From positions 4,712,662-4,776,661 of the forward strand of contig OZ241843.1 of assembly GCA_965202695.1 (NCBI GenBank): DNA of 64,000 nt. The letters are read 5' to 3'. The position numbers and the translations under genes were made by a program. This DNA comes from Vicinamibacterales bacterium. GTDB taxonomy: Bacteria; Acidobacteriota; Vicinamibacteria; Vicinamibacterales; UBA8438. The notes under the pieces are model-generated. The model made no database searches. It was not told the DNA's origin and saw nothing but the letters and a program-made list of their open reading frames with translations. Of the stretch, positions 1 through 64,000 are shown piece after piece. Positions within the stretch are counted from its first letter, which is position 1. Every line of letters begins with the position of its first letter.

Positions 1-1
1 A

Positions 2-676
2 GACGCGGGGCCGATCCTGAAGGCGGGGTCGCAGGCGATCTTCCCGTCGACGCACGTCCACTCGAACGGCGTCGACACCACCGCCCGGATCGAGGTCGGG
101 TTCAAGTTCCATCCCCGCGGCTACGAGCCCACGAAGCGGATGGAGCTGCTGTTCTTCGGGAACGGTCCGGACATCGACATCCTGCCGATGCAGGACGACC
201 AGCGGATGGACGCCTACTTCACGCTGCCGGAGAACACGAAGATCAGCGTCTACGAGCCGCACATGCACGCCCCCGGCGTGCGGATGTGCCTGGAGGCGGT
301 GTGGGGCACGACGGTCGAGACCCTCAACTGCTCGGGCTACGACCACAACTGGGTGCGGGTGTACAAGTACGAGGACGACGCGGCGCCGCTGCTGCCCAAG
401 GGCACCATCCTCCACCTGACGGGCTACTTCAACAACACGCCGACCAACCCGAACGTGCCCGACCCGCGCAACTGGTCGGGGTCGGGGCACCGGTCGGTCG
501 ACAACATGTTCATCAACCTGCTGCAGGCGATCTACATGGACGACGAGGAGTTCGCGGCCGAGGTCGCCGAGCGCGAGCGGCTGCGGACGGCGGACGGCCG
601 GGTGGACGTCGGCTGCATCGTGTGCGGGACGGACTTCGCCGAGACGACGGTCGACGTGGACGGCGGCGGGGAATAG
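2..676 (+). CDS. 3' part of a secreted CxxCH/HxH-motif protein (5' end lies outside the window); paralogue of 1797..3275
   Basis: The frame is open from the window edge. The translation (..HVHSNGVDTTARIEVGFKFHPRGYEP..EPHMHAPGVRMCLEAVWG..YEDDAAPLLPKGTILH..) aligns colinearly with the C-terminal half of the 1797..3275 product. Confidence 0.75.
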   Translation, partial: DAGPILKAGSQAIFPSTHVHSNGVDTTARIEVGFKFHPRGYEPTKRMELLFFGNGPDIDILPMQDDQRMDAYFTLPENTKISVYEPHMHAPGVRMCLEAVWGTTVETLNCSGYDHNWVRVYKYEDDAAPLLPKGTILHLTGYFNNTPTNPNVPDPRNWSGSGHRSVDNMFINLLQAIYMDDEEFAAEVAERERLRTADGRVDVGCIVCGTDFAETTVDVDGGGE

Positions 677-775
677 CCGGCGGACAGAAGGCAAGGAGCG
701 CCCCATCGGACGAGGCGTGAGAAAGGGCGCAGCGGGGACTTCCACCACGGGCTGTCAGGCTTCGAGGGCACGAGG

Positions 776-1693
776 ATGTCGCTGAGACCGGCCGGTTACC
801 TGTCGCCGTCCCGCGGGGCGGCGTTCCTGGCGGCGCTGGCGGCGCTGGCGGCGGCGCCCGAGAGCCGCGCGCAGCAGTCGTTCGCCTCCGGGCAAAGCAT
901 CTCGCCCGCCTACGAGGGGTGGGTGCGGAACGACGACGGGTCGTTCGACCTGGTGTTCGGGTACATGAACCGGAACTGGGAACAGGTGGTGAACGTGCCG
1001 GCCGGACCGGACAACGCCATCGAGCCGGGGGGGCCGGACCGGGGCCAGCCGACGCGCTTCCAGCCGCGCCGCAACCGGTTCGTGTTCCGCGTCCGGGTGC
1101 CGGCCGACTTCGGCGACGGGGAGCTGGTCTGGACCCTCACCGCGAACGGACGGACCCAACGCGCCTACGCGACGCTGAAGCGCGACTACTACATCGACGA
1201 CCTCGTGATACAGGCGAACTTCGGGGCGGCGGGGGCCGCCGGTTCGACCCCCGAGCTGGCCGGCAACGCCGCCCCCGTGCTGACCGTCGAGGGCGGGCGC
1301 GCGCGCACCGTGCGGGTGGGCGAACCGCTGGCGCTGGCCGCGTCGGTCACCGACGACGACGTGCCGCGGGCGCGCCCCCTGGCCCCCACCGACCCCCGGC
1401 GGCCGGGCCGCATCACCACCGACACCGCCACCGGCCTGCGGTTCTCGTGGTTCGTCTACCGGGGCGCGGGCGGCGCGGTCTTCGACCCGCCGCAGATCGC
1501 GACGTGGGAAGACACCCGGGTCGGGCGCGACTCGCCCTGGTCGCCGGGCTGGTCTGCGCCGGACCCGCCGGAGGACGGCCGCTGGGAGACCCGGGTCACG
1601 TTCAGCCGGCCCGGCGGCTACGTGCTGCGCGCCCTCGCCCACGACGGCGGCCTTCAGGACTACGAGGACGTGACCGTGACCGTGACCCCGTAG
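776..1693 (+). CDS. secreted hypothetical protein, partner of the upstream CxxCH/HxH protein; paralogue of 3272..4285
   Basis: Has an N-terminal signal-like segment (AAFLAALAALAAAPESRAQ). The conserved block SISPAYEGWVRNDDGSFDLVFGYMNRNWE..RGQPT.F.PRRN.F.F is shared with 3272..4285. Confidence 0.7.
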   Translation: MSLRPAGYLSPSRGAAFLAALAALAAAPESRAQQSFASGQSISPAYEGWVRNDDGSFDLVFGYMNRNWEQVVNVPAGPDNAIEPGGPDRGQPTRFQPRRNRFVFRVRVPADFGDGELVWTLTANGRTQRAYATLKRDYYIDDLVIQANFGAAGAAGSTPELAGNAAPVLTVEGGRARTVRVGEPLALAASVTDDDVPRARPLAPTDPRRPGRITTDTATGLRFSWFVYRGAGGAVFDPPQIATWEDTRVGRDSPWSPGWSAPDPPEDGRWETRVTFSRPGGYVLRALAHDGGLQDYEDVTVTVTP

Positions 1694-1796
1694 CCGTTCC
1701 GAGGCCGTGCGCCGCGCGCCCCGGGGCGGCGGGCGCACGAGGCGGCGGGCGCGAGGCGCGAGGCGCGGGCGCCCGGTCTTTCGAGGGAGTGCTCCG

Positions 1797-3275
1797 ATGT
1801 TCAACAGACGATTCGTTCCGGCCGCCGCCGCCGTCCTGCTGGCGCCGGCCGCCGCCGGCGCCCAGTCGCTCGCGGGCGCCGACCCGCGCCCCGAGGTGCA
1901 TCTGTACGACGCGGCCGACTTCGGCATCGACCCGGAGACGGTCACGTTCTCGAAGGACGTCGCGCCGATCCTGCAGCGGAGCTGCCAGTCGTGCCACCGG
2001 CCCGACGGGGGCGCCCCGATGCCCCTCGTGACCTACGAGCAGGTGCGGCCGTGGGCGCGGTCGATCAAGCTGCGGACGGCCATCCGCGACCGGCAGGGGG
2101 CGATGCCGCCGTTCTACGTCGAGAAGGACATCGGCATCCTCGCGTTCAAGAACGACCCGTCGCTGAGCGACGAGGAGCTCGCGAAGATCCAGGCCTGGGC
2201 CGACCACGGGGCGCCGCGGGGCGACCCCGACGACCTGCCTCCGCCCCTCGAGTTCGCGGAGGCCGGGGCGTGGACGCTCGGCCCGCCGGACCTCGTGCTG
2301 CGGTCGCCCGAGGTGACGCGCCCCGCGATCGCCCCCGACTGGTGGGGCGATCTGGGGCTGGTGCCGACGGGGCTCGCCGAAGACCGCTACGTGAAGTCGG
2401 TCGAGGTCCGCGAGGTCAACGACATTCCGGCGGACACCGGTTCCGACACCGTCGGCGGACGCTACGTCTTCCACCACATGACCTACTCCAGCGGGGTGCT
2501 GAACGACGAGGGTACGGGCATCGTCGAAGACACCCGCACCCGCTGGCCGATCCACGAGGTCGGGCGCAACGCCGACATCTTCCCCGAGAAGTTCGGCACC
2601 CTGCTGCAAGCCGGTTCGGCGCTGCATCTCCGGGCCAGCCACCTGCACTCGAACGGCATCCAGGAGACCACCGCGCATCTCGAGTTCGGGTTCCGGTTCC
2701 ACCCGAAGGGCTACGAGCCGGAGTACGGCGCCCGGGCGCGGGTGCGGCTCGGCAACGGCAACGACATCGACGTGGCGCCGGGGCGGGCGGACCAGGAATT
2801 GCACGCCTTCGAGGTGCTCGAGCAGCACACCAAGCTCGTCGCGTTCGAGCCGCATCTGCACGCGCCGGGGACCCGGATGTGCATCGAGGCGATCTGGGGC
2901 AACAACCACTTCACCCTCAACTGCGTGGGGTACGACCACAGTTGGGTGAAGCAGTACGTCTACGAGGACGACGCGGCGCCGCTGCTGCCGAAGGGCACCA
3001 TCCTCCACATCGTCGGCTTCCTCGACACCACCGCGGGCAACCGGAACCTCGCCGACAGCCGGAACTGGGCGGGCGGGGGCCGGCGTTCGGTCGCCAACAT
3101 GTTCATCGACCTCGGCTACGCGGTAGAGCTGACCGAAGAGCAGTTCCAGGCCGAGATGGCCGAGCGGCGCGCCCGCATGAAGAGCCGCAACGCCTACGAC
3201 GTCGGGTGCCCGTTGTGCTGGGCGGAGATACCGGCGGCGGAGGCGGCGGCGACCGAGGACGGCGGACAGGAATGA
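1797..3275 (+). CDS. secreted heme-c-motif protein with a C-terminal HxH...M region (possible PHM/DBH-like copper monooxygenase fold)
   Basis: GAGGGA lies upstream of the ATG at 1797. Signal peptide MFNRRFVPAAAAVLLAPAAAGAQS. CxxCH motif CQSCHRPDG. C-terminal EPHLHAPGTRMC. The fold assignment is from memory of the family, not computed. Confidence 0.7.
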   Translation: MFNRRFVPAAAAVLLAPAAAGAQSLAGADPRPEVHLYDAADFGIDPETVTFSKDVAPILQRSCQSCHRPDGGAPMPLVTYEQVRPWARSIKLRTAIRDRQGAMPPFYVEKDIGILAFKNDPSLSDEELAKIQAWADHGAPRGDPDDLPPPLEFAEAGAWTLGPPDLVLRSPEVTRPAIAPDWWGDLGLVPTGLAEDRYVKSVEVREVNDIPADTGSDTVGGRYVFHHMTYSSGVLNDEGTGIVEDTRTRWPIHEVGRNADIFPEKFGTLLQAGSALHLRASHLHSNGIQETTAHLEFGFRFHPKGYEPEYGARARVRLGNGNDIDVAPGRADQELHAFEVLEQHTKLVAFEPHLHAPGTRMCIEAIWGNNHFTLNCVGYDHSWVKQYVYEDDAAPLLPKGTILHIVGFLDTTAGNRNLADSRNWAGGGRRSVANMFIDLGYAVELTEEQFQAEMAERRARMKSRNAYDVGCPLCWAEIPAAEAAATEDGGQE

Positions 3276-4285
3276 CGCGCGCGGCTCGGCGTGGCGTCGG
3301 CGTCTCTCTGCTGCTGGCGTCAATCGTCCTGCTCGCGGCGCCGGGCGGGCCGTCCGGCGCCGAGGGCCAGACCCGCTTCATGTACCTGCGGGGGCAGAGC
3401 ATCCACCCCGCGTACGAAGGCTGGTGGCCCAACGACGACGGTTCGTTCACCCTCTGGTTCGGGTACATGAACTCGAACTGGGAAGAGGAGTTCGACGTGC
3501 CGGTCGGGCCCGACAACTACTTCGCGGTCGCCGCGCCCCGCACCCTCGACGACCTCGCCGTCGACGCGTACGACCCGGACGACGCCGACCGCGGCCAGCC
3601 GACCCACTTCTACCCCCGGCGGAACCCGTTCCTGTTCACCGTCGAGGCGCCCGCCGACTTCGGGGACCGGGAGCTCGTCTGGACGCTCACGAGCCACGGA
3701 CGGACCAACCGCGCCTACGCGACCCTGGCCGCCGACTACCGCATGGACCCCCAGGTGATGTCCACCGAGGTGGGCGGCGCGTTCGGCAGCCTCGACGACC
3801 GGCTGCGCACCAACCTGCCGCCGGACCTCGCCGTCGACGGCGCCGCCCGCCGGCAGGCGGCGGTCGGGGAACGGCTGACCCTCGCCGCGTGGGCCGACGA
3901 CCCGGACGACTTCCCGCCGCGTTCGGACCGGGGCGGGCCGCCCGAGACCCTCGAAGAGTTGTACAGCACCGACGGCGTCGGTTCGTCGGTCGTCAGCAGC
4001 GCCCCCGGGCTGCGGCTTTCGTGGATCGTCTACCGGGGCGCCGCCGCGCACGTCACCTTCGCGCCCGAGCAGATGAAGGCGTGGATGGACACCCGGGTCT
4101 GGGCGAACTCGCCCTGGTCTCCCCCCTACGTCCTGCCGGAACCGCCTCCCGGCAACCGGTGGACGACCGACGTCACCTTCGACCGCCCCGGCGACTACGT
4201 GCTCCGGGCGGTGGCCAGCGACGGCTCCCGGTTCACGTACGCCGACGTGGTGGTGCGGGTGACCGCGGGCGGCTCGCAGCCGTAG
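3272..4285 (+). CDS. secreted hypothetical protein, partner paralogue of 776..1693
   Basis: Its ATG overlaps the upstream stop (ATGA at 3272-3275). Signal-like N-terminus (VSLLLASIVLLAAPGGPSGAEG). Carries the conserved SIHPAYEGWWPNDDGSFTLWFGYMNSNWE block. Confidence 0.7.
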   Translation: MTRAARRGVGVSLLLASIVLLAAPGGPSGAEGQTRFMYLRGQSIHPAYEGWWPNDDGSFTLWFGYMNSNWEEEFDVPVGPDNYFAVAAPRTLDDLAVDAYDPDDADRGQPTHFYPRRNPFLFTVEAPADFGDRELVWTLTSHGRTNRAYATLAADYRMDPQVMSTEVGGAFGSLDDRLRTNLPPDLAVDGAARRQAAVGERLTLAAWADDPDDFPPRSDRGGPPETLEELYSTDGVGSSVVSSAPGLRLSWIVYRGAAAHVTFAPEQMKAWMDTRVWANSPWSPPYVLPEPPPGNRWTTDVTFDRPGDYVLRAVASDGSRFTYADVVVRVTAGGSQP

Positions 4286-4300
4286 CGGTCCGCGGGCGGT

Positions 4301-4993
4301 TTACAGGCTGAGCCAGAGCACGGCGGCGCCGCTGGCGGCGGCGACGAAGCCGGCGGCGGCGTGCGCGGACCGGCCGCCGGCCAGTCCCGGCCGGCCGAGC
4401 CAGCCCATGCCGTACCAGGCGGCGGCGACCGCGGCCAGCATGACCCCGATCGTCAGGATGCCGAAGACCGCGGCCACGGCCGCGACGGCCACCCAGTCGC
4501 CGGCCAGCCCCGGCGCCGCCATCAGGGGGATGAGCGGCTCGCACGGGCCGAGCACGAACACCACGAAGAGCGCCCACGCGGTGACGCCGCGGACGTCGCC
4601 CGGTTCGCGCTCTCCCGCTCCTGGCGCCCGGCCGTCCGGGGCGGGCGCCAGCCTCCGCCCGCGGCGGCGCGGCCCCAGGGCCCAGGCCGCGTAGGCGAGG
4701 CCGAAGACGAGCAGCAGGGCCGCCGCCAGCTCGCCGCGCGCCGACTCGACGCGGAGCAGCGAGTCGGTGGCGACGCCGAGGCCGACGCCGGCGGCGCCGA
4801 GCACGACCGACGAGGCGACGTGGCCGGCGCCGCAGACCCCGGTCACCAGCAGCGTCCGGCCGAGCGCCCACCCCCGCGCGCGCCCCAGCGCGGCCAGCGG
4901 CAGCGAGTGGTCGATGCCGATCAGGGTGTGGACGATCGCCAGCGAGGCGGCGGCGCCGAGCAGCACGGTCGTGGTCTGGACGGGGTCGGGCAT
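4301..4993 (-). CDS. polytopic membrane protein, HupE/UreJ- or DsbD_2-like metal-transporter candidate
   Basis: Hydrophobic multi-TM composition. Motifs HTLIGIDHSLPL and GPCEPLIPL. The family call is tentative. Confidence 0.5.
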   Translation of the reverse strand: MPDPVQTTTVLLGAAASLAIVHTLIGIDHSLPLAALGRARGWALGRTLLVTGVCGAGHVASSVVLGAAGVGLGVATDSLLRVESARGELAAALLLVFGLAYAAWALGPRRRGRRLAPAPDGRAPGAGEREPGDVRGVTAWALFVVFVLGPCEPLIPLMAAPGLAGDWVAVAAVAAVFGILTIGVMLAAVAAAWYGMGWLGRPGLAGGRSAHAAAGFVAAASGAAVLWLSL

Positions 4994-5219
4994 CGCGGCC
5001 GGACGGGTTCGAAGCGGCTCGCCGGGGGACGAGAAGCCCGGCGCACCCCCGGCGCAGGCCGGACCGTCAAAGTATACTGTTTCTCCTGGCCGGCCGGGCC
5101 GTCGTCGTCGGGCGGCCGTCGCCGCCCGCGCACTCCTTCGCCGGCCGGCGCCGCGGCGCAGGGAACCATCCGCCCGGCGATCGTCCCCGGCCGGGCGCCC
5201 GGAGATTCACCACGTGCGG

Positions 5220-7097
5220 ATGCGACAGCGTACTGCCGGAGGGTTCGCCGCGGCCGTCGTGCTGGCCGCTTCCGTCGTCGGCGCGGCCGGGCAGGCGCCG
5301 GCCGGGAGGCGCGAGATCGCGGCGGCCGCGGACGCCGGGGCGTCGATGCGCCAGACCGACGATCTGGTCCGGGCGCTGGCGCGGAACGACGAGCTGGTGC
5401 TGGTGTCGCGGACGCCCGACCGGTACCTGCCGGAGCGCGTCCACGAGAGCTTCATCCAGTATCACGGCGGCGTCCCGGTGCAGGGCGGCGGCTTGTCCCG
5501 GCAGCGCGACGGCGGTCTGACCGTTTCGATCTTCGGCACGCTCCACGAGGGGGTCGACGTCGACCCGACGCCGAGGCTGTCGGCGGCCGAGGCGCGGGCG
5601 TTGATCGCGCAGCAGACGGGCGCCGGGCCGGCCACGAGCGAGCCCCCGTCTCTGGTGGTCGTGCCCACCCTCGCCGGCGCCCGGGTCCTCGCGTGGCGCC
5701 TGCCGATGGACGACCGGCGCACGTACTATCTCGACGCCCACCGCGGGAAGATCGCGCACTACGAAAGCAACCTGTCCGAACAGCAGGCGTCGGTGGGGGA
5801 AGGCGCCGGCATCCAGGGTCAGCGCAAGAAGCTGAGCACGTCGGAGAGCGGCGGGCGGTACCTGGCGCACGACCGGTTGCGGCCGGCCGAGATCGTCACC
5901 CTCGACATGCGCTACGACGCGGAGCGCGAGGCCTTTCTCAACACCAATCCGGCGGCGTTCTGGGAACCGGGCGACGTGGCGAGCGACGACGACGACGCCT
6001 GGGGCGACCGGGCGGTGGTCGACGCGCACGTCCACGCGGGTTTCACTTACGACTACTTCGCAACGCGGCACGGCTGGAACGGCATGGACGGCCGGAACGG
6101 CCGGATGATCAGCATGGTGAACATCGGCCGCGGCTTCGCCAACGCGTTCTTCGCCCCGCCGCCGTTCGGCCCGGAGGGAACCGGCGTGGTGGCCTTCGGA
6201 GAATTCGGCGACGGCCGGCCGCTCGTGCCGGCCGACGTCGTCGCCCACGAGATCATGCACGGCGTCACCTTCTTTTCGGTGGCCGCGCGGACCGGCCGGG
6301 GCCTCGGCAACACCGTCTGGGCGTTTCCCGGACCCGCGGAGTTCACCTTTCCCGACGGCCTCACGGTCGATTGCGAGTTTCGCTGGACGTACCGGGATGA
6401 AGCCGGGGTCTGGCCGCTCATCGCCGGCCGCACGGTCCGCTTCGCGTGCGACGACGAAGGGCGGCTCCTGCTGCACGCGGACCATGGGGGCGCCGTGGAC
6501 GAGGCGTACTCCGACATCTTCGGCACCGCCGTCGAGTTCATGGCGCACGAGCCGGCCGTGGGCCCGCTCCGCGCGGACTACGTGATGGGCGAGGACGTCG
6601 AAGCGTGGGGGCGGTCGCTGGAAGATCCGGGATCGTTCCGGCTGGGCCCCGGCATTCCGTACCCGGACGCCTTCAGCCGGATGGTCTGGTTTCTCGTCGA
6701 GGAGTTCGAAGACGACCTTTCGCCCCCCTTCCTGTTCTCGGACATCGGCACCGTCGACGGGGGCCGGACCCTCGTCCGCCTTCCCTCCTACGCCTACAGC
6801 GGCGTCCACTGGAACTCCACCATCCTGAGCCATGCGTTCTATCTGGCCGTCGAAGGCGGGCGGAACCGGACGACCGGACTCGCCGTCAACGGCGTCGGCG
6901 GCGCCGACCGCCTCGACGTCGAGCGCGCCTTCTTCCGCGCGATGACCGTCCTGATGCCGAACTCGACCAGCATGGGGCAGACGGCGGACCTCGTCCGGCA
7001 ATCGGCCGTCGATCTGTTCGGACGCGGCAGCCGCACGCACCGGGCCATCGAAGAAGCGTTCCGCGCCGTCGGCCTCCCGGCGCGTCCCCCCATGTGA
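5220..7097 (+). CDS. M4 (thermolysin-like) zinc metalloprotease, secreted
   Basis: ATG at 5220 is followed by a signal-like AAAVVLAASVVGAAG. HEIMH is at 6246-6260. The third zinc-ligand motif DEAYSDIFG has its Glu codon at 6501. C-terminal AFYLAVEGG.. Confidence 0.85.
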   Translation: MRQRTAGGFAAAVVLAASVVGAAGQAPAGRREIAAAADAGASMRQTDDLVRALARNDELVLVSRTPDRYLPERVHESFIQYHGGVPVQGGGLSRQRDGGLTVSIFGTLHEGVDVDPTPRLSAAEARALIAQQTGAGPATSEPPSLVVVPTLAGARVLAWRLPMDDRRTYYLDAHRGKIAHYESNLSEQQASVGEGAGIQGQRKKLSTSESGGRYLAHDRLRPAEIVTLDMRYDAEREAFLNTNPAAFWEPGDVASDDDDAWGDRAVVDAHVHAGFTYDYFATRHGWNGMDGRNGRMISMVNIGRGFANAFFAPPPFGPEGTGVVAFGEFGDGRPLVPADVVAHEIMHGVTFFSVAARTGRGLGNTVWAFPGPAEFTFPDGLTVDCEFRWTYRDEAGVWPLIAGRTVRFACDDEGRLLLHADHGGAVDEAYSDIFGTAVEFMAHEPAVGPLRADYVMGEDVEAWGRSLEDPGSFRLGPGIPYPDAFSRMVWFLVEEFEDDLSPPFLFSDIGTVDGGRTLVRLPSYAYSGVHWNSTILSHAFYLAVEGGRNRTTGLAVNGVGGADRLDVERAFFRAMTVLMPNSTSMGQTADLVRQSAVDLFGRGSRTHRAIEEAFRAVGLPARPPM

Positions 7098-7221
7098 CCT
7101 GAAGCCGAAGCGATGCCGGCAGTCAACCCGGGAGATCCCGGGTCCGGACGAGGGAGACCGCGGGCCTGACGGTGCTTTGCTCCACCTGCTCGACGCCAAC
7201 GCGCCGGCGCCGCGCGAGGCG

Positions 7222-7941
7222 TCATCCGGCCGTCGGCGGGTCTTCCGCGGGCGGGGGCGCGCCGGCGGCGAGGGCCAGCAGGGCCGCCCACAGCTCGGGG
7301 AGGCCGTCGCCGCGTTTCGCCGAGACCGGCAGCACGGGGTGGGCGAGCGCCTGCTCGTGCGCCCGCAGCCGGCCGCGGCGGGCGGACCGGGCGAGGCGAT
7401 CGATCTTCGTGGCGGCGACGACCAGGGGCACGTCGAGCCCGGTCAGCCAGCCGAGGGCGTTGCGGTCGTTCGCGAGTCCCGGATGCCGGGCGTCGACGAG
7501 CAGCACGGCTCCCTTCGGCCCGGTCCGGCCGGCGGGGCCGCGGTCGCCGGATCGTTCGGACCGGTCGCCGGCGGGGCCGCGGTCGCCGGATCGTTCGGGC
7601 CGGTCGCCGGCGGGGGCGGGACGGCGCCGGAAATAGCGTTCGGTGAGCCGGTCGAAGACCCGCGTGCTCGCGGCCCCGCCGCGGGCGTAGCCATAGCCGG
7701 GCAGGTCGATCAGCAGCAGCTCGCCCCGGCGCCGGGCGAGCACGATGCGGTACACGTTGAGCAGGCGGGTGGTGCCGGGGGCGCCGCCGGCGCGGGCGAT
7801 GCGGCGGCGCGCGAGGGCGTTGATCAGGGTCGACTTGCCGACGTTGGACCGGCCGACGAGGCTGACCTGCGGAAGCCGCGGGTCGGGCAGCGGGCTGTCG
7901 GCGCCGACGCTCGTGACGAACTCGGCCGTCTGAATCTTCAT
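7222..7941 (-). CDS. engB: ribosome-biogenesis GTPase EngB/YsxC/YihA
   Basis: G1 GRSNVGKSTLINAL, G3 DLPGYG, G4 TKIDRL. It lies just downstream of lon, as in Bacillus lonA-ysxC. It contains an in-frame repeat insertion. Confidence 0.9.
   Translation of the reverse strand: MKIQTAEFVTSVGADSPLPDPRLPQVSLVGRSNVGKSTLINALARRRIARAGGAPGTTRLLNVYRIVLARRRGELLLIDLPGYGYARGGAASTRVFDRLTERYFRRRPAPAGDRPERSGDRGPAGDRSERSGDRGPAGRTGPKGAVLLVDARHPGLANDRNALGWLTGLDVPLVVAATKIDRLARSARRGRLRAHEQALAHPVLPVSAKRGDGLPELWAALLALAAGAPPPAEDPPTAG
7522..7616. repeat. 39-bp tandem repeat (about 2.4 copies) inside engB
   Basis: Copies at 7522-7560, 7561-7599 and 7600-7616 (partial). They encode PAGDR(P/S)ERSGDRG 13-mers. Confidence 0.9.
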
Positions 7942-8065
7942 CCGCCGGCGACCGGCGACCCGGGTCCGGCGTCACCCGCTGCCGCGTCCTGCCTTCCGCC
8001 GCCGCTGCCGCGTCCTGCCAGTGCGCCGCGCCCGCCCCTCCGCACCGGGCGCCGGCGCTTCCGCG

Positions 8066-11700
<3,635 letters not shown>

Positions 11701-11829
11701 CTGTCACCCGATGCCCGGCTGTCCGGCCGGACGCGGCGAGTCCCCCCGCCGGCGGCGAAAATCCCCGCGGGAACGCCGCGGCCCGCGAGCAGCCCGGTAT
11801 TCGCGCTGAGACGCGGCGGCGCGCCGGCT

Positions 11830-12432
11830 CTAGGCGCGCCGTGTGACCACTTCGTCAATGATACCGTATTCCCGGCTCTGCTCCGCGGTCATGATGTAGT
11901 CGCGCTCGGTGTCCTCTTCGATGCGCGCCAGGTCCTGGCCGGTGTGCTCCACCAGCAGTTCGTTCAGGCGCGTCCGCATCCGGATGATCTCCCGGGCGTG
12001 GATGTCGATGTCGCTCGCCTGTCCGGCCAGCCCCGACATGAGCGGCTGATGGATGACGATCCGGGAGTTGGGCAGGCTGTAGCGCTTGCCGCGGGCGCCG
12101 GCCGCCAGCAGCACCGCGGCCATCGACGCCGCCTGCCCGATGCAGTAGGTCTGGACGTCGGGCTTGATGAACTGCATCGTGTCGTAGACGGCGAGCCCGG
12201 CCGAGATCGACCCGCCCGGGCTGTTGATGTACAGGACGATGTCGCGGTCCGGGTCTTCCGCCTCGAGGAACAGCAACTGCGCGATCACGACGTTGGCGAT
12301 CGAGTCCTCGATGGGGGTCCCGATGAAGATGATGCTGTCCTTCAGCAGCCGCGAGTAGATGTCGTAGGCGCGCTCGCCCCGGTTGGTCTGCTCGACGACG
12401 ACGGGAATCAGCTGGTCGTGGACCTCGGACAT
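11830..12432 (-). CDS. clpP: ATP-dependent Clp protease proteolytic subunit ClpP
   Basis: [50 protein letters not shown] took the start at the internal ATG (12432) rather than the ORF-track start. Confidence 0.95.
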
Positions 12433-12557
12433 GTCCTGGCTCGGAATCTCCGGCCGCCCGGCGGCGCGCGTGCGCCTGCGCCGCGCTGCGCCTCGGGTTC
12501 GTCTCGCCGGCGGATGCGTCGCTGTCGGGGAAATGGCGGCTGGACGAAGGCGCGACG

Positions 12558-13850
12558 TCACGCCGTGACGATGGTAGCACGCGACAACAGCAAGTCAATC
12601 GCCTTCTCGCGCCGCAGGCTCTTCGCCAGCCGGTCGACGCCGTCGTCGCGGGCGAGCCGGGCCCGCACCGCGGCCGGGGTCTGGCCCAGCCGTTCCGCGT
12701 ACTGCGCCACTTCGTGATCGACGTCCTCGGGGCGGACGCTCAGGTCCTCGCGCCGCGCCACCTCGTCGAGGGCCATCACGGCCCGCACCGCTTCGAGGGC
12801 CGGGGCGCGCTGCTCCTCCCGCACGGCGTCCCAGTCGACGCGGGCGGTCCGCGGGTCCACCCCCTGCCGGGCCATCGCGGCCGCCGCCTGTTCGAGCCGC
12901 CCCGCGATCTCGCGCTCGACCAGGGCCTCGGGAACCTCCACCGTCAGGCGGGAGGCGAGCTGCCGCAGGAGGTCGCGCCGCACGCTGCGGCGGGTCTCGA
13001 CCTCGGCCTCGCGCCGCACGTCGTCGGCGATGCGGATCTTCAGCATCTCCAGGGTGTCGACGCCGCCCGCGGACTTCGCGAACGCATCGTCGGCTTCCGG
13101 CACGTCGCGCCGGTGGTGCTCCCGCACGGTGACCGCGTGGACGACCCGCCGGCCGGCGAGCTCGGCCGGCAGACAGTCGACCGGATAGGCGATCTCGAAC
13201 GTCTTCTCGTCGCCGACGTTCAGGCCCACGAGCTCGGCGTCCATCCCCGGGGGGTGGCCCTCGGCGCCCAGCTCGATCGTCACCCGCCCCGGCGGTTCCT
13301 CGCCCCCGGCGGGCTCCCCGCCGCCGTCGGCGGGCCGCCGGACGAGGTCGATGGTCGCGAGGTCGCCGGCCGCGAGCGGCCGGCCGGTCACCGGCACGAT
13401 GCGGCTCGCCCGCAGCCGGAGCTCGTCGAGGGCGCGCTCTTCGGCCCCCGCGTCCGGGGTCACCGGGCGGCGCCGCAGGACCAGCGCGTCGTAGTCGAGC
13501 CCGGTGACGGGCGGCATCACCTCGAAGAGGGCGTGAAAGATGAGCGGCTGCCCCTCGTCTATCGAAATCTCCTGCACGTCCGGGGTGTCGACGGTGCTCA
13601 GCCCGCGCTCCAGCAGGGCCGTCTCGACCGCGGCCGGGACGAGGTCGTTCGCGGCGTCGCGCAGGATGTCTTCCTTGAACCGCTGCCGCACGACGCGCAA
13701 CGGCGCCCGGCCCGGGCGGAAGCCGGGTATCCGGACGCTCCCGCGGCGGCGCCGGGCCAGCCGGTCGATGGCCGCGTCCACTTCGCCCGCGGGTATTTCG
13801 ACGTCGAGACGCCGCCGCGTCTCGCTCAACTCGGTGATTCCCGCCTTCAT
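12558..13850 (-). CDS. tig: trigger factor
   Basis: Signature [10 protein letters not shown], and its position upstream of clpP-clpX. Start taken at MKAGITEL (13850). Confidence 0.9.
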
Positions 13851-13868
13851 TGCGATCGAATCCGGCCG

Positions 13869-13955
13869 TGGTGCGAAAGGGGGGATTCGAACCCCCACGG
13901 CCTCCCGGCCACCGGATCCTAAGTCCGGCGCGTCTTCCAGTTCCGCCACTTTCGC
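13869..13955 (-). tRNA. tRNA-Leu (anticodon TAG), long variable arm, encoded CCA
   Basis: Reverse complement reads GCGAAAGTGGCGGAACTGG..GGACTTAGGATCC..GGGGGTTCGAATCCCCCCTTTCGCACCA. The acceptor stem GCGAAAG/CTTTCGC pairs, a T-loop GGTTCGAATCC is present, and CT-TAG-GA is the anticodon loop. Confidence 0.9.
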
Positions 13956-14154
13956 AGGGACGCGCCGACGCCTCGACAGCCCGGCCGCGCCGTCCCGCGG
14001 CGGCGGCTCCCCGGCGTCGGACCGATCCCCTTGATCCTGCTCAGGCTACCACACCGGTCCGCGGAAGCCGCCGCCGCGGGCGGCTGTGGTAACGTTGCGT
14101 CCCACGACCGCGCCGCTTCTCTCCCGGACCGCGGCGGCGGGGAGGAATCCACGC

Positions 14155-15501
14155 ATGGATCGGGCGTACCAGCCGGTGGTCGACAGGGAAGCGAGCATCA
14201 CCCGGTTCCGGAACACCCGCGAACGGACGGCGGAGCTCTTCGACCTGCTGACCCCGGACGCCTACTACGAGCAGCCGATACCCCTGCGCCACCCGATCGT
14301 GTTCTACGAGGGGCACATTCCCGCCTTCAGCGTGAACACGCTGATCAAGCGCGGGCTCGGGCGGCCGGGGATCGACGCCGGGCTCGAAACGCTCTTCGCC
14401 CGCGGCATCGATCCCGCGGACCGGGCCGCGGCGGACGGCGCCGCGGTCGCGTCGTGGCCCAGCCGCGAGACGGTCCGGCAGTACGCCGCCGAGGCCGACC
14501 GGCTGATCCTCGACGCGCTGGAGCACGCCGACGTCGAGCGCGAGGGACATCCGGTGCTGCGCCGCGGCCAGGCGGTGTTCACCCTGCTCGAGCACGAGGA
14601 GCTGCACCAGGAGACCCTGGCGTACATGTGGCACGGGTTGCCCCCGGCCCTGAAGCGGCGGCCCGCCGCGGACGGCGCGGTCACCGGGGGCGCGGCGCCC
14701 CCCGCCGGCCGGGTCCCGATTCCGGCCGGCCGGGCGACGCTCGGCGCCGAGCGGGACGGGATTCCGTTCGGATGGGACAACGAGTTCCCGGCCCTGGCGG
14801 TGGACGTGCCCGCGTTCGCCCTCGATCGGCACAACGTGACCAACCAGGCGTTCCTGGAGTTCGTGGAGGCGGGCGGCTACACCGACCACCGGTGGTGGAC
14901 GGAGACGGACCGGGCGTGGCTCCGGTCCGCCGGGGTCCGGCATCCGCCGTTCTGGGTGCGCGGCGAGGACGGGGCCTGGGCATGGCGGGGGATGTTCGGG
15001 ACGGCGCCGCTGCCGCCGGCGTGGCCGGTCTGGGTCACCCACGCCGAGGCGGCCGCGTATGCGCGCTGGAAGGGCGCGCGCCTGCCGACGGAGGCCGAGT
15101 TCCACCGCGCCGCCTACGGCGCCCCGGACGGCGCCGATCGCCCCCAGCCATGGGGCGGCGCCCCGCCCGACGCGACCCGCGGCAACTTCGGCTTCCAGGG
15201 ATGGGATCCGGCGCCGGTGGGCTCGTACCCCGACGGCGCGAGCGCGTGGGGCGTGCACGACCTCGTCGGAAACGGGTGGGAGTGGACGTCCACGGTGTTC
15301 GACGGGTTCCCCGGCTTCGCCCCGATGGCCTCGTACCCGGAGTACTCGGCGGATTTCTTCGACGGGCGGCACTACGTCATCAAGGGGGCGTCCCCGGTCA
15401 CCGCGGCCGGACTCGTCCGGCGCAGCCTGCGCAACTGGTTCCGGCCGCACTACCCGTACCTGTACGCGGGGTTCCGCTGCGCGGAGGACCTGCCGCGGTG
15501 A
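14155..15501 (+). CDS. egtB: EgtB-type sulfoxide synthase (DinB_2 + FGE-sulfatase domains)
   Basis: GGAGGAA RBS before the ATG at 14155. Motifs FYEGHIPAF, GNGWEWT and HYVIKGASP. An adjacent egtD supports the call. Confidence 0.8.
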   Translation: MDRAYQPVVDREASITRFRNTRERTAELFDLLTPDAYYEQPIPLRHPIVFYEGHIPAFSVNTLIKRGLGRPGIDAGLETLFARGIDPADRAAADGAAVASWPSRETVRQYAAEADRLILDALEHADVEREGHPVLRRGQAVFTLLEHEELHQETLAYMWHGLPPALKRRPAADGAVTGGAAPPAGRVPIPAGRATLGAERDGIPFGWDNEFPALAVDVPAFALDRHNVTNQAFLEFVEAGGYTDHRWWTETDRAWLRSAGVRHPPFWVRGEDGAWAWRGMFGTAPLPPAWPVWVTHAEAAAYARWKGARLPTEAEFHRAAYGAPDGADRPQPWGGAPPDATRGNFGFQGWDPAPVGSYPDGASAWGVHDLVGNGWEWTSTVFDGFPGFAPMASYPEYSADFFDGRHYVIKGASPVTAAGLVRRSLRNWFRPHYPYLYAGFRCAEDLPR

Positions 15502-15556
15502 CCACGGCAGGCCGCCCGGGCGGGCCGGCGCCGCGGGCCCGCGGCCTCGACGCGCG

Positions 15557-16540
15557 ATGGACGCCGGCGACGTGACGGCGGTTGCGGTCCGCGGCCGCCT
15601 GGCGGCCGACGTGCGGCGCGGTCTGGGCCGCCCCCGGAAGCAGCTTCAGCCCCGGTATCTCTACGATGCGCTGGGGTCGCGGCTCTTCGAGGCGATCTGC
15701 GCGCTGCCGGAGTATCGCATCACGCGCGGCGAACAGCGGTTGCTCGCAGCGCACGCGGGCGCGATCGGCGCCGGCCTCGCCGCGCCGGTCACCATCGTCG
15801 AGCTCGGCGCGGGCAGCGGCGAGAAGCTGGCGCAGCTCCTCGGTCCGCTGATGCGCGCGGGCGTTCCGGTGCGGGTCGAGCTCGTCGACGTGTCGGCGAC
15901 CGCCCTCGATCTGGCGGGCCGGACGCTGGCCCGGTGGCCCGGCCTCCCGGTGGCGCGGCACCACGCGACCTACGAGGACGGTCTCGACCGGGCGGCCGCG
16001 CGCCGGACCGGCGAAGGCGCCCTGCTGGCCCTGTTCCTGGGCTCGAACGTCGGCAACCTCGACCCGGCCGAGAGCCGGGCGTTCGCCGGCCGGGTGCGGA
16101 CGGCGTTGCGGCCGGGCGACCGTTTCCTGCTCGGCGCCGACCTGGTGAAGCCGGAGGCGGAGCTGGTGCTCGCCTACGACGATCCGCTCGGGGTGACCGC
16201 GGCGTTCAACCTGAACGTGCTCGTGCGCCTGAACCGGGAGCTGGGGGCGAACTTCGACGTCGAGCGGTTCGCGCATCGCGCCGTCTGGAACGCGGCGGAG
16301 TCGCGCATGGAGATGCACCTGGAGAGCCTGCGGGCGCAGACCGTCGACATCCCCGGCGCCGGGTGCTCCGTCCATTTCGCCGAAGGCGAGTCGATCTGGA
16401 CCGAGAGCTCGTACAAGTACGAGACGGCCGGGGTGATTGCGCTCGGGGCCGCGGCCGGGCTGGCCGCGCAGCGGCAATGGGTGGACGAGCGCGCCCGGTT
16501 CGCGCTCACCGCGTTCGAAGTGCCGGGGGCCGCGCCGTAG
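15557..16540 (+). CDS. egtD: L-histidine N-alpha-methyltransferase EgtD
   Basis: LYDALGSRLFEAICALPEYRITRGE, SAM motif VELGAGSGEK, and the C-terminal ESSYKY motif typical of EgtD. Confidence 0.85.
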   Translation: MDAGDVTAVAVRGRLAADVRRGLGRPRKQLQPRYLYDALGSRLFEAICALPEYRITRGEQRLLAAHAGAIGAGLAAPVTIVELGAGSGEKLAQLLGPLMRAGVPVRVELVDVSATALDLAGRTLARWPGLPVARHHATYEDGLDRAAARRTGEGALLALFLGSNVGNLDPAESRAFAGRVRTALRPGDRFLLGADLVKPEAELVLAYDDPLGVTAAFNLNVLVRLNRELGANFDVERFAHRAVWNAAESRMEMHLESLRAQTVDIPGAGCSVHFAEGESIWTESSYKYETAGVIALGAAAGLAAQRQWVDERARFALTAFEVPGAAP

Positions 16541-16564
16541 CCCCCGGGAGACGGGGCGCGGACG

Positions 16565-16637
16565 GGCGGGCGCCGCGGGGGCGGCGGCACGCGCCGGCGG
16601 GCGCCGCGGGGGCGGCGGCACGCGCCGGCGGGCGCCG
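16565..16637. repeat. 31-bp intergenic tandem repeat (2.3 copies)
   Basis: GGCGGGCGCCGCGGGGGCGGCGGCACGCGCC at 16565-16595 and 16596-16626, with a partial third copy. Confidence 0.9.
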
Positions 16638-16648
16638 GAGCAACGTCG

Positions 16649-17776
16649 ATGGGCCGCGAGGAACTGTTGCCGCGTCGGACGATGCGCTTTCTGGTGGTGG
16701 CCGCCAGCACGATCGTCGTGGTGGCGGGGCTGCGCGAGGCGAGCGAGATCCTGCTGCCGTTCCTGAGCGCGCTGTTCATCGCCATCGTCAGCCTGCCGTT
16801 CCTGGCCTGGCTCCAGCGCAACCGGGTGCCGACGTGGCTGGCCGTCATGCTCACCGTCGCCGCCGCCGCCGGCGTCGTCAGCGTGCTCGGGGTGGTGGTC
16901 GGGCAGTCGGTGGGCGAGTTCGCGCAGGTCGTCGCCGACTCCCGGTACAACGAACGGTTCGAGGCGCTGGCCAACCGGCTCGGCGCGTGGGCGGAACAGG
17001 CCAACCTCCCCTTCGCCGACCGGACCCCCCTCGACTTCGTCAACCCGGGGGCGGTGGTGAACCTCCTCGGGGGCACGCTGGGAGCGCTGGCGGGACTGCT
17101 GCAGGATGCGTTCCTCGTCCTGCTCGCGGTCATCTTCATCCTGGTCGAAGCGGCGGGGTTCCGGACCAAGCTGCGTCTGGCGTTCGGCGAGCGCGGGCGC
17201 AGCCTGGAGCGGATGAGCCAGATCACCCTGCAGGTCCAGAAGTACCTGGCCGTCAAGACCGCCGTCAGCCTCGGCACCGGATTCTTCGCCTTCGTCTGGG
17301 TCTGGACCCTCGGCATCGACTTTCCCCTGATGTGGGGGCTGGTCGCGTTCCTCTTCAACTACATCCCGAACATCGGCTCCATCGTCGCCGCCGTCGGCCC
17401 CTCGGTGCTGGCGCTCGTGCAGGTCGACCTGGGCCGGGCGCTGGTCGTCGCAGCCGGCTACGTGGCGCTCAACATCGCCTTCGGCAACGTCCTCGAGCCG
17501 ACGCTGCTGGGCCGGCGCCTGGGGATGTCCGTCCTCGTCGTCTTCCTGTCGCTGGTGTTCTGGGGGTGGGTGTGGGGGCCGATGGGCCTGCTGCTCGCGG
17601 TGCCCATCACCATGAGCCTGAAGATCGCGTTCGAGAACACCGACGACCTGCGGTGGATCGCGGTGCTGCTCGACGCCAACCCGGCCCGGACGCGAGAAGC
17701 GGCCGGCCGGCCGGCCCCCGCCGCGGCGTCCGCGGACGCCGAGCCGTCCGAGGCGCCGCGCGCGCCGGCCCGGTGA
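16649..17776 (+). CDS. AI-2E family (PerM/UPF0118) transporter
   Basis: Multi-TM protein with typical AI-2E blocks (LLPFLSALFIA.., FNYIPNIGS, LLLAVPIT). Confidence 0.85.
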   Translation: MGREELLPRRTMRFLVVAASTIVVVAGLREASEILLPFLSALFIAIVSLPFLAWLQRNRVPTWLAVMLTVAAAAGVVSVLGVVVGQSVGEFAQVVADSRYNERFEALANRLGAWAEQANLPFADRTPLDFVNPGAVVNLLGGTLGALAGLLQDAFLVLLAVIFILVEAAGFRTKLRLAFGERGRSLERMSQITLQVQKYLAVKTAVSLGTGFFAFVWVWTLGIDFPLMWGLVAFLFNYIPNIGSIVAAVGPSVLALVQVDLGRALVVAAGYVALNIAFGNVLEPTLLGRRLGMSVLVVFLSLVFWGWVWGPMGLLLAVPITMSLKIAFENTDDLRWIAVLLDANPARTREAAGRPAPAAASADAEPSEAPRAPAR

Positions 17777-17847
17777 ACACCCGCCGCTGATCGCCACGGC
17801 GCACTGCTACCGCAAACGAACAACGGCCGCGGCCGCGACCGGGCCGT

Positions 17848-18846
17848 TCACTCGAGCCGCTCGTCGAAGAACGCGAGGACGCGCGACCGGTACTGCCGCG
17901 GGGCCGCCGCCGACACCCGGTCGTGGCGCGAGCCGGGGAAGATCCAGAGGTCGTAGACCGCGGGTCCGGCCGCCGCGGCCAGGCGCCGGGCGTGTTCCAC
18001 GGGAATGAGCTGGTCCCCCGCGGCGTGGATGATGAACAGCGAGCGGGGCGGCAGGCCGGCGACCGCGTCGACCGGGTTGAGGACCCGCGTGTCGAGGCCG
18101 AACAGCGCGCGGCCGAAAAAGAGGATGGCGGGGTTGAAGAAGCCGGGCAGCCCGCTCTCGCGCGGCAGCTCGCGCGCCAGCAGGTCGTCGAGGCGGGCGA
18201 AGGCGCTGTCGGCGACGATCGCCCGCACGCCCGGCGCGGCGCCGGCCGCGAGGAGCACGGTGGCCGCCCCCATCGAGTGCGCCCAGAACCCCAGGCGGCC
18301 GGGCGCGAACCCCCGCTCCTTCAGGTACGCCACCGCGCCCCGCACGTCTCCCTGCTCGTCCGCCCCCAGGGTGTAGCGCGTCCCGTCCGAAAGGCCGTGC
18401 GCGCGGAAGTCGAACAGCAGCACGTTGTAGCCGCCCGCCACCAGGTCCGCGGCGTGCGCCACGAGCTGGCCGTCGTTGCCGGTGCGGCTCGAGCTGCGGC
18501 CGTGGACGATGACGACGGCGCGGCCGCTGCCCGCCGCCGGCAGGAACCACCCGCGCAGCGCGACGCCGTCCACCGTGCTGGAGAAGGTGACGTCCTCCCA
18601 GGGCAGGTCGAAGGCGGCCGGCGACGACGCCGGGGCGCGGCGCTCGGGCCGGGTCAGCCGGTCGGCCACCATCACCGACACGCCAAGGTAGCCGGCCGCG
18701 GCGAAGACGGCGCCCGCGCAGAGCGCCGGGAACAGCCGCCGGCGGCGCCGGGCGCCAGCGACCGGCGGCGAAGTCTCCCCGCCGCCGGAAGGAGCCGCGG
18801 ACTCCGGCGCGCGGGGCGCGGCGGTCGTCGTCATGGCCGCATGCAT
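17848..18846 (-). CDS. membrane-anchored alpha/beta hydrolase
   Basis: N-terminal TM segment, nucleophile elbow GFWAHSMGAA (GxSxG), and C-terminal PGSRHD. Confidence 0.8.
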   Translation of the reverse strand: MHAAMTTTAAPRAPESAAPSGGGETSPPVAGARRRRRLFPALCAGAVFAAAGYLGVSVMVADRLTRPERRAPASSPAAFDLPWEDVTFSSTVDGVALRGWFLPAAGSGRAVVIVHGRSSSRTGNDGQLVAHAADLVAGGYNVLLFDFRAHGLSDGTRYTLGADEQGDVRGAVAYLKERGFAPGRLGFWAHSMGAATVLLAAGAAPGVRAIVADSAFARLDDLLARELPRESGLPGFFNPAILFFGRALFGLDTRVLNPVDAVAGLPPRSLFIIHAAGDQLIPVEHARRLAAAAGPAVYDLWIFPGSRHDRVSAAAPRQYRSRVLAFFDERLE

Positions 18847-19136
18847 CGAGCCGGAGGCCGGCGTTGGATCGACGGACGACCCGCCGCCGGGGCCGCGCGT
18901 GTCGACGACTTGGCGAGGTGGAGCCTACCATAGCTTGAACAGGATCGACACGACGGCTCTCCCGTTCTACACTGGCAGGCATGGCGATGGGCACGGCGCG
19001 CGTGACGCGTATCCGCGATCCGTCCACCCGATTGCTGCTCGGAGTCAGGCGTTCGCGGCGTGTTCGAACTCGGCGGCTTCGGTCCGGGTAGCAACGGAAT
19101 GGCCGCCGTGCGGCAGCGGATTCACGGAAGGCGGCG

Positions 19137-21299
19137 ATGAGCGTCTCCATCATTCGTGGCACCAACGACAAGCCCCCGACAAGCGGCGAACTGGCATCGG
19201 CGATGGCCGGTTGCAGTGACTTCTCGGGCCAACTGTTCATCGGCTACCCGATCGTGAGCACGCCGGAGGGGCGCCATCGCATTGACGCGCTGCTGGTGTC
19301 GCCGGATCTCGGACTCGTCGTTTTCGATCTCGTCGAAGGAACGGAACCCGGCGACTACCAGGCGCGGCAAGATGACTCCGCGAACAAGCTCGAAGCGCGG
19401 CTCAAGACGCACCGCGCACTGATGCGCCGGCGCGATCTGCGTGTCCCGATTCATACGCTGTCGTTCGCTCCGGCCGTCCGCGAGCCCGACGTCGGGGCCG
19501 ATCCCGACTACCCGCTCGCCGGCCGCGCCACGCTTCCGCATGCGCTCCGGCGCTTCACCTGGGACGAACCGGACCAGAGCGTGTACGAAGCCGCGCTGTC
19601 CGCGATCGAGAACATTTCGTCCATCCGCAAGAGCCGCAAGCAACGCTCGGCGACCAGGCCGGACTCGCGAGGCGCCAGGCTCGAGAAGCTGGAGAGTTCA
19701 ATCGCCACCCTCGACGCGACGCAGGGCAGGGCGGTCATCGAAACCGTGGACGGCGTGCAGCGCATTCGAGGCCTCGCGGGATCCGGAAAGACCATCGTCC
19801 TCGCGCTGAAGGCCGCCTACCTGCACGCCCAGCATCCCGAGTGGCGCATCGCGGTCACGTTCAACACCCGCTCGCTCAAGGGGCATTTCCGCCGCCTGAT
19901 CAACAACTTCTCGCTTGAACAGACTGGTGACGAACCGGACTGGCGCAATCTGCGCATCGTCAACGCCTGGGGCGCGCCGGGTTCCGACGAACGGGACGGA
20001 CTGTATTACGAGTTCTGCCGCACGCACGGCTTCGAGTACTTCGACTTCGGATCCGCGAAGCAGAGATTCAGGAGGCAGGAATTCCGCGCGGTATGCGCTC
20101 GGGCGCTTGAACAGTTGCAACAGGCGGGTACGCCACGGCCGCTCTACGACGCAATACTCGCGGACGAGGCGCAGGATCTTCCCGACTCGTTCCTCCGGAT
20201 CTGCTACGAGTTGCTGCGCGAGCCACGCCGGCTGGTGTACGCCTGCGACGAACTGCAGAACCTCGTGGGAGAGCCGGTGTCGTCACCGGAGACGGCGTTC
20301 GGCACGCGCGCCGACGGTGCGCCCAGGGTCCGGTTCGACGGTTCCGACGGCAACGACGCGCGCGACCTCGTTCTGGAGAAATGCTACCGGAACTCGCGGC
20401 CGGTGCTCGTCACCGCGCACGCGCTCGGTTTCGGGATATACCGGGAACCGGAAAAACAAGACGACACCGGCCTCGTGCAGATGTTCGATTCCGCGCATCT
20501 CTGGCGCGAAATCGGATACGGTGTCCGAGACGGAGAACTGCGGGATGGATCCCCGGTGACGCTCCACAGAACGCCGGGCACGAGCCCGGAGTTTCTCGAA
20601 GACCACTCGCCACCCGACGATCTGGTGCAGTTCATCCGGTTTCGGAACAAGAACGAGCAGAGCGAATGGGTGGCGAACGCGATCAAGGAGAACCTGGAGC
20701 AGGACGAACTGCGGCATGGCGACGTCGTCGTCATCAACCCGGAACCGCTGACGACCCGCACCGAGACCGGCCCGATTCGCAGCCGTCTCCTGGATCTACA
20801 CGTCAACTCCCACATCGCCGGCGTCGATACGAGCGCGGACGTGTTCTTCAAGGAAAACGCCGAGTCCGTGACCTTCACCGGGATACACCGGGCGAAGGGC
20901 AACGAGGCGGGCATGGTCTACGTCATCAACGCGCAGGACTGCCACGGCCGAGGACGAAACCTCGCCCGTATCCGCAATCGGCTGTTCGTGGCGATCACGC
21001 GGAGCAAGGCATGGGTCCGCGTGTTGGGCGTCGGCGCCCGCATGCAGGCGATCAAGACCGAGTACGACCGGCTCGTGGAGAACGACTTCGAGTTACGGTT
21101 CACGTACCCGTCACAGGAGGATCGCAAACGCCTGCGCGTCGTGCATCGAGACATGACGGACGCGGAGCGTCGGCGGCGGCGGAAGAGTGGCGGAAAGGAA
21201 CTGGGCAACCTGGTCAGGGGGCTCGAATCCGGCAGCCTTCACGTCGAGGACATGGATGAAGAACAGCTGGCCAGGTTGAAGAATCTCCTCGGCGCGTAG
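19137..21299 (+). CDS. NERD-like domain + SF1 (UvrD/DUF2075-type) helicase, defence candidate
   Basis: N-terminus HRIDALLVSPDLGLVVFDLVEG (NERD-like but lacking the Lys). Walker A GLAGSGKT, Walker B ILADEAQDL, C-terminal helicase motifs GIHRAKGNEAG and LFVAITRSKAWV. Confidence 0.85.
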   Translation: MSVSIIRGTNDKPPTSGELASAMAGCSDFSGQLFIGYPIVSTPEGRHRIDALLVSPDLGLVVFDLVEGTEPGDYQARQDDSANKLEARLKTHRALMRRRDLRVPIHTLSFAPAVREPDVGADPDYPLAGRATLPHALRRFTWDEPDQSVYEAALSAIENISSIRKSRKQRSATRPDSRGARLEKLESSIATLDATQGRAVIETVDGVQRIRGLAGSGKTIVLALKAAYLHAQHPEWRIAVTFNTRSLKGHFRRLINNFSLEQTGDEPDWRNLRIVNAWGAPGSDERDGLYYEFCRTHGFEYFDFGSAKQRFRRQEFRAVCARALEQLQQAGTPRPLYDAILADEAQDLPDSFLRICYELLREPRRLVYACDELQNLVGEPVSSPETAFGTRADGAPRVRFDGSDGNDARDLVLEKCYRNSRPVLVTAHALGFGIYREPEKQDDTGLVQMFDSAHLWREIGYGVRDGELRDGSPVTLHRTPGTSPEFLEDHSPPDDLVQFIRFRNKNEQSEWVANAIKENLEQDELRHGDVVVINPEPLTTRTETGPIRSRLLDLHVNSHIAGVDTSADVFFKENAESVTFTGIHRAKGNEAGMVYVINAQDCHGRGRNLARIRNRLFVAITRSKAWVRVLGVGARMQAIKTEYDRLVENDFELRFTYPSQEDRKRLRVVHRDMTDAERRRRRKSGGKELGNLVRGLESGSLHVEDMDEEQLARLKNLLGA

Positions 21300-21313
21300 T
21301 TGACGGTGACGCC

Positions 21314-22000
21314 ATGCCGACCGCGAACAGAATCATGGTTGAAATCAACGACCGCATCCGCCGTCTCGTGGAAGTCGGCCTCGCCGACCGATTCCAGTAT
21401 GGATTTCTCCGACGAGTTGGAAGGCGGGCCGAGATCACGTTCCCGAACGCGGCGCATATCTCCTGGTCGCTGAAGGCCGTCGAGTACGCGGACGTCTACG
21501 GGAGACTCGTGTACGAAGGCACCTACAACGTGAAGATGCTCGACGGCGCATTGATCCAGATGACGTACGACTTTTCCGGCGACGTGCTCCAGCGCCACAG
21601 ACTGGCTTTTTTTCCCGCCCCGCACCTGCACGAGTTCCAGAACAGTCCGGACGTGTACCTCGACGACGAGCTCCACGGCGACGTGATCGCCGGAAACGTC
21701 GTGCCGTTCCCGTTGCGCTGCGATTACGATGCGCGCGCTGGCCGCCATGTGGACGTGGCGCATCCGAAGTCCCACTTGACGCTCGGCCAGTACGAACACT
21801 GCCGCATTCCGGTCTCGGCCCCGGTCACCCCGCACTGGTTCATCGATTTCCTGCTCAGGAACTTCTATCGCACACCGTCCCGGTGTTACGCGGACGAGAT
21901 GCCGCCCGGCGGCGCCACGCTCGGCGACTCGGTGTCGCCGGCGGAACGGCGGGTCATCCACGTAGTGATTCCGAGACGGAGACCTGACGCGGTTTCGTGA
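21314..22000 (+). CDS. 228-aa helicase-associated protein (possibly DUF2290-like)
   Basis: Starts 14 nt after the helicase stop on the same strand, with normal composition. I recognise no motif. The DUF2290 suggestion rests only on the helicase+DUF2290 gene-pair architecture. Confidence 0.6.
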   Translation: MPTANRIMVEINDRIRRLVEVGLADRFQYGFLRRVGRRAEITFPNAAHISWSLKAVEYADVYGRLVYEGTYNVKMLDGALIQMTYDFSGDVLQRHRLAFFPAPHLHEFQNSPDVYLDDELHGDVIAGNVVPFPLRCDYDARAGRHVDVAHPKSHLTLGQYEHCRIPVSAPVTPHWFIDFLLRNFYRTPSRCYADEMPPGGATLGDSVSPAERRVIHVVIPRRRPDAVS

Positions 22001-22821
22001 TGCGTTTCTTCAACACCACCGGTCCCGTGGTGGCGGCCGACCACTACTGCGTGCCGCCCCTCGCGCGCCTGGATCCCGGCGAACTGCTGCGGCTGGTCCG
22101 CGAGAAGCGCTACTTCGTGCTGCACGCGCCGCGGCAGACGGGCAAGACGTCGGCGCTGCTGGCGTTGCGGGATCTGCTGCGGGCCGAGGGTTTCCGCTGC
22201 GTGTACGCCAACGTCGAGGGAGGGCAGACGGCCCGCGAGGACGTGGAGCGGGCCATGCGCGTCGCGCTTGGCGCACTGGCCTCGTAGGCGGTCGAGGCGG
22301 GCGACGGCTTCCTGGACGGGATCTGGTCCGACCTGCTGACGCGGTACGGTCCCGACGGCGCGTTGCACGAGGCGCTGTCGCGCTGGACGGCGGCCGACCC
22401 GCGCCCACTGGTGCTGCTGATCGACGAGATCGACGCGCTGGTGGGCGACTCGCTGTTGTCCGTGCTGCGACAGTTGCGGGCCGGCTACGTCCGGCGACCG
22501 GCGGGATTTCCACAGAGCGTGGTGCTGTGCGGAGTGCGGGACGTGCGGGACTACCGCATCCATTCCGGGTCGGCGAACGCGATCGTCACCGGGGGCAGCG
22601 CGTTCAACGTCAAGGCGGAGTCGTTGCGGCTGGGAGATTTTTCCCGGGATGAGGTGTTCGGCGCCGGCGTTCTTTACCGCCACCCGGCCTCGGGACCGCC
22701 GCGGCGCCGGGACGATCAGCCCGCTGGCGGATCCAGGCTGCGCAGCCGGCGTTCCGCCTCGATCAACGCCGCCGCCAGATACACGATCTGCGCTTTGGGT
22801 TCCATGTCCTCGAGGGCCTGA
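21997..22821 (+). pseudogene. decayed AAA-ATPase-like gene (MRFFNTTGP.. family): in-frame TAG, and the 3' part is replaced
   Basis: ORFs 21997..22287 and 22363..22821 share one frame and are split by a TAG at 22285-22287. Walker A HAPRQTGKTS, Walker B LLIDEIDAL. Family-like sequence ends near 22660 (..LRLGDFSRDEV), then turns into Arg/Pro-rich nonsense. Confidence 0.7.
22698..22734. repeat. left copy of a 37-bp imperfect direct repeat (partner at 36659..36695)
   Basis: GCCGCGGCGCCGGGACGATCAGCCCGCTGGCGGATCC versus GCCGCGGCTCCGGGACGATCAGCCCGCCGGCGGATTC, 34 of 37 identical. Each copy is centred on the stop codon of a minus-strand ORF ending ..PPAG*. Confidence 0.85.
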
Positions 22822-22979
22822 CCGCCGCCGACGTCGGTCAGGAGCCAACTCTGCATTTCCCACTCTCTGTCCACGATCTCGTCCGCTGGCCAGACTACCC
22901 GCCGCATGCGGTCGCCCCTGACAGGCGCATCTATCGAACGCCACGCGCCGCCGTCCGCCCTCGTCGTCTCATCAGTCAT
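22716..22979 (-). CDS. small hypothetical protein (87 aa), last gene of the defence operon
   Basis: GGAGAGG RBS before the ATG at 22979. It begins 36 nt after the stop of the 1871-aa gene. No recognisable motif. Confidence 0.45.
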   Translation of the reverse strand: MTDETTRADGGAWRSIDAPVRGDRMRRVVWPADEIVDREWEMQSWLLTDVGGGQALEDMEPKAQIVYLAAALIEAERRLRSLDPPAG

Positions 22980-23015
22980 GGTCCCCTCTCCTCTCTGAGT
23001 ACGTAACCCCATACG

Positions 23016-26000
23016 TCATCCACGGTCACGTTCAGCAGGACCACGTCCTTCAGCTCCTTGAACAGCTTTTCCTCGTTGGAACGAAGGGCTTGTGACTACC
23101 GCCGTCTTCGTGCCGCCCCCGTGTCGCGTGACGCGCGGCCGGCAACGGACCTTCACCGCGCCCCGGGTGAACGCGTCGTCGGTGGCCCGGCTGCTCCAGG
23201 CGAACGCCTCGCCCGGACCGAGGGCGGCGAGCTTCGCGGGCGTCAGCGCGTCGAGCGCCGCGTTCGCCTTCTGCACGTGTTTCAACCAGGCCGGCGAATT
23301 GAACTTGTGCAGGATGATCTGGGTGGACAACTCGATGAGCGCGGTCGGGACGGATGGAGGATCCTGCGAAGCCACCATCACGGTCGTACCCTTGTGCCGC
23401 ATCTCGCGGACCACTTCGACCAGTCCGGCCACGAGGTCGGGACTGTCGATGTACTTGTGGGCCTCGTCGAACACGACCAGCTTGTTGAAACGGCGACCCT
23501 GCCAGGTGGTTTCGGCGAACATCTGCAGCAGTACGACGAAGAGTCCGAGCGCCTCGTCCTTTTCGACGAGTTCGTCCCGAAGGTCGACGATGACGAGACG
23601 TCCCGGACGCAGGACGTCCGTCAGCCGGCGGGTGTCGTCGATATATTCCTCCGCGAAGCGCAGTCGCAGCAGGGCAAGCTCCTTCAGGTAGTCGGACAGG
23701 CCGGAGTCCTGCACTTCCCGGCGCAGGGCGTTCAGGGTGATCTCGCCACGCAGCTTCTTCATGATCAGCGCGAGTTGCCGGATGTACAGGCTCTGGCTGC
23801 CGACGGCGCCCATGAGGAACTTCCAGTGCGACGCCTTCAGCTCCGACGCTGCGAATCCGATCGGCAGGACCTCGACGCCGGGATGCTCGGCGCGGCGCTC
23901 CGCGACTTTGGAGGCCGGGGCCAGAATCACCAGATCTTCCAGCGCCCGCGGCGTCGCGCCGTATTCGGCCCGCAAGGCGTCCACTTCCGGCCCGCCGGCG
24001 TTGGGCGCGGCCATCGAAGTGAACTCCGGCCGGTAGTCGAGCGTCGCGCTGTAGTGGAAGATCACCCCGGCGAGCGGATGCGGAAGCCGGTTCACGCCCT
24101 CGATCGGCATGCAGGCCATCTCGACGACGCTCCCCAACGTATAACTCTTGCCGCCGCCCTGGACGCCGAAGAGGCTGATCGTGTGGGTCTGGTTCAGGTC
24201 GAGCGCGATCTTGCGGCCGGAAGTCCGGCCGAGCACGCCGTACTGGGGCGATGCCGCGGTCGCACCGAGGATGGCGTCGCAGGCGGGGGCGCCCTCGTCC
24301 GCGACCGGCTCCGCCACGGCAACGGGCAGCACCGGTTGCACTGGGGTTTCCTGCCGCCGCGTGGCTGGTGGCTTCGGTTCCTGGGTTTCCGGCGCGGCCG
24401 GCAACTTCGGCTCCGCCGCCGCCCGCCCGTCACCGCGCAACGCCTCCGGCTCCGCCGCCGCCCGCCCGGTCCGCGGCTTCTCCCGGGGCCCGGACCCCGG
24501 CCGGTCACCGGACGGTTCACGTTCCCCGCCGGCGGGTTCGCCGCCGACCGGCGTGGACGCAGTCGCCTCCGTGCTCGACACGACCGCCTCTTCAAGCCGC
24601 GCGATTCCGCCGGCCGGAGCGTCCGCCGCCCCGCGGTCGACGTCGGAAGTCGATCGCGCACGTTCCGCCGCCAGGAACGCGGCGGTTTCGAGACGGGGCA
24701 GCAGCCGTTCCACCGGCCGCCCGGCTGCGCGCGGCGCGCCGCCGGAGCCGCCACCGACCGCGCCGACCGCGCGCTCCACGAGACCGCGAATCAGATCGAT
24801 GCCCACACGGTGGAACTCGACGCCCGCTTCGTGTTCCGGCGGCTCCGTTCCGGACTTGTCGAAGTCGAACACCAGACCGCTGCGCGAAAACCGGAGCGAA
24901 TAGCCGTCTTCCAGCGCGTCGAGAAACGACCGGGCCTCCGCTGCAGCGGCGGAATCCAGCAGGTCGTACCGCACGCCACGGTCCAGATGGAACCCGATCA
25001 GGACGCCCAGCTCGCGGGTCTTGAGCAGTCGGTCCGGACGGTCGGGCGCAGCACGCCGGGGGTCGAAATGCGTCTGGAGCACGCGCTCGCTCTGGTCTAT
25101 CTGCTCGATCATCTGCTCCTTGAGCCGGCCGTACGCACTCAGCCCGAGCTTCCGGGCGTAACACTTCACTTCGATCAGGTTGCAGGTGATCGTCCGTTGC
25201 GCGAAATCGAGATCGAACAGCGCGAGGTCCGTCCGGCGCACGGTCACCTCGTCGCCGATGGCCTCGGCCTGGTTGCGGACGCCGTGGAACAGTTCGAGGT
25301 GCGCATCGAGCGACACGACGATCTGGTTGCGCAAGGCGCCCTGATGCTCCAGGAACATGCGCGCCAGCGCCAACCCGAGGGCTTCGGCCCTTGCCGTCGG
25401 CGAGGAGACGAGCTTGAGGGCGAGACGTCCGGAAAGCGATCGCAGGTGAGCGAGGATGACGGCCGCTTGCCGCTCCCCGGCGTGGAGGCCGTATTCCGCC
25501 AGCACGGGGCCGAGGATGGCTTTCAGCTCATCGAGCGATCTCGAGCTGATGACGAGGCGGTGGCCGTGTTCGGGCGCCGCCGGCGTGTAGTCGATCAGAT
25601 AGTCGGGACGGTCGCGCCGGCCGCCGTGGTCGAAGAACTCGATGCCCATGTTCCGATCGAGGGTGAACACCCAGTCGCTGGCGTCGTGGACTTCGCTGAT
25701 CAGTGCGCGGCGGTCGGGACCGAGCACCAGACGGATGATCGGCCGGGACTCGAAGTCCGGCATGGAGCGGGCCACGGTCGCGGTCGAGGCCGAGATTCGC
25801 GCCGGGAGTCTTTCCAGGAGCATGGACGTTTCCTCCGCTCCCGCGATGATCGCCGGCGCCCCGTGACGAGGCTGCCGCTGCCACCAGACGCCGCTGTCGT
25901 CGTCCTGATAGCGCACCGTGAACGCCTGGACCAGGCCGTGCAGCGGAACGGTCTTCTCCGGCCGCAGCGGACGGCCCGCCGCGACCTGCTCGGGCGGAAA

Positions 26001-28631
26001 GAGGTCGAACAGGAAGCTGACGTGCGACCGGTAGCGGGCCGGGTCACGTCGAAAGTCGGCCGTCGCGAGGACCGCCACGGCGAGTTTCGGGAAAACGCGG
26101 CTCTGCGCCGGGATGGAGAATGCTTCGCCGCCCGATGCGCCGTTGCCCGCGAGGAGTTCCCCGATGGAGTCGCCCACGCCGGGAGCGTTCGCGTCGGGCA
26201 CGAACAGACGCACGTCGTAGCGCAGATCCCCGAACCCGTCCCGCCGCTGCAAGGCGACCAGCGCAGCGGCGAGAATCGCGGCGCGCCCCGGGTTGAACGC
26301 GTTGATGGTGAGCGTTCGCACGTAGGGATGCTGGACGAGATAGCGTTCCAGGCGCGCCGCCAGGACGTCGCCGGTGATCGCCGCACCGCCGATCGACGGT
26401 TCCGGCAGGCCGAGGGCCGCGCAAACGTCTCCGAGCAGGCCGCGCGGATCGTCCTCCGCCGCGGGCGCGTACAGCGGCCACAGTGCGTGGACGTTGTCGA
26501 CGGCGGCGAAGATGCGGCCGTCGCTGATCGGCAGCAGCGGCGGGACGTCGCCGGAGGGGATTCCGCGCAGCAGGGCCTCCCGCGCCGGCGCCGCGTGTTC
26601 GCGCGGTCCCGTGGCGGCGTCCGTGACCCATGCCGCGCCGAGTTGCGCCCAGGCGAGTTGCCGCAGGACCCGCAACGGATGGGTCGGCGCGAGAAGTGCC
26701 GCCTCGCGCACGTGTCCGCGATAGTCCCGGAGGACGAGCCGAACGGTGTCGACGGTCAACGCCGATCGCAACGACACGATCGCCTTGCGCTGGTCGCTGC
26801 CGGCCGCCCGTTCGACCTGCCCGGCAAGGTCCGCGAGCAGATCGTCGTACGCCGCGGCGTAGGCCGCGATCGCGGGGCTGTTGCTCAGGAAGTCGAGTCC
26901 CTGGGACACGAGATTCCGGGCTCCCCGCACGCGGTCGAAGTACGCCGAGCGAGCGTCCAGAAAGCTGCGCGCCGCGGCCGACGCCGGCCACTCCCCGACT
27001 TCGCCGGCCGGTGTCCGCGGCTCGCCCACGTGGATCCGCATCCGCCAGCTCAGCGGGTGTTTCGGCGATTCGAGAATGCGCTGCTCGACGTCCTTCAGCC
27101 AGCGCGCCACCGCGATCCGGAACGTGCCGTCCCGGCCGAATCCGGCTTCGAGCGTCTCCTGCGCCACGGCCCGCCGCGGCGTGCTGCGCTGCGCCCACGC
27201 AACCCGTTCCGGCGTCACCTCCGCCGGTTCGCGCTGCTGCAGGATCGCCGCGAACTGCCGTTCGAGCCGTGCGTGCTCGACGCTGTCGGCGCGGGGCACG
27301 GACCGCTGTGGCGGTTCGTCTTCCCGATCCGCCTCCGGCAGGACGTAGAACGGCTCGCTCTCGTTCGGCCGCCTGCCCGTCCGATCGGCGGGTTCTTCGA
27401 CCGGGATCGGATCGCCGTCCGCGGTCCAGGGCAGCACGCGCACGTGGTGCCAGCCCTCCTCGAAATCGATCCGGTTGAGCTTCAGGAACGAGACCGCGGC
27501 GTGCGTCCTGGCCGGCTTCCAGACCTTGACCTTGCGGGACGCGCCGACCGGACCGGCGTCCTTCGCGACGATCTGCGCCGTGAAGTGGTCCAGCCCCCGC
27601 ACTTGCCGCGGGTGCGGATCCACCTCCAGGACGACGCCGAACTTCCGGCGATCCTTCGGCGCGAGAACCTGCTGGCCGACCAGATCGGCGAGCCGGTCGT
27701 CCGCGGCTTCGTCCTCCGTCACGACGGGCAGGTCCGTATCGACGCGCACGAACCGGATCCGGTCCGGCGCGATTTCGGAACCGAACTCCCACTTGTCGAA
27801 CGACAGCTCCCAGTTCCGGCGGTCGAGCACGATTTCGCGGGTCCAGGCGACGGGATCCTCGATGCCCGTTTCCGAAAGGTAGGCGGCCAACCGGCGCCGG
27901 AGGCCCTTGTTGACGAGATCGAGGTCCAGCACCCGGCCCAGCACCGACGCGGCGGCGTCGGTCAGGCGCCGGACGCAGTGCAGGTTCTTGCGCACACGCC
28001 CGTACGCCGCCGGCGGATCGTCGAACAGCTTGAAGTCGGGAACCAGTCCCAGCTCGTACAGCGCGCCGCCGAACGCCTCGCCGTCGTTGCCGTTCGCCTG
28101 CGCGCAGAGCAGGTAGCGAACCTGGGCCGCCGTCCCCGCCCAGCTCCACGGCTGCTCCCGCAGATGCCCCAGCAGGCCGCGCACGTACCCGTGCAGCGAG
28201 GAGGGGACACGCGCCAGCACCTGCCCCCGGATGGTCTCGTAGGCGTCGCCGGTCCGGAACTCCTCGAACGTCGCGCTGCCGAACGAGTCCTCGGCGCTCG
28301 TCCGCAGGTTCGGCGGCAGGAAGACGCACAACGGCGGCCGCAGCGATCCGTCCGGCCGCGGGTTGCGCAGCTCGACCAGCTTCGTCGACGACACGTGGAG
28401 GTCGTCGCCGGGGAGAGGCGCGCCCTCCGCGAGCACGTGGACGTTGGCGGCGGGGACCTGGCGGCGCAGCGCTCCGGCGAGCGCGATCATCAGATCCGGC
28501 CCCAGGTCCGACACCCGCATGCAGTGTCCCGGCTTCCTGTCGCGCAACGCGGCCACGAGCGCGGGCAGGAACAGCTCTTCGATGCTGCGCGTGAGGTCGG
28601 AAGCAGGAAGGGCCCGGAACGCGCCGCTCAT
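23016..28631 (-). CDS. 1871-aa protein: large unknown N-terminal region, PD-(D/E)xK-like motif, Ala/Pro/Glu-rich linker, C-terminal HerA/FtsK(DUF87)-like ATPase (DptH-like architecture)
   Basis: ATGA overlap with the upstream gene. TDLALFDLD..NLIEVKCY near aa 1135-1157. Walker A FGVQGGGKS (aa 1489-1496), Walker B KLVVFDEAHKY (aa 1717-1727). The antisense 1867-aa ORF is an Arg/Gly/Pro-rich artefact. Confidence 0.85.
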   Translation of the reverse strand: MSGAFRALPASDLTRSIEELFLPALVAALRDRKPGHCMRVSDLGPDLMIALAGALRRQVPAANVHVLAEGAPLPGDDLHVSSTKLVELRNPRPDGSLRPPLCVFLPPNLRTSAEDSFGSATFEEFRTGDAYETIRGQVLARVPSSLHGYVRGLLGHLREQPWSWAGTAAQVRYLLCAQANGNDGEAFGGALYELGLVPDFKLFDDPPAAYGRVRKNLHCVRRLTDAAASVLGRVLDLDLVNKGLRRRLAAYLSETGIEDPVAWTREIVLDRRNWELSFDKWEFGSEIAPDRIRFVRVDTDLPVVTEDEAADDRLADLVGQQVLAPKDRRKFGVVLEVDPHPRQVRGLDHFTAQIVAKDAGPVGASRKVKVWKPARTHAAVSFLKLNRIDFEEGWHHVRVLPWTADGDPIPVEEPADRTGRRPNESEPFYVLPEADREDEPPQRSVPRADSVEHARLERQFAAILQQREPAEVTPERVAWAQRSTPRRAVAQETLEAGFGRDGTFRIAVARWLKDVEQRILESPKHPLSWRMRIHVGEPRTPAGEVGEWPASAAARSFLDARSAYFDRVRGARNLVSQGLDFLSNSPAIAAYAAAYDDLLADLAGQVERAAGSDQRKAIVSLRSALTVDTVRLVLRDYRGHVREAALLAPTHPLRVLRQLAWAQLGAAWVTDAATGPREHAAPAREALLRGIPSGDVPPLLPISDGRIFAAVDNVHALWPLYAPAAEDDPRGLLGDVCAALGLPEPSIGGAAITGDVLAARLERYLVQHPYVRTLTINAFNPGRAAILAAALVALQRRDGFGDLRYDVRLFVPDANAPGVGDSIGELLAGNGASGGEAFSIPAQSRVFPKLAVAVLATADFRRDPARYRSHVSFLFDLFPPEQVAAGRPLRPEKTVPLHGLVQAFTVRYQDDDSGVWWQRQPRHGAPAIIAGAEETSMLLERLPARISASTATVARSMPDFESRPIIRLVLGPDRRALISEVHDASDWVFTLDRNMGIEFFDHGGRRDRPDYLIDYTPAAPEHGHRLVISSRSLDELKAILGPVLAEYGLHAGERQAAVILAHLRSLSGRLALKLVSSPTARAEALGLALARMFLEHQGALRNQIVVSLDAHLELFHGVRNQAEAIGDEVTVRRTDLALFDLDFAQRTITCNLIEVKCYARKLGLSAYGRLKEQMIEQIDQSERVLQTHFDPRRAAPDRPDRLLKTRELGVLIGFHLDRGVRYDLLDSAAAAEARSFLDALEDGYSLRFSRSGLVFDFDKSGTEPPEHEAGVEFHRVGIDLIRGLVERAVGAVGGGSGGAPRAAGRPVERLLPRLETAAFLAAERARSTSDVDRGAADAPAGGIARLEEAVVSSTEATASTPVGGEPAGGEREPSGDRPGSGPREKPRTGRAAAEPEALRGDGRAAAEPKLPAAPETQEPKPPATRRQETPVQPVLPVAVAEPVADEGAPACDAILGATAASPQYGVLGRTSGRKIALDLNQTHTISLFGVQGGGKSYTLGSVVEMACMPIEGVNRLPHPLAGVIFHYSATLDYRPEFTSMAAPNAGGPEVDALRAEYGATPRALEDLVILAPASKVAERRAEHPGVEVLPIGFAASELKASHWKFLMGAVGSQSLYIRQLALIMKKLRGEITLNALRREVQDSGLSDYLKELALLRLRFAEEYIDDTRRLTDVLRPGRLVIVDLRDELVEKDEALGLFVVLLQMFAETTWQGRRFNKLVVFDEAHKYIDSPDLVAGLVEVVREMRHKGTTVMVASQDPPSVPTALIELSTQIILHKFNSPAWLKHVQKANAALDALTPAKLAALGPGEAFAWSSRATDDAFTRGAVKVRCRPRVTRHGGGTKTAVVTSPSFQRGKAVQGAEGRGPAERDRG

Positions 28632-30289
28632 GCCGAACCCCCGGACGCCGAAATCGTGTAGCGGGGCGTGATCGTCTGGGTCACGAACGCGTCGGACAGG
28701 TCGCGGAAGAACCCGACTTCCCGCAACCGGTTCCTGAAGTGCTCCCCGTTCGCCCGGAGCGCGGCGAGGTCGTCGACGTCGGGCGCGTCGAACCCGTCAC
28801 CCGGAGGCAGGCGATCGACGTGGATCCCGTAGCGTTCGCGCAGGAACGTCACGAGCTCGTCAATCCGGATCTCGCGCGTCGAGAACCCGGAACCCGACGA
28901 TTCGAGCACCGCGATCTGCAGCAGCACCTCCAGCAGGCGGCTGCCCATGACGAAACGCCGGGCGCCGCCTCTCGACTGGCGCATCAACCCCGCGTCCCGC
29001 CGCTTGAACAGGGAGTCGAGGAACTCGGTGACGTAGCGCCGGTGGTACGGACCCCGCAACGCCATCAGCATCTCGATGAACAGGTCGAGATCGCTCAACC
29101 CCATTCCGGTCAGGCGCGCGAGCTCGGGATCGATCTCGTCGCGCGGGCGCCCGCCCGTATCCTCGAGCAGGCCGGCCAGCCGCATCTTGAAGTAGCTCTC
29201 GCGCTCGGCGGCATGCGGCGGCTCGAGAAGCTGAAGCAGATCGCCGACGCCGAAATATCCCGCCGGCGGCACGGCCAGCCGGCCGACCTTGCGGCTCAGG
29301 TACCCGGAGAACTCGTCGAGCTTGCGCAACAGGTATTGCGACTGCACGTAGAGCGGAATGCGCCGATAGTGCGCGTCCGCGCTGCGCCGGGCGAGGTCGG
29401 CCATCCGGCCGTCGAACGCGTGGCCGAGATCGACGAGCAGATGAACCCGATAGGGGCAGCTTCCGTGGGCGCGCATCCGTCCCGGCTGCACGGGGCAGTT
29501 GCCCGGCGCGCACGTCGGGTCGGCGCCCCGCCGGCGCACCAGCACGGGAAGCAGCTTGATGAGCCGCAGGTAGTAGAGGCCCAGGTGGAACGCGAACAGG
29601 GTCTTCAGGTACTCGACCAGGACGGAGCGCGGCACGTGCCGTTCGTAGGCCAGCAACCGCAGCACGTCGTCGGCCAGCAGATCGACCTGGCCGACGCACA
29701 GCGGCGGAAAGCGCTCCGGCTCCTGCGAGTCCTTCATGTCCACCGTCACCTGCCGATCGAAATGCAGGAGCGCCTGCGTCTCGACGTCGACCGGCGCGGA
29801 CGCGTCGTAGCGGTCGGTGTGCAGGTCGACGCCCGCGAAGAAGAAGCGCCGCAACGCATCGCGGGCGGCCTGGCCGCGCCCGCCGCGGGCGTGGTAGAGC
29901 ATCCAGTAGAGCTGCTCGGCCGCGCCGTAGTCGCGGGCGTGGCGCGCGTTCCGGAACTTGTAGGTGTTTCCGTGCAGGGGCCGCGGCGCCGCCAGCGCCT
30001 GGTTCGGTTTCCCCCGGTTCACCAGATCCATCAGGTCCGTTTCGATCCAGCGCTCGACGACGTCCGGGTGCTCGTCGAAGCCCGCGAACATGCCCGGGTC
30101 CTTCGTGTACTCCCGGGCGAAGTCCCCGACCGTCAGGTCGTGCCGGCGCGGCGGCCGGCGCGTGCCGTAGCCGTCGAACCGGAGCCGCGGAAACAGCATG
30201 GTCAGCACCCGGTCCATGTTGAGCGGCTTGAAGTCGATGTAGGACAGCTTCTCGAGGCGGAACTCCCGGTCGCGGCCCTTGAGCGCCAT
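28628..30289 (-). CDS. 553-aa protein of unknown function (DptG-like position)
   Basis: Its ATG at 30289 overlaps the kinase-gene stop by 1 nt, and its stop overlaps the next start (ATGA). Normal composition. Cys cluster CAPGNCPVQPGRMRAHGSCPY. Confidence 0.75.
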   Translation of the reverse strand: MALKGRDREFRLEKLSYIDFKPLNMDRVLTMLFPRLRFDGYGTRRPPRRHDLTVGDFAREYTKDPGMFAGFDEHPDVVERWIETDLMDLVNRGKPNQALAAPRPLHGNTYKFRNARHARDYGAAEQLYWMLYHARGGRGQAARDALRRFFFAGVDLHTDRYDASAPVDVETQALLHFDRQVTVDMKDSQEPERFPPLCVGQVDLLADDVLRLLAYERHVPRSVLVEYLKTLFAFHLGLYYLRLIKLLPVLVRRRGADPTCAPGNCPVQPGRMRAHGSCPYRVHLLVDLGHAFDGRMADLARRSADAHYRRIPLYVQSQYLLRKLDEFSGYLSRKVGRLAVPPAGYFGVGDLLQLLEPPHAAERESYFKMRLAGLLEDTGGRPRDEIDPELARLTGMGLSDLDLFIEMLMALRGPYHRRYVTEFLDSLFKRRDAGLMRQSRGGARRFVMGSRLLEVLLQIAVLESSGSGFSTREIRIDELVTFLRERYGIHVDRLPPGDGFDAPDVDDLAALRANGEHFRNRLREVGFFRDLSDAFVTQTITPRYTISASGGSA

Positions 30290-33200
30290 CAATCCGCCTC
30301 CCCGGCGAGGGCGTCGAGCGTGAGGACGCCCTCCTCTCCGCGCGCGATGCGGAAATAATCGTGGCCGGTCCGGGTGAGAAGCACTTCCTGATAGGGCGCC
30401 GACGACAGCACGTTCTTGAAGACCGCCAGCGACAGGTAGTGGCCCTGCTGCTCCTCGAGACTCGGGCGGTAGCCGTCCCGGAGTCTCGACAACATCTCGT
30501 AGACGTCGAGATCCACGATCAGTTCAGCCGGCTGGCCGCCCGGGGGCTCGTGCACGAAACGCAACGCCGGGGGCATGTGCTCGACGAAGCGCTGCTCCGA
30601 CGGCGCCGGGAGCGCCAGGCGGAAGCGCGCGCCGGGAAACAGGCGGTAGCTCCGCACCGTGCCGCGGTCCACGACCCGCACGCGCAACGCCAGCGCGTCG
30701 CCGACCGGCCGCGGGTCCCGGAGGCCTTCGCCGCGGTTGATGCCCGCGATCAGCCGATCCCGGTAGAGGCCCGGGTCGGTCTCTCCCGCCACGAGCCTCC
30801 AGAACTCGCCGTAGGTCCGGTACGGCAGCATCTCCTTCCAGCGCTCGTCGCGCCGCTCGAAGAACTGGCGCCGCCGGAGCATGGCCACGTAGCCGCGGTG
30901 GGCGGCCGCGCCCCCGGCGCCGGGCGGCGCGGGATCGTGCGGCAGATCCCGGTGCAGCCGCTCCAGGAGCCGCGTGTCGTAGTCGCCGCGCCGATCGAAC
31001 GTGAAGCGCGCCGTCTCGCCGGCGGTCGGCGGCAGGTAGTCGAGGGCGCGGTCGAGGTCCGGGTTCGTGGCTTCGCCGACGTCGATCTCCCGCAAGCGGG
31101 TCAGCAGGCGGTCTCCCGAACCGCCGCCCTGCCAAGCGTTGAAGTAGAAGCTGTCCACGATCTGCTGGCGGGCGCCGGCGTCGGAACCGGCGTACAGCGC
31201 GTGGATCCGGTCGCAGTCCCGCGCCCCCGCCAGCGTGAAGGCGAGCGCCGAACGGAGGTCCCGCATCGTGACGTGGAGCCGCCCCCGAAGGTGGGTGATC
31301 GCATACAGGGCGCGCAACCGTTCGACGACCTTCGGTCCGGCGACCGGATCCTGCAGCGTACGGGCGTTGTGGTGCGCGTAGCAACGATCGCGGATGTCGC
31401 AGCCGGCGCACGCGGCCCAGAACCGATCCGCGGTGAGTCGGCGGACGAGACGGTCGAAGATGGCGTCCGACGGGCCGCCCTCCGAGCCGGCGACGACCGA
31501 GCGCAGGTTCAGGTTCACGGCGGCGACGCCGTCCTCCGGCGCGGCGCCGGCCAGCCCCGCCAGCACGATCGCCCGCAACCGGCGGTACCGGTCCGCGTGC
31601 TCGCTGAGGAAGTCGACCAGCCGGCCCTCGTTGACGGCGATGATGCGCGTTTCGTCCCGCGGCCAGCCGCCGCCGTCGTCGCCTTCGAAAGGCTGGAAGA
31701 AATCCCGCAGCACGTCGTCGTTGGCCTTGTCTTCCTCGTCCTGGCTGCCGTCGTGGTTGGTGACGAAGCGCCGGCCGGCGCACGTGAACTCGGCCCCGTT
31801 CGGCCGCGCCGTCAGCGTGGCCGCCGCCTCGGTGGCGCGCTCGATCTGCTGGATGAACGCCGTCTTGCCGTCGCCGGCGTTGCCGGTGACGACGACGAGG
31901 CGGAACTCGCCTCCGAACAGCGCGGGGCGGAGCCGCTCGTCCAGCAGGGTCCGCACGTACGTCTCGCGGCCGATCTCGTCGAGACCGCGAGTGCCCGCGT
32001 TGCTCCGCGGACTCTGGCTGTACATCGCTTGCAGGTGGCTGACGAACGGATTGAAGTTCGGCTTGCGCGGCGGCGGCAGCGGCGGATCGCCGGTTGCGGC
32101 TGTTTCGTCGGCGGGCGGCGCGGCGCGGACGCTGCCGATTTCCGCGAGCGCGGCGCGGAACGCCGCCGCGGACGCGAACCGATCCGCACGGCGGGGCGCG
32201 ATGGCCCGCACCAGGACCCGCGCGAACCCGGGCGCGAGATGGCCGGCGTAGTCCGCCGGCTCGGTGGGCGCCACGTCCGCGACGGGCGCGGCGCCCTTCC
32301 ACGGATACCTGCCCGTGGCGCACTCGTAGAGCGTGACGCCGAGGGAAAACAGATCCCAGTCGGTCTTCTCGTCCGCCGTCATTTCCTCCGTGAACTCCAG
32401 ATCGGGCGGGATGTAGCGGCGGGTGCCGCCGGGGCGCGCCTCGTCGTCGTCGCGGTGCGCCGCGACGTTGAAGTCGATGATACGGACGCCCCGATCCGTC
32501 CAGAGCAGGTTCGAGGGCTTGACGTCGCGGTGGAAGACGCCGTTCCGGTGCAGGTGCTCCAGGCCGGCGAGGGTCTCGGCGCCGAGCCGTCCGACGTCTT
32601 CCGGCGAAAGCGAGCCGTTGTCGAGCAGCTCGTTCACCCCCGTGCCGGGCACGTACTCGAAGACCAGGTACGGCGTGCCGTCCCGCAGCTTGTCCGCCCA
32701 GACCACGCGCACGACGTTCGGATGGGGCGGCAGACGCTCCAGCACGCTGTATTCCCGCTTGAGGCGCTCGAACGTCGAACGCCGATCCTTGACGATGATC
32801 TTGAGCACCCGGCTGGTGTCCGAGAACGCGTCGAACACGCGGTAGACGACCGCGAACGCGCCCTGGCCCAGCCGCTCTTCGATGCGGAAACGGCCGGCGA
32901 CGTCGTCGCCCCGCCGCAAGGCGGCGTAGTCCACCTCGGGCCGGTGGGCCGGCGCGGCGGCGCGTTCGGGAGCCCCGGCCCGGCCGCCGTCGCGCGGGTC
33001 GGGGCCGACGATCTCGTTGAAGCGGGCGAGCGCGACGGCGGCCGACGACGGCCGGTCCTCCCCGTCGAACGCGCACAGGCCCTGCAGCCACTCGTCGACC
33101 GCGGGCGGCAGCTCGGGCTTCTGTTCGGACGGCTTCACCGGGAACACGCCGTCCTTCTCCATCATGTCGTCGATCGACGTCCAGGCCGGCTCGCCGACCA

Positions 33201-34407
33201 GCAGCTCGTAGAAGACGAGGCCGGCGGCGTACAGGTCGGACGCCACGCTCGCCTGCGAGGCGTCCCGGTAGCACTCGGGCGCCTGGTACATCGGATCGAG
33301 TTCGTCGACGACGTCGTCGGCGATGGTGGTGCCGGCCTGGTCGCGGCCGGCCCGCGCATGGTCGAAGCCGCAGAGCAGCGCCCGGCCCGAGGCGGCGACG
33401 AGCACCGCGTCCGGCGTCAGGTTCCGGTGCACGACCCGCGGTTCGCTCCGGTGCGCGTGGCCGAGGGCGGCGAGCACGTCGCGGACGACCGCGATCTTCT
33501 GGTCGAACGTCAGCGCCAGCGCGCTCTTCCTGACGTGCTGGCGCAGGGCGTGCCCGGCCACGTCCGCGGTGACCAGGACGAAGCGGTCCTCCGCCTCGGT
33601 CGGGAAGAACTCGCGCACGGTCAGGACGTTCGGGTGTCCGGGCAGCGCCGCCACCGCGCGGTAGGCGTTCTCGATGCGGCGGCGCTCCCGCCGGCGCTCG
33701 TCCTCCGGCAGGTACGGATCGACCGGATATATCCGCAGCCGGGCGGTGCCGCCGCGCTTTGCGCCGAGCAGCGTGTGCTTGGCGCGGTACTCCGTATAGC
33801 GGTCGGTCCCGCCGAGCCGTTCCTCGACCTGCCACGTGCCGTAGCACGGCGGCGCGCTCCTCGGCTTCGCGCCGCCGACGATCGCCTGCCGCACGCGGCG
33901 GAAGTGCGCCCGGACGTCGGTGGACCGGCCGGGCGGAATGCGCGTCGTGGCCTGGAAGAAGGCGGCGCACTTCCGGAGGTACGCCACCGACGGACCGTCC
34001 TGGCCGCCCGGGTCCTGGACGAACGCGTCGGGCGCGGTCATCAGCACCGCGGCGTCGACGTACAGGCCGCCGAGCGCCCGGTCCGTCGGATGCCGGTCGC
34101 AGATCAGCGCCTTCAGCACCTTCGCGTGCCGGCGCAGGATCGCCAGCGGCGAGTGGTACGGCGCGCGCCCCTCCGGGTACCACCGGCCGCCGTGGACGTC
34201 GACGTGGCCCCGGGTGCCCTTGACGTCGATCACGTGGACGCAGTGCGGGCCGAGCAGCGCCGCGTCGATCTCGTGGATCTCGTGGCCCTGCCGCAACTCG
34301 AAGTTGTGGATGACGGTGAAGGTGTCCGGCAGGTGGTCGCGCAGCCAGGCGATCGCCTCCCGCTCGGAGTCGTTGACCGGCTGGCCGATGGCGACGACTT
34401 TGGCCAT
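30289..34407 (-). CDS. 1372-aa NERD + pseudokinase + Ser/Thr kinase + P-loop NTPase fusion protein
   Basis: The start MAKVVAIGQ overlaps the S-subunit stop by 1 nt. NERD motif EIDAALLGPHCVHVIDVKGTRG. Kinase 1 is degenerate (HRN, GFD, no G-loop). Kinase 2 is canonical (GQGAFAVV, VLK, HRDVKPSN, DFN). Walker A VVVTGNAGDGKT. Confidence 0.9.
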   Translation of the reverse strand: MAKVVAIGQPVNDSEREAIAWLRDHLPDTFTVIHNFELRQGHEIHEIDAALLGPHCVHVIDVKGTRGHVDVHGGRWYPEGRAPYHSPLAILRRHAKVLKALICDRHPTDRALGGLYVDAAVLMTAPDAFVQDPGGQDGPSVAYLRKCAAFFQATTRIPPGRSTDVRAHFRRVRQAIVGGAKPRSAPPCYGTWQVEERLGGTDRYTEYRAKHTLLGAKRGGTARLRIYPVDPYLPEDERRRERRRIENAYRAVAALPGHPNVLTVREFFPTEAEDRFVLVTADVAGHALRQHVRKSALALTFDQKIAVVRDVLAALGHAHRSEPRVVHRNLTPDAVLVAASGRALLCGFDHARAGRDQAGTTIADDVVDELDPMYQAPECYRDASQASVASDLYAAGLVFYELLVGEPAWTSIDDMMEKDGVFPVKPSEQKPELPPAVDEWLQGLCAFDGEDRPSSAAVALARFNEIVGPDPRDGGRAGAPERAAAPAHRPEVDYAALRRGDDVAGRFRIEERLGQGAFAVVYRVFDAFSDTSRVLKIIVKDRRSTFERLKREYSVLERLPPHPNVVRVVWADKLRDGTPYLVFEYVPGTGVNELLDNGSLSPEDVGRLGAETLAGLEHLHRNGVFHRDVKPSNLLWTDRGVRIIDFNVAAHRDDDEARPGGTRRYIPPDLEFTEEMTADEKTDWDLFSLGVTLYECATGRYPWKGAAPVADVAPTEPADYAGHLAPGFARVLVRAIAPRRADRFASAAAFRAALAEIGSVRAAPPADETAATGDPPLPPPRKPNFNPFVSHLQAMYSQSPRSNAGTRGLDEIGRETYVRTLLDERLRPALFGGEFRLVVVTGNAGDGKTAFIQQIERATEAAATLTARPNGAEFTCAGRRFVTNHDGSQDEEDKANDDVLRDFFQPFEGDDGGGWPRDETRIIAVNEGRLVDFLSEHADRYRRLRAIVLAGLAGAAPEDGVAAVNLNLRSVVAGSEGGPSDAIFDRLVRRLTADRFWAACAGCDIRDRCYAHHNARTLQDPVAGPKVVERLRALYAITHLRGRLHVTMRDLRSALAFTLAGARDCDRIHALYAGSDAGARQQIVDSFYFNAWQGGGSGDRLLTRLREIDVGEATNPDLDRALDYLPPTAGETARFTFDRRGDYDTRLLERLHRDLPHDPAPPGAGGAAAHRGYVAMLRRRQFFERRDERWKEMLPYRTYGEFWRLVAGETDPGLYRDRLIAGINRGEGLRDPRPVGDALALRVRVVDRGTVRSYRLFPGARFRLALPAPSEQRFVEHMPPALRFVHEPPGGQPAELIVDLDVYEMLSRLRDGYRPSLEEQQGHYLSLAVFKNVLSSAPYQEVLLTRTGHDYFRIARGEEGVLTLDALAGEAD

Positions 34408-35822
34408 CAGGCCGCCGCCCGTTCCTCGATCCAGCGCTCCACGACGGCGCGCGCCTCGCGCTCCCGGCCGATCGCGTCGTGCCGGGCGGTGCGGACCGCG
34501 AAGGCGCGCCGGCCGAACTCCGCCGTCCGCGCGTCGTCGAGCCGCGGCAGCACGACGCCCGCGACGGCCGGTTCGTCGAGGTGGGGGATGGAGGATCCGA
34601 ACGCGCGGGCCTTGAGTTGCCGCCGTCCGTACTCCGACGAGAGGCAGGCGAACAGGTACCCGGCCTCGGCTTCGCTTGCGCTGAACAGCCTCATCGCGTC
34701 GTGCGTGACCGTGGCGCCAACCACGTCGCCGTAGGGAAGCACGGCGTGTCCGATGATCCCGTTCAGTTGTCCGGAGGCCGGCACCAGCACGGTCGTTTCG
34801 TCGACGATCAGGTTCTCGAAACCCGGCGTGCGCCGCGCCAGCAGATAGCCGGCCTCCGGATCGGATCGCATGAGCGCGGAGGTGCCGAAGAACGGCAGGC
34901 CGAATCGCGGGTCCTCGACCGGAATGCGCTTGAACATCGGCGGCCAGAACACCCGTTCGGCCAGTGCGCCCACCGTCGTCCGGCGCGCCGCCGGGAGCGC
35001 CGCCAGCGGCTCCAGCGCGGCGCGGTGCCAGTTGCCGTGGAACAGGCCGTCCATCCGGCCGCGGAGGGCGCCGGCCCGCACCAACGCCGTGTCCGGCGAC
35101 GCCGGCCCGGACCGCCGGCCGATGGGAGGCAGGCCGGCCGCTTGCTCGATTGCGCGGACGACCACCCGCAACTCCGCGGACGCCTTCGTCCGCAGCGCCG
35201 CCGCCTCGGTCACGAGCCGGTGCGCCTCGTCCTGCACGTCGTCCGGGGCGAGGGGCACCGGCGCCCGCGCGACGTGCCGCGGCTCGACGTGCTGGACGAT
35301 CGCGCCGTAGGTCCCTCCCGTCAGCAGCGGCAGCCCGAAGCGGCCGCTCAGGAAGGCGTAGAGGTACCCCGGCCGGACGCGCGCCGGGTCGGGCGCGATC
35401 TTGAGCACGTCCTGAGACGACCACATTCCGGACATTTCCAGACGCGCGTAGGACGTCCGCCCTATCGTGCCCGAGCACGACATCAGGGTCATGTCCGCGT
35501 CGAGTCGCAAATGGGCAAGCCGGGCGGAGGAGGCGTCGGACTTCTTCAGAAGGTCGGCGTGCGTGAAGTCCGCGTGCAGCATGCTGCTGCCTGTGAGGAA
35601 ACGAACGCCGTGTTCGGGATCGGAAACGTAGTTCCTCACGAACTGCGGTCCGTTGTAGATGCCGCCCTCGTGCCCGCGCGTGAGAGCGCAAAGATCGGAC
35701 CGGGCCGCGGGCAGGCGCTCCAGAAGCATCCGGGCCTCCATCGCGCCCGACAGGTACGGCCCGCAGTCGAGCCGCCGGCCCTCCCGCACGATCCAGGCGC
35801 TCGGAACGTGCTTCTCTTTCAT
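34407..35822 (-). CDS. type I R-M specificity-subunit-like protein (HsdS-like, two target-recognition halves)
   Basis: Two-lobed layout with a central helical spacer (EAHRLVTEAAALRTKASAELRVVVRAIEQ) and a C-terminal one. GSSIPHL-type conserved block. An alternative start lies at 35858. Confidence 0.7.
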   Translation of the reverse strand: MKEKHVPSAWIVREGRRLDCGPYLSGAMEARMLLERLPAARSDLCALTRGHEGGIYNGPQFVRNYVSDPEHGVRFLTGSSMLHADFTHADLLKKSDASSARLAHLRLDADMTLMSCSGTIGRTSYARLEMSGMWSSQDVLKIAPDPARVRPGYLYAFLSGRFGLPLLTGGTYGAIVQHVEPRHVARAPVPLAPDDVQDEAHRLVTEAAALRTKASAELRVVVRAIEQAAGLPPIGRRSGPASPDTALVRAGALRGRMDGLFHGNWHRAALEPLAALPAARRTTVGALAERVFWPPMFKRIPVEDPRFGLPFFGTSALMRSDPEAGYLLARRTPGFENLIVDETTVLVPASGQLNGIIGHAVLPYGDVVGATVTHDAMRLFSASEAEAGYLFACLSSEYGRRQLKARAFGSSIPHLDEPAVAGVVLPRLDDARTAEFGRRAFAVRTARHDAIGREREARAVVERWIEERAAA

Positions 35823-35963
35823 CGCGACGCTCGGCGCTCTCGGGCCGTCGCCGTCCACGATCCCCCGACCCGGCGGCCGATCACGTCGACGTTGCCGCTG
35901 CCGCGAGGACGAACGGCTGCCCCGTTCCGCGTCCGCGTCCGACTCCGCGGCGGGCCTGACTGG

Positions 35964-36464
35964 TCAACGGGGGCGGGAATGCCTTGCGGCCGGCGGCCGA
36001 ACGTCGGTTCGGGTCGGCGGCGTCAGGTGGCCCAATTGCTCCAGGACGAATGCGTCAGGCAAATCCGAAGATTTTTCGTAGTGGGCGCGCCGGCTCCGTC
36101 CACCGACGTACGCATGGCAGTCCGCCCGCCCGTCGTCGCGCAACAGGACAAGGACGGCGCCCGGCCGGTCGGGCACCTTGAAGTGCAGGGCGATTTCGGC
36201 GTCCTGCGTCGGGTAGACGGTAAGCAAGACACTTGCCGGCGCGCGTTGCGTCAAGGCCCGAACGAGCCTCTCCGCCTCCGCCTTGGTGGTTTCGCCGACC
36301 TGCGGAAGGTTTTCTTCCGCGATTTCGTCGTCGACTTCCGCCAGTTCCGCCAGGGCGTCCGCGAGCCGACGTGGCTCCGGCGGGCCGAGGCGCCGGAAAG
36401 CGCCGCCCGGCGGGCTCGCGCCAACCGGCGACGGGGCGTGCGGCTCGCTCCGTTCTCGGTCCAT
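35964..36464 (-). CDS. 166-aa hypothetical protein
   Basis: ORF taken from the internal ATG (MDRERSE..). The C-terminal about 110 aa have normal alpha/beta-like composition. No motif recognised. Confidence 0.4.
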   Translation of the reverse strand: MDRERSEPHAPSPVGASPPGGAFRRLGPPEPRRLADALAELAEVDDEIAEENLPQVGETTKAEAERLVRALTQRAPASVLLTVYPTQDAEIALHFKVPDRPGAVLVLLRDDGRADCHAYVGGRSRRAHYEKSSDLPDAFVLEQLGHLTPPTRTDVRPPAARHSRPR

Positions 36465-36658
36465 CGCCACGCGTTCAGTATACGGGAGCCGGGGCCGACC
36501 TCGTCGTGACCGGCGCTTCGGAATCCTCCCGACCAGCCCCGGCCGCCCCGCCGTCGGCTCGTTTGTCGGCGGTCTGGACGCTACCCCTCGGCCGGACAAG
36601 TGCTCCCTGGGGAATCGGTGCGAACCGGGTTCGCCACGAGGTCGTCACCCTCGGGGCT

Positions 36659-36695
36659 GCCGCGGCTCCGGGACGATCAGCCCGCCGGCGGATTC
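36659..36695. repeat. right copy of the 37-bp direct repeat (partner at 22698..22734)
   Basis: See 22698..22734. The two copies are 13,961 bp apart. Confidence 0.85.
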
Positions 36696-37660
36696 GGGTC
36701 GAGCGCGATCTGGACCGCTTGCGCCGGCGGAGCGACGAAAGGCGTCTGTGCCGTTATGAAGGCGTGGCCAGCATGGTTCTCGACGATCTTGACGGCTGAC
36801 GTGCCGGTGAACGTGTGCGTGGTCGCGTGGAACACCGAGAGACCGAGATCCTGGAGTTTTTCGTCGTCTTCCAGCGCAAGGATCGAAAGCCCTTGCTCGG
36901 ACAGATCGGACCGGGACAGGTGTCGGCTGTGGCTCTTGAACCGCTTGTGATCCGACAGCCAGTCCGAGACGGAGCGAGCGAATTCCGCACGATCGTCCCT
37001 GTGTCTGAACATGTACGCTTCAAGCCAGGTGCTCACCAGTTCCCTCGACAACTCCAGGGCCGTTTCGCAGTGCACAAGCAGATCCGGCCCGTACTGGCTC
37101 AGCATCGGGAGCCACGCGGACAGCTTGGCGGGGTCCGAGCACTCCCGTTGCGCCTTGTCGAACTGATCCAGCACCGCCTGCGCCGGGATGTAGCGCGTCC
37201 CCAACGGCGTCGCCAGCAGCACCTGCGGGTCGGTCGGGCCGAGAAACGAGTGCTTCCCCATCATGATTTCGTCCGCGGCGCACGAGATCATGGTGGCCGC
37301 GGACATGGCGAGCTGCGGGACGATGACGCGAATGTGGGAGAACCGGGAACGAAGATAGGCGACGATGCCCGCGGCGGCTTCAGGGGAACCGCCCGGGCTG
37401 TGGAGGATCAGATCGAGATTCGGACCCCGCAAGCCTGAAGTGACCTCCATGAGGGCATGAATGTCCTCGTCGGTGATGGAAGTGCGCGCCGGCGGAGCGT
37501 CGTCCCGTTGCAGCCATCCGGAGGCGTACAGAACGACATCGCGATCGGTGTGGCGATGAAGGTCGGCGAGATACCGGCGTCGAACGCCGTCGAAGTCAGG
37601 GGGCGAACCTTGCGCCGCCGACTGGCTCAACTCGGCAAGGATGCCGCTCCAAAGAGGCAT
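36677..37660 (-). CDS. SDH-family Clp-fold serine protease (ClpP/SppA-like fold)
   Basis: LILHSPGGSPEAA and QLAMSAATMISCAADEIMM resemble the Clp/SppA serine-protease core. The sequence is visibly lower in GC than its neighbours. Confidence 0.7.
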   Translation of the reverse strand: MPLWSGILAELSQSAAQGSPPDFDGVRRRYLADLHRHTDRDVVLYASGWLQRDDAPPARTSITDEDIHALMEVTSGLRGPNLDLILHSPGGSPEAAAGIVAYLRSRFSHIRVIVPQLAMSAATMISCAADEIMMGKHSFLGPTDPQVLLATPLGTRYIPAQAVLDQFDKAQRECSDPAKLSAWLPMLSQYGPDLLVHCETALELSRELVSTWLEAYMFRHRDDRAEFARSVSDWLSDHKRFKSHSRHLSRSDLSEQGLSILALEDDEKLQDLGLSVFHATTHTFTGTSAVKIVENHAGHAFITAQTPFVAPPAQAVQIALDPNPPAG

Positions 37661-37668
37661 GCGGCGCG

Positions 37669-37893
37669 TCAGGAGCCCGGCCGGAAGTTCGCATGGTCGG
37701 TCGTCGTGGTGCGCGACGGCGTCCTGGTCACCGCGCGGTAGGGATCGAGCCCGCGATCGGCGGTGCGCCAGTCGCCGTACACGCGCATGATCTCGGGGAT
37801 GCCCGGGCGCTTGCGAGCTTCCTCAAGCAGCGCGGCGTGCGCCCGCGCCCGTTCGGAGGTCTTCTCTTCGTCGGATCGTCGGGTTATCGTCAT
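37669..37893 (-). CDS. 74-aa hypothetical protein upstream of the protease
   Basis: Its stop lies 8 nt before the protease ATG. It has a charged helical N-terminus. Weak evidence. Confidence 0.4.
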   Translation of the reverse strand: MTITRRSDEEKTSERARAHAALLEEARKRPGIPEIMRVYGDWRTADRGLDPYRAVTRTPSRTTTTDHANFRPGS

Positions 37894-38016
37894 GTCTCCC
37901 CCACCGGCTCGCCCGCTCCCGCCGGCCCGTTCGCCATCGTAGCATGGATCGCGCGGCCCGGGACCGCTCCACCCAGCGCCGCCCCTGAACCCGCTACCCG
38001 CCGAACTCGCCGTTCC

Positions 38017-40200
38017 TCAGCGTGGCTCCGGGTGCTCGCGCCGGAAGGCGCGGTAGCGTTCGGCGATCTCCGGCAGGTCGTCGTCGACGATCTTCTCCCG
38101 GCGCCGCAACGTGCGCGTCACCGTCCGTCCGTTGCGGGTCACGGTTTCCGCTTCCTCCTTCACCACGACGATCTCCTCGCCCTCCGGCGAGCGCTTGTGC
38201 AGCGTGCCGCCGCGGCGGTCGAAGCCGACCTTCTCGGCCACGGCCATGAAGATCGGGTAGTCCGCCGGTCCGCCGAGCGCTTCGCGCTTGACCACCTCGT
38301 CCGGCTTCTTCTTCAGGAAGAGCAGGCTGGTCAGGATGTTGACGTTGGCCTCGACGATGAACGTCTCCACCGGCAGGTCCACGCTGGCCAGCACCCAAGC
38401 GCGTCGCAGGATCCACCAGCGGACGTACTCGGCGGCGGGGTTGCCGAGGATGCCGTCGGGCAGGACGATGCCCATGCGTCCGCCCGGCCGGAGCCAGTCG
38501 AGGCAGCGCTCGATGAACAGGACTTCCGGGGCCACGGCGCTCTGCAGCCGCCCGGTGTTCCGGAAGTGCCCGTCCTCCGTGCGTTCCCAGACGTGCGCCA
38601 GCTCGAACGGTTCGAGGATCCCCCTGTCGGTGATCGGGATGGCCGATCCGAAGGGCGGGTTGGTCATCACCACGTCGGCGGTCCCGAACTGGATCGCCCG
38701 GCGCGCGGAGCGCACGCCGGGGAGATGCCCCTTCGGAAACTCCAGCGCGTTCAGGTGGTACAGGTGCCCCTTGCCGTCGCCCGCCATCACCATGTTCATC
38801 TGGCTGGCCCGGACGAGGAACGGGTCGAAGTCGCAGCCGAAGACCTGCTTCTTCGCGTAGTCCCGCAACCGTTTCTGCAGCGATTCGAACTCTTCCGACG
38901 TTTCCGTCCCGGGACGGCCCCACGCTTCGTGCCGGAACCGCTCCATCCGGTGGGCGAGCGCGGCCACGAGGAACCCGGCCGTCCCGCACGCCGGATCCAG
39001 CACGCGCTCGTCCTCCCCGGGGTCGAGGATGGCGACGACGAGGCGGATCGCGCCGCGCGGCGTGAAGTACTGGCCGCGGTCGCCGCGCAGGTTGGCGCCG
39101 ACGATCTCCTGGTAGGCGGCCCCCTTGGCATCGACGTCGATGCGGCTGAACTCGTACTTCGACAGCTCCGAGATCATGAAGGCCAGCGCGCGGTCCGACA
39201 GCTTGATCTCCTCGCCGCCGTCGAAGATGGCGCGGTACTCCTGCTTCACCTCGTCGAAGAGCGGCGCGATCCGTGCCCGGATGGCGCGTCGGCCCGCATC
39301 GGTGAACTGCTCCTGCGGACCGGCCCAGAAGCGGCGCCGGTCTCGCCGCCGCGTCCGCTCGTCGGACATCTTGCAGAAGATGAGGTAGAGGAATTGCCAG
39401 AACGCGGCGTCCTTCGGCATCCCCTCGTTGCCGTGGATGAAATTGTGGCAGCGGCGGAACGCGATCCGCAGCATCTCCGGGTCGGCCCGGCGCGCCCGCG
39501 CCCGCGACAGCACGCCGCGGTCGTCGATCGACTCGTCGGCCGCCGGCCAGTCGCCGATCGGCTCGGCGTCCACCTGGAAACGCGTCGCCTTCTTCCGCAG
39601 GAAGAAGAACTCCAGGCCGTTGGTCCACAGCCCGTACCGGCAGACGTCGATCTCCTCGAAGAACGGCTTGATCTCGGCGATGTCCTTCGCGGCCTGCTCG
39701 TAGTCGCGCATCTTCACGGCGCCGCGCTTGTTCTGCTTCGGCTCGGGGCGGCAGACCACCACCCGCTGGAGATGCCCGGGCTCGTGCGGCTGCCCGGCGG
39801 CGAAGATCGCCAGATCCACCCGCCGCCGCCGGCCGCCGGCCGCGACCGGGAAGTCCGCTTCCATGTCGTCCACGGAGATCCCGTACTCGTGGTGCAGCGC
39901 GCGGGCGATCCGCTGGCGCACCTGCTCCCTGGGAGTCTCCTTGCGCGTCTTCGTGCCGGAGATGAAATCGAGAACGAAGCCGTCGCGGACGACGTCGGCG
40001 CCGGTCTCGTCGGCCTCGGTTCCCACCGTCGCGGCCGGCCCCGCGGCAACCGCAACGGTCTCGGCTTCCTCGGCGGCGGTCGTCACGGCGTTCGGTTCCG
40101 TCCCGGTCTCCGCGACGGAGGGCGGCATCGCCTGCGCAGCCGCGTTTCTGGCGCCGCGGCGCCGACGCGTTCCCGCCCTGGATGGGGACGACCCGCTCAT
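38017..40200 (-). CDS. N6-adenine DNA methyltransferase (HsdM-like) with an N-terminal HsdR_N-like domain
   Basis: Motif I VLDPACGTAGFL and motif IV MTNPPFG. The N-terminal block ETPREQVRQRIARALHHEYGISVDDMEADF..VDLAIF resembles the type I R-subunit N-terminal-like domain. Start chosen at ATG 40200 (alternative 40125). Confidence 0.88.
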   Translation of the reverse strand: MSGSSPSRAGTRRRRGARNAAAQAMPPSVAETGTEPNAVTTAAEEAETVAVAAGPAATVGTEADETGADVVRDGFVLDFISGTKTRKETPREQVRQRIARALHHEYGISVDDMEADFPVAAGGRRRRVDLAIFAAGQPHEPGHLQRVVVCRPEPKQNKRGAVKMRDYEQAAKDIAEIKPFFEEIDVCRYGLWTNGLEFFFLRKKATRFQVDAEPIGDWPAADESIDDRGVLSRARARRADPEMLRIAFRRCHNFIHGNEGMPKDAAFWQFLYLIFCKMSDERTRRRDRRRFWAGPQEQFTDAGRRAIRARIAPLFDEVKQEYRAIFDGGEEIKLSDRALAFMISELSKYEFSRIDVDAKGAAYQEIVGANLRGDRGQYFTPRGAIRLVVAILDPGEDERVLDPACGTAGFLVAALAHRMERFRHEAWGRPGTETSEEFESLQKRLRDYAKKQVFGCDFDPFLVRASQMNMVMAGDGKGHLYHLNALEFPKGHLPGVRSARRAIQFGTADVVMTNPPFGSAIPITDRGILEPFELAHVWERTEDGHFRNTGRLQSAVAPEVLFIERCLDWLRPGGRMGIVLPDGILGNPAAEYVRWWILRRAWVLASVDLPVETFIVEANVNILTSLLFLKKKPDEVVKREALGGPADYPIFMAVAEKVGFDRRGGTLHKRSPEGEEIVVVKEEAETVTRNGRTVTRTLRRREKIVDDDLPEIAERYRAFRREHPEPR

Positions 40201-40488
40201 CTGGCCACTCCCTGGCGCCCGCGCTCTGCCGCCGGCCGCTCCAACGGCCGATGTGCCGGCGACGGAACGGCCGCTGTCCACGAACCCCGGACGCCGAGTC
40301 CCCTCTTCCTGGCCAAGGTGCAGATGGTCTTCTCGGCTGCCGTTCAGGAGGCCCGCGACCTCCCGGAGCGTCAGAACGTCGTCCGAGGCAAGGCAACCCC
40401 GGTTCCGGCCAACTCCAATGGAGCCGGCGCCAAAGGGGGCGGATCGTACATCAAAGAGAGCTTGACCGCGGATCAGAGGCGTGTTAAG

Positions 40489-40500
40489 TGTTGCGCAACA
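40489..40500. promoter_or_regulatory. perfect 12-bp palindrome TGTTGCGCAACA, candidate operator in the divergent HTH/methyltransferase promoter region
   Basis: It lies 28 nt upstream of the HTH GTG start, inside an AT-richer 330-bp divergent intergenic region. Confidence 0.45.
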
Positions 40501-40527
40501 TGCAAATCCGGGGAGGAGCACAGCGTC

Positions 40528-40905
40528 GTGGCCGGGACCTTCGGTGAGACGATCCGGGAAATGCGGCAGGCGCAGCGGATGGGCCTGCGCGCCGCCGCGG
40601 ACCGTCTCGGGATCTCGCCCGCCTACCTCAGCCGCATCGAGCGGGGCCGGGAGCGCCCGCCGAAGCCGGACCTGGTGAAGCGGCTGACGGCTCTCCTCGG
40701 CGGCGACTCGGACCTGCTGTTCCGACTCGCGGAGAGCACCGACCCGGACCTCGCGGAGTACGTGCGCAGCGTTCCGAACGTGCCCGAGTTCCTGCGCACG
40801 GCCCGGGCGATGAAACTGACGTCGGACGACTTCGCGGCGCTGATCGAGGACGTGAAGCGGCGCCGGCCGTCGGAAGCGGCGCGCACGACGGGCGCCGGCG
40901 TGTGA
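40528..40905 (+). CDS. Xre-family helix-turn-helix regulator (controller-like)
   Basis: GGAGGAG RBS 9 nt before the GTG at 40528. HTH sequence IREMRQAQRMGLRAAADRLGISPAYLSRIERG. Transcribed divergently from the methyltransferase. Confidence 0.8.
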   Translation: MAGTFGETIREMRQAQRMGLRAAADRLGISPAYLSRIERGRERPPKPDLVKRLTALLGGDSDLLFRLAESTDPDLAEYVRSVPNVPEFLRTARAMKLTSDDFAALIEDVKRRRPSEAARTTGAGV

Positions 40906-40930
40906 GCGACTGGAAGAAGGAGAACGTCAC

Positions 40931-41329
40931 ATGAAACCGGGGTGGAAACTCTTGCCGTCGGTGCTGGCCGTGGGCATGGCCGCGGCGGCCGCGGGACCGG
41001 CGCACGCCGCGCAGGCCGGCGCCGAACCGGTGGTCCTCCGTTGGGTGGGGACCACCGCGCACGCCTGGGGGGCCTGGGTCCCGGCCGGCGCCGCCGTCGA
41101 AGACTGGGTCGATCAGGCCGTCGCGCTGTGCGCCGGCGAGGACTTCTGCGAGGTCGGCGTCTTCGAGGGGCCCGAGCACGCGACGCACGAGTTTCCGGTG
41201 CCCGAGGCGAACCGGGCCGGCCTGAAGTGGGTCCTGCGCTACCGGGGCGGCGGGAAGCCTCGCGTCAAGGTCGAAGAGGCGCGGCCCGAGCCGGGACGCG
41301 AGCCCCGCACGTGGACCTTCGATCGGTAG
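40931..41329 (+). CDS. small secreted hypothetical protein
   Basis: AGGAG RBS and signal peptide MKPGWKLLPSVLAVGMAAAAAGPAHA. Confidence 0.65.
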   Translation: MKPGWKLLPSVLAVGMAAAAAGPAHAAQAGAEPVVLRWVGTTAHAWGAWVPAGAAVEDWVDQAVALCAGEDFCEVGVFEGPEHATHEFPVPEANRAGLKWVLRYRGGGKPRVKVEEARPEPGREPRTWTFDR

Positions 41330-41349
41330 GGGTGCACTGCCCCGGGGCC

Positions 41350-41530
41350 GTCACGCGGGACCGGCGGTTCGGCGTATGATCCGGCTCGGTCGTGACCCCC
41401 CGGCCGTGACCGGAACATTCAGATCGTGCGCGGCGGCCGCGCCCTCATGATCCGGCTCGGCCGTGACTCCCCCCGGCCGTGACTCCCCCGGCCGGTCACG
41501 CGGGACCGGCGGTTCGGCGTATGATCCGGC
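41350..41530. repeat. composite intergenic direct-repeat cluster
   Basis: A perfect 36-bp repeat GTCACGCGGGACCGGCGGTTCGGCGTATGATCCGGC at 41350-41385 and 41495-41530. In addition, ATGATCCGGCTCGG(T/C)CGTGAC.CCCC.GGCCGTGAC occurs twice between them. Confidence 0.9.
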
Positions 41531-41610
41531 CGACTGGCGTCGGCGCCCGGCTCCGCGGGCGGTCCGGCGCCGGCTGTTCGCCGGTCGGTACTCGACCCCG
41601 AGAGGGCTGC

Positions 41611-42105
41611 ATGTCGAAGACGACGCGGTGGTTCGTCATCGGTGCGGCGGCCGCCGTCCTGGCGGCCGCGGCCTACGCGTTCACGGCGCCCTACGAGCGC
41701 TTCCCCGGCGTGCTGATCGGCGGCGCGTCGACGCCGCCGCCCGCCGACTGGAACACGGTGAACGACCACGGGGTGGTGCTGATGAAGCTCGCCGGGTTCC
41801 CCCCGTTCGTCATCCGCATCGTGTACTCGACGGACGCGGGGGGCGTCATCACCGCCACCCGGCCCGACGGCGGCTACTGGGCCGGGCGGGTGCGGAGCGG
41901 GCGGCGGAACGGATGGATCCGCCTCGGCGACGCGACCTACGCGCTCGCCGCGACCGAGATCGTCGGCGACGAGCGGATCCCCTATCTCGAGAACTACGGC
42001 GCGAAGAACGGGATGCGCATGGGGTACGACTTCGACGGCGATATCGTCCCCGGCGTGAACGAACCCCTCCACACGTGGGAAGTGTTCTACTGGACGCCCC
42101 GGTAG
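41611..42105 (+). CDS. membrane-anchored hypothetical protein
   Basis: The start MSKTTRWFVIGAAAAVLAAAAYAF forms an N-terminal TM anchor. Composition is normal. Confidence 0.6.
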   Translation: MSKTTRWFVIGAAAAVLAAAAYAFTAPYERFPGVLIGGASTPPPADWNTVNDHGVVLMKLAGFPPFVIRIVYSTDAGGVITATRPDGGYWAGRVRSGRRNGWIRLGDATYALAATEIVGDERIPYLENYGAKNGMRMGYDFDGDIVPGVNEPLHTWEVFYWTPR

Positions 42106-42113
42106 CCCGTTCA

Positions 42114-42216
42114 CCGGGCGCCGGGTGCGCCCCGCCCATCCGGGGGCGGGCCGCCGCCGCCCCCTCATACGCCCGCGCCGTTCCCCCGGGCGCCGGGTGC
42201 GCCCCGCCCATCCGGG
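42114..42216. repeat. 31-bp perfect direct repeat, two copies 72 bp apart
   Basis: CCGGGCGCCGGGTGCGCCCCGCCCATCCGGG at 42114-42144 and 42186-42216. Confidence 0.9.
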
Positions 42217-42293
42217 TCACGACGTCCCATCGGCGCTCAGCGTCCGGTCATCGCCCGGCGCCGGCGCACACCGCCCCTGCCCCGGCGCCGCGG

Positions 42294-43361
42294 TCACTGC
42301 TGGCCCTCGGCCTCCTGCCGCTCCAGGTTGCGGTAGACCTCCTGGATGTGCCGGATGTCGTGGTTGCCCTCGTGGCAGGCGTACTCGTACATCGGCCCCT
42401 CGGTGGCGGTCATCGGGATCTCGGCGCTCCACGGCCGGTCCCAGGTGGCGGGGTCCTCCACCGTGAAGGTGTAGTGGATGCTGTCGTCGGCGGTCCGGGT
42501 GAATCGTTCGACCACCTGGAGGTCGCGGCTCGACCCCTGCCACGCGGACTTGTCGTTGAAGTGGGTGCTCTCGACGACGAGGGTGTCGCCCTCCCAGCGC
42601 CCGCGCGAGTCGCCCGGCCACTGGCGGATGTTCCCGGACATGGCCGGCCGCCCGTCGACGGGGATGATGCGCGGCGGGTTGGTGCTCTGCTCGGTGAAGA
42701 TCACGACGTGCGCCGGGGTCTGGAATATCTGGTGGATGTCGTTGTACGAGGGCGGCTGCAGCGGCGGAGCGTTGTAGCGGTAGTTGAGGCAGCGCTCGCT
42801 GTGCGGGCGCAGCTCGTAGCCGTCGAAGGCCCCCCGGTCGCCGCGCGCGGCGCGCCGCTCCGCCGCCCGGGCCAGGGCCCGTTCGTTGCGCGGGGGGATG
42901 CGGCCGTTCGGCGGGTCGACGATCAGCGACGTGCGCCGGGTCGACAGCCCCTTCGGCACCGTGGTGCCGAGCCAGATGGCGTTGTCGTAGTGGACGTAGG
43001 TCTCGTCGCGGTGGGACTGGTCGAGGACCCGCGCGCGTTCCTCGGGGTCGGCGATTTCGATGACGAAGCGGGCCAGGGGGTCGGCCCCGTCGACCGTCAG
43101 TTGCGACTGGAGCAGCGCGAACTCCTCCTCGCTGTAGAACGCCTGGTCGCCCAGGTGGTCGGGGCGCTCCATCGGGGTGAACGTCTGGGTGGTCCAGTAG
43201 CCCTGCAGGTCGGGCTGGCCGTCGGCCAGGCGGGGCATCTCCCAGCCCGCGTCTGCGGCCGGGGCGCTCTGCGACCGGCTCTGCGCGGACGCCGGCCCGG
43301 AGGCGAGCAGGGCGGCCGCGAGCGCCGTGGCGACCGTTCGAAGACGATGGTCCATTCTCAA
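42294..43361 (-). CDS. secreted hypothetical protein
   Basis: Signal peptide (..ATALAAALLASGPASAQS). Well-behaved composition through to the C-terminal YACHEGNHD. Confidence 0.7.
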   Translation of the reverse strand: MRMDHRLRTVATALAAALLASGPASAQSRSQSAPAADAGWEMPRLADGQPDLQGYWTTQTFTPMERPDHLGDQAFYSEEEFALLQSQLTVDGADPLARFVIEIADPEERARVLDQSHRDETYVHYDNAIWLGTTVPKGLSTRRTSLIVDPPNGRIPPRNERALARAAERRAARGDRGAFDGYELRPHSERCLNYRYNAPPLQPPSYNDIHQIFQTPAHVVIFTEQSTNPPRIIPVDGRPAMSGNIRQWPGDSRGRWEGDTLVVESTHFNDKSAWQGSSRDLQVVERFTRTADDSIHYTFTVEDPATWDRPWSAEIPMTATEGPMYEYACHEGNHDIRHIQEVYRNLERQEAEGQQ

Positions 43362-43668
43362 ACCCTCCCTGGGAGGCTGCCGTCGTGGGAATCCCGAGAC
43401 GGTCCATCATCGCTCAGGTCCCCGGCCGTCCGCAAGCCCCCGCCGCGGGCCGGATCGACCGGCCGCCCGCCCGCGCCGCGCCGCCCGGGTGGCCGCGACG
43501 ACGGCCTCCGACCCGCGAACGACCCTTGCCCCCCCGCGGTCCGGCGGCGGGCGCCGCGCGGGAGACGGCGCCGGGTTCCGCCCGCGGCCAGGCGGACGTC
43601 CCGGGTTCCTCCCCCGGCATCGGGTCGGTGCTACGATCGACGCCACGCAGCATAAAGGAGACGACCTC

Positions 43669-44697
43669 ATGACCATCGAACGCCCCGCCCCCGGCGCGCG
43701 CGCCGCGCTGTTTCTCGCGGCCGTGCTGGCCCTCGCGCCGGCCGCGGTCTCCGCGCAGTCCCATCGTCCGCCGCCGGAACCGCCGGCCGAATGGGGGCCG
43801 ATCTCGATCAACCTGGAGGGTTTCGAGTACCCGCACCCCGTCGAGTTCATGAACTTCCGGGTCTTCGGCCAGGACGTGCGCATCGCCTACATGGACGTCG
43901 CGCCGACGGGGCCGGCGAACGGCCGCGCCGTCGTCCTGCACCACGGGGGCAGCTACTACGGCTGGTACTGGAAGAGCCAGATCGAGGCCCTCGCCGGCGC
44001 CGGCTACCGGGTCGTCGTGAAGGACCGGCTCGGCTGGGGGAAGTCGTCGAAGCCGGTCCTGCCGTACAGCATGAGCCTGCACGCCTCGAACACGGCCCGG
44101 CTCATGGACCACCTGGGCATCGCCGAGGCGGCCATCGTCGGACACTCCATCGGCGGACAGATGGCGACCCGGGTCGCCTTCCTCTATCCCGAGAGGACGA
44201 CGCATCTGGTCACCATCAACCAGGTCGGCCTGACCGACAACCGCCCCGGGCGCGGGTTCCGCCCCTTCGACGGCGCGATCGACGCCGACCCCGACCTGCA
44301 GGCGGCCTACGAGGCGGACGTGCGCACCGACACCCGGCGCTACGTCGACTGGCGGCCGGAGTTCATCGACCACCTGCGCATCCGCCACGGCCAGCGGCTG
44401 AGCGGCGACTGGCCGCGGCTCGCCTACGTGCGCCGGCTCGGCGGCAACCTGCGCTCGATGGACACGGTGGTCAACGACTGGCCCCACGTCCGGGCGAAGA
44501 CCCTGATCCTCGGCGGCGAGGTCGACGGGCCGGACTTCCCCGCGAACGCCCGCCGGGCGGCGGAGATCCTGCCCCGCGGCGAGGTCTTCCTCATCCCCGG
44601 CGTCGGCCACAACCCCCACGAGGAAGTGCCCGACGTGGTCAACGCCGAGCTGATCCGCTTCCTCGGCGCCGACCCGGCCCCGCCGGCGGGGAAATGA
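43669..44697 (+). CDS. secreted alpha/beta hydrolase
   Basis: AAGGAG RBS, a signal peptide, the HHGG oxyanion region, and the nucleophile elbow GHSIGG. Confidence 0.85.
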   Translation: MTIERPAPGARAALFLAAVLALAPAAVSAQSHRPPPEPPAEWGPISINLEGFEYPHPVEFMNFRVFGQDVRIAYMDVAPTGPANGRAVVLHHGGSYYGWYWKSQIEALAGAGYRVVVKDRLGWGKSSKPVLPYSMSLHASNTARLMDHLGIAEAAIVGHSIGGQMATRVAFLYPERTTHLVTINQVGLTDNRPGRGFRPFDGAIDADPDLQAAYEADVRTDTRRYVDWRPEFIDHLRIRHGQRLSGDWPRLAYVRRLGGNLRSMDTVVNDWPHVRAKTLILGGEVDGPDFPANARRAAEILPRGEVFLIPGVGHNPHEEVPDVVNAELIRFLGADPAPPAGK

Positions 44698-45860
44698 AGG
44701 ATGGCCGTAACCCGCCGCAACGCCTGACGCAGAGAAAGGAGCGGACCGCCTTGGCTGAAATCCACCGCACACGTCCCGCCGCGCCCCCGGCCCTCTCGCG
44801 GCGGCGCTTCGTCGGCCGGACCGCCGCCGCGATCGCCGCGGCGCCCTTCGTCCGGTCCCTGGCCGCGCTCGCGCAACCCACCGTGCGGCCGGCGCCGGGC
44901 ATGCCCGCGCCGCGCTTCGTGACCGCCAACGGCCTCCGGATGGCGGCGTACGAACGGGGAGAGGGGCTGCCGGTCGTGTTCGTGCACGGTTTCCCCGAGC
45001 TCGCGTACTCGTGGCGCAACCAGTTCCGCTCGTATCCGGCCGCCGGCCTGCGCGCCATCGCGCCCGACATGCGCGGCTACGGGCTGACCGACCGGCCGCC
45101 GGACGTCGCGGGATACGCCGTTCCGAACCTCTGCGCGGACCTCGTCGGGCTGCTCGACGCGCTCGACGTCGAGCGGGCCGTCTTCTGCGGCCACGACTGG
45201 GGCGGAGCGGCGGTCTGGTCGATGCCGCGGCTCCACCCCGACCGGGTCCTCGGCGTCATCGGCGTGAACACGCCCGCGTTCGGCGGCCCCCCGCCGAGCC
45301 CGCCGGCCGAAGATCCGCTGATCGTCCTGACCGAGAACTACTACGCCGCGACGTTCCTCGAGCCGGGCCGCGCCGAGGCGGTCCTTTCGCGCGACGTGCG
45401 GCGGGCGCTGGAGATGATCTTCCGGCGGGGATGGTACTGGGACGTCGAGAACATGCGCCGGTACCCGCCCGACTCGGCCGAGAAGACGATGGACATGCTG
45501 CGGATGATCGAGGAGGGCGACTACCAGGGCGAGCTGATCCTGCCCGACGACGTCCTCGACTACTGGGTGGAGACGTTCGAGGCGACCGGGTTCACCGGGG
45601 GCCTCAGCTACTACCGGGCCAACATGGGGGGCGGGGCCGCGCCTCCGCCTCTCGGCGACATCGACGTGCCGTGCCTCTACGTCGGGGCCGAGAACGACAC
45701 GATACTGCGCCCGTCCTCGTCCGACGGCATGCCGTCGTTCATCCCCGACCTGGAGCGCCACGTCATCGCCGACTGCGGCCACTGGACGCAGCAGGAGAAG
45801 CCCGACGAGTTCGACCGCGTGACCCTCGACTGGATCCGCCGGAAGTTCCAGGACGCCTGA
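44694..45860 (+). CDS. alpha/beta hydrolase, epoxide hydrolase/haloalkane dehalogenase-like, Tat signal
   Basis: SRRRFVG twin-arginine motif, VHGFPELAYSWRNQ, and nucleophile GHDWGG. The start is uncertain (ATGA overlap with the upstream gene). Confidence 0.8.
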   Translation: MKDGRNPPQRLTQRKERTALAEIHRTRPAAPPALSRRRFVGRTAAAIAAAPFVRSLAALAQPTVRPAPGMPAPRFVTANGLRMAAYERGEGLPVVFVHGFPELAYSWRNQFRSYPAAGLRAIAPDMRGYGLTDRPPDVAGYAVPNLCADLVGLLDALDVERAVFCGHDWGGAAVWSMPRLHPDRVLGVIGVNTPAFGGPPPSPPAEDPLIVLTENYYAATFLEPGRAEAVLSRDVRRALEMIFRRGWYWDVENMRRYPPDSAEKTMDMLRMIEEGDYQGELILPDDVLDYWVETFEATGFTGGLSYYRANMGGGAAPPPLGDIDVPCLYVGAENDTILRPSSSDGMPSFIPDLERHVIADCGHWTQQEKPDEFDRVTLDWIRRKFQDA

Positions 45861-45944
45861 CGGCGAGGAGGAGGAGAAGGAGAGCAGGAAAGGCGGGGCG
45901 GCCAGCGCGCTGGCCACCCCCCGGACCGCCGGCCGCGGGCGGTT

Positions 45945-46532
45945 CTACAGCCCGCGGATCAGCACGTTGCGGAACTTCACGACCCCTGCGCCGTACTGCA
46001 GGGCGATGGGTCCCGAGGCGAACTGGGAGTCTTCGACGTCGACCATCTGCTCGCCGTTCAGCCACACCCGCAGCCGGGGCCCCTCGGCGACGATCTCGTA
46101 GGTGTTCCACCGGCCGGGGCTGTCCACGTGACCGGCCGGGGCCGCGAGGTGGACGATGCCGCCGGTGCGGTAGGTCTGGTCCGCGCGCGTGTCGTAGATG
46201 TTGACCTCGTAGGAGTTGCGGTCGTTCACGCTCGCGGGGTCGGCGCAGCGGATGAAGACGCCGCTGTTCGCGGGTTCGTCCACCCAGTACTGCAGGACCA
46301 GCTCGAAGTCGCCGTAGGACACCGGGGTCACGAGGAACCCGGACCCGCTGTCGGCCTGCACGGCGCCGTCGGCGAGCGTCCAGTTGGCGTCGCCGATCGG
46401 GTTCCAGCCGTCGAGGGTCGAGCCGTCGAGCAGCGTGGTCCAGCCGGGGGCCTGGGCCGACGCCGGGGCGGCGGAGGTGCCGAGGGCGGCGGCGGTGAAG
46501 AGGGCGAGGGCGAAAGCGGTCGTGCGTCTCAT
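45945..46532 (-). CDS. DUF1080 (3-keto-disaccharide hydrolase-like) secreted protein
   Basis: Signal peptide, then GW..L.DG..LDGW, Y.DFEL, NSGVFIR, and C-terminal IALQYGAGVVKFRNVLIRGL. Confidence 0.85.
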   Translation of the reverse strand: MRRTTAFALALFTAAALGTSAAPASAQAPGWTTLLDGSTLDGWNPIGDANWTLADGAVQADSGSGFLVTPVSYGDFELVLQYWVDEPANSGVFIRCADPASVNDRNSYEVNIYDTRADQTYRTGGIVHLAAPAGHVDSPGRWNTYEIVAEGPRLRVWLNGEQMVDVEDSQFASGPIALQYGAGVVKFRNVLIRGL

Positions 46533-46864
46533 GGCATGGTCTCCCTGTTGCGTTTCGACGCCCGCGGCGGGCGTCCGTCGTCTCCGTGCTCCGTGTCCCG
46601 CCGCCCAAAATGCGCCCTTACTCACGCCTTGCAAGGCGGGCGTTCTTCGCCCGCTGGCGCATTCGGCGCCCCTCGGGCGCGGTACGGCGCGGGGTTCCAC
46701 CACGGGCGGTCACGGACTTCCAAGCATAACGCAGGCGCGGCCGGCCCGCGACTCCGGACGGGGGCGCGGCGCCGCCGGGACCGGCTGTCCGCCAGCCCGG
46801 AGAGCGACCTCGCGGTCGCGGCCCCCCTCGCCGCCCGGCCGACCCTCCGGGAATCCCGCCGGTT

Positions 46865-47782
46865 CTACGGCGCAGGCTCCCGGCCGGCGGCGGCGGGCGG
46901 CGGGCCGGCGCCCGCGCCGCTCATCTCCTCGGTCACGGTGATCAGCGTCGAGAGGTCGTCGCGGCCCCGGCCGCGCCCCATGAGGGCGTTTACGAGCTGC
47001 ATCGTCAGCGCCGCGGCGGGCAGGGCGGCGCCGCGGTCGTGGGCGAGCCGGAGGGCGACGTCGAGGTCCTTGTGGTACAGCCGCGACTCGATGCCGGCGG
47101 CGAAGTCGCGCGACGCCATGCGGGCGCCGAACACGTCGAGCACCCGGCTCGAGGCCATCCCCCGCAGCATGACCTGGCGCACCTGTTCGACGTCGAGGCC
47201 GCAGCGGCCGGCGAGGGCCAGCGCCTCGGCCGCGCCCTGGGCGGTCACGAGCAGCGCCAGCTGGTGGCACGCCTTGGCCGTCTGGCCGGCGCCGGAATCG
47301 CCGAGGTGGAACACGGCCGGCCCCAGGCGGGCGAACAGCGGCCTCGCGCGCTCGACCGCCGCGGCCGGCCCCCCCACCATCATCGTCAGGGCCGCGTCGC
47401 GGGCCCCCTGCGGCCCGCCCGACACCGGGGCGTCCAGCATGTCCACCCCCGCGGCGGCGAGCCGGCCGGCGACGGCGCGGGCGGCGGCGGGGTCGATGGT
47501 GCTCGTGTCGACGACGAGGGTCCCGGGCCGCGCGCCGTGGAGGACGCCGTCGGGACCCAGCACCACCTGCTCGACGTCGCGGGCGGCGGTCACCATGGTG
47601 AAGACGACCTCGCTCCGCGCGGCCACCGCGGCCGGGGTGGGGCAGACGTCGGCGCCCGCGTCGGCGAGGGGCCGGGCCGCCTCGGCCCGCCGGGCGAACA
47701 CCGCCATGCCGTGGCCGCCGTCCATCAGGTGGCGCGCCATCGGGCGCCCCATGGTCCCGAGTCCGATGAAACCGATCCGCAT
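46865..47782 (-). CDS. NAD(P)-dependent 3-hydroxyisobutyrate/2-hydroxy-3-oxopropionate dehydrogenase family
   Basis: N-terminal Rossmann motif MRIGFIGLGTMGRPMARHL, plus DAPVSGG and GAGQTAKACHQ. Confidence 0.88.
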   Translation of the reverse strand: MRIGFIGLGTMGRPMARHLMDGGHGMAVFARRAEAARPLADAGADVCPTPAAVAARSEVVFTMVTAARDVEQVVLGPDGVLHGARPGTLVVDTSTIDPAAARAVAGRLAAAGVDMLDAPVSGGPQGARDAALTMMVGGPAAAVERARPLFARLGPAVFHLGDSGAGQTAKACHQLALLVTAQGAAEALALAGRCGLDVEQVRQVMLRGMASSRVLDVFGARMASRDFAAGIESRLYHKDLDVALRLAHDRGAALPAAALTMQLVNALMGRGRGRDDLSTLITVTEEMSGAGAGPPPAAAGREPAP

Positions 47783-47850
47783 GGGTCGTCCGCCGGCGGG
47801 AACGGGAAGCGGCCGGGGGTGCTCCCGCCGGCGCGGGCGCACGGCCGCGG

Positions 47851-48774
47851 TCACCGCAAGCCCACGCCCTGCTTCTTCCAGTAGCGCGCCAGTCCGAGCC
47901 AGCACATCGAGAACGGGGCGGCCAGGTCGTAGAGGGCCGCGGTCTCTTCCGGCACGTGCCGCCGCAGATAGCGCCGCGTCTCGGCCACGAACCGGTCCGC
48001 GCGTTCCCCGGCCGGCGCGTCCCCTTCGAGGATGGCGCGCGCCGCCGCCGCGAGCCGGTCCAGGTGTTCGGCCAGGCCCGCCAACTGGTCGGCGGCGTCC
48101 TCGTACGGGCCGAAGTGGGTGATGAACAACGTGTCCGCCCGCCAGTCCGCGATCCGCCGGATGCTGGCCTTCCACGCGTCGAGGTCGACGTCGGGCGGCG
48201 GCGTCGGCGGCAGGGCGAAGCGCTCGGGGCCGACCCGCACCCCCGCGGCGTCTCCGGCGAACGCCACGCCGCTCGCCCGGTCGAAGAAGGCGACGTGGTG
48301 GGACGCATGGCCCGGCGTGTGCGCGACCTCCAGGGTGCGGTCGCCCACCGCCAGGCGCTCGCCGCCGCCGAGGACGCGCAGGTTCCGCTCGGGCACCGGC
48401 AGGAACTCGCCCCAGAGCCGGTCCATGTCGTCGCCGTAGAGCCGCGCCGCGCTGTTCAGCAGCTTCTCGGGGGCGGCCAGGTGCGGCGCCCCCCGCTCGT
48501 GGACGCACACCCGGACGTCGGGGTTCTCGCGGACCAGCGTGCCCGTCGCCCCCGCGTGGTCGAGATGGACGTGGGTGAGGAGGATCGTCCGCACGTCGCC
48601 CGGCGCGATGCCCTGCGCGCGGAGGGCGGCGCGCAACGTGTCGAGACAGGTCGACGGCCCCGGGTCCACGAGGGCGGCGCCGCCGGCGTCTTCGAGGACG
48701 GCGGTGGCGATGACCCGGGGCTGGCCGAGGAACATCAGGTCGGCATAGGTGACGCCGCGCGCAATCGTGGGCAT
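47851..48774 (-). CDS. MBL-fold metallo-hydrolase
   Basis: HVHLDHAG (HxHxDH) and HTPGHASHH. Confidence 0.85.
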   Translation of the reverse strand: MPTIARGVTYADLMFLGQPRVIATAVLEDAGGAALVDPGPSTCLDTLRAALRAQGIAPGDVRTILLTHVHLDHAGATGTLVRENPDVRVCVHERGAPHLAAPEKLLNSAARLYGDDMDRLWGEFLPVPERNLRVLGGGERLAVGDRTLEVAHTPGHASHHVAFFDRASGVAFAGDAAGVRVGPERFALPPTPPPDVDLDAWKASIRRIADWRADTLFITHFGPYEDAADQLAGLAEHLDRLAAAARAILEGDAPAGERADRFVAETRRYLRRHVPEETAALYDLAAPFSMCWLGLARYWKKQGVGLR

Positions 48775-48876
48775 GGCGCCGGGATCTTACTACGCCCGCC
48801 GGCCGGGAGTCCGCGGCGGGAGACCGCGCCGCCCCGCCTTGACGCCGCCGCCGTCTCCATAGTCTGATTGCAGCGC

Positions 48877-49188
48877 ATGGCGCACGATCCGCGGGCCGGA
48901 CACGGGGTCCTCGACGAGACGCGGCGGAAGACGCGCGAGCCGACCCGCTGGCAGGTCGTGCTGCTGAACGACGACTACACCACGATGGAGTTCGTCGTGC
49001 AGGTGCTGGAGTCGGTCTTCGACAAGTCGCCGGCGGAAGCCCACGGAATCATGATGCGGGTCCACACGCAGGGACGCGGGCGGTGCGGCGCCTATGCGCA
49101 CGAGATCGCCGAGACCAAGGTCGCGGCGACGCGGACCCTGGCCGCGCGCGAAGGATTCCCCCTCCAGGCGGTCATCGAGGAGGAGTGA
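48877..49188 (+). CDS. clpS: Clp protease adaptor ClpS
   Basis: W.VVLLNDDYTTMEFVV.VLE.VF and its position immediately upstream of clpA. An alternative TTG start lies at 48868. Confidence 0.9.
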   Translation: MAHDPRAGHGVLDETRRKTREPTRWQVVLLNDDYTTMEFVVQVLESVFDKSPAEAHGIMMRVHTQGRGRCGAYAHEIAETKVAATRTLAAREGFPLQAVIEEE

Positions 49189-49198
49189 CGGGATCCCC

Positions 49199-51787
49199 AT
49201 GTTCAGCGCCGCCATCGAGCTCGTCCTGAACGTCGCCTACCGCGAGGCGACGGTCCGCCGGCATACGTATCTGACCGTCGAGCACCTGCTGTACGTGCTG
49301 GCGCACGACCCGGAGGGGGAGAAGCTCCTCACCGCGTGCGGCAGCGACCTGCCGGCGCTGCGGAACGGGCTCGACAAGTTCCTGGACACCCTCGATCAGA
49401 CCCGGAAGGGCCGGCAGCGCCAGCCGGAACAGACCCTGGCGTTCCAGCGCGTCCTGCAGACGGCGGTGCTCCACGTCCAGAGCGCCGGGAAGGACGAGGT
49501 CCGTTTCGGCGACGTGCTCGCGGCCATCCTGCAGCAGTCCGATTCCCATGCGGCCGAGCTGCTGCAGACGCAGGACGTCACCCGCCTCGACGTCCTGAAC
49601 TACATCTCGCACGGCATCACCAAGGCGCCGCCGGGGCCGGCCCGGCCGCGGCCCGAGGAGCCCGCCCCGGCGGGACCGGCCGGGGACGGTCCCGCCCCGG
49701 CGCGCGACCCGCTCGCCGCCTTCGCCGCGAACCTGACCGTGCGCGCCCGGCAGGGCCGGCTCGACCCCCTCATCGGACGCCGGGAGGAGATGCGGCGCAC
49801 CATGCAGATCCTCTGCCGCCGGCGCAAGAACAACCCCGTCTTCGTCGGGGACGCCGGCGTGGGCAAGACCGCCCTCGCCGAGGGCCTGGCGGGCCGGCTG
49901 CTGGAGGACGACGTCCCCGCGCGCCTGCGGGGCGCCGAGATATTCGCCCTCGACACCGCCGCGCTGCTCGCGGGCACGCGGTTCCGGGGCGACTTCGAGG
50001 AACGCTTCAAGACCGTCGTCGACGCGCTCGCCGGCCGCCCGCTCCCCATCCTCTTCATCGACGAGGTGCATTCGACGGTGGGGGCAGGGGCCGCCAGCGG
50101 CGGCACGATGGACCTCGCGATGCTCATCAAGCCCCTGCTGGCGGCGGGCGACCTGCGGCTGATCGGGTCGACGACGTTCGACGAGTTCAAGCAGATCGAG
50201 CGCGACCGGGGGCTGGCGCGCCGGCTGCAACGGGTGGTCCTGGAAGAGCCGAGCGTCGACGAAACGGTCGAGATCCTGAGCGGGCTGCGGCCGCGTTACG
50301 AGGAGCACCACCGGGTGACGTTCACCGACCGCGCCCTGCGCGCGGCCGCGAAGCTGGCCCGGCGGCACCTGCGCGACTCGCGCCTGCCGGACAGCGCCAT
50401 CGACGTGATCGACGAAACGGGTGCGAGCATCGCCGTGGCCGGGACCGCCGCGCCGGCCGCCGCGGCCGCCGCCGCGCCCGCGGACGCCCCCGCCCTGGAC
50501 GGGACCGCGCCGGCCGGGGCCGCGGACGCCGCGCCCGAGCGGCGGCGCCGGCCGGACAGCGCCATCGACGTGATCGACGAGACGGACGCGGGCATCGCCG
50601 TGGCCGGGGCCGCCGCGCCCGCGGTCGAGGCCGCCCCCGCGGTCGAACCCCCGCCGCCGCCCCCCGTCCCGGGCGGGATCGCCGCGCCGGCCGGGGCCGC
50701 GGCCGCCGCGCCCGAAACGCCCCCGCCGCGCCCGCGCGTCACCGAGGCCGACGTCGAGCGCGTGCTCGCGCGCATCGCCCGCATCCCCGAGAAGCAGGCG
50801 ACCGCGTCGGACAAGGAGCGGCTGCGCACCCTCGACGAGGCCCTCCGGCGGGTCGTGTTCGGGCAGGACGCGGCGGTGGCGTCGGTGGTCACGGCCATCA
50901 AGCGGGCGCGGGCGGGTCTCGGGCAACCGGACCGCCCGGCCGGCTGCTTCCTGTTCACCGGTCCGACCGGCGTCGGCAAGACCGAGCTCGCGAAGCAGCT
51001 CGCCATCCACCTGGGGAACGAGTTCCTGCGCTACGACATGAGCGAGTACATGGAGAAGCACGCGGTGGCGCGGCTCATCGGCGCCCCGCCCGGCTACGTC
51101 GGTTTCGAGCAGGGGGGCCTGCTGGTCGACGCGGTGCGGGCCCATCCCTACGCGGTGCTGCTGCTCGACGAGGTGGAGAAGGCCCATCCCGACGTCTACA
51201 ACATCCTGCTGCAGGTGATGGACCACGCGACCCTGACCGACAACAACGGCCGCCGGGCGGACTTCCGCCAGGTCGTGGTCATCATGACGTCGAACGCCGG
51301 CTCGCGCGAGGCGAGCGCGGCCCCGATAGGGTTCGGCGACGACCGGACGGGCAGCGGCCGGGCCCGCACGAAGGCGGCGCTGGAACGCGCGTTCAGCCCG
51401 GAGTTCCGCAACCGGCTCGACGCCGTCGTCACCTTCGACGGCCTCGCCCCCGGCGTCGTGGAGACCATCGTCGAGAAGTTCGTCCTCCAGCTCGAGACGC
51501 AGCTCGCCGAGCGCCGGGTGGCCATCACCCTGCTGCCGGACGCCCGCGCCTGGCTCGCCGGGAAGGGCTACGACCCCGCGTACGGCGCCCGGCCCCTCGC
51601 CCGGCTCATCCAGGCCGAGGTGCGCAACCCGCTGACCGACGAGATCCTGTTCGGCCGCCTGGAGCACGGGGGGACGGTGCGGATCGGCCTCGCCGGCGAC
51701 ACCCTGCGCTTCGACGTCGAGCCGGCTCCCCCGGCCGGCGGGCCGGACGACGGCGGCGGGCCGGACGCCGGGGAGTCCGCGCCGTAG
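49199..51787 (+). CDS. clpA: ATP-dependent Clp protease ATPase subunit ClpA, with an expanded D1-D2 linker
   Basis: N-domain MFSAAIELVLNVAYREA, Walker A motifs GDAGVGKTA and GPTGVGKTE, and the sensor/arginine regions. At 862 aa it carries an internal duplication and an Ala/Pro-rich insert. Confidence 0.95.
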   Translation: MFSAAIELVLNVAYREATVRRHTYLTVEHLLYVLAHDPEGEKLLTACGSDLPALRNGLDKFLDTLDQTRKGRQRQPEQTLAFQRVLQTAVLHVQSAGKDEVRFGDVLAAILQQSDSHAAELLQTQDVTRLDVLNYISHGITKAPPGPARPRPEEPAPAGPAGDGPAPARDPLAAFAANLTVRARQGRLDPLIGRREEMRRTMQILCRRRKNNPVFVGDAGVGKTALAEGLAGRLLEDDVPARLRGAEIFALDTAALLAGTRFRGDFEERFKTVVDALAGRPLPILFIDEVHSTVGAGAASGGTMDLAMLIKPLLAAGDLRLIGSTTFDEFKQIERDRGLARRLQRVVLEEPSVDETVEILSGLRPRYEEHHRVTFTDRALRAAAKLARRHLRDSRLPDSAIDVIDETGASIAVAGTAAPAAAAAAAPADAPALDGTAPAGAADAAPERRRRPDSAIDVIDETDAGIAVAGAAAPAVEAAPAVEPPPPPPVPGGIAAPAGAAAAAPETPPPRPRVTEADVERVLARIARIPEKQATASDKERLRTLDEALRRVVFGQDAAVASVVTAIKRARAGLGQPDRPAGCFLFTGPTGVGKTELAKQLAIHLGNEFLRYDMSEYMEKHAVARLIGAPPGYVGFEQGGLLVDAVRAHPYAVLLLDEVEKAHPDVYNILLQVMDHATLTDNNGRRADFRQVVVIMTSNAGSREASAAPIGFGDDRTGSGRARTKAALERAFSPEFRNRLDAVVTFDGLAPGVVETIVEKFVLQLETQLAERRVAITLLPDARAWLAGKGYDPAYGARPLARLIQAEVRNPLTDEILFGRLEHGGTVRIGLAGDTLRFDVEPAPPAGGPDDGGGPDAGESAP
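50387..50623. repeat. in-frame 165-bp-offset duplication inside clpA
   Basis: PDSAIDVIDETGASIAVAGTAAPA (50387-50458) is repeated as PDSAIDVIDETDAGIAVAGAAAPA (50552-50623). Confidence 0.9.
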
Positions 51788-51808
51788 CGGCGCCGCGCCT
51801 TCAGGAAC

Positions 51809-52855
51809 ATGGGCATCCTCACGTCCGCGGTGGCCCAGGCGGTGGCGCGGTTCCTCGGCTTCCTGCGCCGCGAGAACCTGTTCCGGCTCCTGGGGGTCGT
51901 GCTGGCGCTCATGCTGGGCGGAGCGGCGGGTTTCGCGTACTTCGAGGGCCGGCCTCCGGCCGACGCGCTCTGGTGGTCCATCGTCACCCTGACCACCGTC
52001 GGCTACGGCGACATCTCCCCGGTGTCGCTCGGCGGCCGGCTGATCGGCGTCGTGCTCATGTTCTTCGGCATCGGCGTGCTCGGCATGTTCACCGCCACCA
52101 TCGCCGGGGTGTTCGTCGAACAGCGCATGAGGAAGGACCGCGGCATGGAATCGTACGCGCTCGAGGGGCACATCATCCTGTGCGGCTGGAACGGCCGGAT
52201 GAAGGAGATCCTGGCCGACCTCCGCGCCGACCCGCGCTCCGCCGACGCCGACGTCGCGCTGGTGGCCGACGTCGAAGCCAAGCCGGTGGTCGACGAGAAG
52301 GTCCACTTCGTGCGGGGCGACGTGACCGAGGAGGCGCTCGGGCGGGCGTGCATCGAGTCCGCCCGGACCGTCGTCATCGTGGGGGACCGGTCGCTGGACT
52401 ACAGCGCGCGGGACGCCCGGACGGTGCTGTCGACGCTGACCGTCGAGAACCTCAACCCGGCCGTCCACTCCGTCGTCGAGCTCGCCAGCGAGGCCAACGT
52501 GCGGCACTGCCAGCAGGCGGGCGCCGACGAGATCGTCGTGGGGGCCGAACTGTGCAGCCGGGTCCTGTCGACCGCGGCCCTCGACCACGGCATCTCCACC
52601 GTGCTGAGCGAGCTGCTGAGCGCGCGGGTCGGACAGAACCTGGTCACCGTCCCGGTGCCGCCGGAGCAGGCCGGCCGGCCGTTCTTCGAGGTGTTCTCCG
52701 CCCTGAAGCGGGACCGGGGAGAGATCGCGGTGGCGATCAAGCGCCAGGGGAACGGGGCCATCGAGACCAACCCCGACGCGGACGCGGAGGTCGCGGCCGC
52801 GGACCGCCTGGTGGTGATCTCGGCCCGCGAACGGCCGGCGCGCGCCGCGCGGTGA
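51809..52855 (+). CDS. two-TM potassium channel with a C-terminal RCK/TrkA-N domain
   Basis: Selectivity filter TLTTVGYGD and Rossmann-like HIILCGWNG. Confidence 0.88.
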   Translation: MGILTSAVAQAVARFLGFLRRENLFRLLGVVLALMLGGAAGFAYFEGRPPADALWWSIVTLTTVGYGDISPVSLGGRLIGVVLMFFGIGVLGMFTATIAGVFVEQRMRKDRGMESYALEGHIILCGWNGRMKEILADLRADPRSADADVALVADVEAKPVVDEKVHFVRGDVTEEALGRACIESARTVVIVGDRSLDYSARDARTVLSTLTVENLNPAVHSVVELASEANVRHCQQAGADEIVVGAELCSRVLSTAALDHGISTVLSELLSARVGQNLVTVPVPPEQAGRPFFEVFSALKRDRGEIAVAIKRQGNGAIETNPDADAEVAAADRLVVISARERPARAAR

Positions 52856-52946
52856 ACCCGGCGCCCCGATTGATCGTCGAATCGGAAAAGGCACCCCGGC
52901 CGGCGCCGGCGCACGGGTGGAGGAAACGCGCGGGGAGGCGCGATGA

Positions 52947-53348
52947 ATGTCTGAGCATCTCGATACCGTCAAGGGTCATCTGCTCGATCTCGGGCTCACG
53001 ATCGTGGCGGAGAACGAAGCGGACGATCTGGTGGTGGTCGACGACGAGGACAACGGCATCAAGCAGCTCGTCATCGACTGCGAGCCGCCCATCGTCATTC
53101 TCGAGCAGCTGATCGGCGAGGTGCCGCCGCGGCCGGGCGACCTCTTCACCCGGCTGCTGCAGATGAACAACACGCTGGTGCACGGCGCCTTCGCCCTCGA
53201 CGAGGCGGGCCGGCGCATCTTCTACCGCGACACGCTGCAGCTCGCCAACCTCGACCTGAACGAGCTCGAGGGCTCCGTCCGGGCCCTCTCCCTGGCGCTC
53301 GCCGAATACGGCGCCGAGCTGATCACCTATTGGAAGAAACAGCCATGA
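52947..53348 (+). CDS. YbjN-like (type III secretion chaperone-like fold) protein, PspA-associated
   Basis: Its size, acidic composition and ATGA coupling to the downstream pspA fit the family. The call rests on context and general resemblance. Confidence 0.6.
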   Translation: MSEHLDTVKGHLLDLGLTIVAENEADDLVVVDDEDNGIKQLVIDCEPPIVILEQLIGEVPPRPGDLFTRLLQMNNTLVHGAFALDEAGRRIFYRDTLQLANLDLNELEGSVRALSLALAEYGAELITYWKKQP

Positions 53349-54055
53349 GTATCTTTCGCAGAATGTTCAAGGTCGCCCAGTCGAACGCCCACGCCGCGAT
53401 GGACCAGATGGAGGATCCGATCAAGATGACCGAGCAGGGCATCCGCGACCTCAAGAAGAACCTCCAGGCGGCCATGGTGAGCCTCGCCCAGGTCAAGTCG
53501 CTGGTCATCCGCCTGCAGAAGGAGGGCGACGACCACAAGAAGCGGGCGGCGGAGTACGAGCGCAAGGCGATGCTCCTGCTGCGCCGGGCCGAGGCCGGCG
53601 AGATGCCCCCGGACGAGGCGGAGCGCCTGGCCACCTCGGCGCTGGCCAAAAAGGACGACGAGGTGCGGCAGGCGTCGCGGGTGGGGACCGACCACGAGAC
53701 CCAGCGGCGCATGGCCGACCAGCTGCAGGCCAAGGTCGAAGACCTCAAGCGGCAGATCGCCAAGTACGAGAACGAGGTGATCACCCTGCGCGCCCGCGCC
53801 CGCACGGCCTCGTCGATGCGCAAGATCAACCAGCAGCTCGCGGGCGCCGACGCCTCCGGCACCGTCGCCATGCTCGAGAAGATGAAGCACCGGGTGCAGG
53901 AGGAGGAGTCGCTCGCCGAGGCCTACGACCAGCTCGCGGACGTCGGCGGCACCATCGACGAGGACATCGACCGCGCCCTCTCCGCGCCCTCTCCCGCCGC
54001 CGGGACCGACTCGCTGGCCGCGCTGAAGAAGAAGATGGGGATCGCGGCGCCGTAG
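53345..54055 (+). CDS. pspA: PspA/IM30 family membrane-stress protein
   Basis: MSIFRRMFKVAQSNAHAAMDQMEDPIKMTEQGIRDL.. followed by a long coiled-coil sequence. Confidence 0.9.
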   Translation: MSIFRRMFKVAQSNAHAAMDQMEDPIKMTEQGIRDLKKNLQAAMVSLAQVKSLVIRLQKEGDDHKKRAAEYERKAMLLLRRAEAGEMPPDEAERLATSALAKKDDEVRQASRVGTDHETQRRMADQLQAKVEDLKRQIAKYENEVITLRARARTASSMRKINQQLAGADASGTVAMLEKMKHRVQEEESLAEAYDQLADVGGTIDEDIDRALSAPSPAAGTDSLAALKKKMGIAAP

Positions 54056-54102
54056 CCCGGAAATCGTCGCCCGCGGCTCCGATTGCCGCCCAACCAACCC
54101 TG

Positions 54103-54139
54103 CCAGGAGCACGCACCGTGCTACGGCGCGCGCTCCTGG
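54103..54139. terminator. candidate bidirectional hairpin between convergent pspA and the amine-oxidase gene
   Basis: CCAGGAGC..GCTCCTGG outer stem with a nested AGCACG-CAC-CGTGCT hairpin. There is no clear U-tract. Confidence 0.35.
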
Positions 54140-54141
54140 GG

Positions 54142-55824
54142 TCAGAGCGAGGTGGCGTGGGCGTGGCCCAGGGCCCGCATCACCTCTTCGGCCGCCCGCA
54201 CGCCGTGGTACTGCGCCTCCTCGAAGACCGAGATGCCGCTCATGTCTGAGTGGGCGAACCGGACCGCGCCGTGCGGGGCCGCCGCGCGGCGGCGCGCCTC
54301 TCCCCAGACGAAGCCGGGCGCGGGCCGGATCATCGCGTGCCCCCAGAGCATGACGTCGATGCGGGTCACCTGCGACTCGAGGCCGGGATGGGCCGGCGCG
54401 AGGTCGGCGAGAATCAGCGACGCCCAGTCGCGCCACTCGCGTTCGAGCATCCACGCGCGGGCGGCGTCGGGGTTCGGGACCGCGAGCGGCAGGTACCAGG
54501 TCAGCACGCTGGGCCCCGGCGCCGTCCGCAGGTCCTGGTGGGTGGCGACGACGTAGCCGAGCGACGGGCTGTCGTGGAGCACGTTGTCCCAGGCGGCGCC
54601 GGCGGGCGCCCGCTCGACCGTCAGGTTCGCGACCACCCACGGGCTGTAGGTGAACTGCTCGAGGCCGGCGAGGGCGTACCCGGCGATGGCGTGGGGCGCG
54701 GTGAACCGGGGCAGGGCGTAGATGCAGTGGCGGGCGCGGAAACGCACGGCGGTCCCGGCGCGGGTGTCGAGCGCGTCGACCTCGACGCCGCCCGCGGGGA
54801 CGCCGTCGGCGCCTGCGGCCCCGGTCGGACGCACCCGGTAGACCAGCATCGAGGCGCGGACGTTCGCCCCCACCCGGTCCAGGAAGTGCCGGACGATGCG
54901 GCCGTTCCCCTCGGGCCACGTCAGGTACTCGACGTCGTCGGGGCGGGAGCAGAAGTAGTGCCATCCCGCCCACGCCGAGGTGGTCTCCAGCGTGCAGCCG
55001 TAGTCGTCGCGGCAGCAGTAGTCCACGTACCAGCGCAGGCGGGGAGAGGTCCAGCCGGCGCGGTCGAAGTACTCGCGCATCGACATCCGGTCGAGCGCGG
55101 CGGTCTCGGCGTCGGCGGCGCCGGCCGCGATCGGCAGGGCGAACGCGGGGCGGCCCCGCGCGTCCCGGCGGTCCCGGTACCGCCGGACCTCGGCCTCGAA
55201 CGCCGCGAGCTCGGCCGCGGCGGCCGAGCCGGGGGCCGGGTCCACCACGTCGCGCGCCGACAGCCCCGCGCGCCACCCGCCGTCGACGAACAGGCGTTCC
55301 TGGGGCGCATGGCACAGGTGCCGCGGGTCGTAGACCGGCTCGCCGTCCGGGCCGGTGTCGACGACCAGACCCATCTCGGCGACCAGCTCCCGCGTCGCCG
55401 CCGCCTCGGGGGTGGGCGCCGGCAGGTAGTGGGCGCCCCAGGGATAGGCGGAAGCGGCGTTCTCTCCCCACCGCGCGTTGCCCCCCGCCCGCGGCTCCAG
55501 CTCGAGCACGACGAAGTCGCGCAGCCCGCTCCGCGCGAACTTCCACGCCGCCGACAGCCCCGCGACGCCCGCCCCCGCGACGACCACGGGGACGTCGCGG
55601 ACCTCGCGCGGCTCGGGCCCGCCGCCGTCCCGCAGCCGGTGCCCCGCGCGGTGGGAGGCGCCCACGATCGCCCCGGCGATGCGTCCGGCGTCGAGGGCCC
55701 TCCCGGCCGCGCCGGGCGGCCGGGGAACGCATCCCAGGGCCAGCGCGGCGGCCGCGCCGGGACCCGTCCGCAGGAGGTCCCGGCGCGTCAGTCCGCGGCC
55801 CGGCGGGCGCACCGGCCTGCTCAT
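54142..55824 (-). CDS. Tat-exported FAD-dependent amine oxidase (polyamine-oxidase-like)
   Basis: The start MSRPVRPPGRGLTRRDLLR carries a twin-arginine motif. Dinucleotide fold VVVAGAGVAGLSAA. Confidence 0.8.
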   Translation of the reverse strand: MSRPVRPPGRGLTRRDLLRTGPGAAAALALGCVPRPPGAAGRALDAGRIAGAIVGASHRAGHRLRDGGGPEPREVRDVPVVVAGAGVAGLSAAWKFARSGLRDFVVLELEPRAGGNARWGENAASAYPWGAHYLPAPTPEAAATRELVAEMGLVVDTGPDGEPVYDPRHLCHAPQERLFVDGGWRAGLSARDVVDPAPGSAAAAELAAFEAEVRRYRDRRDARGRPAFALPIAAGAADAETAALDRMSMREYFDRAGWTSPRLRWYVDYCCRDDYGCTLETTSAWAGWHYFCSRPDDVEYLTWPEGNGRIVRHFLDRVGANVRASMLVYRVRPTGAAGADGVPAGGVEVDALDTRAGTAVRFRARHCIYALPRFTAPHAIAGYALAGLEQFTYSPWVVANLTVERAPAGAAWDNVLHDSPSLGYVVATHQDLRTAPGPSVLTWYLPLAVPNPDAARAWMLEREWRDWASLILADLAPAHPGLESQVTRIDVMLWGHAMIRPAPGFVWGEARRRAAAPHGAVRFAHSDMSGISVFEEAQYHGVRAAEEVMRALGHAHATSL

Positions 55825-56195
55825 CGGACGCCCGCCCGCGCACGCTGCGCCCGGCCCTCGGCGCGACCGCGCACCGCGATCCGGTCGTTCAACCGGTTCA
55901 CCTCCACCGGCGCCGCGGCCACGCCGGCCGGGAACTCGGGCGGGTTCATCGGGCGCCCGCCCGCGCATGCCGCGCCCGGCCCTCGGCGCGGCCGCGCACC
56001 GCGATCCGGTCGTTCAACCGGTTCACCTCCACCGGCGCCGCGGCCACGCCGGCCGGGAACTCGGGCGGGTTCATCGGGCGCCCGCCCGCGCATACTGCGC
56101 CCAGCCCTCGGCGTGGTAGCGCACCACGATCTGGTTGTTCAACCGGTTCACCTCCACCGGCACCGCGGCCATGTCGGCCGGGAACTCGAACAGCG
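55821..56195. repeat. 125-bp tandem repeat, three copies, at the speE 3' end / oxidase 5' end
   Basis: Stop codons recur at 56071, 55946 and 55821 (period 125). Copies 55821-55945 and 55946-56070 are near-identical. Copy 56071-56195 is the authentic speE 3' end and is more diverged. Confidence 0.92.
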
Positions 56196-57648
56196 AGCGC
56201 GCGACGGCCGGGGTCAGGAACCGCAGCCCCGGCGGGAACGCGTCCGGCAGGGCGAGCGGTTCCGCCGACGCCAGCACGTAGCCCCATTCCCCGAAGGTGG
56301 GGACCGGCGCGTGGTAGGGGCGGGCGGCGAGTCCGGCCGCGCGGACGGTCTCGACGACGCACCAGAACGCCCGCCGGGAGACGAGGGGCGAGGTGCTCTG
56401 GATCGCGGCCGCGCCGCCGGCGTTCAGGCGGCCGGCGAGCCGCCGGTAGAAGGTGGCGGTGTACAGCTTGCCGAGCGAGTAGGTGCGGGGGTCGGGGAAG
56501 TCGACGACGATGAAGTCGTAGCGGTCGGCGCCGGACTCGAGCCAGACGAACGCGTCGGCGTTGACCACTTCGACGCGGGGCGAGCGCAGCGCATGGCCGT
56601 TGAGGGCGGCGAACCCGTCGTGGGCGCGGAAGATATCGGTCATCGCCGGGTCGAGGTCCACCAGCGTGACTTCGCGGACGCGGTCGTCCTTCAGGATCTC
56701 GCGCACCGCCATGCCGTCGCCGCCGCCCAGCACCAGGACGCGGCGGGGCGCGGCGACCGCGGCCAGCCCCGGATGGACGAGCGCCTCGTGGTAGCGGTAC
56801 TCGTCGAGGGTCGAGAACTGCAGGCTGCCGTTCAGGAACAGGCGGACGCCGCCTTCGCCGCGGGTCAGCACGATGCGCTGGTAGGGAGACGACCGCGACA
56901 GGACGACCGGGTCGTCGTGGAGCCGCCGCTCCGACCAGGTGGTCAGGTCGTCGGCGAGCACCGCGCCCAGCCCGAGCAGGGCGAGGGCGGCGACCGCCTG
57001 CGCGGTGAGCCGGGGCCGGCCGTGGCGCCGGCGGAAGCGGTGGCTGGTCCACACCGCGACCAGCACGTTGACGGCCCCGAACACGAACGACGACCGCATC
57101 AGGCCGACGCGGGGCACGAGCCACAGCGGGAACGCCAGCGACGCCGCCAGCGCCCCCAGGTAGTCGAGCGCGAGGACGCGCGAAACGAGGTCGCGCAGCG
57201 GGAACTCGTTCTCGAGGATGCGGATGATGAACGGGATCTCGAGCCCGACGAGCACCCCGGTGACCGTGACCCAGCCGTAGAGCACGACGCGGAAGGCGTC
57301 GACCTCGGAGAACGCGAAGAAGAGCGCGGGCGAGGAGAGGCCGCCGACGAGGCCCACCAGGATCTCGATCTCGATGAACCGGGCGATCAGGTCGCCCCGG
57401 ACGTGCCGCGACAGGTACGAACCCACGCCCATCGAAAACAGGTAGACGCCGATGACCGTCGAGAACTGCGTGACGCTGTCGCCCAGGAGGTAGCTCGCGA
57501 TGGTGCCCGCGAGCAGCTCGTAGACGAGGCCGCACGTGGCGACGGTGAAGACCGAGACCAGGAGGACGCCGGTCCCCGCCCCGAGGGGGTCGGCCGGCGC
57601 GCGCGGGTCGTCCCGGGGGGCGGCGGGCGGCGCGTCGGAGGAGGCCAC
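56071..57648 (-). CDS. speE: membrane-fused spermidine synthase-like aminopropyltransferase
   Basis: N-terminal multi-TM region followed by VLVLGGGDGMAVRE and IVVDFPDP. Confidence 0.85.
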   Translation of the reverse strand: MASSDAPPAAPRDDPRAPADPLGAGTGVLLVSVFTVATCGLVYELLAGTIASYLLGDSVTQFSTVIGVYLFSMGVGSYLSRHVRGDLIARFIEIEILVGLVGGLSSPALFFAFSEVDAFRVVLYGWVTVTGVLVGLEIPFIIRILENEFPLRDLVSRVLALDYLGALAASLAFPLWLVPRVGLMRSSFVFGAVNVLVAVWTSHRFRRRHGRPRLTAQAVAALALLGLGAVLADDLTTWSERRLHDDPVVLSRSSPYQRIVLTRGEGGVRLFLNGSLQFSTLDEYRYHEALVHPGLAAVAAPRRVLVLGGGDGMAVREILKDDRVREVTLVDLDPAMTDIFRAHDGFAALNGHALRSPRVEVVNADAFVWLESGADRYDFIVVDFPDPRTYSLGKLYTATFYRRLAGRLNAGGAAAIQSTSPLVSRRAFWCVVETVRAAGLAARPYHAPVPTFGEWGYVLASAEPLALPDAFPPGLRFLTPAVARSLFEFPADMAAVPVEVNRLNNQIVVRYHAEGWAQYARAGAR

Positions 57649-57998
57649 GCCCCTTACGATACCGCGGCCCCGCGCGGTTCGACGGATCGGGCCGGGCCGG
57701 CCGCCGGCCGCGGACCGCCGGACGCCGCGCGGCCGGACCGGCCGTCCGGCTCCCCTCGGCGCCGGAACGGGCGCCGGAACCGCCCCACGGACGACCCCGC
57801 CGGGGCGGCGGGTGAAGTCCCGGGCGGGCGGAGCCGATACAACCCTCGAACCCGGCGGACGGGACGCGTCCCGGTGCGGGCTTCCGCGGCCCGCGGCGCC
57901 CGCGGGGCCGGGCGGGACGGCCCGGATCCGGCGGGGAGGCCCCTCGTGCGAACAACGCCGGAGGGGCCGGGCGGGACAGATCGGCAGGGAGGACCCTC

Positions 57999-58652
57999 AT
58001 GCGAGCAACGGCATCGGTCGCCGTGGCGCTGAGCGCAACGCTGCTCGGCGGCTGCGCCACCACCGGATTCGTGGAAGAAACCGCCGCGCAGCTTCAGGCG
58101 CAGGTCGGCGCCCAGGTCTCGGAGCTCCGCCGCGATCTGGACGAGTCGGAGACCAGCGCGCAGCAACGCATCGAAGAGGTCGACGAGACGGCCCGGAACG
58201 CGTTCGCCGCCGCTTCCTCGGCGGAACGGACGGCGGGGATGGCGCAACGGGCCGCCGACGAGCTGGGCAACACCTTCGAGAGCGGCAACCGCCGCCTCGT
58301 GTACGAGATGGTGATCGACGAGCACGTCGCCGGGTTCGCGAGCGCGGAAGCGGCGCTGCCGGACGAGGTCCGCGCGTACCTGGACCGGTTCATGGCCGAC
58401 CTGCGCGCGTTGCCGATCGCGTCGCACGTGGAGATCGAAGGGCATACCGACGCCGTCGGCTCGCCCATGCTCAACGCGCGGCTCGGGATGCGGCGCGCCG
58501 ACGCCGCCCGGCGCTATCTCCACGAGATGCATCAGCTTCCCCTGCACAAGATGAGCATCATCAGCTACGGCGAAGACCAGCCGATCGCCCCCAACGACAC
58601 GGCCGAAGGGCGGGCGCGCAACCGGCGGGTCGTGATCCGCGTGCTGGCGTAG
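57999..58652 (+). CDS. OmpA-family lipoprotein (Pal-like)
   Basis: Lipobox LLGGC, and an OmpA_C domain (GHTDAVGS..N..LG.RRA..V..YL..NRRVVIRV). Confidence 0.88.
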   Translation: MRATASVAVALSATLLGGCATTGFVEETAAQLQAQVGAQVSELRRDLDESETSAQQRIEEVDETARNAFAAASSAERTAGMAQRAADELGNTFESGNRRLVYEMVIDEHVAGFASAEAALPDEVRAYLDRFMADLRALPIASHVEIEGHTDAVGSPMLNARLGMRRADAARRYLHEMHQLPLHKMSIISYGEDQPIAPNDTAEGRARNRRVVIRVLA

Positions 58653-59067
58653 CCGCGGGACGTTCATCCCGCCGCTCCGGCGCCGCCGGGTTCGGCAGCC
58701 CGCGGCGGCCCTCCGCTTCCCGTTCGAGCGGCGCGGCGGCCGGCCCCGCCGGCCCGCGCGCATCTTTACGCCCGGACCGGTTTTCTGTAGGCTTTCGAGC
58801 AGGCGGGTCCACCGCCTCGCCGATCCGGCCGCCGGCGGCCGCCGCGGTCCGGGACCCTCGTCAGGCGGTCTCCGGTTTCGGATCGGACGGCGGCCGGCGC
58901 CGCCGACACCTGCAACCTCGGAAGCGCGGGCGTGCGAGGCACGCGTCACCCGCGCGTCGTCGTGACCGCCGCTGCCGCCCCCTGCGACTTCGGGAAGCGG
59001 GCGCGCGGGGGCCGCTCCGGTCGAGCGGCGACGCGGCCCGCGGGCGCGGCACGTGGAGGAGATGGCC

Positions 59068-59448
59068 ATGAGAGCTGACCGAGCCTGGTTCCTGCTGGGA
59101 ACGTTCCTGATGACCGCACCGGCCTTCGCGCAGAACGACGCTCTGCACGGCACGTGGTCGGGCCAGTGGATTCCCGAGTCGGGCTACGACGCCTCGACGG
59201 TGCGGTTCGAGGTGGAGGGCGACACCATCACCGGCGAGATGCTGAACCCCGCGCAGGCGCCGTTCGACGTCATCGAGTTCGATCCCGACACCCTGGAACT
59301 CGTCGCCGAGACGAACAGCCCCGAGCACGGACACTTCCGGATCGAGGCGCGCATCGAAGAGGTCACGCGCCTGAACGGCACCCTCACCCACGACGGCGCC
59401 AGCGGCGCGTTGCGGCTGACGAAGTGGACCTACCGCCCCCGTCTGTAG
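59068..59448 (+). CDS. small secreted hypothetical protein
   Basis: GGAGGAG RBS and signal peptide MRADRAWFLLGTFLMTAPAFA. Confidence 0.6.
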   Translation: MRADRAWFLLGTFLMTAPAFAQNDALHGTWSGQWIPESGYDASTVRFEVEGDTITGEMLNPAQAPFDVIEFDPDTLELVAETNSPEHGHFRIEARIEEVTRLNGTLTHDGASGALRLTKWTYRPRL

Positions 59449-60038
59449 TCCGCTCCGCCGTGAGGCCCGCGGCGGGCCGTCCCGGCGCCGCCCGGCCGGC
59501 GCGAGATGCGGCCCACCGGTAGTGGCGGCGGCGGCCTTTCGCCGTCGGCCGAATCCGCGCCCCCGCAGGGGGCGGCGCGGGGCGGCGGCTATCCGGCGCA
59601 ACGCGCCTTCCGTCCGCAGGCGCACGGGCACGGTCGAACCCTGGTGGTCGGCACAGTCCGCGTCCAGCCGCGTTCGAGCGCCCCGCGCGACCGTGTCGAG
59701 CGCCCGGCGGCGGCCGGCTTGCTCGATGGTCTCGAAATCCCGGCCGCCGCTGCCCTGCCAGGGCATCGATTCCACCCGCGAGCGTCTCCGCGAAGCCGCT
59801 TTTTTCCGCGCCGGCTTCCGCCGCGGCCGAGGCCGGGCAGTCAGGCGTACGCGGGGTCCGGCGGGGGCGAATGGGGCGGGTTCAGGCGAGGCTCCGCCGT
59901 CGCGGGCGGTGCTGTCCGGGCCGCGCGCCGCGCGGGTTCGGACTACCCGGCGCGGGCGCCGACGCGGCCATGGCGGCCGGCAATGATCGCCGCGGCGGCC
60001 GGTCGCCGGACCCGGGGCGCGGCTATAATGGCGGCGAC

Positions 60039-62345
60039 ATGCGTACAATCTGGTTCGCGGCGTCCGTACTCTGTACGGCGGCCGTCGCCGCACCGGCGGC
60101 GGCCCAGGCGATTTCGGCGGCGGGCGCCGGCGGCCTGCCGCTGGCCGCCGGCCAGGCCCTGATACTCGAAGGCGCCGCGGTCGGGGACGATGGCGGCGCG
60201 GCCGCGGGCGGGCGGCTCCGCGTGGCGCCGCGCCGCGTCGACCGGCCGCCGGTCGTCGACGGCCGGCTCGACGAGGAGGCGTGGCTGTCGGCGGCCGTCG
60301 TCGACGACTTCGTGCAGCAGGAGCCGGCCGAGGGCGAGCCGGCGACGGAGCGGACGGTGGTGCGCCTGCTGTACGACGCGCAGGCCCTGTACATCGGCGT
60401 CGAGGCCCACGATTCGGCCCCCGAGGCGGTCATCGCGACGGAGATGCGCCGCGATTCGTTGCGGCTGCTCGACGAAGACAACTTCCAGGTCATCCTCGAC
60501 ACCTTCCACGACCGCCGTTCCGGCTACATGTTCGTGACGAGCCCGCTCGGGGCCAAGCTCGAGCAGCAGGTGTCGGAGGAGGGCGAGGGCGGCTGGCGGG
60601 GCACCAACACGTCGAACGTCAACGTGAACTGGGACGGGGTGTGGGACGTGGTCGCCCACCGCACCCCCGAGGGGTGGACGGCCGAGATCGCGATCCCGAT
60701 GATCACCCTGCGCTTCCCCGAAGCGGACGAGCAGGTGTGGGGCGTCAACTTCATGCGGAACATCCGCAGGAAGAACGAGCAGGTGTACTGGGCCCCGATC
60801 TCGAAGGAGTACTCCCTCACCCGCGTGAGCCTGGCCGGGACGATGACCGGCATCACCGGCGTCGACCAGGGCATGGACCTGCGGGTGACGCCCTACGTGC
60901 TGTCGGGCGCGCGGCAGGACCGCGGGAACGGCGGCGGGCTCGACGGGAGCGGGTTCCGCGACCTCGGCCTCGACGTCAAGTACGGGCTCGCGTCCGGACT
61001 CAACCTCGACCTCACCCTCAACACCGACTTCGCGCAGGTCGAGGTGGACGAGCAGCAGGTCAACCTGACCCGTTTCCCCCTGTTCTTCCCCGAGAAGCGC
61101 GACTTCTTCCTCGAAAACGCGGGCATGTTCAACGTGGGGGCGGCCTCCGGGTTCAACCGCCTCGCGGACCTGTTCTTCACCCGGCGCATCGGGCTGTCCG
61201 AGAACGGCCAGCCGGTGCCGATCGTGGGGGGCGCCCGCGTATCGGGCAAGGTGGACCGCCACAACCTCGCCGCGATGAACATCACGACGCAGGGGGCGTT
61301 CGACCGTCCCGGCGACAACTTCTTCGTCGGACGCTACAGCCGCGACGTGCTGTCGCGCTCGAAGGTCGGGGGCATCGTCATCGACAAGAACTCGGTGAAC
61401 GACGCCCACTACAACCGGACGTTCGCGGCCGACACCACCCTCGCCCTGCACCGCAACTTCGTCGTCAACGGCTTCCTCGCCAAGACCGAGACCCCCGGCG
61501 TCGCGTCGGGAGACATGGCGGGGTACGCGCGCGCCACGTGGCTGAGCCCGTCGTTGAGCATCTACGGCGAGTACATCGACCTGCAGGAGAACTTCAACGC
61601 CGAGGTGGGGTTCGTGCCCCGCGTCGGCATCCGCACCTCGAAGTTCCACGGCGAGTGGGACCCGCGCCCCGGGCGCTGGGGCATCCGCATGTTCGACCCG
61701 ATGTGGAACGTCACCTACACGACCGATCAGAACAACCGGCTGCTGACGCGGCGCATCCACCACATGATCGGGACCTACTTCGAGAACGGCGCGTCGTTCA
61801 CCGTGTGGTACAACGACCACTTCGAGCAGCTCGACGTCCCGTTCCCGATCCACCGGCAGGGCGTCGTGATTCCGCCCGGCACGTACCGCTTCGGCGAATG
61901 GAACTACCGCTACCGCAGCGACCCCTCGCGCCGTCTCTACGGCGAGCTGGGCTACTCGCCGCAGACCTTCTTCGGCGGCACCCGCACCGACACCCGCGCC
62001 ACCCTCGGGCTGCGGGCGACCAGCCGGCTCGCGGTCGAGCTGCGGCTCAACCGCAGCGACGTCGAGCTGCCGGCGGGGGCCTTCGTGGCCGATCTCGCGT
62101 CAGTGCGGTTCGACTTCGCGCTGTCGCCGGAGATGACCCTCCGCAGCCTGACCCAGTACAACTCGACGACCCACGAAATCAGCACCAGCGTCCGTTTCAA
62201 CTGGATATACAGCCCGGGCAGCGACATCTACGTCGCCTACGACGAGCTGCGGCTGGACATGCCCGGCGTGTACGGCTACTACGACACGCCGTGGCTCCGC
62301 AACCGCCAGCTCGCCGTGAAGATGACGTATCTGTTCTCACGCTGA
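60039..62345 (+). CDS. CBM9-like / DUF5916 family outer-membrane-associated protein
   Basis: Signal peptide, then VDGRLDEEAW, Y.G.EA.D and RDSL...D.F...LDTFHDRR.GY.F. The long C-terminal region is beta-rich and ends in an aromatic residue. Confidence 0.75.
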   Translation: MRTIWFAASVLCTAAVAAPAAAQAISAAGAGGLPLAAGQALILEGAAVGDDGGAAAGGRLRVAPRRVDRPPVVDGRLDEEAWLSAAVVDDFVQQEPAEGEPATERTVVRLLYDAQALYIGVEAHDSAPEAVIATEMRRDSLRLLDEDNFQVILDTFHDRRSGYMFVTSPLGAKLEQQVSEEGEGGWRGTNTSNVNVNWDGVWDVVAHRTPEGWTAEIAIPMITLRFPEADEQVWGVNFMRNIRRKNEQVYWAPISKEYSLTRVSLAGTMTGITGVDQGMDLRVTPYVLSGARQDRGNGGGLDGSGFRDLGLDVKYGLASGLNLDLTLNTDFAQVEVDEQQVNLTRFPLFFPEKRDFFLENAGMFNVGAASGFNRLADLFFTRRIGLSENGQPVPIVGGARVSGKVDRHNLAAMNITTQGAFDRPGDNFFVGRYSRDVLSRSKVGGIVIDKNSVNDAHYNRTFAADTTLALHRNFVVNGFLAKTETPGVASGDMAGYARATWLSPSLSIYGEYIDLQENFNAEVGFVPRVGIRTSKFHGEWDPRPGRWGIRMFDPMWNVTYTTDQNNRLLTRRIHHMIGTYFENGASFTVWYNDHFEQLDVPFPIHRQGVVIPPGTYRFGEWNYRYRSDPSRRLYGELGYSPQTFFGGTRTDTRATLGLRATSRLAVELRLNRSDVELPAGAFVADLASVRFDFALSPEMTLRSLTQYNSTTHEISTSVRFNWIYSPGSDIYVAYDELRLDMPGVYGYYDTPWLRNRQLAVKMTYLFSR

Positions 62346-62507
62346 CCGGGGAATCCGGCCCGGGCCGAGAGGGGCATCGTCCCCCGGACGCCGCCGTCAC
62401 GCCAGCCTCCGGCCCGGACCCGATGGCCGCGGCGGGGAGGAACGCGGTCGCCGTCCCTTTACTGTCCGCCGAAGGGCCGGCGCATCGTCAGCGCACGGGC
62501 GGCGGCG

Positions 62508-63947
62508 TCAGCGCGATTCGAACTCCGCCTCCTTCAGGCGGAAGCCGTCGGCGAGCTCGGGTTCGCGGTCGTCGTCGAGCACACGGTGGGCGACGTACTC
62601 GCCGAGGACCGGCCCGAACTTGAAGGCCTCGGCGGAACCGCCGCCGGCGAGCCAGACGTTGTCGAAGTCGGGGTGGGTGTCGATGATGAAGTTGGCGTCG
62701 ACGCTGCTCTCGTAGTGGCAGGCCCGGGTCTCGTTGACGGGGGCCCCGGCCAGCGCGGGGAAGTGCCGCCGCAGGATCTCGCGCGGGCGGTCGTGGTGTT
62801 CGGGTGCGATCCAGCGGTCGGACAGGTCCGGGTCCTCGGGCGCGCGGCCCCCGGTGCGGACGCGGAACCCCCGGTGGTCGGGGGGCAGGGCCGGCCAGCC
62901 GGTGCAGCCCGGCACGCCGTAACTCGGCATGTGGGGCCAGGAGAAACGCGTGTCGCCCGGCGGGACGGCGAAGTAGAAGACGTGGCCCATGGCGATGCGG
63001 ATGCGCCGCCCCATCAGCGCGGGCAGGACCTTCGGGAACCACGGGCCGCAGGCGAGGACGAACGCCGCGGCCGGCAGGGTCTCGCCCGAGGCGAGCGGCA
63101 GGGCGGCGAGCTGCCGGCCCGCGGGTGCGTCGAAGACGGCGCGGCCGATGCGGATCACGCCTCCTTCCTCCTCGAAGACCCGGGCCGCCGACTCGATGGC
63201 GCGCCGCGCCCGGACCACCCCTGCCCCGGGTTCGTGGAGCGCGGCCCCGAGGCCGTCGAACCGTATCCACGGCCACCGGTAGGCGACCTCGTCCGGCGAC
63301 AGCGCCTCGTAGGGAACGCCGAGCGCGTCCCAGTGGCGGCGCGTCTCGGTGAAGTACCGGTTGGCCTCCTCGCGCAGAATCAGGTCGCCGGTCTGGAAGA
63401 AGAGCCGCGGCAGCAGCCGGCCGCGTCCTTCCTCGTCCCACGCGAGCCAGCGCTCGATCGCCCGCTGCGCCCAGCCGGTCCACTGCGCGCCGTGCGGCCG
63501 GTCGCCGTACGAGGTGCGGACGCCCCGGGTCTCGCCGCCGGAGGTCTGCCGCGAGTTCCCCGCGCCGTAGGCGTCGACCACCGTCACCCGGGCGCCCAGA
63601 CGCTGCAGGTGCAACGCCGTCCACATGCCGAACGTGCCCGCGCCCACCACCACCACGTCGGGCGACGGCTGCGTCCGAACCGCGTGCGCCCGTCCGGCGG
63701 CGCGGGCCGGCCGCGGTCCCCGCGCGGCGAGCGCCGCCCCCGTCCCCGCGCCCAGCGCCTGCAGAAAGCGGCGCCGGTCCACCGGAGCGGCGGACCCCGG
63801 CGTCCCGGCCGCGGTGCGGTCCGGGTCGCTCGACGGCGCCGCTCGAATGCGGCGGGGCGTTTCACCACGGGCGGTCAAGGCGTCCTCGCTTGGGTCGGCT
63901 ACCACGGAGCGGCGCGCGATGCGCGCGGCGCCCCGTGATTGTAGCAC
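62508..63947 (-). CDS. Tat-signal FAD-dependent oxidoreductase (DAO/sarcosine-oxidase-like)
   Basis: Twin-arginine DRRRFLQALG and dinucleotide fold VVVVGAGTFGMWTA. The start is uncertain (GTG at 63947). Confidence 0.8.
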   Translation of the reverse strand: MLQSRGAARIARRSVVADPSEDALTARGETPRRIRAAPSSDPDRTAAGTPGSAAPVDRRRFLQALGAGTGAALAARGPRPARAAGRAHAVRTQPSPDVVVVGAGTFGMWTALHLQRLGARVTVVDAYGAGNSRQTSGGETRGVRTSYGDRPHGAQWTGWAQRAIERWLAWDEEGRGRLLPRLFFQTGDLILREEANRYFTETRRHWDALGVPYEALSPDEVAYRWPWIRFDGLGAALHEPGAGVVRARRAIESAARVFEEEGGVIRIGRAVFDAPAGRQLAALPLASGETLPAAAFVLACGPWFPKVLPALMGRRIRIAMGHVFYFAVPPGDTRFSWPHMPSYGVPGCTGWPALPPDHRGFRVRTGGRAPEDPDLSDRWIAPEHHDRPREILRRHFPALAGAPVNETRACHYESSVDANFIIDTHPDFDNVWLAGGGSAEAFKFGPVLGEYVAHRVLDDDREPELADGFRLKEAEFESR

Positions 63948-64000
63948 TCCACGCCGCGGCGTCCCGGAGCCGCCGCCGCCCGCCCCGCCGCTTCGCGCCG

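Follow-up and report, generated by a model that had tools for sequence, protein, structure and literature searches.

Whether the 18-kb locus at 22716-40905, which lies on a Vicinamibacterales (Acidobacteriota) chromosome beside a Helicase-DUF2290 candidate defence pair, represents a new kind of anti-phage system or a form of one already described is the question that it raises. Judged by profile searches and gene order, it is one more copy of MADS, a defence system described before, and not a new kind. We base this assignment on two concordant results: MAD2, MAD5, MAD6, MAD7 and MAD8 all score above the curated cut-offs of the NCBIfam MADS equivalogs, and the same five large proteins match the PADLOC mad2, mad5, mad6, mad7 and mad8 models. 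The original prediction had placed the genes and numbered the key residues correctly, and its tentative naming of MADS proved apt. Its suggestion of possible novelty falls, because the system has already been published (Maestri et al., bioRxiv 10.1101/2023.03.30.534895; Cell Host Microbe 2024), curated models exist to detect it, and experiments in Pseudomonas aeruginosa have validated it.

The locus as a member of the MADS family

The predicted association of the three largest genes with methyltransferase and specificity genes in other genomes holds, as MADS gene order is kept at 59-91% identity in 11 complete loci. The core proteins are about 40-62% identical to those of the canonical eight-gene copy on a Piscinibacter plasmid, which has the same order at about 50% identity, and MAD5, MAD6, MAD7 and MAD8 occur together in all 60 further loci with DNA long enough to show all four. 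Compared pairwise with the closest full locus, the core genes have dN/dS values of 0.21-0.30, and the protease gene described below falls within that range; we therefore consider all of these to be coding genes under constraint. It is highly probable that the locus is a complete-looking MADS member with a cargo-variant gap between MAD2 and MAD5, in which a p74/protease pair is most likely accessory rather than core. The locus is thus a rare variant of a known system, and its p74/SDH-protease cassette is the sole fresh lead.

The likeness to the MADS of P. aeruginosa SMC4386 is extensive: the five core proteins are orthologous by equivalog models and stand in the same order, and both systems have an N6-methyltransferase, an S subunit, a kinase, a DndG-like protein and a HerA protein. 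The differences lie elsewhere. MAD3 (an AAA/OLD-like ATPase) and MAD4 (DUF4276) are absent from our locus by profile search and by tblastn of the 64-kb window, which is the whole stretch of DNA analysed; mad1 is reduced to a relic, and a divergent Xre regulator is accompanied by a conserved promoter and a 12-bp palindrome; the gap between MAD2 and MAD5 holds the p74/SDH-protease cassette and one further ORF; and the host is an acidobacterium. Since defence in Pseudomonas depends on MAD3 and MAD4 (Maestri et al., bioRxiv 10.1101/2023.03.30.534895), a locus without both might work differently or less well. Five-gene cores that lack the two are common in other phyla among the related loci compared.

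Modification module and effector genes

MAD2 (38017-40200, minus strand; 727 aa) is an N6-adenine DNA methyltransferase that scores 979 bits against NCBIfam antiphage_MADS2 (cut-off 720). It carries Pfam N6_Mtase (6e-28), with NPPF at residue 514 and the AdoMet motif DPACGTAG, and an N-terminal, PD-(D/E)xK-like HSDR_N_2 domain (2e-8). MAD5 (34407-35822, minus strand; 471 aa) is a Type-I-like specificity (S) subunit that scores 431.9 bits against antiphage_MADS5 (cut-off 400) and also matches PADLOC mad5 and Specificity_I/II. No other core protein differs as much between loci (34-85% identity, versus 64-91% for MAD7), as is expected if its target-recognition domains vary.

MAD5 opens the predicted chain of translationally coupled genes, whose stop/start overlaps we confirmed: TGATG between MAD5 and MAD6, with one base shared, TGATG between MAD6 and MAD7, and ATGA between MAD7 and MAD8. 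MAD6 (30289-34407, minus strand; 1372 aa; antiphage_MADS6 766 bits, cut-off 460) joins a NERD nuclease domain (Pfam, 1e-13), a pseudokinase, a Ser/Thr kinase (Pkinase, 2e-56) and a DndF/SspF-like P-loop core, residues 13-758 matching PglW (PADLOC 4e-79) and residues 817-1071 matching SspF (PADLOC 1.2e-23). The Ser/Thr kinase has K536 (VLK), D628 (HRD) and DFN at 645, and the Walker A lysine is K848. The first kinase-like domain carries HRN at 327 and GFD at 347, and for this reason we read it as consistent with a pseudokinase. The same succession of NERD, inactive kinase, active kinase and DndF core has been described for DndF (PMC10853773; PMC12839542).

MAD7 (28628-30289, minus strand; 553 aa) is DndG/SspG-like, with 624.8 bits against antiphage_MADS7 (cut-off 410) and PADLOC matches to mad7 (5e-113) and SspG (2e-7). 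Its homologs bear Pfam PF26611 'MAD7', and NCBI gives one of them the name MAD7; DndG (7EXX) is the sole significant Foldseek PDB match of its AlphaFold model (E 9e-4, probability 1.0). MAD8 (23016-28631, minus strand; 1871 aa) has a large N-terminal region, a PD-ExK nuclease motif and a C-terminal HerA/FtsK-type ATPase. Residues 35-239 score 208 bits against antiphage_MADS8 (cut-off 175), and residues 1469-1845 match PADLOC mad8 (2.5e-39); the protein also matches HerA among the PADLOC models, to the exclusion of DndH, DptH and SspH; PDB profile matches are TdpA and HerA. In an alignment extending to Bacillus and Bacteroidota homologs of only 26-31% identity, there is no variation at the PD-ExK residues D1135, E1154 and K1156, the Walker A lysine K1495 or the Walker B residues D1722 and E1723.

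A divergent regulator and a relic of mad1

The divergent Xre-family HTH gene of the original prediction is indeed present upstream (40528-40905, plus strand; 125 aa, GTG start), with Pfam matches to HTH_31 (6.3e-10) and HTH_3 (1.7e-9) and weak PADLOC matches to HTH_VI and capH. Eight of 11 close MADS loci have it, likewise divergent, at 64-86% identity; its dN/dS is 0.27, and it is a repressor candidate. A promoter-like TTGACC-17 nt-TAAGTG followed by a palindrome can be read directly from the plus strand at 40462-40500, a region in which a scan for strict consensus promoters gave no match. The palindrome that had been predicted there is the perfect 12-bp TGTTGCGCAACA (40489-40500, plus strand), which lies about 30 nt 5' of the Xre start and of which the window contains a single copy, versus 0.05 expected. 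Four related loci (L001, L004, L005 and L006) have it unchanged at the same position, and four others (L002, L003, L008 and L009) have it there with one mismatch, so that conservation and position make it a candidate operator.

We considered the Xre gene as the canonical mad1 and rejected it: mad1 is a same-strand, AlpA/excisionase-type HTH gene, intact in relatives, that survives here as a frameshifted relic (40203-40393, minus strand). The relic is without a usable start codon and carries at least two frameshifts. In a three-frame translation its pieces DDVLTLREVAGLL, AEKTICTLARKRG and VRGQRPFRRRHIGRW lie in three different frames, and when its nucleotides are aligned with the intact mad1 genes of L002, L005 and L007, one +1 and one -2 indel appear. 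L001 and L177, the closest relatives, have no mad1 at all.

A cargo slot with a mobile protease cassette

Locus comparison shows the gap between MAD2 and MAD5 to be a variable cargo slot, whose contents differ by locus. Nucleotide homology between loci ends exactly at the MAD2 stop and returns at the MAD5 start. Among 60 related loci the slot most often holds a second NPWF methyltransferase paralog (40), followed by other or unidentified cargo (8, including three Fic), MAD3/4 (6), DUF4062 (2) and the p74/protease cassette (1), and it is empty in 3; three Bacteroidota plasmid loci run straight from the methyltransferase to the S gene.

Here the slot contains genes for a 74-aa protein and an SDH serine protease, followed by an ORF of 166 aa. 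The protease (36677-37660, minus strand; 327 aa) matches Pfam SDH_protease PF01972 at 61.5 bits (cut-off 31.3), and ClpP structures are the top Foldseek matches (probability 1.0) of its AlphaFold model (pLDDT 86). Twenty-eight orthologs retain HSPGG, S120, D144, H244 and H247. The small protein p74 (37669-37893, minus strand), encoded 8 nt 5' of the protease, matched no family among Pfam, PADLOC and NCBIfam profiles. A homolog occupies the same position at about 28 of 33 protease loci, with the conserved core RPG(V/I)xE(V/I)MxVY..W...DxGLDxYR, and in L025 p74 is fused in frame to the protease.

Could this cassette be an integral, required part of a MADS variant that takes over the role of MAD3/MAD4, for example by proteolytic activation or licensing of MAD6-8? 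It fills the exact MAD3/MAD4 position, co-oriented within the operon; the protease is under purifying selection (dN/dS 0.23); the cassette and slot arrangement is kept in L001 at 84-88% identity; and the need for MAD3/4 in the type system means that a replacement may be required. We nevertheless regard such a role as unlikely. The empty and directly joined slots, and the single other MADS locus with the cassette, argue against it, as do L177 and L010, in which the protease gene has been replaced and the MADS core stays. The wider distribution points the same way: the cassette is found at 33 loci, spread over about 30 genomes and more than 10 phyla; only one of these loci offers a full MADS context, and about 28 of the 33 copies lie outside MADS. 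Most sit within other methylase-based restriction operons, beside HmaA/B/C, HsdR, Type IIG/ISP enzymes or a PLD-SNF2 protein with an Eco57I-type methyltransferase. Its neighbourhoods thus mark the pair as an autonomous two-gene mobile module that lodges in methylase-based restriction operons, in agreement with the original prediction that the protease genes were an extra, and most likely as an accessory or hitch-hiking second-line module. Accessory modules embedded in restriction-modification operons exist, such as the anticodon nuclease PrrC in the EcoprrI Type Ic locus. Like PrrC, the cassette is a small self-contained module between methylase-based restriction genes, whether in MADS, Hma, Type I or Type IIG loci; unlike PrrC, it comprises a ClpP-fold protease and a 74-aa partner, and a guard role for it would be hypothetical.

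Transfer and decay among relatives

MADS genes of the locus are 82-91% identical to those of L001 and 65-84% identical to those in Spirochaetia and gammaproteobacterial MAGs. Set against the housekeeping trigger factor, which is at most 77% identical within the order, these values lead us to propose horizontal transfer of MADS. Some relatives are damaged. In the closest, L177 (MAD7 98% identical, DNA 95-96%), MAD2 is split and MAD8 is both truncated and inverted in part; L010 is disrupted too, and L016 retains only a MAD2 3' fragment. The disruption of L177 and L010 indicates that the lineage of these loci does decay.

Together with the frameshifts in mad1 and the absence of the Pseudomonas-essential MAD3/4, this could suggest that our locus is itself a decaying or inactive remnant, stripped of mad1, of MAD3/MAD4 and of any second methyltransferase paralog and left with at most orphan methyltransferase activity. 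We think this improbable, since all five core ORFs are full length relative to homologs, every catalytic motif and overlapping start/stop junction is kept, core dN/dS is low and cores without MAD3/4 are frequent in other phyla.

Relation to other systems and proposed working

MAD2 and MAD5 resemble a Type I modification and recognition module in having N6_Mtase and a two-TRD-type, HsdS-like S subunit, and only 64 kb of the genome is visible, so they might be imagined as an ordinary Type I pair whose HsdR lies elsewhere, with the three large genes as an unrelated neighbouring system. This is very doubtful: MAD5 and MAD6 overlap, the five genes co-travel in every locus examined, across phyla and plasmids, and MAD2, with its extra HSDR_N_2 domain, fails the hsdM equivalog (20 bits, cut-off 243). 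As had been predicted, HsdR is lacking: tblastn of the window found no HsdR-like, SNF2-like or other restriction helicase gene, and Pfam scans of the large ORFs flanking the locus found no restriction helicase. Restriction would presumably come from MAD6-8. That the locus is a variant of BREX type 2 (Pgl) centred on a PglW-like kinase is scarcely credible, for although PglW aligns with the NERD, pseudokinase and kinase domains of MAD6, the match (NCBIfam BREX_PglW, 255 bits) is far under the cut-off of 990 and confined to the N-terminal half, the C-terminal half is DndF-like rather than a wHTH triad plus iSTAND, MAD2 scores 17 bits against PglX (cut-off 400), and Pfam, PADLOC and NCBIfam profiles detected no PglZ, BrxC, BrxD or BrxH homolog in the locus.

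The effector genes parallel DndFGH/DptFGH/SspFGH, with an SspF-like C-terminal half in MAD6, an SspG-like protein of DndG fold in MAD7, and a HerA/FtsK ATPase after a PD-ExK motif at the end of MAD8. These matches bear out the predicted pairing of a modification module with a DndFGH-like multi-ATPase effector that has a PglW-like kinase head. The self mark would differ, presumably being m6A from the Type-I-like module rather than phosphorothioate; dnd or ssp modification genes are absent from the locus.

For the MADS reading, we propose that MAD2 and MAD5 would form a Type-I-like methyltransferase that marks a bipartite host motif with m6A on both strands, as shown in Pseudomonas (Maestri et al., bioRxiv 10.1101/2023.03.30.534895). 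MAD6, MAD7 and MAD8, which their overlapping genes suggest are co-translated, may assemble into a DndFGH-type restriction complex acting on unmarked DNA and so confer protection. In such a complex, MAD8 would couple ATP-driven DNA translocation (HerA/FtsK) to cleavage (PD-ExK), MAD7 would contribute DndG-like DNA binding, and MAD6 would act as a DndF-like nucleotide-binding sensor, while its NERD nuclease and active Ser/Thr kinase would serve as co-effectors or have a regulatory part. Through the TGTTGCGCAACA palindrome, the divergent Xre protein is probably a repressor of its own promoter and perhaps also of the operon.

Small ORFs at the locus

Of the small ORFs, p74 stands as the conserved protease partner, and p98 (22716-23012, minus strand; 98 aa, GC3 0.76), which starts 3 nt past MAD8, is probably not part of MADS, with no homolog 3' of MAD8 in any related locus examined. 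The ORF in the slot, p166 (35964-36464, minus strand; GC3 0.78), is hypothetical and would reach the 211 aa of the original prediction if read from a TTG at 36599. It has no family match among Pfam, PADLOC and NCBIfam profiles and is seen only in the MADS-embedded copies L001 (75%), L010 (59%) and L177, plus a fragment in L016; with a dN/dS of 0.48, its coding status is plausible but weak. The last 22 nt of p98 and the next 28 nt duplicate the end of the protease gene on its 3' side with 88% identity, as a direct repeat (22688-22737 and 36649-36698).

Assignment of the locus to MADS

Between 40200 and 22716 the window carries a co-directional array of genes on the minus strand, which opens with a MAD2-like methyltransferase (38017..40200) and continues with a 74-aa ORF, here called p74 (37669..37893), a 327-aa protease (36677..37660), an ORF of 166 to 211 aa, here p166 (35964..36464/36599), the S subunit MAD5 (34407..35822), three large proteins, MAD6 (1372 aa; 30289..34407), MAD7 (553 aa; 28628..30289) and MAD8 (1871 aa; 23016..28631), and a 98-aa ORF (22716..23012). 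At each junction from the S gene through the three large genes, stop and start codons overlap (TGATG, TGATG and ATGA), the MAD5 gene sharing 1 nt with the MAD6 gene. An Xre-type HTH gene of 125 aa (40528..40905, plus strand) is divergently transcribed from the array.

Based on profile matches, this locus is assigned to the methylation-associated defence system (MADS), an already published family. Five NCBIfam equivalogs score above their cut-offs: MAD2 (NF047738, 979 bits vs 720), MAD5 (NF047740, 431.9 vs 400), MAD6 (NF047741, 766 vs 460), MAD7 (NF047733, 624.8 vs 410) and MAD8 (NF047742, 208 vs 175). The PADLOC models mad2, mad5, mad6 (3e-92), mad7 (5e-113) and mad8 (2.5e-39, over the HerA part) agree with these calls. 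MAD7 homologs are annotated as PF26611 MAD7; the Pfam copy that we used had no model matching MAD5, MAD7 or MAD8, and the assignment therefore rests on NCBIfam and PADLOC. In the MacSyFinder model of the MADS authors, MAD6 to MAD8 are mandatory and the remaining genes accessory (bioRxiv 10.1101/2023.03.30.534895); here all three mandatory components are found, and the accessory MAD2 and MAD5 lie in the same operon.

MADS was first found as an eight-gene operon, mad1 to mad8, in Pseudomonas aeruginosa SMC4386, where mad2 writes m6A at TCAGNNNNTCC and the system restricts unmethylated phage and plasmid DNA (bioRxiv 10.1101/2023.03.30.534895). Only in that strain has MAD2 been shown to methylate a bipartite motif and the system to protect against unmethylated phage or plasmid DNA; there, defence requires mad2-4 and mad6-8, mad1 is dispensable and mad5, whose loss is toxic, can be deleted only along with mad2 or mad3; the authors' detections fell in Proteobacteria, Actinobacteria and Nostocales (bioRxiv 10.1101/2023.03.30.534895).

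The original prediction had named MADS tentatively, and this was right, since the NCBIfam and PADLOC MADS models match and the system is published. Its motifs and residue numbers were all reproduced on the sequence, and the co-occurrence that it proposed to examine is borne out, because MAD5, MAD6, MAD7 and MAD8 stay together throughout the related loci surveyed. The mechanistic questions that it raised, chiefly what the kinase does, are genuine but concern MADS as a whole. New leads are limited to the protease cassette and the modularity of its position; the locus is otherwise an example of a published system.

Relation to DndFGH, BREX and Type I systems

Several features recall the phosphorothioation-dependent effectors. 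SspF aligns with MAD6 residues 817-1071 (PADLOC 1.2e-23), and the architecture of some DndF proteins likewise runs from a NERD domain through an inactive and then an active kinase to the DndF core (PMC10853773; PMC12839542). SspG gives a weak match to MAD7 (PADLOC 2.1e-7). An AlphaFold model of MAD7 built with 33 homologs (pLDDT 73) has DndG (7EXX) as its sole significant fold match in the PDB, a relation that is visible only by fold comparison: PDB sequence searches, run with MAD7 alone or with a profile of it, were uninformative, and a cytochrome match among them proved to be a low-complexity artefact. Predicted F-type P-loop and G-type proteins of the DndFGH/DptFGH/SspFGH kind are thus present, as MAD6 and MAD7. 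MAD8 ends in a HerA/FtsK-type ATPase for which PDB sequence searches returned generic HerA matches only; in PADLOC it likewise matched HerA-type models, with no DndH, DptH or SspH model at E<=0.01. Its D1135, E1154 and K1156 (PD-ExK), Walker A K1495 and Walker B D1722/E1723 are invariant down to 26% identity. Unlike DndFGH, DptFGH and SspFGH, this locus has no linked phosphorothioate genes: all ORFs of 22.7-40.9 kb are accounted for and none is a dndABCDE or sspABCD gene, and the flanks hold a Helicase-DUF2290 pair and housekeeping genes.

The BREX type 2 kinase PglW aligns with MAD6 residues 13-758, but the BREX_PglW model, whose cut-off is 990, gives only 255 bits, and BREX_2_MTaseX, with a cut-off of 400, gives 17 bits; no ORF of the locus matches PglZ or BrxC, and neither has a relative in the window. 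Nor does the locus match an ordinary Type I system, with hsdM (TIGR00497) at 20 bits against a cut-off of 243 and no HsdR-like or SNF2 relative in the 64-kb window, where the large flanking ORFs encode an M4 peptidase, ClpB, ClpX, trigger factor and proteins of that sort; the absence of HsdR noted in the original prediction holds within the window.

A variant lacking MAD3, MAD4 and an intact mad1

Whereas the P. aeruginosa operon has MAD3 and MAD4 between MAD2 and MAD5, both are absent here. No ORF of the locus matches the models for MAD3 (an AAA ATPase, NF047739) or MAD4 (DUF4276, NF047734), which do recognise the proteins of a canonical eight-gene MADS on a Piscinibacter plasmid, and tblastn with those plasmid proteins found no match in the window.

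The canonical mad1 is a same-strand AlpA-like HTH gene, intact in three related loci (L002, L005 and L007). In the window it survives as a relic at about 40203..40393, having lost its start codon and acquired indels of +1 and -2. Because mad1 is wholly missing in the two closest relatives, this loss is probably real rather than an assembly error. The PADLOC mad1 model matches the Piscinibacter plasmid protein and not the window's Xre protein, whose divergent gene is kept in 8 of 11 close loci. Upstream of the Xre gene we noticed by eye, and then checked by pattern search, TTGACC-17 nt-TAAGTG followed by a perfect palindrome, TGTTGCGCAACA, which occurs once in the window and at the same position, with 0-1 mismatch, in eight loci. 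We infer a candidate autoregulated promoter and operator. A consensus promoter and terminator scan of 40150..40700 returned nothing, and the 12-bp palindrome, with arms of just 6 nt, was too short for an inverted-repeat tool to pick up.

Taken by gene content, the locus is a rare MADS variant without MAD3 and MAD4, with a single methyltransferase, with an Xre regulator replacing mad1 and with a hitch-hiking cassette of p74 and a ClpP-fold protease. A natural five-gene core without MAD3, MAD4 and the second methyltransferase paralog described below would mean that those parts are not universally required. It would narrow the minimal MADS machine to MAD2, MAD5 and MAD6-8 and offer a smaller construct for reconstitution.

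Variable cargo between MAD2 and MAD5

The gap between MAD2 and MAD5 (35823..38016) is occupied by p74, the protease gene and a single further ORF. Among 11 close loci, nucleotide homology ends at the MAD2 stop codon and returns at the MAD5 start. For a wider survey we collected 80 MAD7-anchored loci from species-representative genomes, seeding the search with a five-sequence MAD7 alignment (a nine-sequence one was too diverse); the gap was visible in 60, a sample of MAD7 relatives of at least about 50% identity. Forty of these 60 (L097, L107-L110 and L113-L161, all outside the window) hold a second methyltransferase paralog, three of them together with DUF1828 or DUF4062. MAD3, mostly with MAD4, occupies the gap in six, a DUF4062-HATPase_c_4 protein in two and the p74/protease cassette in one, while three have nothing there. 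The other eight hold different or unidentified contents, including a Fic protein in three and an ISL3 transposase in one. This census suggests that MADS has a modular accessory position between MAD2 and MAD5, and such a position could account for the otherwise puzzling behaviour of mad3 and mad5 in Pseudomonas genetics.

The second paralog, encoded directly before MAD5, scores 681-701, just below the MADS2 cut-off of 720. It is probably a non-catalytic methyltransferase-like subunit, because NPWF replaces the catalytic NPPF and the ExK of the N-terminal domain is lost. Loci on Bacteroidota plasmids run directly from M to S and carry no cargo in this position. In two of these (L050 15632..16336 and L051 20127..20792) a PP2C phosphatase gene follows MAD8 and overlaps its end; its product is likely an antagonist of the MAD6 kinase. 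No such phosphatase occurs in the window or in its close relatives.

The p74/protease cassette

The protease matches Pfam SDH_protease (PF01972) at 61.5 bits against a cut-off of 31.3, and the top Foldseek matches of its model (pLDDT 86) are ClpP structures. The HSPGG motif, S120, D144, H244 and H247 are conserved in 28 orthologs. We classify it as a predicted SDH-type ClpP-fold serine protease, of a divergent subfamily because it scores 70 with NCBIfam Clp_like_SDH against an equivalog cut-off of 250. At E<=1e-10 public data contain ~3,400 members of the family, none with a more specific name than 'serine protease'.

A p74 homolog lies immediately upstream of the protease in about 28 of 33 cassette loci, which span Vicinamibacterales, Latescibacterota, Gemmatimonadota, Chloroflexota, Proteobacteria, Verrucomicrobiota and others. 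Full MADS context is found in only one of the 33; the large genes closest to the cassette are instead enriched for HmaA/B/C, DrmD-like and BrxH-like helicases, HsdR, Type IIG/ISP enzymes, Mrr, and a PLD-SNF2 protein with an Eco57I-type methyltransferase. Given the variety of these loci, the pairing with p74 and the mostly non-MADS restriction neighbours, the pair appears to be an autonomous, horizontally spreading module that favours methylase-based restriction operons. A Longimicrobiales MAG (L025, about 9779..10975) has the p74 homolog and the protease in one continuous reading frame, which supports a direct functional link between the two. In another locus (L026, 6414..14551) the cassette is flanked by a PLD-SNF2 helicase-nuclease on one side and an Eco57I/TaqI_C-type methyltransferase on the other, a pair that resembles the effector and methyltransferase genes of MANTIS. 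The 3' flank is not conserved among distant cassettes, so the cassette has no attC-like end element.

No description of the pair was found in PADLOC, and searching the literature for the SDH/DUF114 family in connection with defence yielded false prefix matches only. Orthologs of the protease recur inside restriction operons while their family is annotated just as 'serine protease', and no paper on this was found in the literature searched. As a tentative reading, to which we give rather less than even weight, p74 and the SDH protease form an undescribed accessory defence module that has spread horizontally into methylation-based restriction operons, and the MAD2-MAD5 gap is a dedicated slot for interchangeable modules. 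Its hosts would then be MADS, Hma, Type I, Type IIG/ISP and PLD-SNF2-plus-methyltransferase operons, and its alternatives in the slot MAD3/MAD4, the degenerate methyltransferase paralog, Fic, the DUF4062-ATPase and DUF1828. The role of such a pair might be that of a second-line guard or an abortive effector, with inhibition of the host restriction complex releasing the protease, for instance, or else that of an addiction module that keeps the operon stable.

Two stretches, 22688..22737 and 36649..36698, form a direct repeat of 50 nt with 88% identity. The final codons of the protease gene and its 3' flank recur where the 98-aa ORF downstream of MAD8 ends, and the two copies bracket p166 and MAD5 through MAD8. 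This suggests either that the cassette was once present in a second copy or that recombination left a scar.

Intactness, transfer and genomic setting

Full-length ORFs, retained motifs, overlapping junctions and a dN/dS of 0.21-0.30 point to a functional locus. Counting against this are damaged relatives. In a locus 95-96% identical (L177; ENA PANK22-1 scaffold_402), MAD2 is split, the protease gene is replaced and MAD8 is truncated and contains an inverted stretch; in L010, 3.6 kb has been inserted behind MAD6 and the protease replaced; and in L016 a MAD2 3' fragment and the cassette are all that remains. L177 and L010 both retain p74 and the MADS core where the protease gene was replaced. 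In some genomes, loci of this lineage are disappearing.

Trigger factor places the window in Vicinamibacterales, no representative exceeding 77% identity. Against another Vicinamibacterales MAG the MADS proteins show 82-91% identity; the figure is 65-84% for copies in MAGs bearing the labels Spirochaetia and Gammaproteobacteria and 70-81% for the copy in a MAG labelled Patescibacteria, the differently labelled MAGs having unrelated flanks. Such high identity across labels, combined with unrelated flanks, indicates recent horizontal transfer of MADS. No tRNA or integrase marks island borders near the locus, and no notable direct repeat was found at it except the duplicated 3' end of the protease gene.

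G+C is ~72% across the window and slightly lower at about 19 to 41 kb. A Streptomyces origin, which this G+C content might suggest, is rejected because trigger factor and the nearest related loci indicate Vicinamibacterales. Directly adjoining MADS, a UvrD-like helicase (720 aa) is followed by a DUF2290 protein (228 aa) at 19137..22000 on the plus strand; both match PADLOC candidate-defence models over their full length ('Helicase', 1e-296; 'DUF2290', 1.5e-78), and the pair is predicted to be a second defence-type system. Two adjacent plus-strand ORFs of 96 and 152 aa (21997..22821; MRFFNTTGPV... and ...LVLLIDEIDA), with weak AAA_22 and AAA_30 matches only, are probably the halves of a frameshifted AAA-ATPase-type gene, a pseudogene. 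Overall, the region has the character of a small defence island bounded by housekeeping genes. Immediately past the Xre gene, two intergenic stretches (41340..41530 and 42105..42216) hold short families of 26-46-nt direct repeats, 90-93% identical and spaced 71-145 nt apart, which may be REP-like elements.

Follow-up and report, generated by a model that had tools for sequence, protein, structure and literature searches.

Resistance conferred by the methylation-associated defence system (MADS) of Pseudomonas aeruginosa requires mad6, mad7 and mad8, and likewise mad3 and mad4; the same genetic analysis reports the m6A motif TCAGNNNNTCC, and treats Mad6 as just 'a protein kinase' (Maestri et al., bioRxiv 10.1101/2023.03.30.534895). 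The DndF-type domain of phosphorothioate-dependent restriction systems is classed in the literature as a derived P-loop kinase, and a 2024 paper in NAR lists a NERD domain, an inactive kinase and an active kinase fused to a DndF core, with features that include an Asn in Walker B and, in some versions, a Zn-binding insert; the core features and the fusion are both in print (PMC10853773, PMC12839542). PglW of the type-2 BREX (Pgl) system of Streptomyces coelicolor combines a NERD domain, a kinase fold without the ATP-binding Lys and an active Hanks kinase with a C-terminal half made of an RNAP-α-CTD-like helical domain, three wHTH domains and an inactive STAND domain (PMC4365076, PMC12839542); its K677A substitution abolishes both autophosphorylation and resistance (PMC4365076).

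The gene considered here lies in a 64-kb window (the whole stretch of DNA analysed) of what is probably an Acidobacteriota (Vicinamibacterales-like) chromosome. It very probably encodes the large kinase subunit, MAD6, of a MADS operon: its score with the NCBIfam MAD6 equivalog NF047741 is 766 bits (cut-off 460), its match to the PADLOC mad6 model has E 3e-92, and its neighbours, MAD5, MAD7 and MAD8 with MAD2 upstream, are those of MAD6 in P. aeruginosa SMC4386. The initial annotation had described a single polypeptide composed of a NERD domain, a dead kinase, a Hanks kinase and a P-loop module with a Cys/His cluster. Translation yields 1372 codons and a stop with zero internal stops and every quoted motif in its place, and the four domain assignments hold; the idea that they make up an unusual signalling/effector combination does not, since this is the defining architecture of MAD6 in published MADS. 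The protein is real, and it is an ordinary find because it is a kinase subunit already named in an anti-phage system. Upstream of ATG 34407 its frame stays open as far as TTG 35691; judged from sequence, ATG 34407 is the credible start, because in the sequence TGATG it shares bases with the stop codon of the gene upstream, and because homologues, aligned at 100% coverage, start at the same Met.

Table 1. Features of the MAD6 protein and its operon (positions in the window).
Feature	Coordinates	Strand	Evidence or remark
Divergent HTH (XRE-like) gene, regulator position	40596..40905 (start approximate)	+	sequence ...LGISPAYLSRIERGRERP...
MAD2, N6-adenine DNA methyltransferase	38017..40521 (maximal ORF)	-	NCBIfam NF047738
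74-aa gene, cargo in MAD2/MAD5 slot	37669..37893	-	
SDH-type ClpP-like serine protease, MAD2/MAD5 slot	36677..37660	-	Pfam PF01972
211-aa protein of no assigned family, MAD2/MAD5 slot	35964..36599	-	
MAD5, type-I-like specificity (S) subunit	34407..35858	-	NCBIfam NF047740, 432 bits vs cut-off 400
MAD6: NERD, pseudokinase, Ser/Thr kinase, DndF/SspF-like core	30289..34407	-	1372 aa
NERD (PD-(D/E)xK-type) nuclease domain, aa 13-106	34090..34371	-	Pfam PF08378, E 1.3e-13
Pseudokinase domain, aa 191-470	32998..33837	-	hhalign vs active domain, 99.6%, E 1.4e-24
Active Hanks-type Ser/Thr kinase, aa 503-760	32128..32901	-	Pfam Pkinase, best stretch 508-705
DndF/SspF-type P-loop domain, aa 786-985	31453..32052	-	PADLOC SspF, E 9e-25, 4e-20, 1e-18
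All-helical 'lid' region with Cys3-His cluster, aa 986-1230	30718..31452	-	AF2 model, ~14 helices
C-terminal alpha+beta domain, aa 1231-1372	30292..30717	-	AF2 strands/helices, PADLOC DndF models
MAD7 (DndG/SspG-like)	28628..30289	-	NCBIfam NF047733, 625 bits vs cut-off 410
MAD8, 1871 aa, C-terminal HerA-like ATPase, DndH-like position	23016..28631	-	NCBIfam NF047742

Residues 1-110 had been called NERD, and the Pfam match bears this out. The motif EIDAALLGPHCVHVIDVKGTRG (aa 46-67) holds D48, D61 and K63 as candidate catalytic residues; these are invariant, as are E37 and E46 (15 and 24 homologues), and the AF2 model places D48 on a strand at 43-52 and D61/K63 on another at 57-63. With this intact D...D-x-K signature the domain would supply a DNA-cutting activity.

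Pfam Pkinase matches the protein in two stretches (E 2.3e-56). The first kinase-like region is a kinase fold by profile-profile alignment (hhalign) of aa 237-467 with aa 541-758, and in the AlphaFold model (pLDDT 80) strands and helices succeed one another in 192-470 as they do in 507-755. Its catalytic residues are replaced: R225 stands for the β3 Lys (ARLRIY, 222-227), A248 for the αC Glu, N329 for the HRD Asp (HRN, 327-329), T331 and A334 for the catalytic-loop Lys and Asn, and G347 for the DFG Asp (GFD, 347-349). The hhalign alignment spans the A248, N329, T331, A334 and G347 substitutions; the R225/K536 pairing lies outside its range, the N-lobe motifs having been aligned by eye. In aligned homologues N329, T331 and R225 never vary, A248 and A334 hardly ever do, and Asp does not occur at the DFG position, so that the earlier prediction of a pseudokinase stands; that it has no glycine loop was put slightly too strongly, in that GxGxxG is indeed absent but LGGTDRY, with G199 and G200, is kept. 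The second kinase is intact, as predicted: GQGAFAVV (514-521), VLK (534-536), HRDVKPSN (626-633), DFN (645-647) and GTRRYIPPD (661-669) are in place, and the catalytic residues (G514xG516, K536, E552, H626-R-D628-x-K630-x-x-N633, D645-F-N, GTRRYxPPD) are invariant across aligned homologues. Its PDB matches by phmmer include PknB, Stk1 and StkP (E ~1e-22), and by Foldseek the kinase domains of M. tuberculosis PknA, PknB and PknI (E ~1e-16). Many PADLOC models of the PD-T4-6 family match the active kinase (E down to 4e-72) and one MkoA model matches the NERD-pseudokinase part, but the likeness to these stand-alone Ser/Thr-kinase defence proteins is at the level of domains only; they have neither the DndF core nor MAD7 and MAD8 partners.

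The closer parallel is PglW, to which the N-terminal ~760 aa are homologous, with NERD, inactive kinase and active kinase following one another as they do there, and with a PADLOC PglW match of E 4e-79 over aa 13-758. That the protein is itself the kinase of a type-2 BREX system is nevertheless barely conceivable. It scores only 255 bits against the BREX_PglW cut-off of 990 in NCBIfam, in a match that ends at aa 763, and what follows is DndF/SspF-like instead of the wHTH triad and inactive STAND of PglW; the operon and flanking genes scanned contain no match to PglY, PglZ, BrxD or BrxHI, and their sole PglX match, on MAD2, is sub-threshold (17 bits vs cut-off 400). The failed cut-off and the partner genes missing among those scanned refute PglW membership.

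Only the C-terminal ~590 aa of MAD6 are DndF-like. The P-loop motifs VVVTGNAGDGKT (838-849) and RIIAVNEG (921-928) contain Walker A, G842-NAGDGKT849 (nt 31861..31884), and a Walker-B-like IIAVN926-E927; these and N884-x-D886 are invariant in aligned homologues, and AF2 puts the P-loop strands where they should lie (53-57, 95-100 and 135-141, in half-protein numbering). The Cys/His segment CAGCDIRDRCYAHH (aa 1000-1013) provides a Cys3-His cluster of C1000, C1003, C1009 and H1013 (nt 31369..31410), four ligands that are invariant in aligned homologues, with H1012 variable. Strands and helices of the last domain occupy 455-583 of the half-protein, where PADLOC DndF models align 510-550 with 507-546 of 558 (E 2.4e-7). 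Like DndF, DptF and SspF, MAD6 has a canonical Walker A, an Asn (N926) for the Walker B Asp and, where the strand before it ends, an N-x-D; a Zn-binding insert, a long helical lid and an alpha+beta domain at the C-terminus complete the likeness, and the genes that come next are DndG-like and DndH-like. HMM matches, strong for SspF (E 9e-25) and weak for DndF proper (E 2e-7), place this half in the DndF/SspF family. It had been suggested to occupy the position of DptF, and so it does, preceding an SspG-like gene and then a gene with a terminal HerA-like ATPase; affiliation with STAND/AAA families, also raised, was not confirmed, the literature favoring a derived P-loop kinase, and a PDB structure search with the AlphaFold C-terminal half (moderate, pLDDT 72) giving no significant neighbour of either kind (best E 0.06).

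MAD2 ... MAD5-MAD6-MAD7-MAD8 is, as read from gene positions and overlaps, a translationally coupled operon; each of these five proteins exceeds its own curated NCBIfam cut-off and is matched by its PADLOC model. MAD2 reaches 979 bits (cut-off 720) over aa 179-826 and carries Pfam N6_Mtase and HSDR_N_2 and PADLOC MTase_II matches; its true start is probably ~110-180 codons inside the maximal ORF. MAD5 also matches Specificity_I/II models. MAD7, which probably starts at ATG 30289 in a second TGATG overlap with the MAD6 stop, matches PADLOC mad7 (E 5e-113) and SspG (E 2e-7); an hmmsearch with its profile did not recover the solved DndG structure. MAD8 matches NF047742 (208 bits vs cut-off 175) at aa 35-239 and PADLOC mad8 (E 2.5e-39) at aa 1469-1845, and weakly HerA models and, in the PDB, the HerA-like proteins TdpA and YjgR. 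The SspF, DndF and SspG matches, and the HerA-like ATPase that terminates MAD8 as it does DndH, could be taken to mean that MAD6 is a DndF/SspF subunit of phosphorothioate-dependent restriction and that MAD6-7-8 reads sulphur in the DNA backbone, not adenine methylation. This is highly improbable. The partners of MAD6 are an m6A methylase and an S subunit, not DndABCDE or SspABCD, and there are no dnd/ssp modification genes among the flanking ORFs scanned (part of those in the window, with housekeeping tig, clpX, clpB and others among them); 11 of 11 related genomes, and a Piscinibacter plasmid, join the module to an N6-adenine methylase and S subunit in one operon; the MADS prototype discriminates by m6A; and NCBIfam lists only MAD7 for the gene in the DndG position, MAD8 for that in the DndH position, and MAD6 with kinase families for MAD6 itself, but no Dpt/Dnd family.

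Full-length homologues of MAD6 fall into more than 120 clusters (53-91% identity, ~1375-1382 aa), across which the catalytic, Walker and Zn-ligand residues are all invariant; the architecture is thus not a product of chance. The order MAD2...MAD5-MAD6-MAD7-MAD8 recurs in 11 genomes of Acidobacteriota, Spirochaetia, Gamma- and Deltaproteobacteria, and the Piscinibacter plasmid (NZ_CP136338.1) has a complete, canonical MAD1-8 operon whose MAD6, of similar length (1391 aa), aligns with aa 1-1369 of the 1372-aa protein (47.7%). When the C-terminal half is searched by itself, 70 of its 150 best clusters (50% identity) have the full four-part fusion.

Among close relatives of the C-terminal core there are also ~15 kinase-only forms, without NERD and pseudokinase, and ~9 stand-alone cores, so the core can work without NERD and pseudokinase or without any fusion. 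This lends some substance to a reading offered for DndF fusions and PglW (PMC10853773, PMC12839542), by which NERD and the kinases stand outside primary restriction as back-up 'suicide' co-effectors that harm the host cell (abortive infection) only once the MAD8 nuclease/motor has been blocked by a phage; PglW is, moreover, toxic in E. coli. We consider it possible but unlikely: PglW depends on its kinase Lys for ordinary resistance and not merely as back-up, the four-part form outnumbers every other architecture among the nearest relatives, and the N-terminal domains are conserved about as well as or better than the core (mean pairwise identity among MAD6 homologues 69% for NERD, 67% for pseudokinase and 59% for kinase, against 61-64%).

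By analogy with what has been shown in P. aeruginosa, MAD2 (m6A methylase) and MAD5 (type-I-like specificity subunit) would label a bipartite motif in host DNA, and incoming unmethylated DNA would be restricted, MAD6, MAD7 and MAD8 each being needed. The MAD6 core, seen as a nucleotide-binding P-loop with a Zn-stabilised helical lid and an alpha+beta domain, would dock to MAD7, a DndG-like DNA binder, and to MAD8, the large protein with a HerA-like motor, and with them would make up a DndFGH-like complex for sensing and restriction. The Hanks kinase would relay or enforce the response by phosphorylating itself and/or partner proteins, host proteins or phage proteins, and may resemble that of PglW in needing its catalytic-loop Lys for autophosphorylation and phage resistance; the strongly conserved dead kinase may be its regulatory or scaffolding partner. 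Because the published mad6 deletion takes out all four domains together, the individual roles of NERD, pseudokinase, kinase and P-loop are ones that we infer.

The local difference lies in the operon, where a cassette of small protein and ClpP-like protease replaces MAD1 (an excisionase-type HTH), MAD3 (an AAA ATPase) and MAD4 (DUF4276), all three absent from the locus in PADLOC and NCBIfam scans. The divergent HTH gene beside MAD2, also kept in related loci L001-L005 and L008, was rejected as a MAD1 orthologue for want of an NCBIfam MAD1 match. The cassette (35964..37893) is unrelated cargo and probably not part of MADS proper: the 74-aa gene and the protease (61.5 bits vs cut-off 31.3) are found as a pair inside or beside other defence loci, and only L001, among the related loci compared, has the whole cassette. 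Since mad3 and mad4 are needed in the prototype and absent here, this subtype without MAD1, MAD3 and MAD4 may work somewhat differently.

The ORF at 30289..34407 is the MAD6 gene of a methylation-associated defence system (MADS), that is, of a family that is already named, modelled and dissected. Its product scores 766.2 bits against the NCBIfam equivalog NF047741 (cut-off 460; E 2.4e-230), with residues 1-624 aligned to positions 1-612 of the 612-position model, and four further members of the operon exceed the cut-offs of their own models (see the table). MAD7 and MAD8 lie directly 3' of MAD6, co-directional with it and with overlapping stop and start codons. PADLOC agrees with the MAD assignments and adds weak SspG similarity for MAD7 and HerA similarity for MAD8. 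The Pseudomonas aeruginosa prototype also has MAD1, MAD3 and MAD4, whereas the locus in the window is without all three: models of these proteins find no match among the window ORFs in the slot, and they do give good scores on the operon of Piscinibacter gummiphilus. Their lack does not exclude membership, because the MacSyFinder model of the discoverers treats MAD6, MAD7 and MAD8 as mandatory and MAD1, MAD3 and MAD4 as accessory (bioRxiv 10.1101/2023.03.30.534895).

Features of the locus in the window and of the MAD6 protein
Feature	Location	Strand	Score	Cut-off	Remark
MAD2 methylase			NCBIfam 979 bits	720	
MAD5 specificity subunit			NCBIfam 432 bits	400	
MAD6	30289..34407	-	NCBIfam 766 bits	460	1372 residues
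MAD7			NCBIfam 625 bits	410	
MAD8			NCBIfam 208 bits	175	
XRE-type HTH gene	40596..40905	+			divergent, upstream of MAD2
74-aa gene	37669..37893	-			in MAD2-MAD5 gap
SDH-type ClpP-like serine protease, 327 aa	36677..37660	-	Pfam 61.5 bits	31.3	
74-aa/protease pair	36677..37893	-			
211-aa ORF	35964..36599	-			between protease and MAD5
UvrD-like helicase	19092..21299	+			just past MAD8 3' end, opposite strand
NERD domain	MAD6 aa 13-106		Pfam E 1.3e-13		
Active kinase	MAD6 aa ~503-760				all Hanks residues: G514xG516, K536, E552, H626-R-D628-x-K630-x-x-N633, D645-F-N

The order MAD2...MAD5-MAD6-MAD7-MAD8 is kept in 11 genome loci from the Vicinamibacterales (a MAG, 88% identical), other Acidobacteriota, Spirochaetia, and Gamma- and Deltaproteobacteria, with MAD5 the most divergent member of the operon (34-85%), as expected of a target-recognition subunit. 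A complete operon is found on a plasmid of Piscinibacter gummiphilus; its MAD1, 3, 4, 5, 6 and 7 were scanned, and all score above cut-off. The MAD6 encoded there, 1391 aa long, is 47.7% identical to the window protein in an alignment that covers aa 1-1369 of the latter, which makes the four-part form canonical for MAD6; the initial annotation had taken this fusion of NERD domain, pseudokinase, kinase and P-loop NTPase to be an unusual combination, a claim that has to be withdrawn. The relation of MAD7 to DndG is suggested by the PADLOC SspG match together with the published HHpred result for P. aeruginosa Mad7: searched against the PDB as a single sequence, MAD7 yields only a spurious cytochrome match, a nine-sequence MAD7 profile does not find the solved DndG, and BLASTP of MAD7 against the C-terminal half of MAD6 detects no similarity, a comparison that is uninformative.

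That MAD6 is a single intact polypeptide, as first proposed, has held up, and every motif quoted for it is found at the residue number assigned to it. Translation is uninterrupted, and the public collection contains more than 120 clusters of full-length homologues (53-91% identity, 100% query coverage, ~1375-1382 aa), which disposes of a frameshifted or chimeric ORF and of a chance fusion. The same frame is open upstream as far as a TTG at 35691, and the stretch 5' of the MAD6 ATG overlaps a separate gene, 34407..35858, in a different frame; a start at the TTG was rejected, since MAD5 would then be overlapped over its whole length and the ATG is where homologues begin. At the MAD5/MAD6 junction (...GCC TGATG GCC...) the upstream stop codon and the MAD6 ATG have one base in common, and the 3' end of MAD6 meets the next gene in an identical TGATG arrangement. 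The names of the seven NCBI-sourced homologues in the cluster look-up are uninformative, one being the generic 'serine/threonine protein kinase'.

Two known systems invite comparison. PglW of type-2 BREX has an N-terminus with the identical order of NERD, pseudokinase and kinase (NAR 2026 BREX survey, PMC12839542), but MAD6 scores only 255 bits against NCBIfam BREX_PglW NF033442, for which the cut-off is 990, and the match stops at aa 763, short of the wHTH/iSTAND region that makes up the C-terminal half of PglW. Among the operon and flanking ORFs scanned the PglY, PglZ, BrxD and BrxHI models find no match, and the sole PglX match, to MAD2, is sub-threshold (17 bits, cut-off 400). The failed cut-off and the lack of a BREX partner among the genes scanned led to rejection of this identity. 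A phosphorothioate-dependent Dnd/Ssp system was rejected as well: no dndABCDE or sspABCD genes were seen among the flanking ORFs scanned, and the modification genes coupled to MAD6 are those of a methylase and an S subunit, the methylase being coupled in every related locus. DndFGH is in any case argued to be often decoupled from phosphorothioate genes (NAR 2024, PMC10853773).

The N-terminal NERD domain retains residues that fit an active PD-(D/E)xK nuclease: D48 and D61-x-K63 sit on successive strands of the AlphaFold model, and D48, D61, K63, E37 and E46 are invariant in sets of 15 and of 24 homologues. Pfam places protein-kinase matches in two stretches of MAD6. The second kinase is the intact one of the original description, with a full set of catalytic residues and matches by sequence to PknB, Stk1 and StkP (E ~1e-22) and by structure (Foldseek) to the kinase domains of Mycobacterium tuberculosis PknA, PknB and PknI (E ~1e-16). 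In distant homologues HLD or HQD replaces HRD in this domain. Because a single-sequence phmmer search with the region of the first kinase-like domain (aa 142-500) against the PDB returned no match, the kinase-fold assignment there rests on profile-profile alignment and the structural model: hhalign pairs aa 237-467 with aa 541-758 of the active domain at a probability of 99.6% (E 1.4e-24), and the succession of strands and helices is identical in 192-470 and 507-755 (AlphaFold model, pLDDT 80). In that alignment the αC Glu becomes A248, the HRD Asp N329 and the DFG Asp G347, while the Lys and Asn of the catalytic loop become T331 and A334; R225 occupies the position of the β3 Lys (it pairs with K536), as read from N-lobe motifs outside the range of the alignment, and the glycine loop has shrunk to LGGTDRY. 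In the homologues examined these substitutions are conserved, or the catalytic residue is never restored. The hhalign probability, the matching order of secondary structure and the conserved loss of catalytic residues thus support the earlier prediction of a pseudokinase, a kinase fold minus the residues essential for phosphotransfer and predicted to be inactive.

The C-terminal half, aa 786-1372, resembles DndF/SspF, which upholds the analogy with DptF drawn at the outset. PADLOC SspF models match it at E 9.2e-25, 3.7e-20 and 9.8e-19 (the last aligning aa 10-441 of the half-protein, numbered from its own first residue, with 15-454 of 600), and a DndF match at E 2.4e-7 is limited to the C-terminal domain; an NCBIfam scan of MAD6 at E <= 0.01 lists no Dpt or Dnd families. 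The Walker A motif G842NAGDGKT849, IIAVN926-E927 and N884-H/Y-D886 are invariant in 15-24 homologues, as are, in homologues, the Cys3-His ligands C1000, C1003, C1009 and H1013. The AF2 model of the half-protein (pLDDT 72) has strands, a lid of ~14 helices at aa 199-442 and a strand-rich terminal domain at 455-583, in the expected order; the Cys and His ligands (C216, C219, C225 and H229 in half-protein numbering) lie at and just past the end of lid helix 2, before helix 3. The DndF family is described as having a P-loop core, an enlarged all-helical lid of ~200 aa and 12-13 helices, a C-terminal α+β domain and, in some versions, a Zn-chelating insert near the start of the lid (PMC10853773). 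The invariant features of MAD6 agree point for point with the published account of the DndF core, except that the DndF/DptF/SspF motif is N-x-D in MAD6 and not contiguous ND. On the fold class of this half, which may be that of a P-loop kinase, as published, or of the AAA+/STAND type, as guessed at the outset, searches of the PDB are silent: Foldseek finds no neighbour of the modelled half at E <= 0.001, its best hits being AAA+ clamp-loader and ORC subunits (E 0.06-0.3, TM ~0.2), and phmmer finds no solved DndF relative by sequence, only a spurious PspE match (E 1.9). Among the 150 nearest 50%-identity clusters matching this half, the full four-part fusion is the commonest form (70). Relatives of the core also occur in which it is joined to a single kinase (~15 clusters, 842-938 aa) or is unfused (~9 clusters, 578-616 aa).

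MADS was found in P. aeruginosa SMC4386 as an eight-gene operon that places m6A at TCAGNNNNTCC and restricts phage and plasmid DNA lacking this methylation; discrimination of self from non-self by m6A, and activity against phage, have been demonstrated only in that strain. In the discoverers' description Mad6 is a protein kinase, Mad7 is homologous to DndG/DptG and Mad8 resembles HerA; mad2-4 and mad6-8 are each needed, and mad5 could not be deleted alone (bioRxiv 10.1101/2023.03.30.534895). By extension from what has been shown elsewhere, methylation by MAD2/MAD5 would label self DNA here, and MAD6-8 would act on unlabelled DNA. The anatomy of MAD6 suggests that its DndF-type core would tether it to MAD7/MAD8 and bind nucleotide, that the live kinase would signal or execute the response, which the dead kinase would regulate or scaffold, and that NERD would cut DNA. 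The literature offers an alternative, in which NERD and the kinase would serve as suicide effectors that act as a back-up; deletion of mad6, as published (bioRxiv 10.1101/2023.03.30.534895), does not tell the roles of individual domains apart. PglW needs the catalytic-loop Lys of its second kinase both to autophosphorylate and to confer resistance, and it is toxic to E. coli (PMC4365076). A further suggestion, weaker than the subtype reading given below, concerns the dead kinase: mean pairwise identity among homologues is higher in the dead kinase (67%, aa 191-470) than in the active one (59%, aa 501-760), and the pseudokinase of MAD6/PglW-type proteins could, by analogy with the decoy pseudokinases in tandem-kinase immune proteins of plants, be the true sensor of infection.

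The region between MAD2 and MAD5 is the variable part of the operon and behaves as a cargo hotspot. In the window it holds a 74-aa gene, a protease gene and a 211-aa ORF, the last matching nothing in Pfam, NCBIfam or PADLOC and conserved only in the related loci L001 (75%) and L010 (59%). Homologues of the protease number more than 3400, and within the listed best 120 clusters identity is 67-92%. The 74-aa/protease pair recurs in L001 and L016-L020. It is seen flanked by a DUF499 and a DUF1156 gene, which belong to another defence system, and beside a NERD gene and an RM enzyme of the MmeI type. Since it is found in or beside other defence loci, it looks like independent mobile cargo, and could itself be a mobile module, so far undescribed, that serves in defence or addiction. 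Related loci fill the slot with a second, paralogous MAD2-like methylase (many of them; 681-716 bits, just below the cut-off of 720; L002, L003, L005, L008 and L009), in the place of the prototype's MAD3/MAD4, with a DUF4062 + HATPase_c_4 + Fic-like_C protein (L003, L004 and L006) or with a DUF1828 protein (L008); MAD3 and MAD4 are seen in none of the 11. The XRE-type HTH gene beside MAD2 is conserved in six related loci and is no orthologue of MAD1, which in the canonical operon is of the excisionase type; the clade therefore apparently has another regulator. The clade of the window locus could be read as a distinct MADS subtype that works without MAD3/MAD4, needed in the prototype, comprising all 11 related genomes (MAD6 at least 59% identical), in which the MAD2-MAD5 gap is a docking site for interchangeable cargo (the second methylase, the DUF4062/HATPase_c_4 protein or, here, the 74-aa protein with its protease) and the pair is a mobile two-gene defence or addiction module; we offer this as a tentative reading and consider it rather unlikely in its entirety. 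Were it true, the 74-aa/protease module would be one that inserts into methylase-based defence operons.

The flanking ORFs scanned are housekeeping genes (trigger factor, ClpX, ClpB and others), and the island has a G+C content slightly below that of its flanks; the lowest G+C in the window, 0.63-0.68, is in the 20-24 kb region. The UvrD-like helicase beyond MAD8 matches PADLOC PDLC03002 'Helicase' at E 1e-296 and, more weakly, a NERD+UvrD candidate model, and the island may include it as an additional defence gene. In the Vicinamibacterales genome with the closest full locus, L001, a second, partial MADS copy (L013, OZ251506.1, ~40 kb from L001) comprises the tail of MAD5 and, 87% identical, residues 1-746 of MAD6. 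This copy may be what is left of a duplication, or else a paralogue that has been truncated.

As a discovery this matters little: the family is named, its HMMs are curated, its domain dissection is in print, and ordinary annotation would call the ORF MAD6. The analysis confirms that the four-part form is the dominant and strongly conserved MAD6 across several phyla, and that MADS amounts in essence to a restriction module of the DndFGH/SspFGH kind, re-coupled to an m6A methylase and a specificity subunit that form a type-I-like pair. What interest remains is in the variable cargo slot and in the biochemistry of MAD6, whose invariant residues offer themselves as point mutants for probing the roles of kinase, P-loop and NERD.
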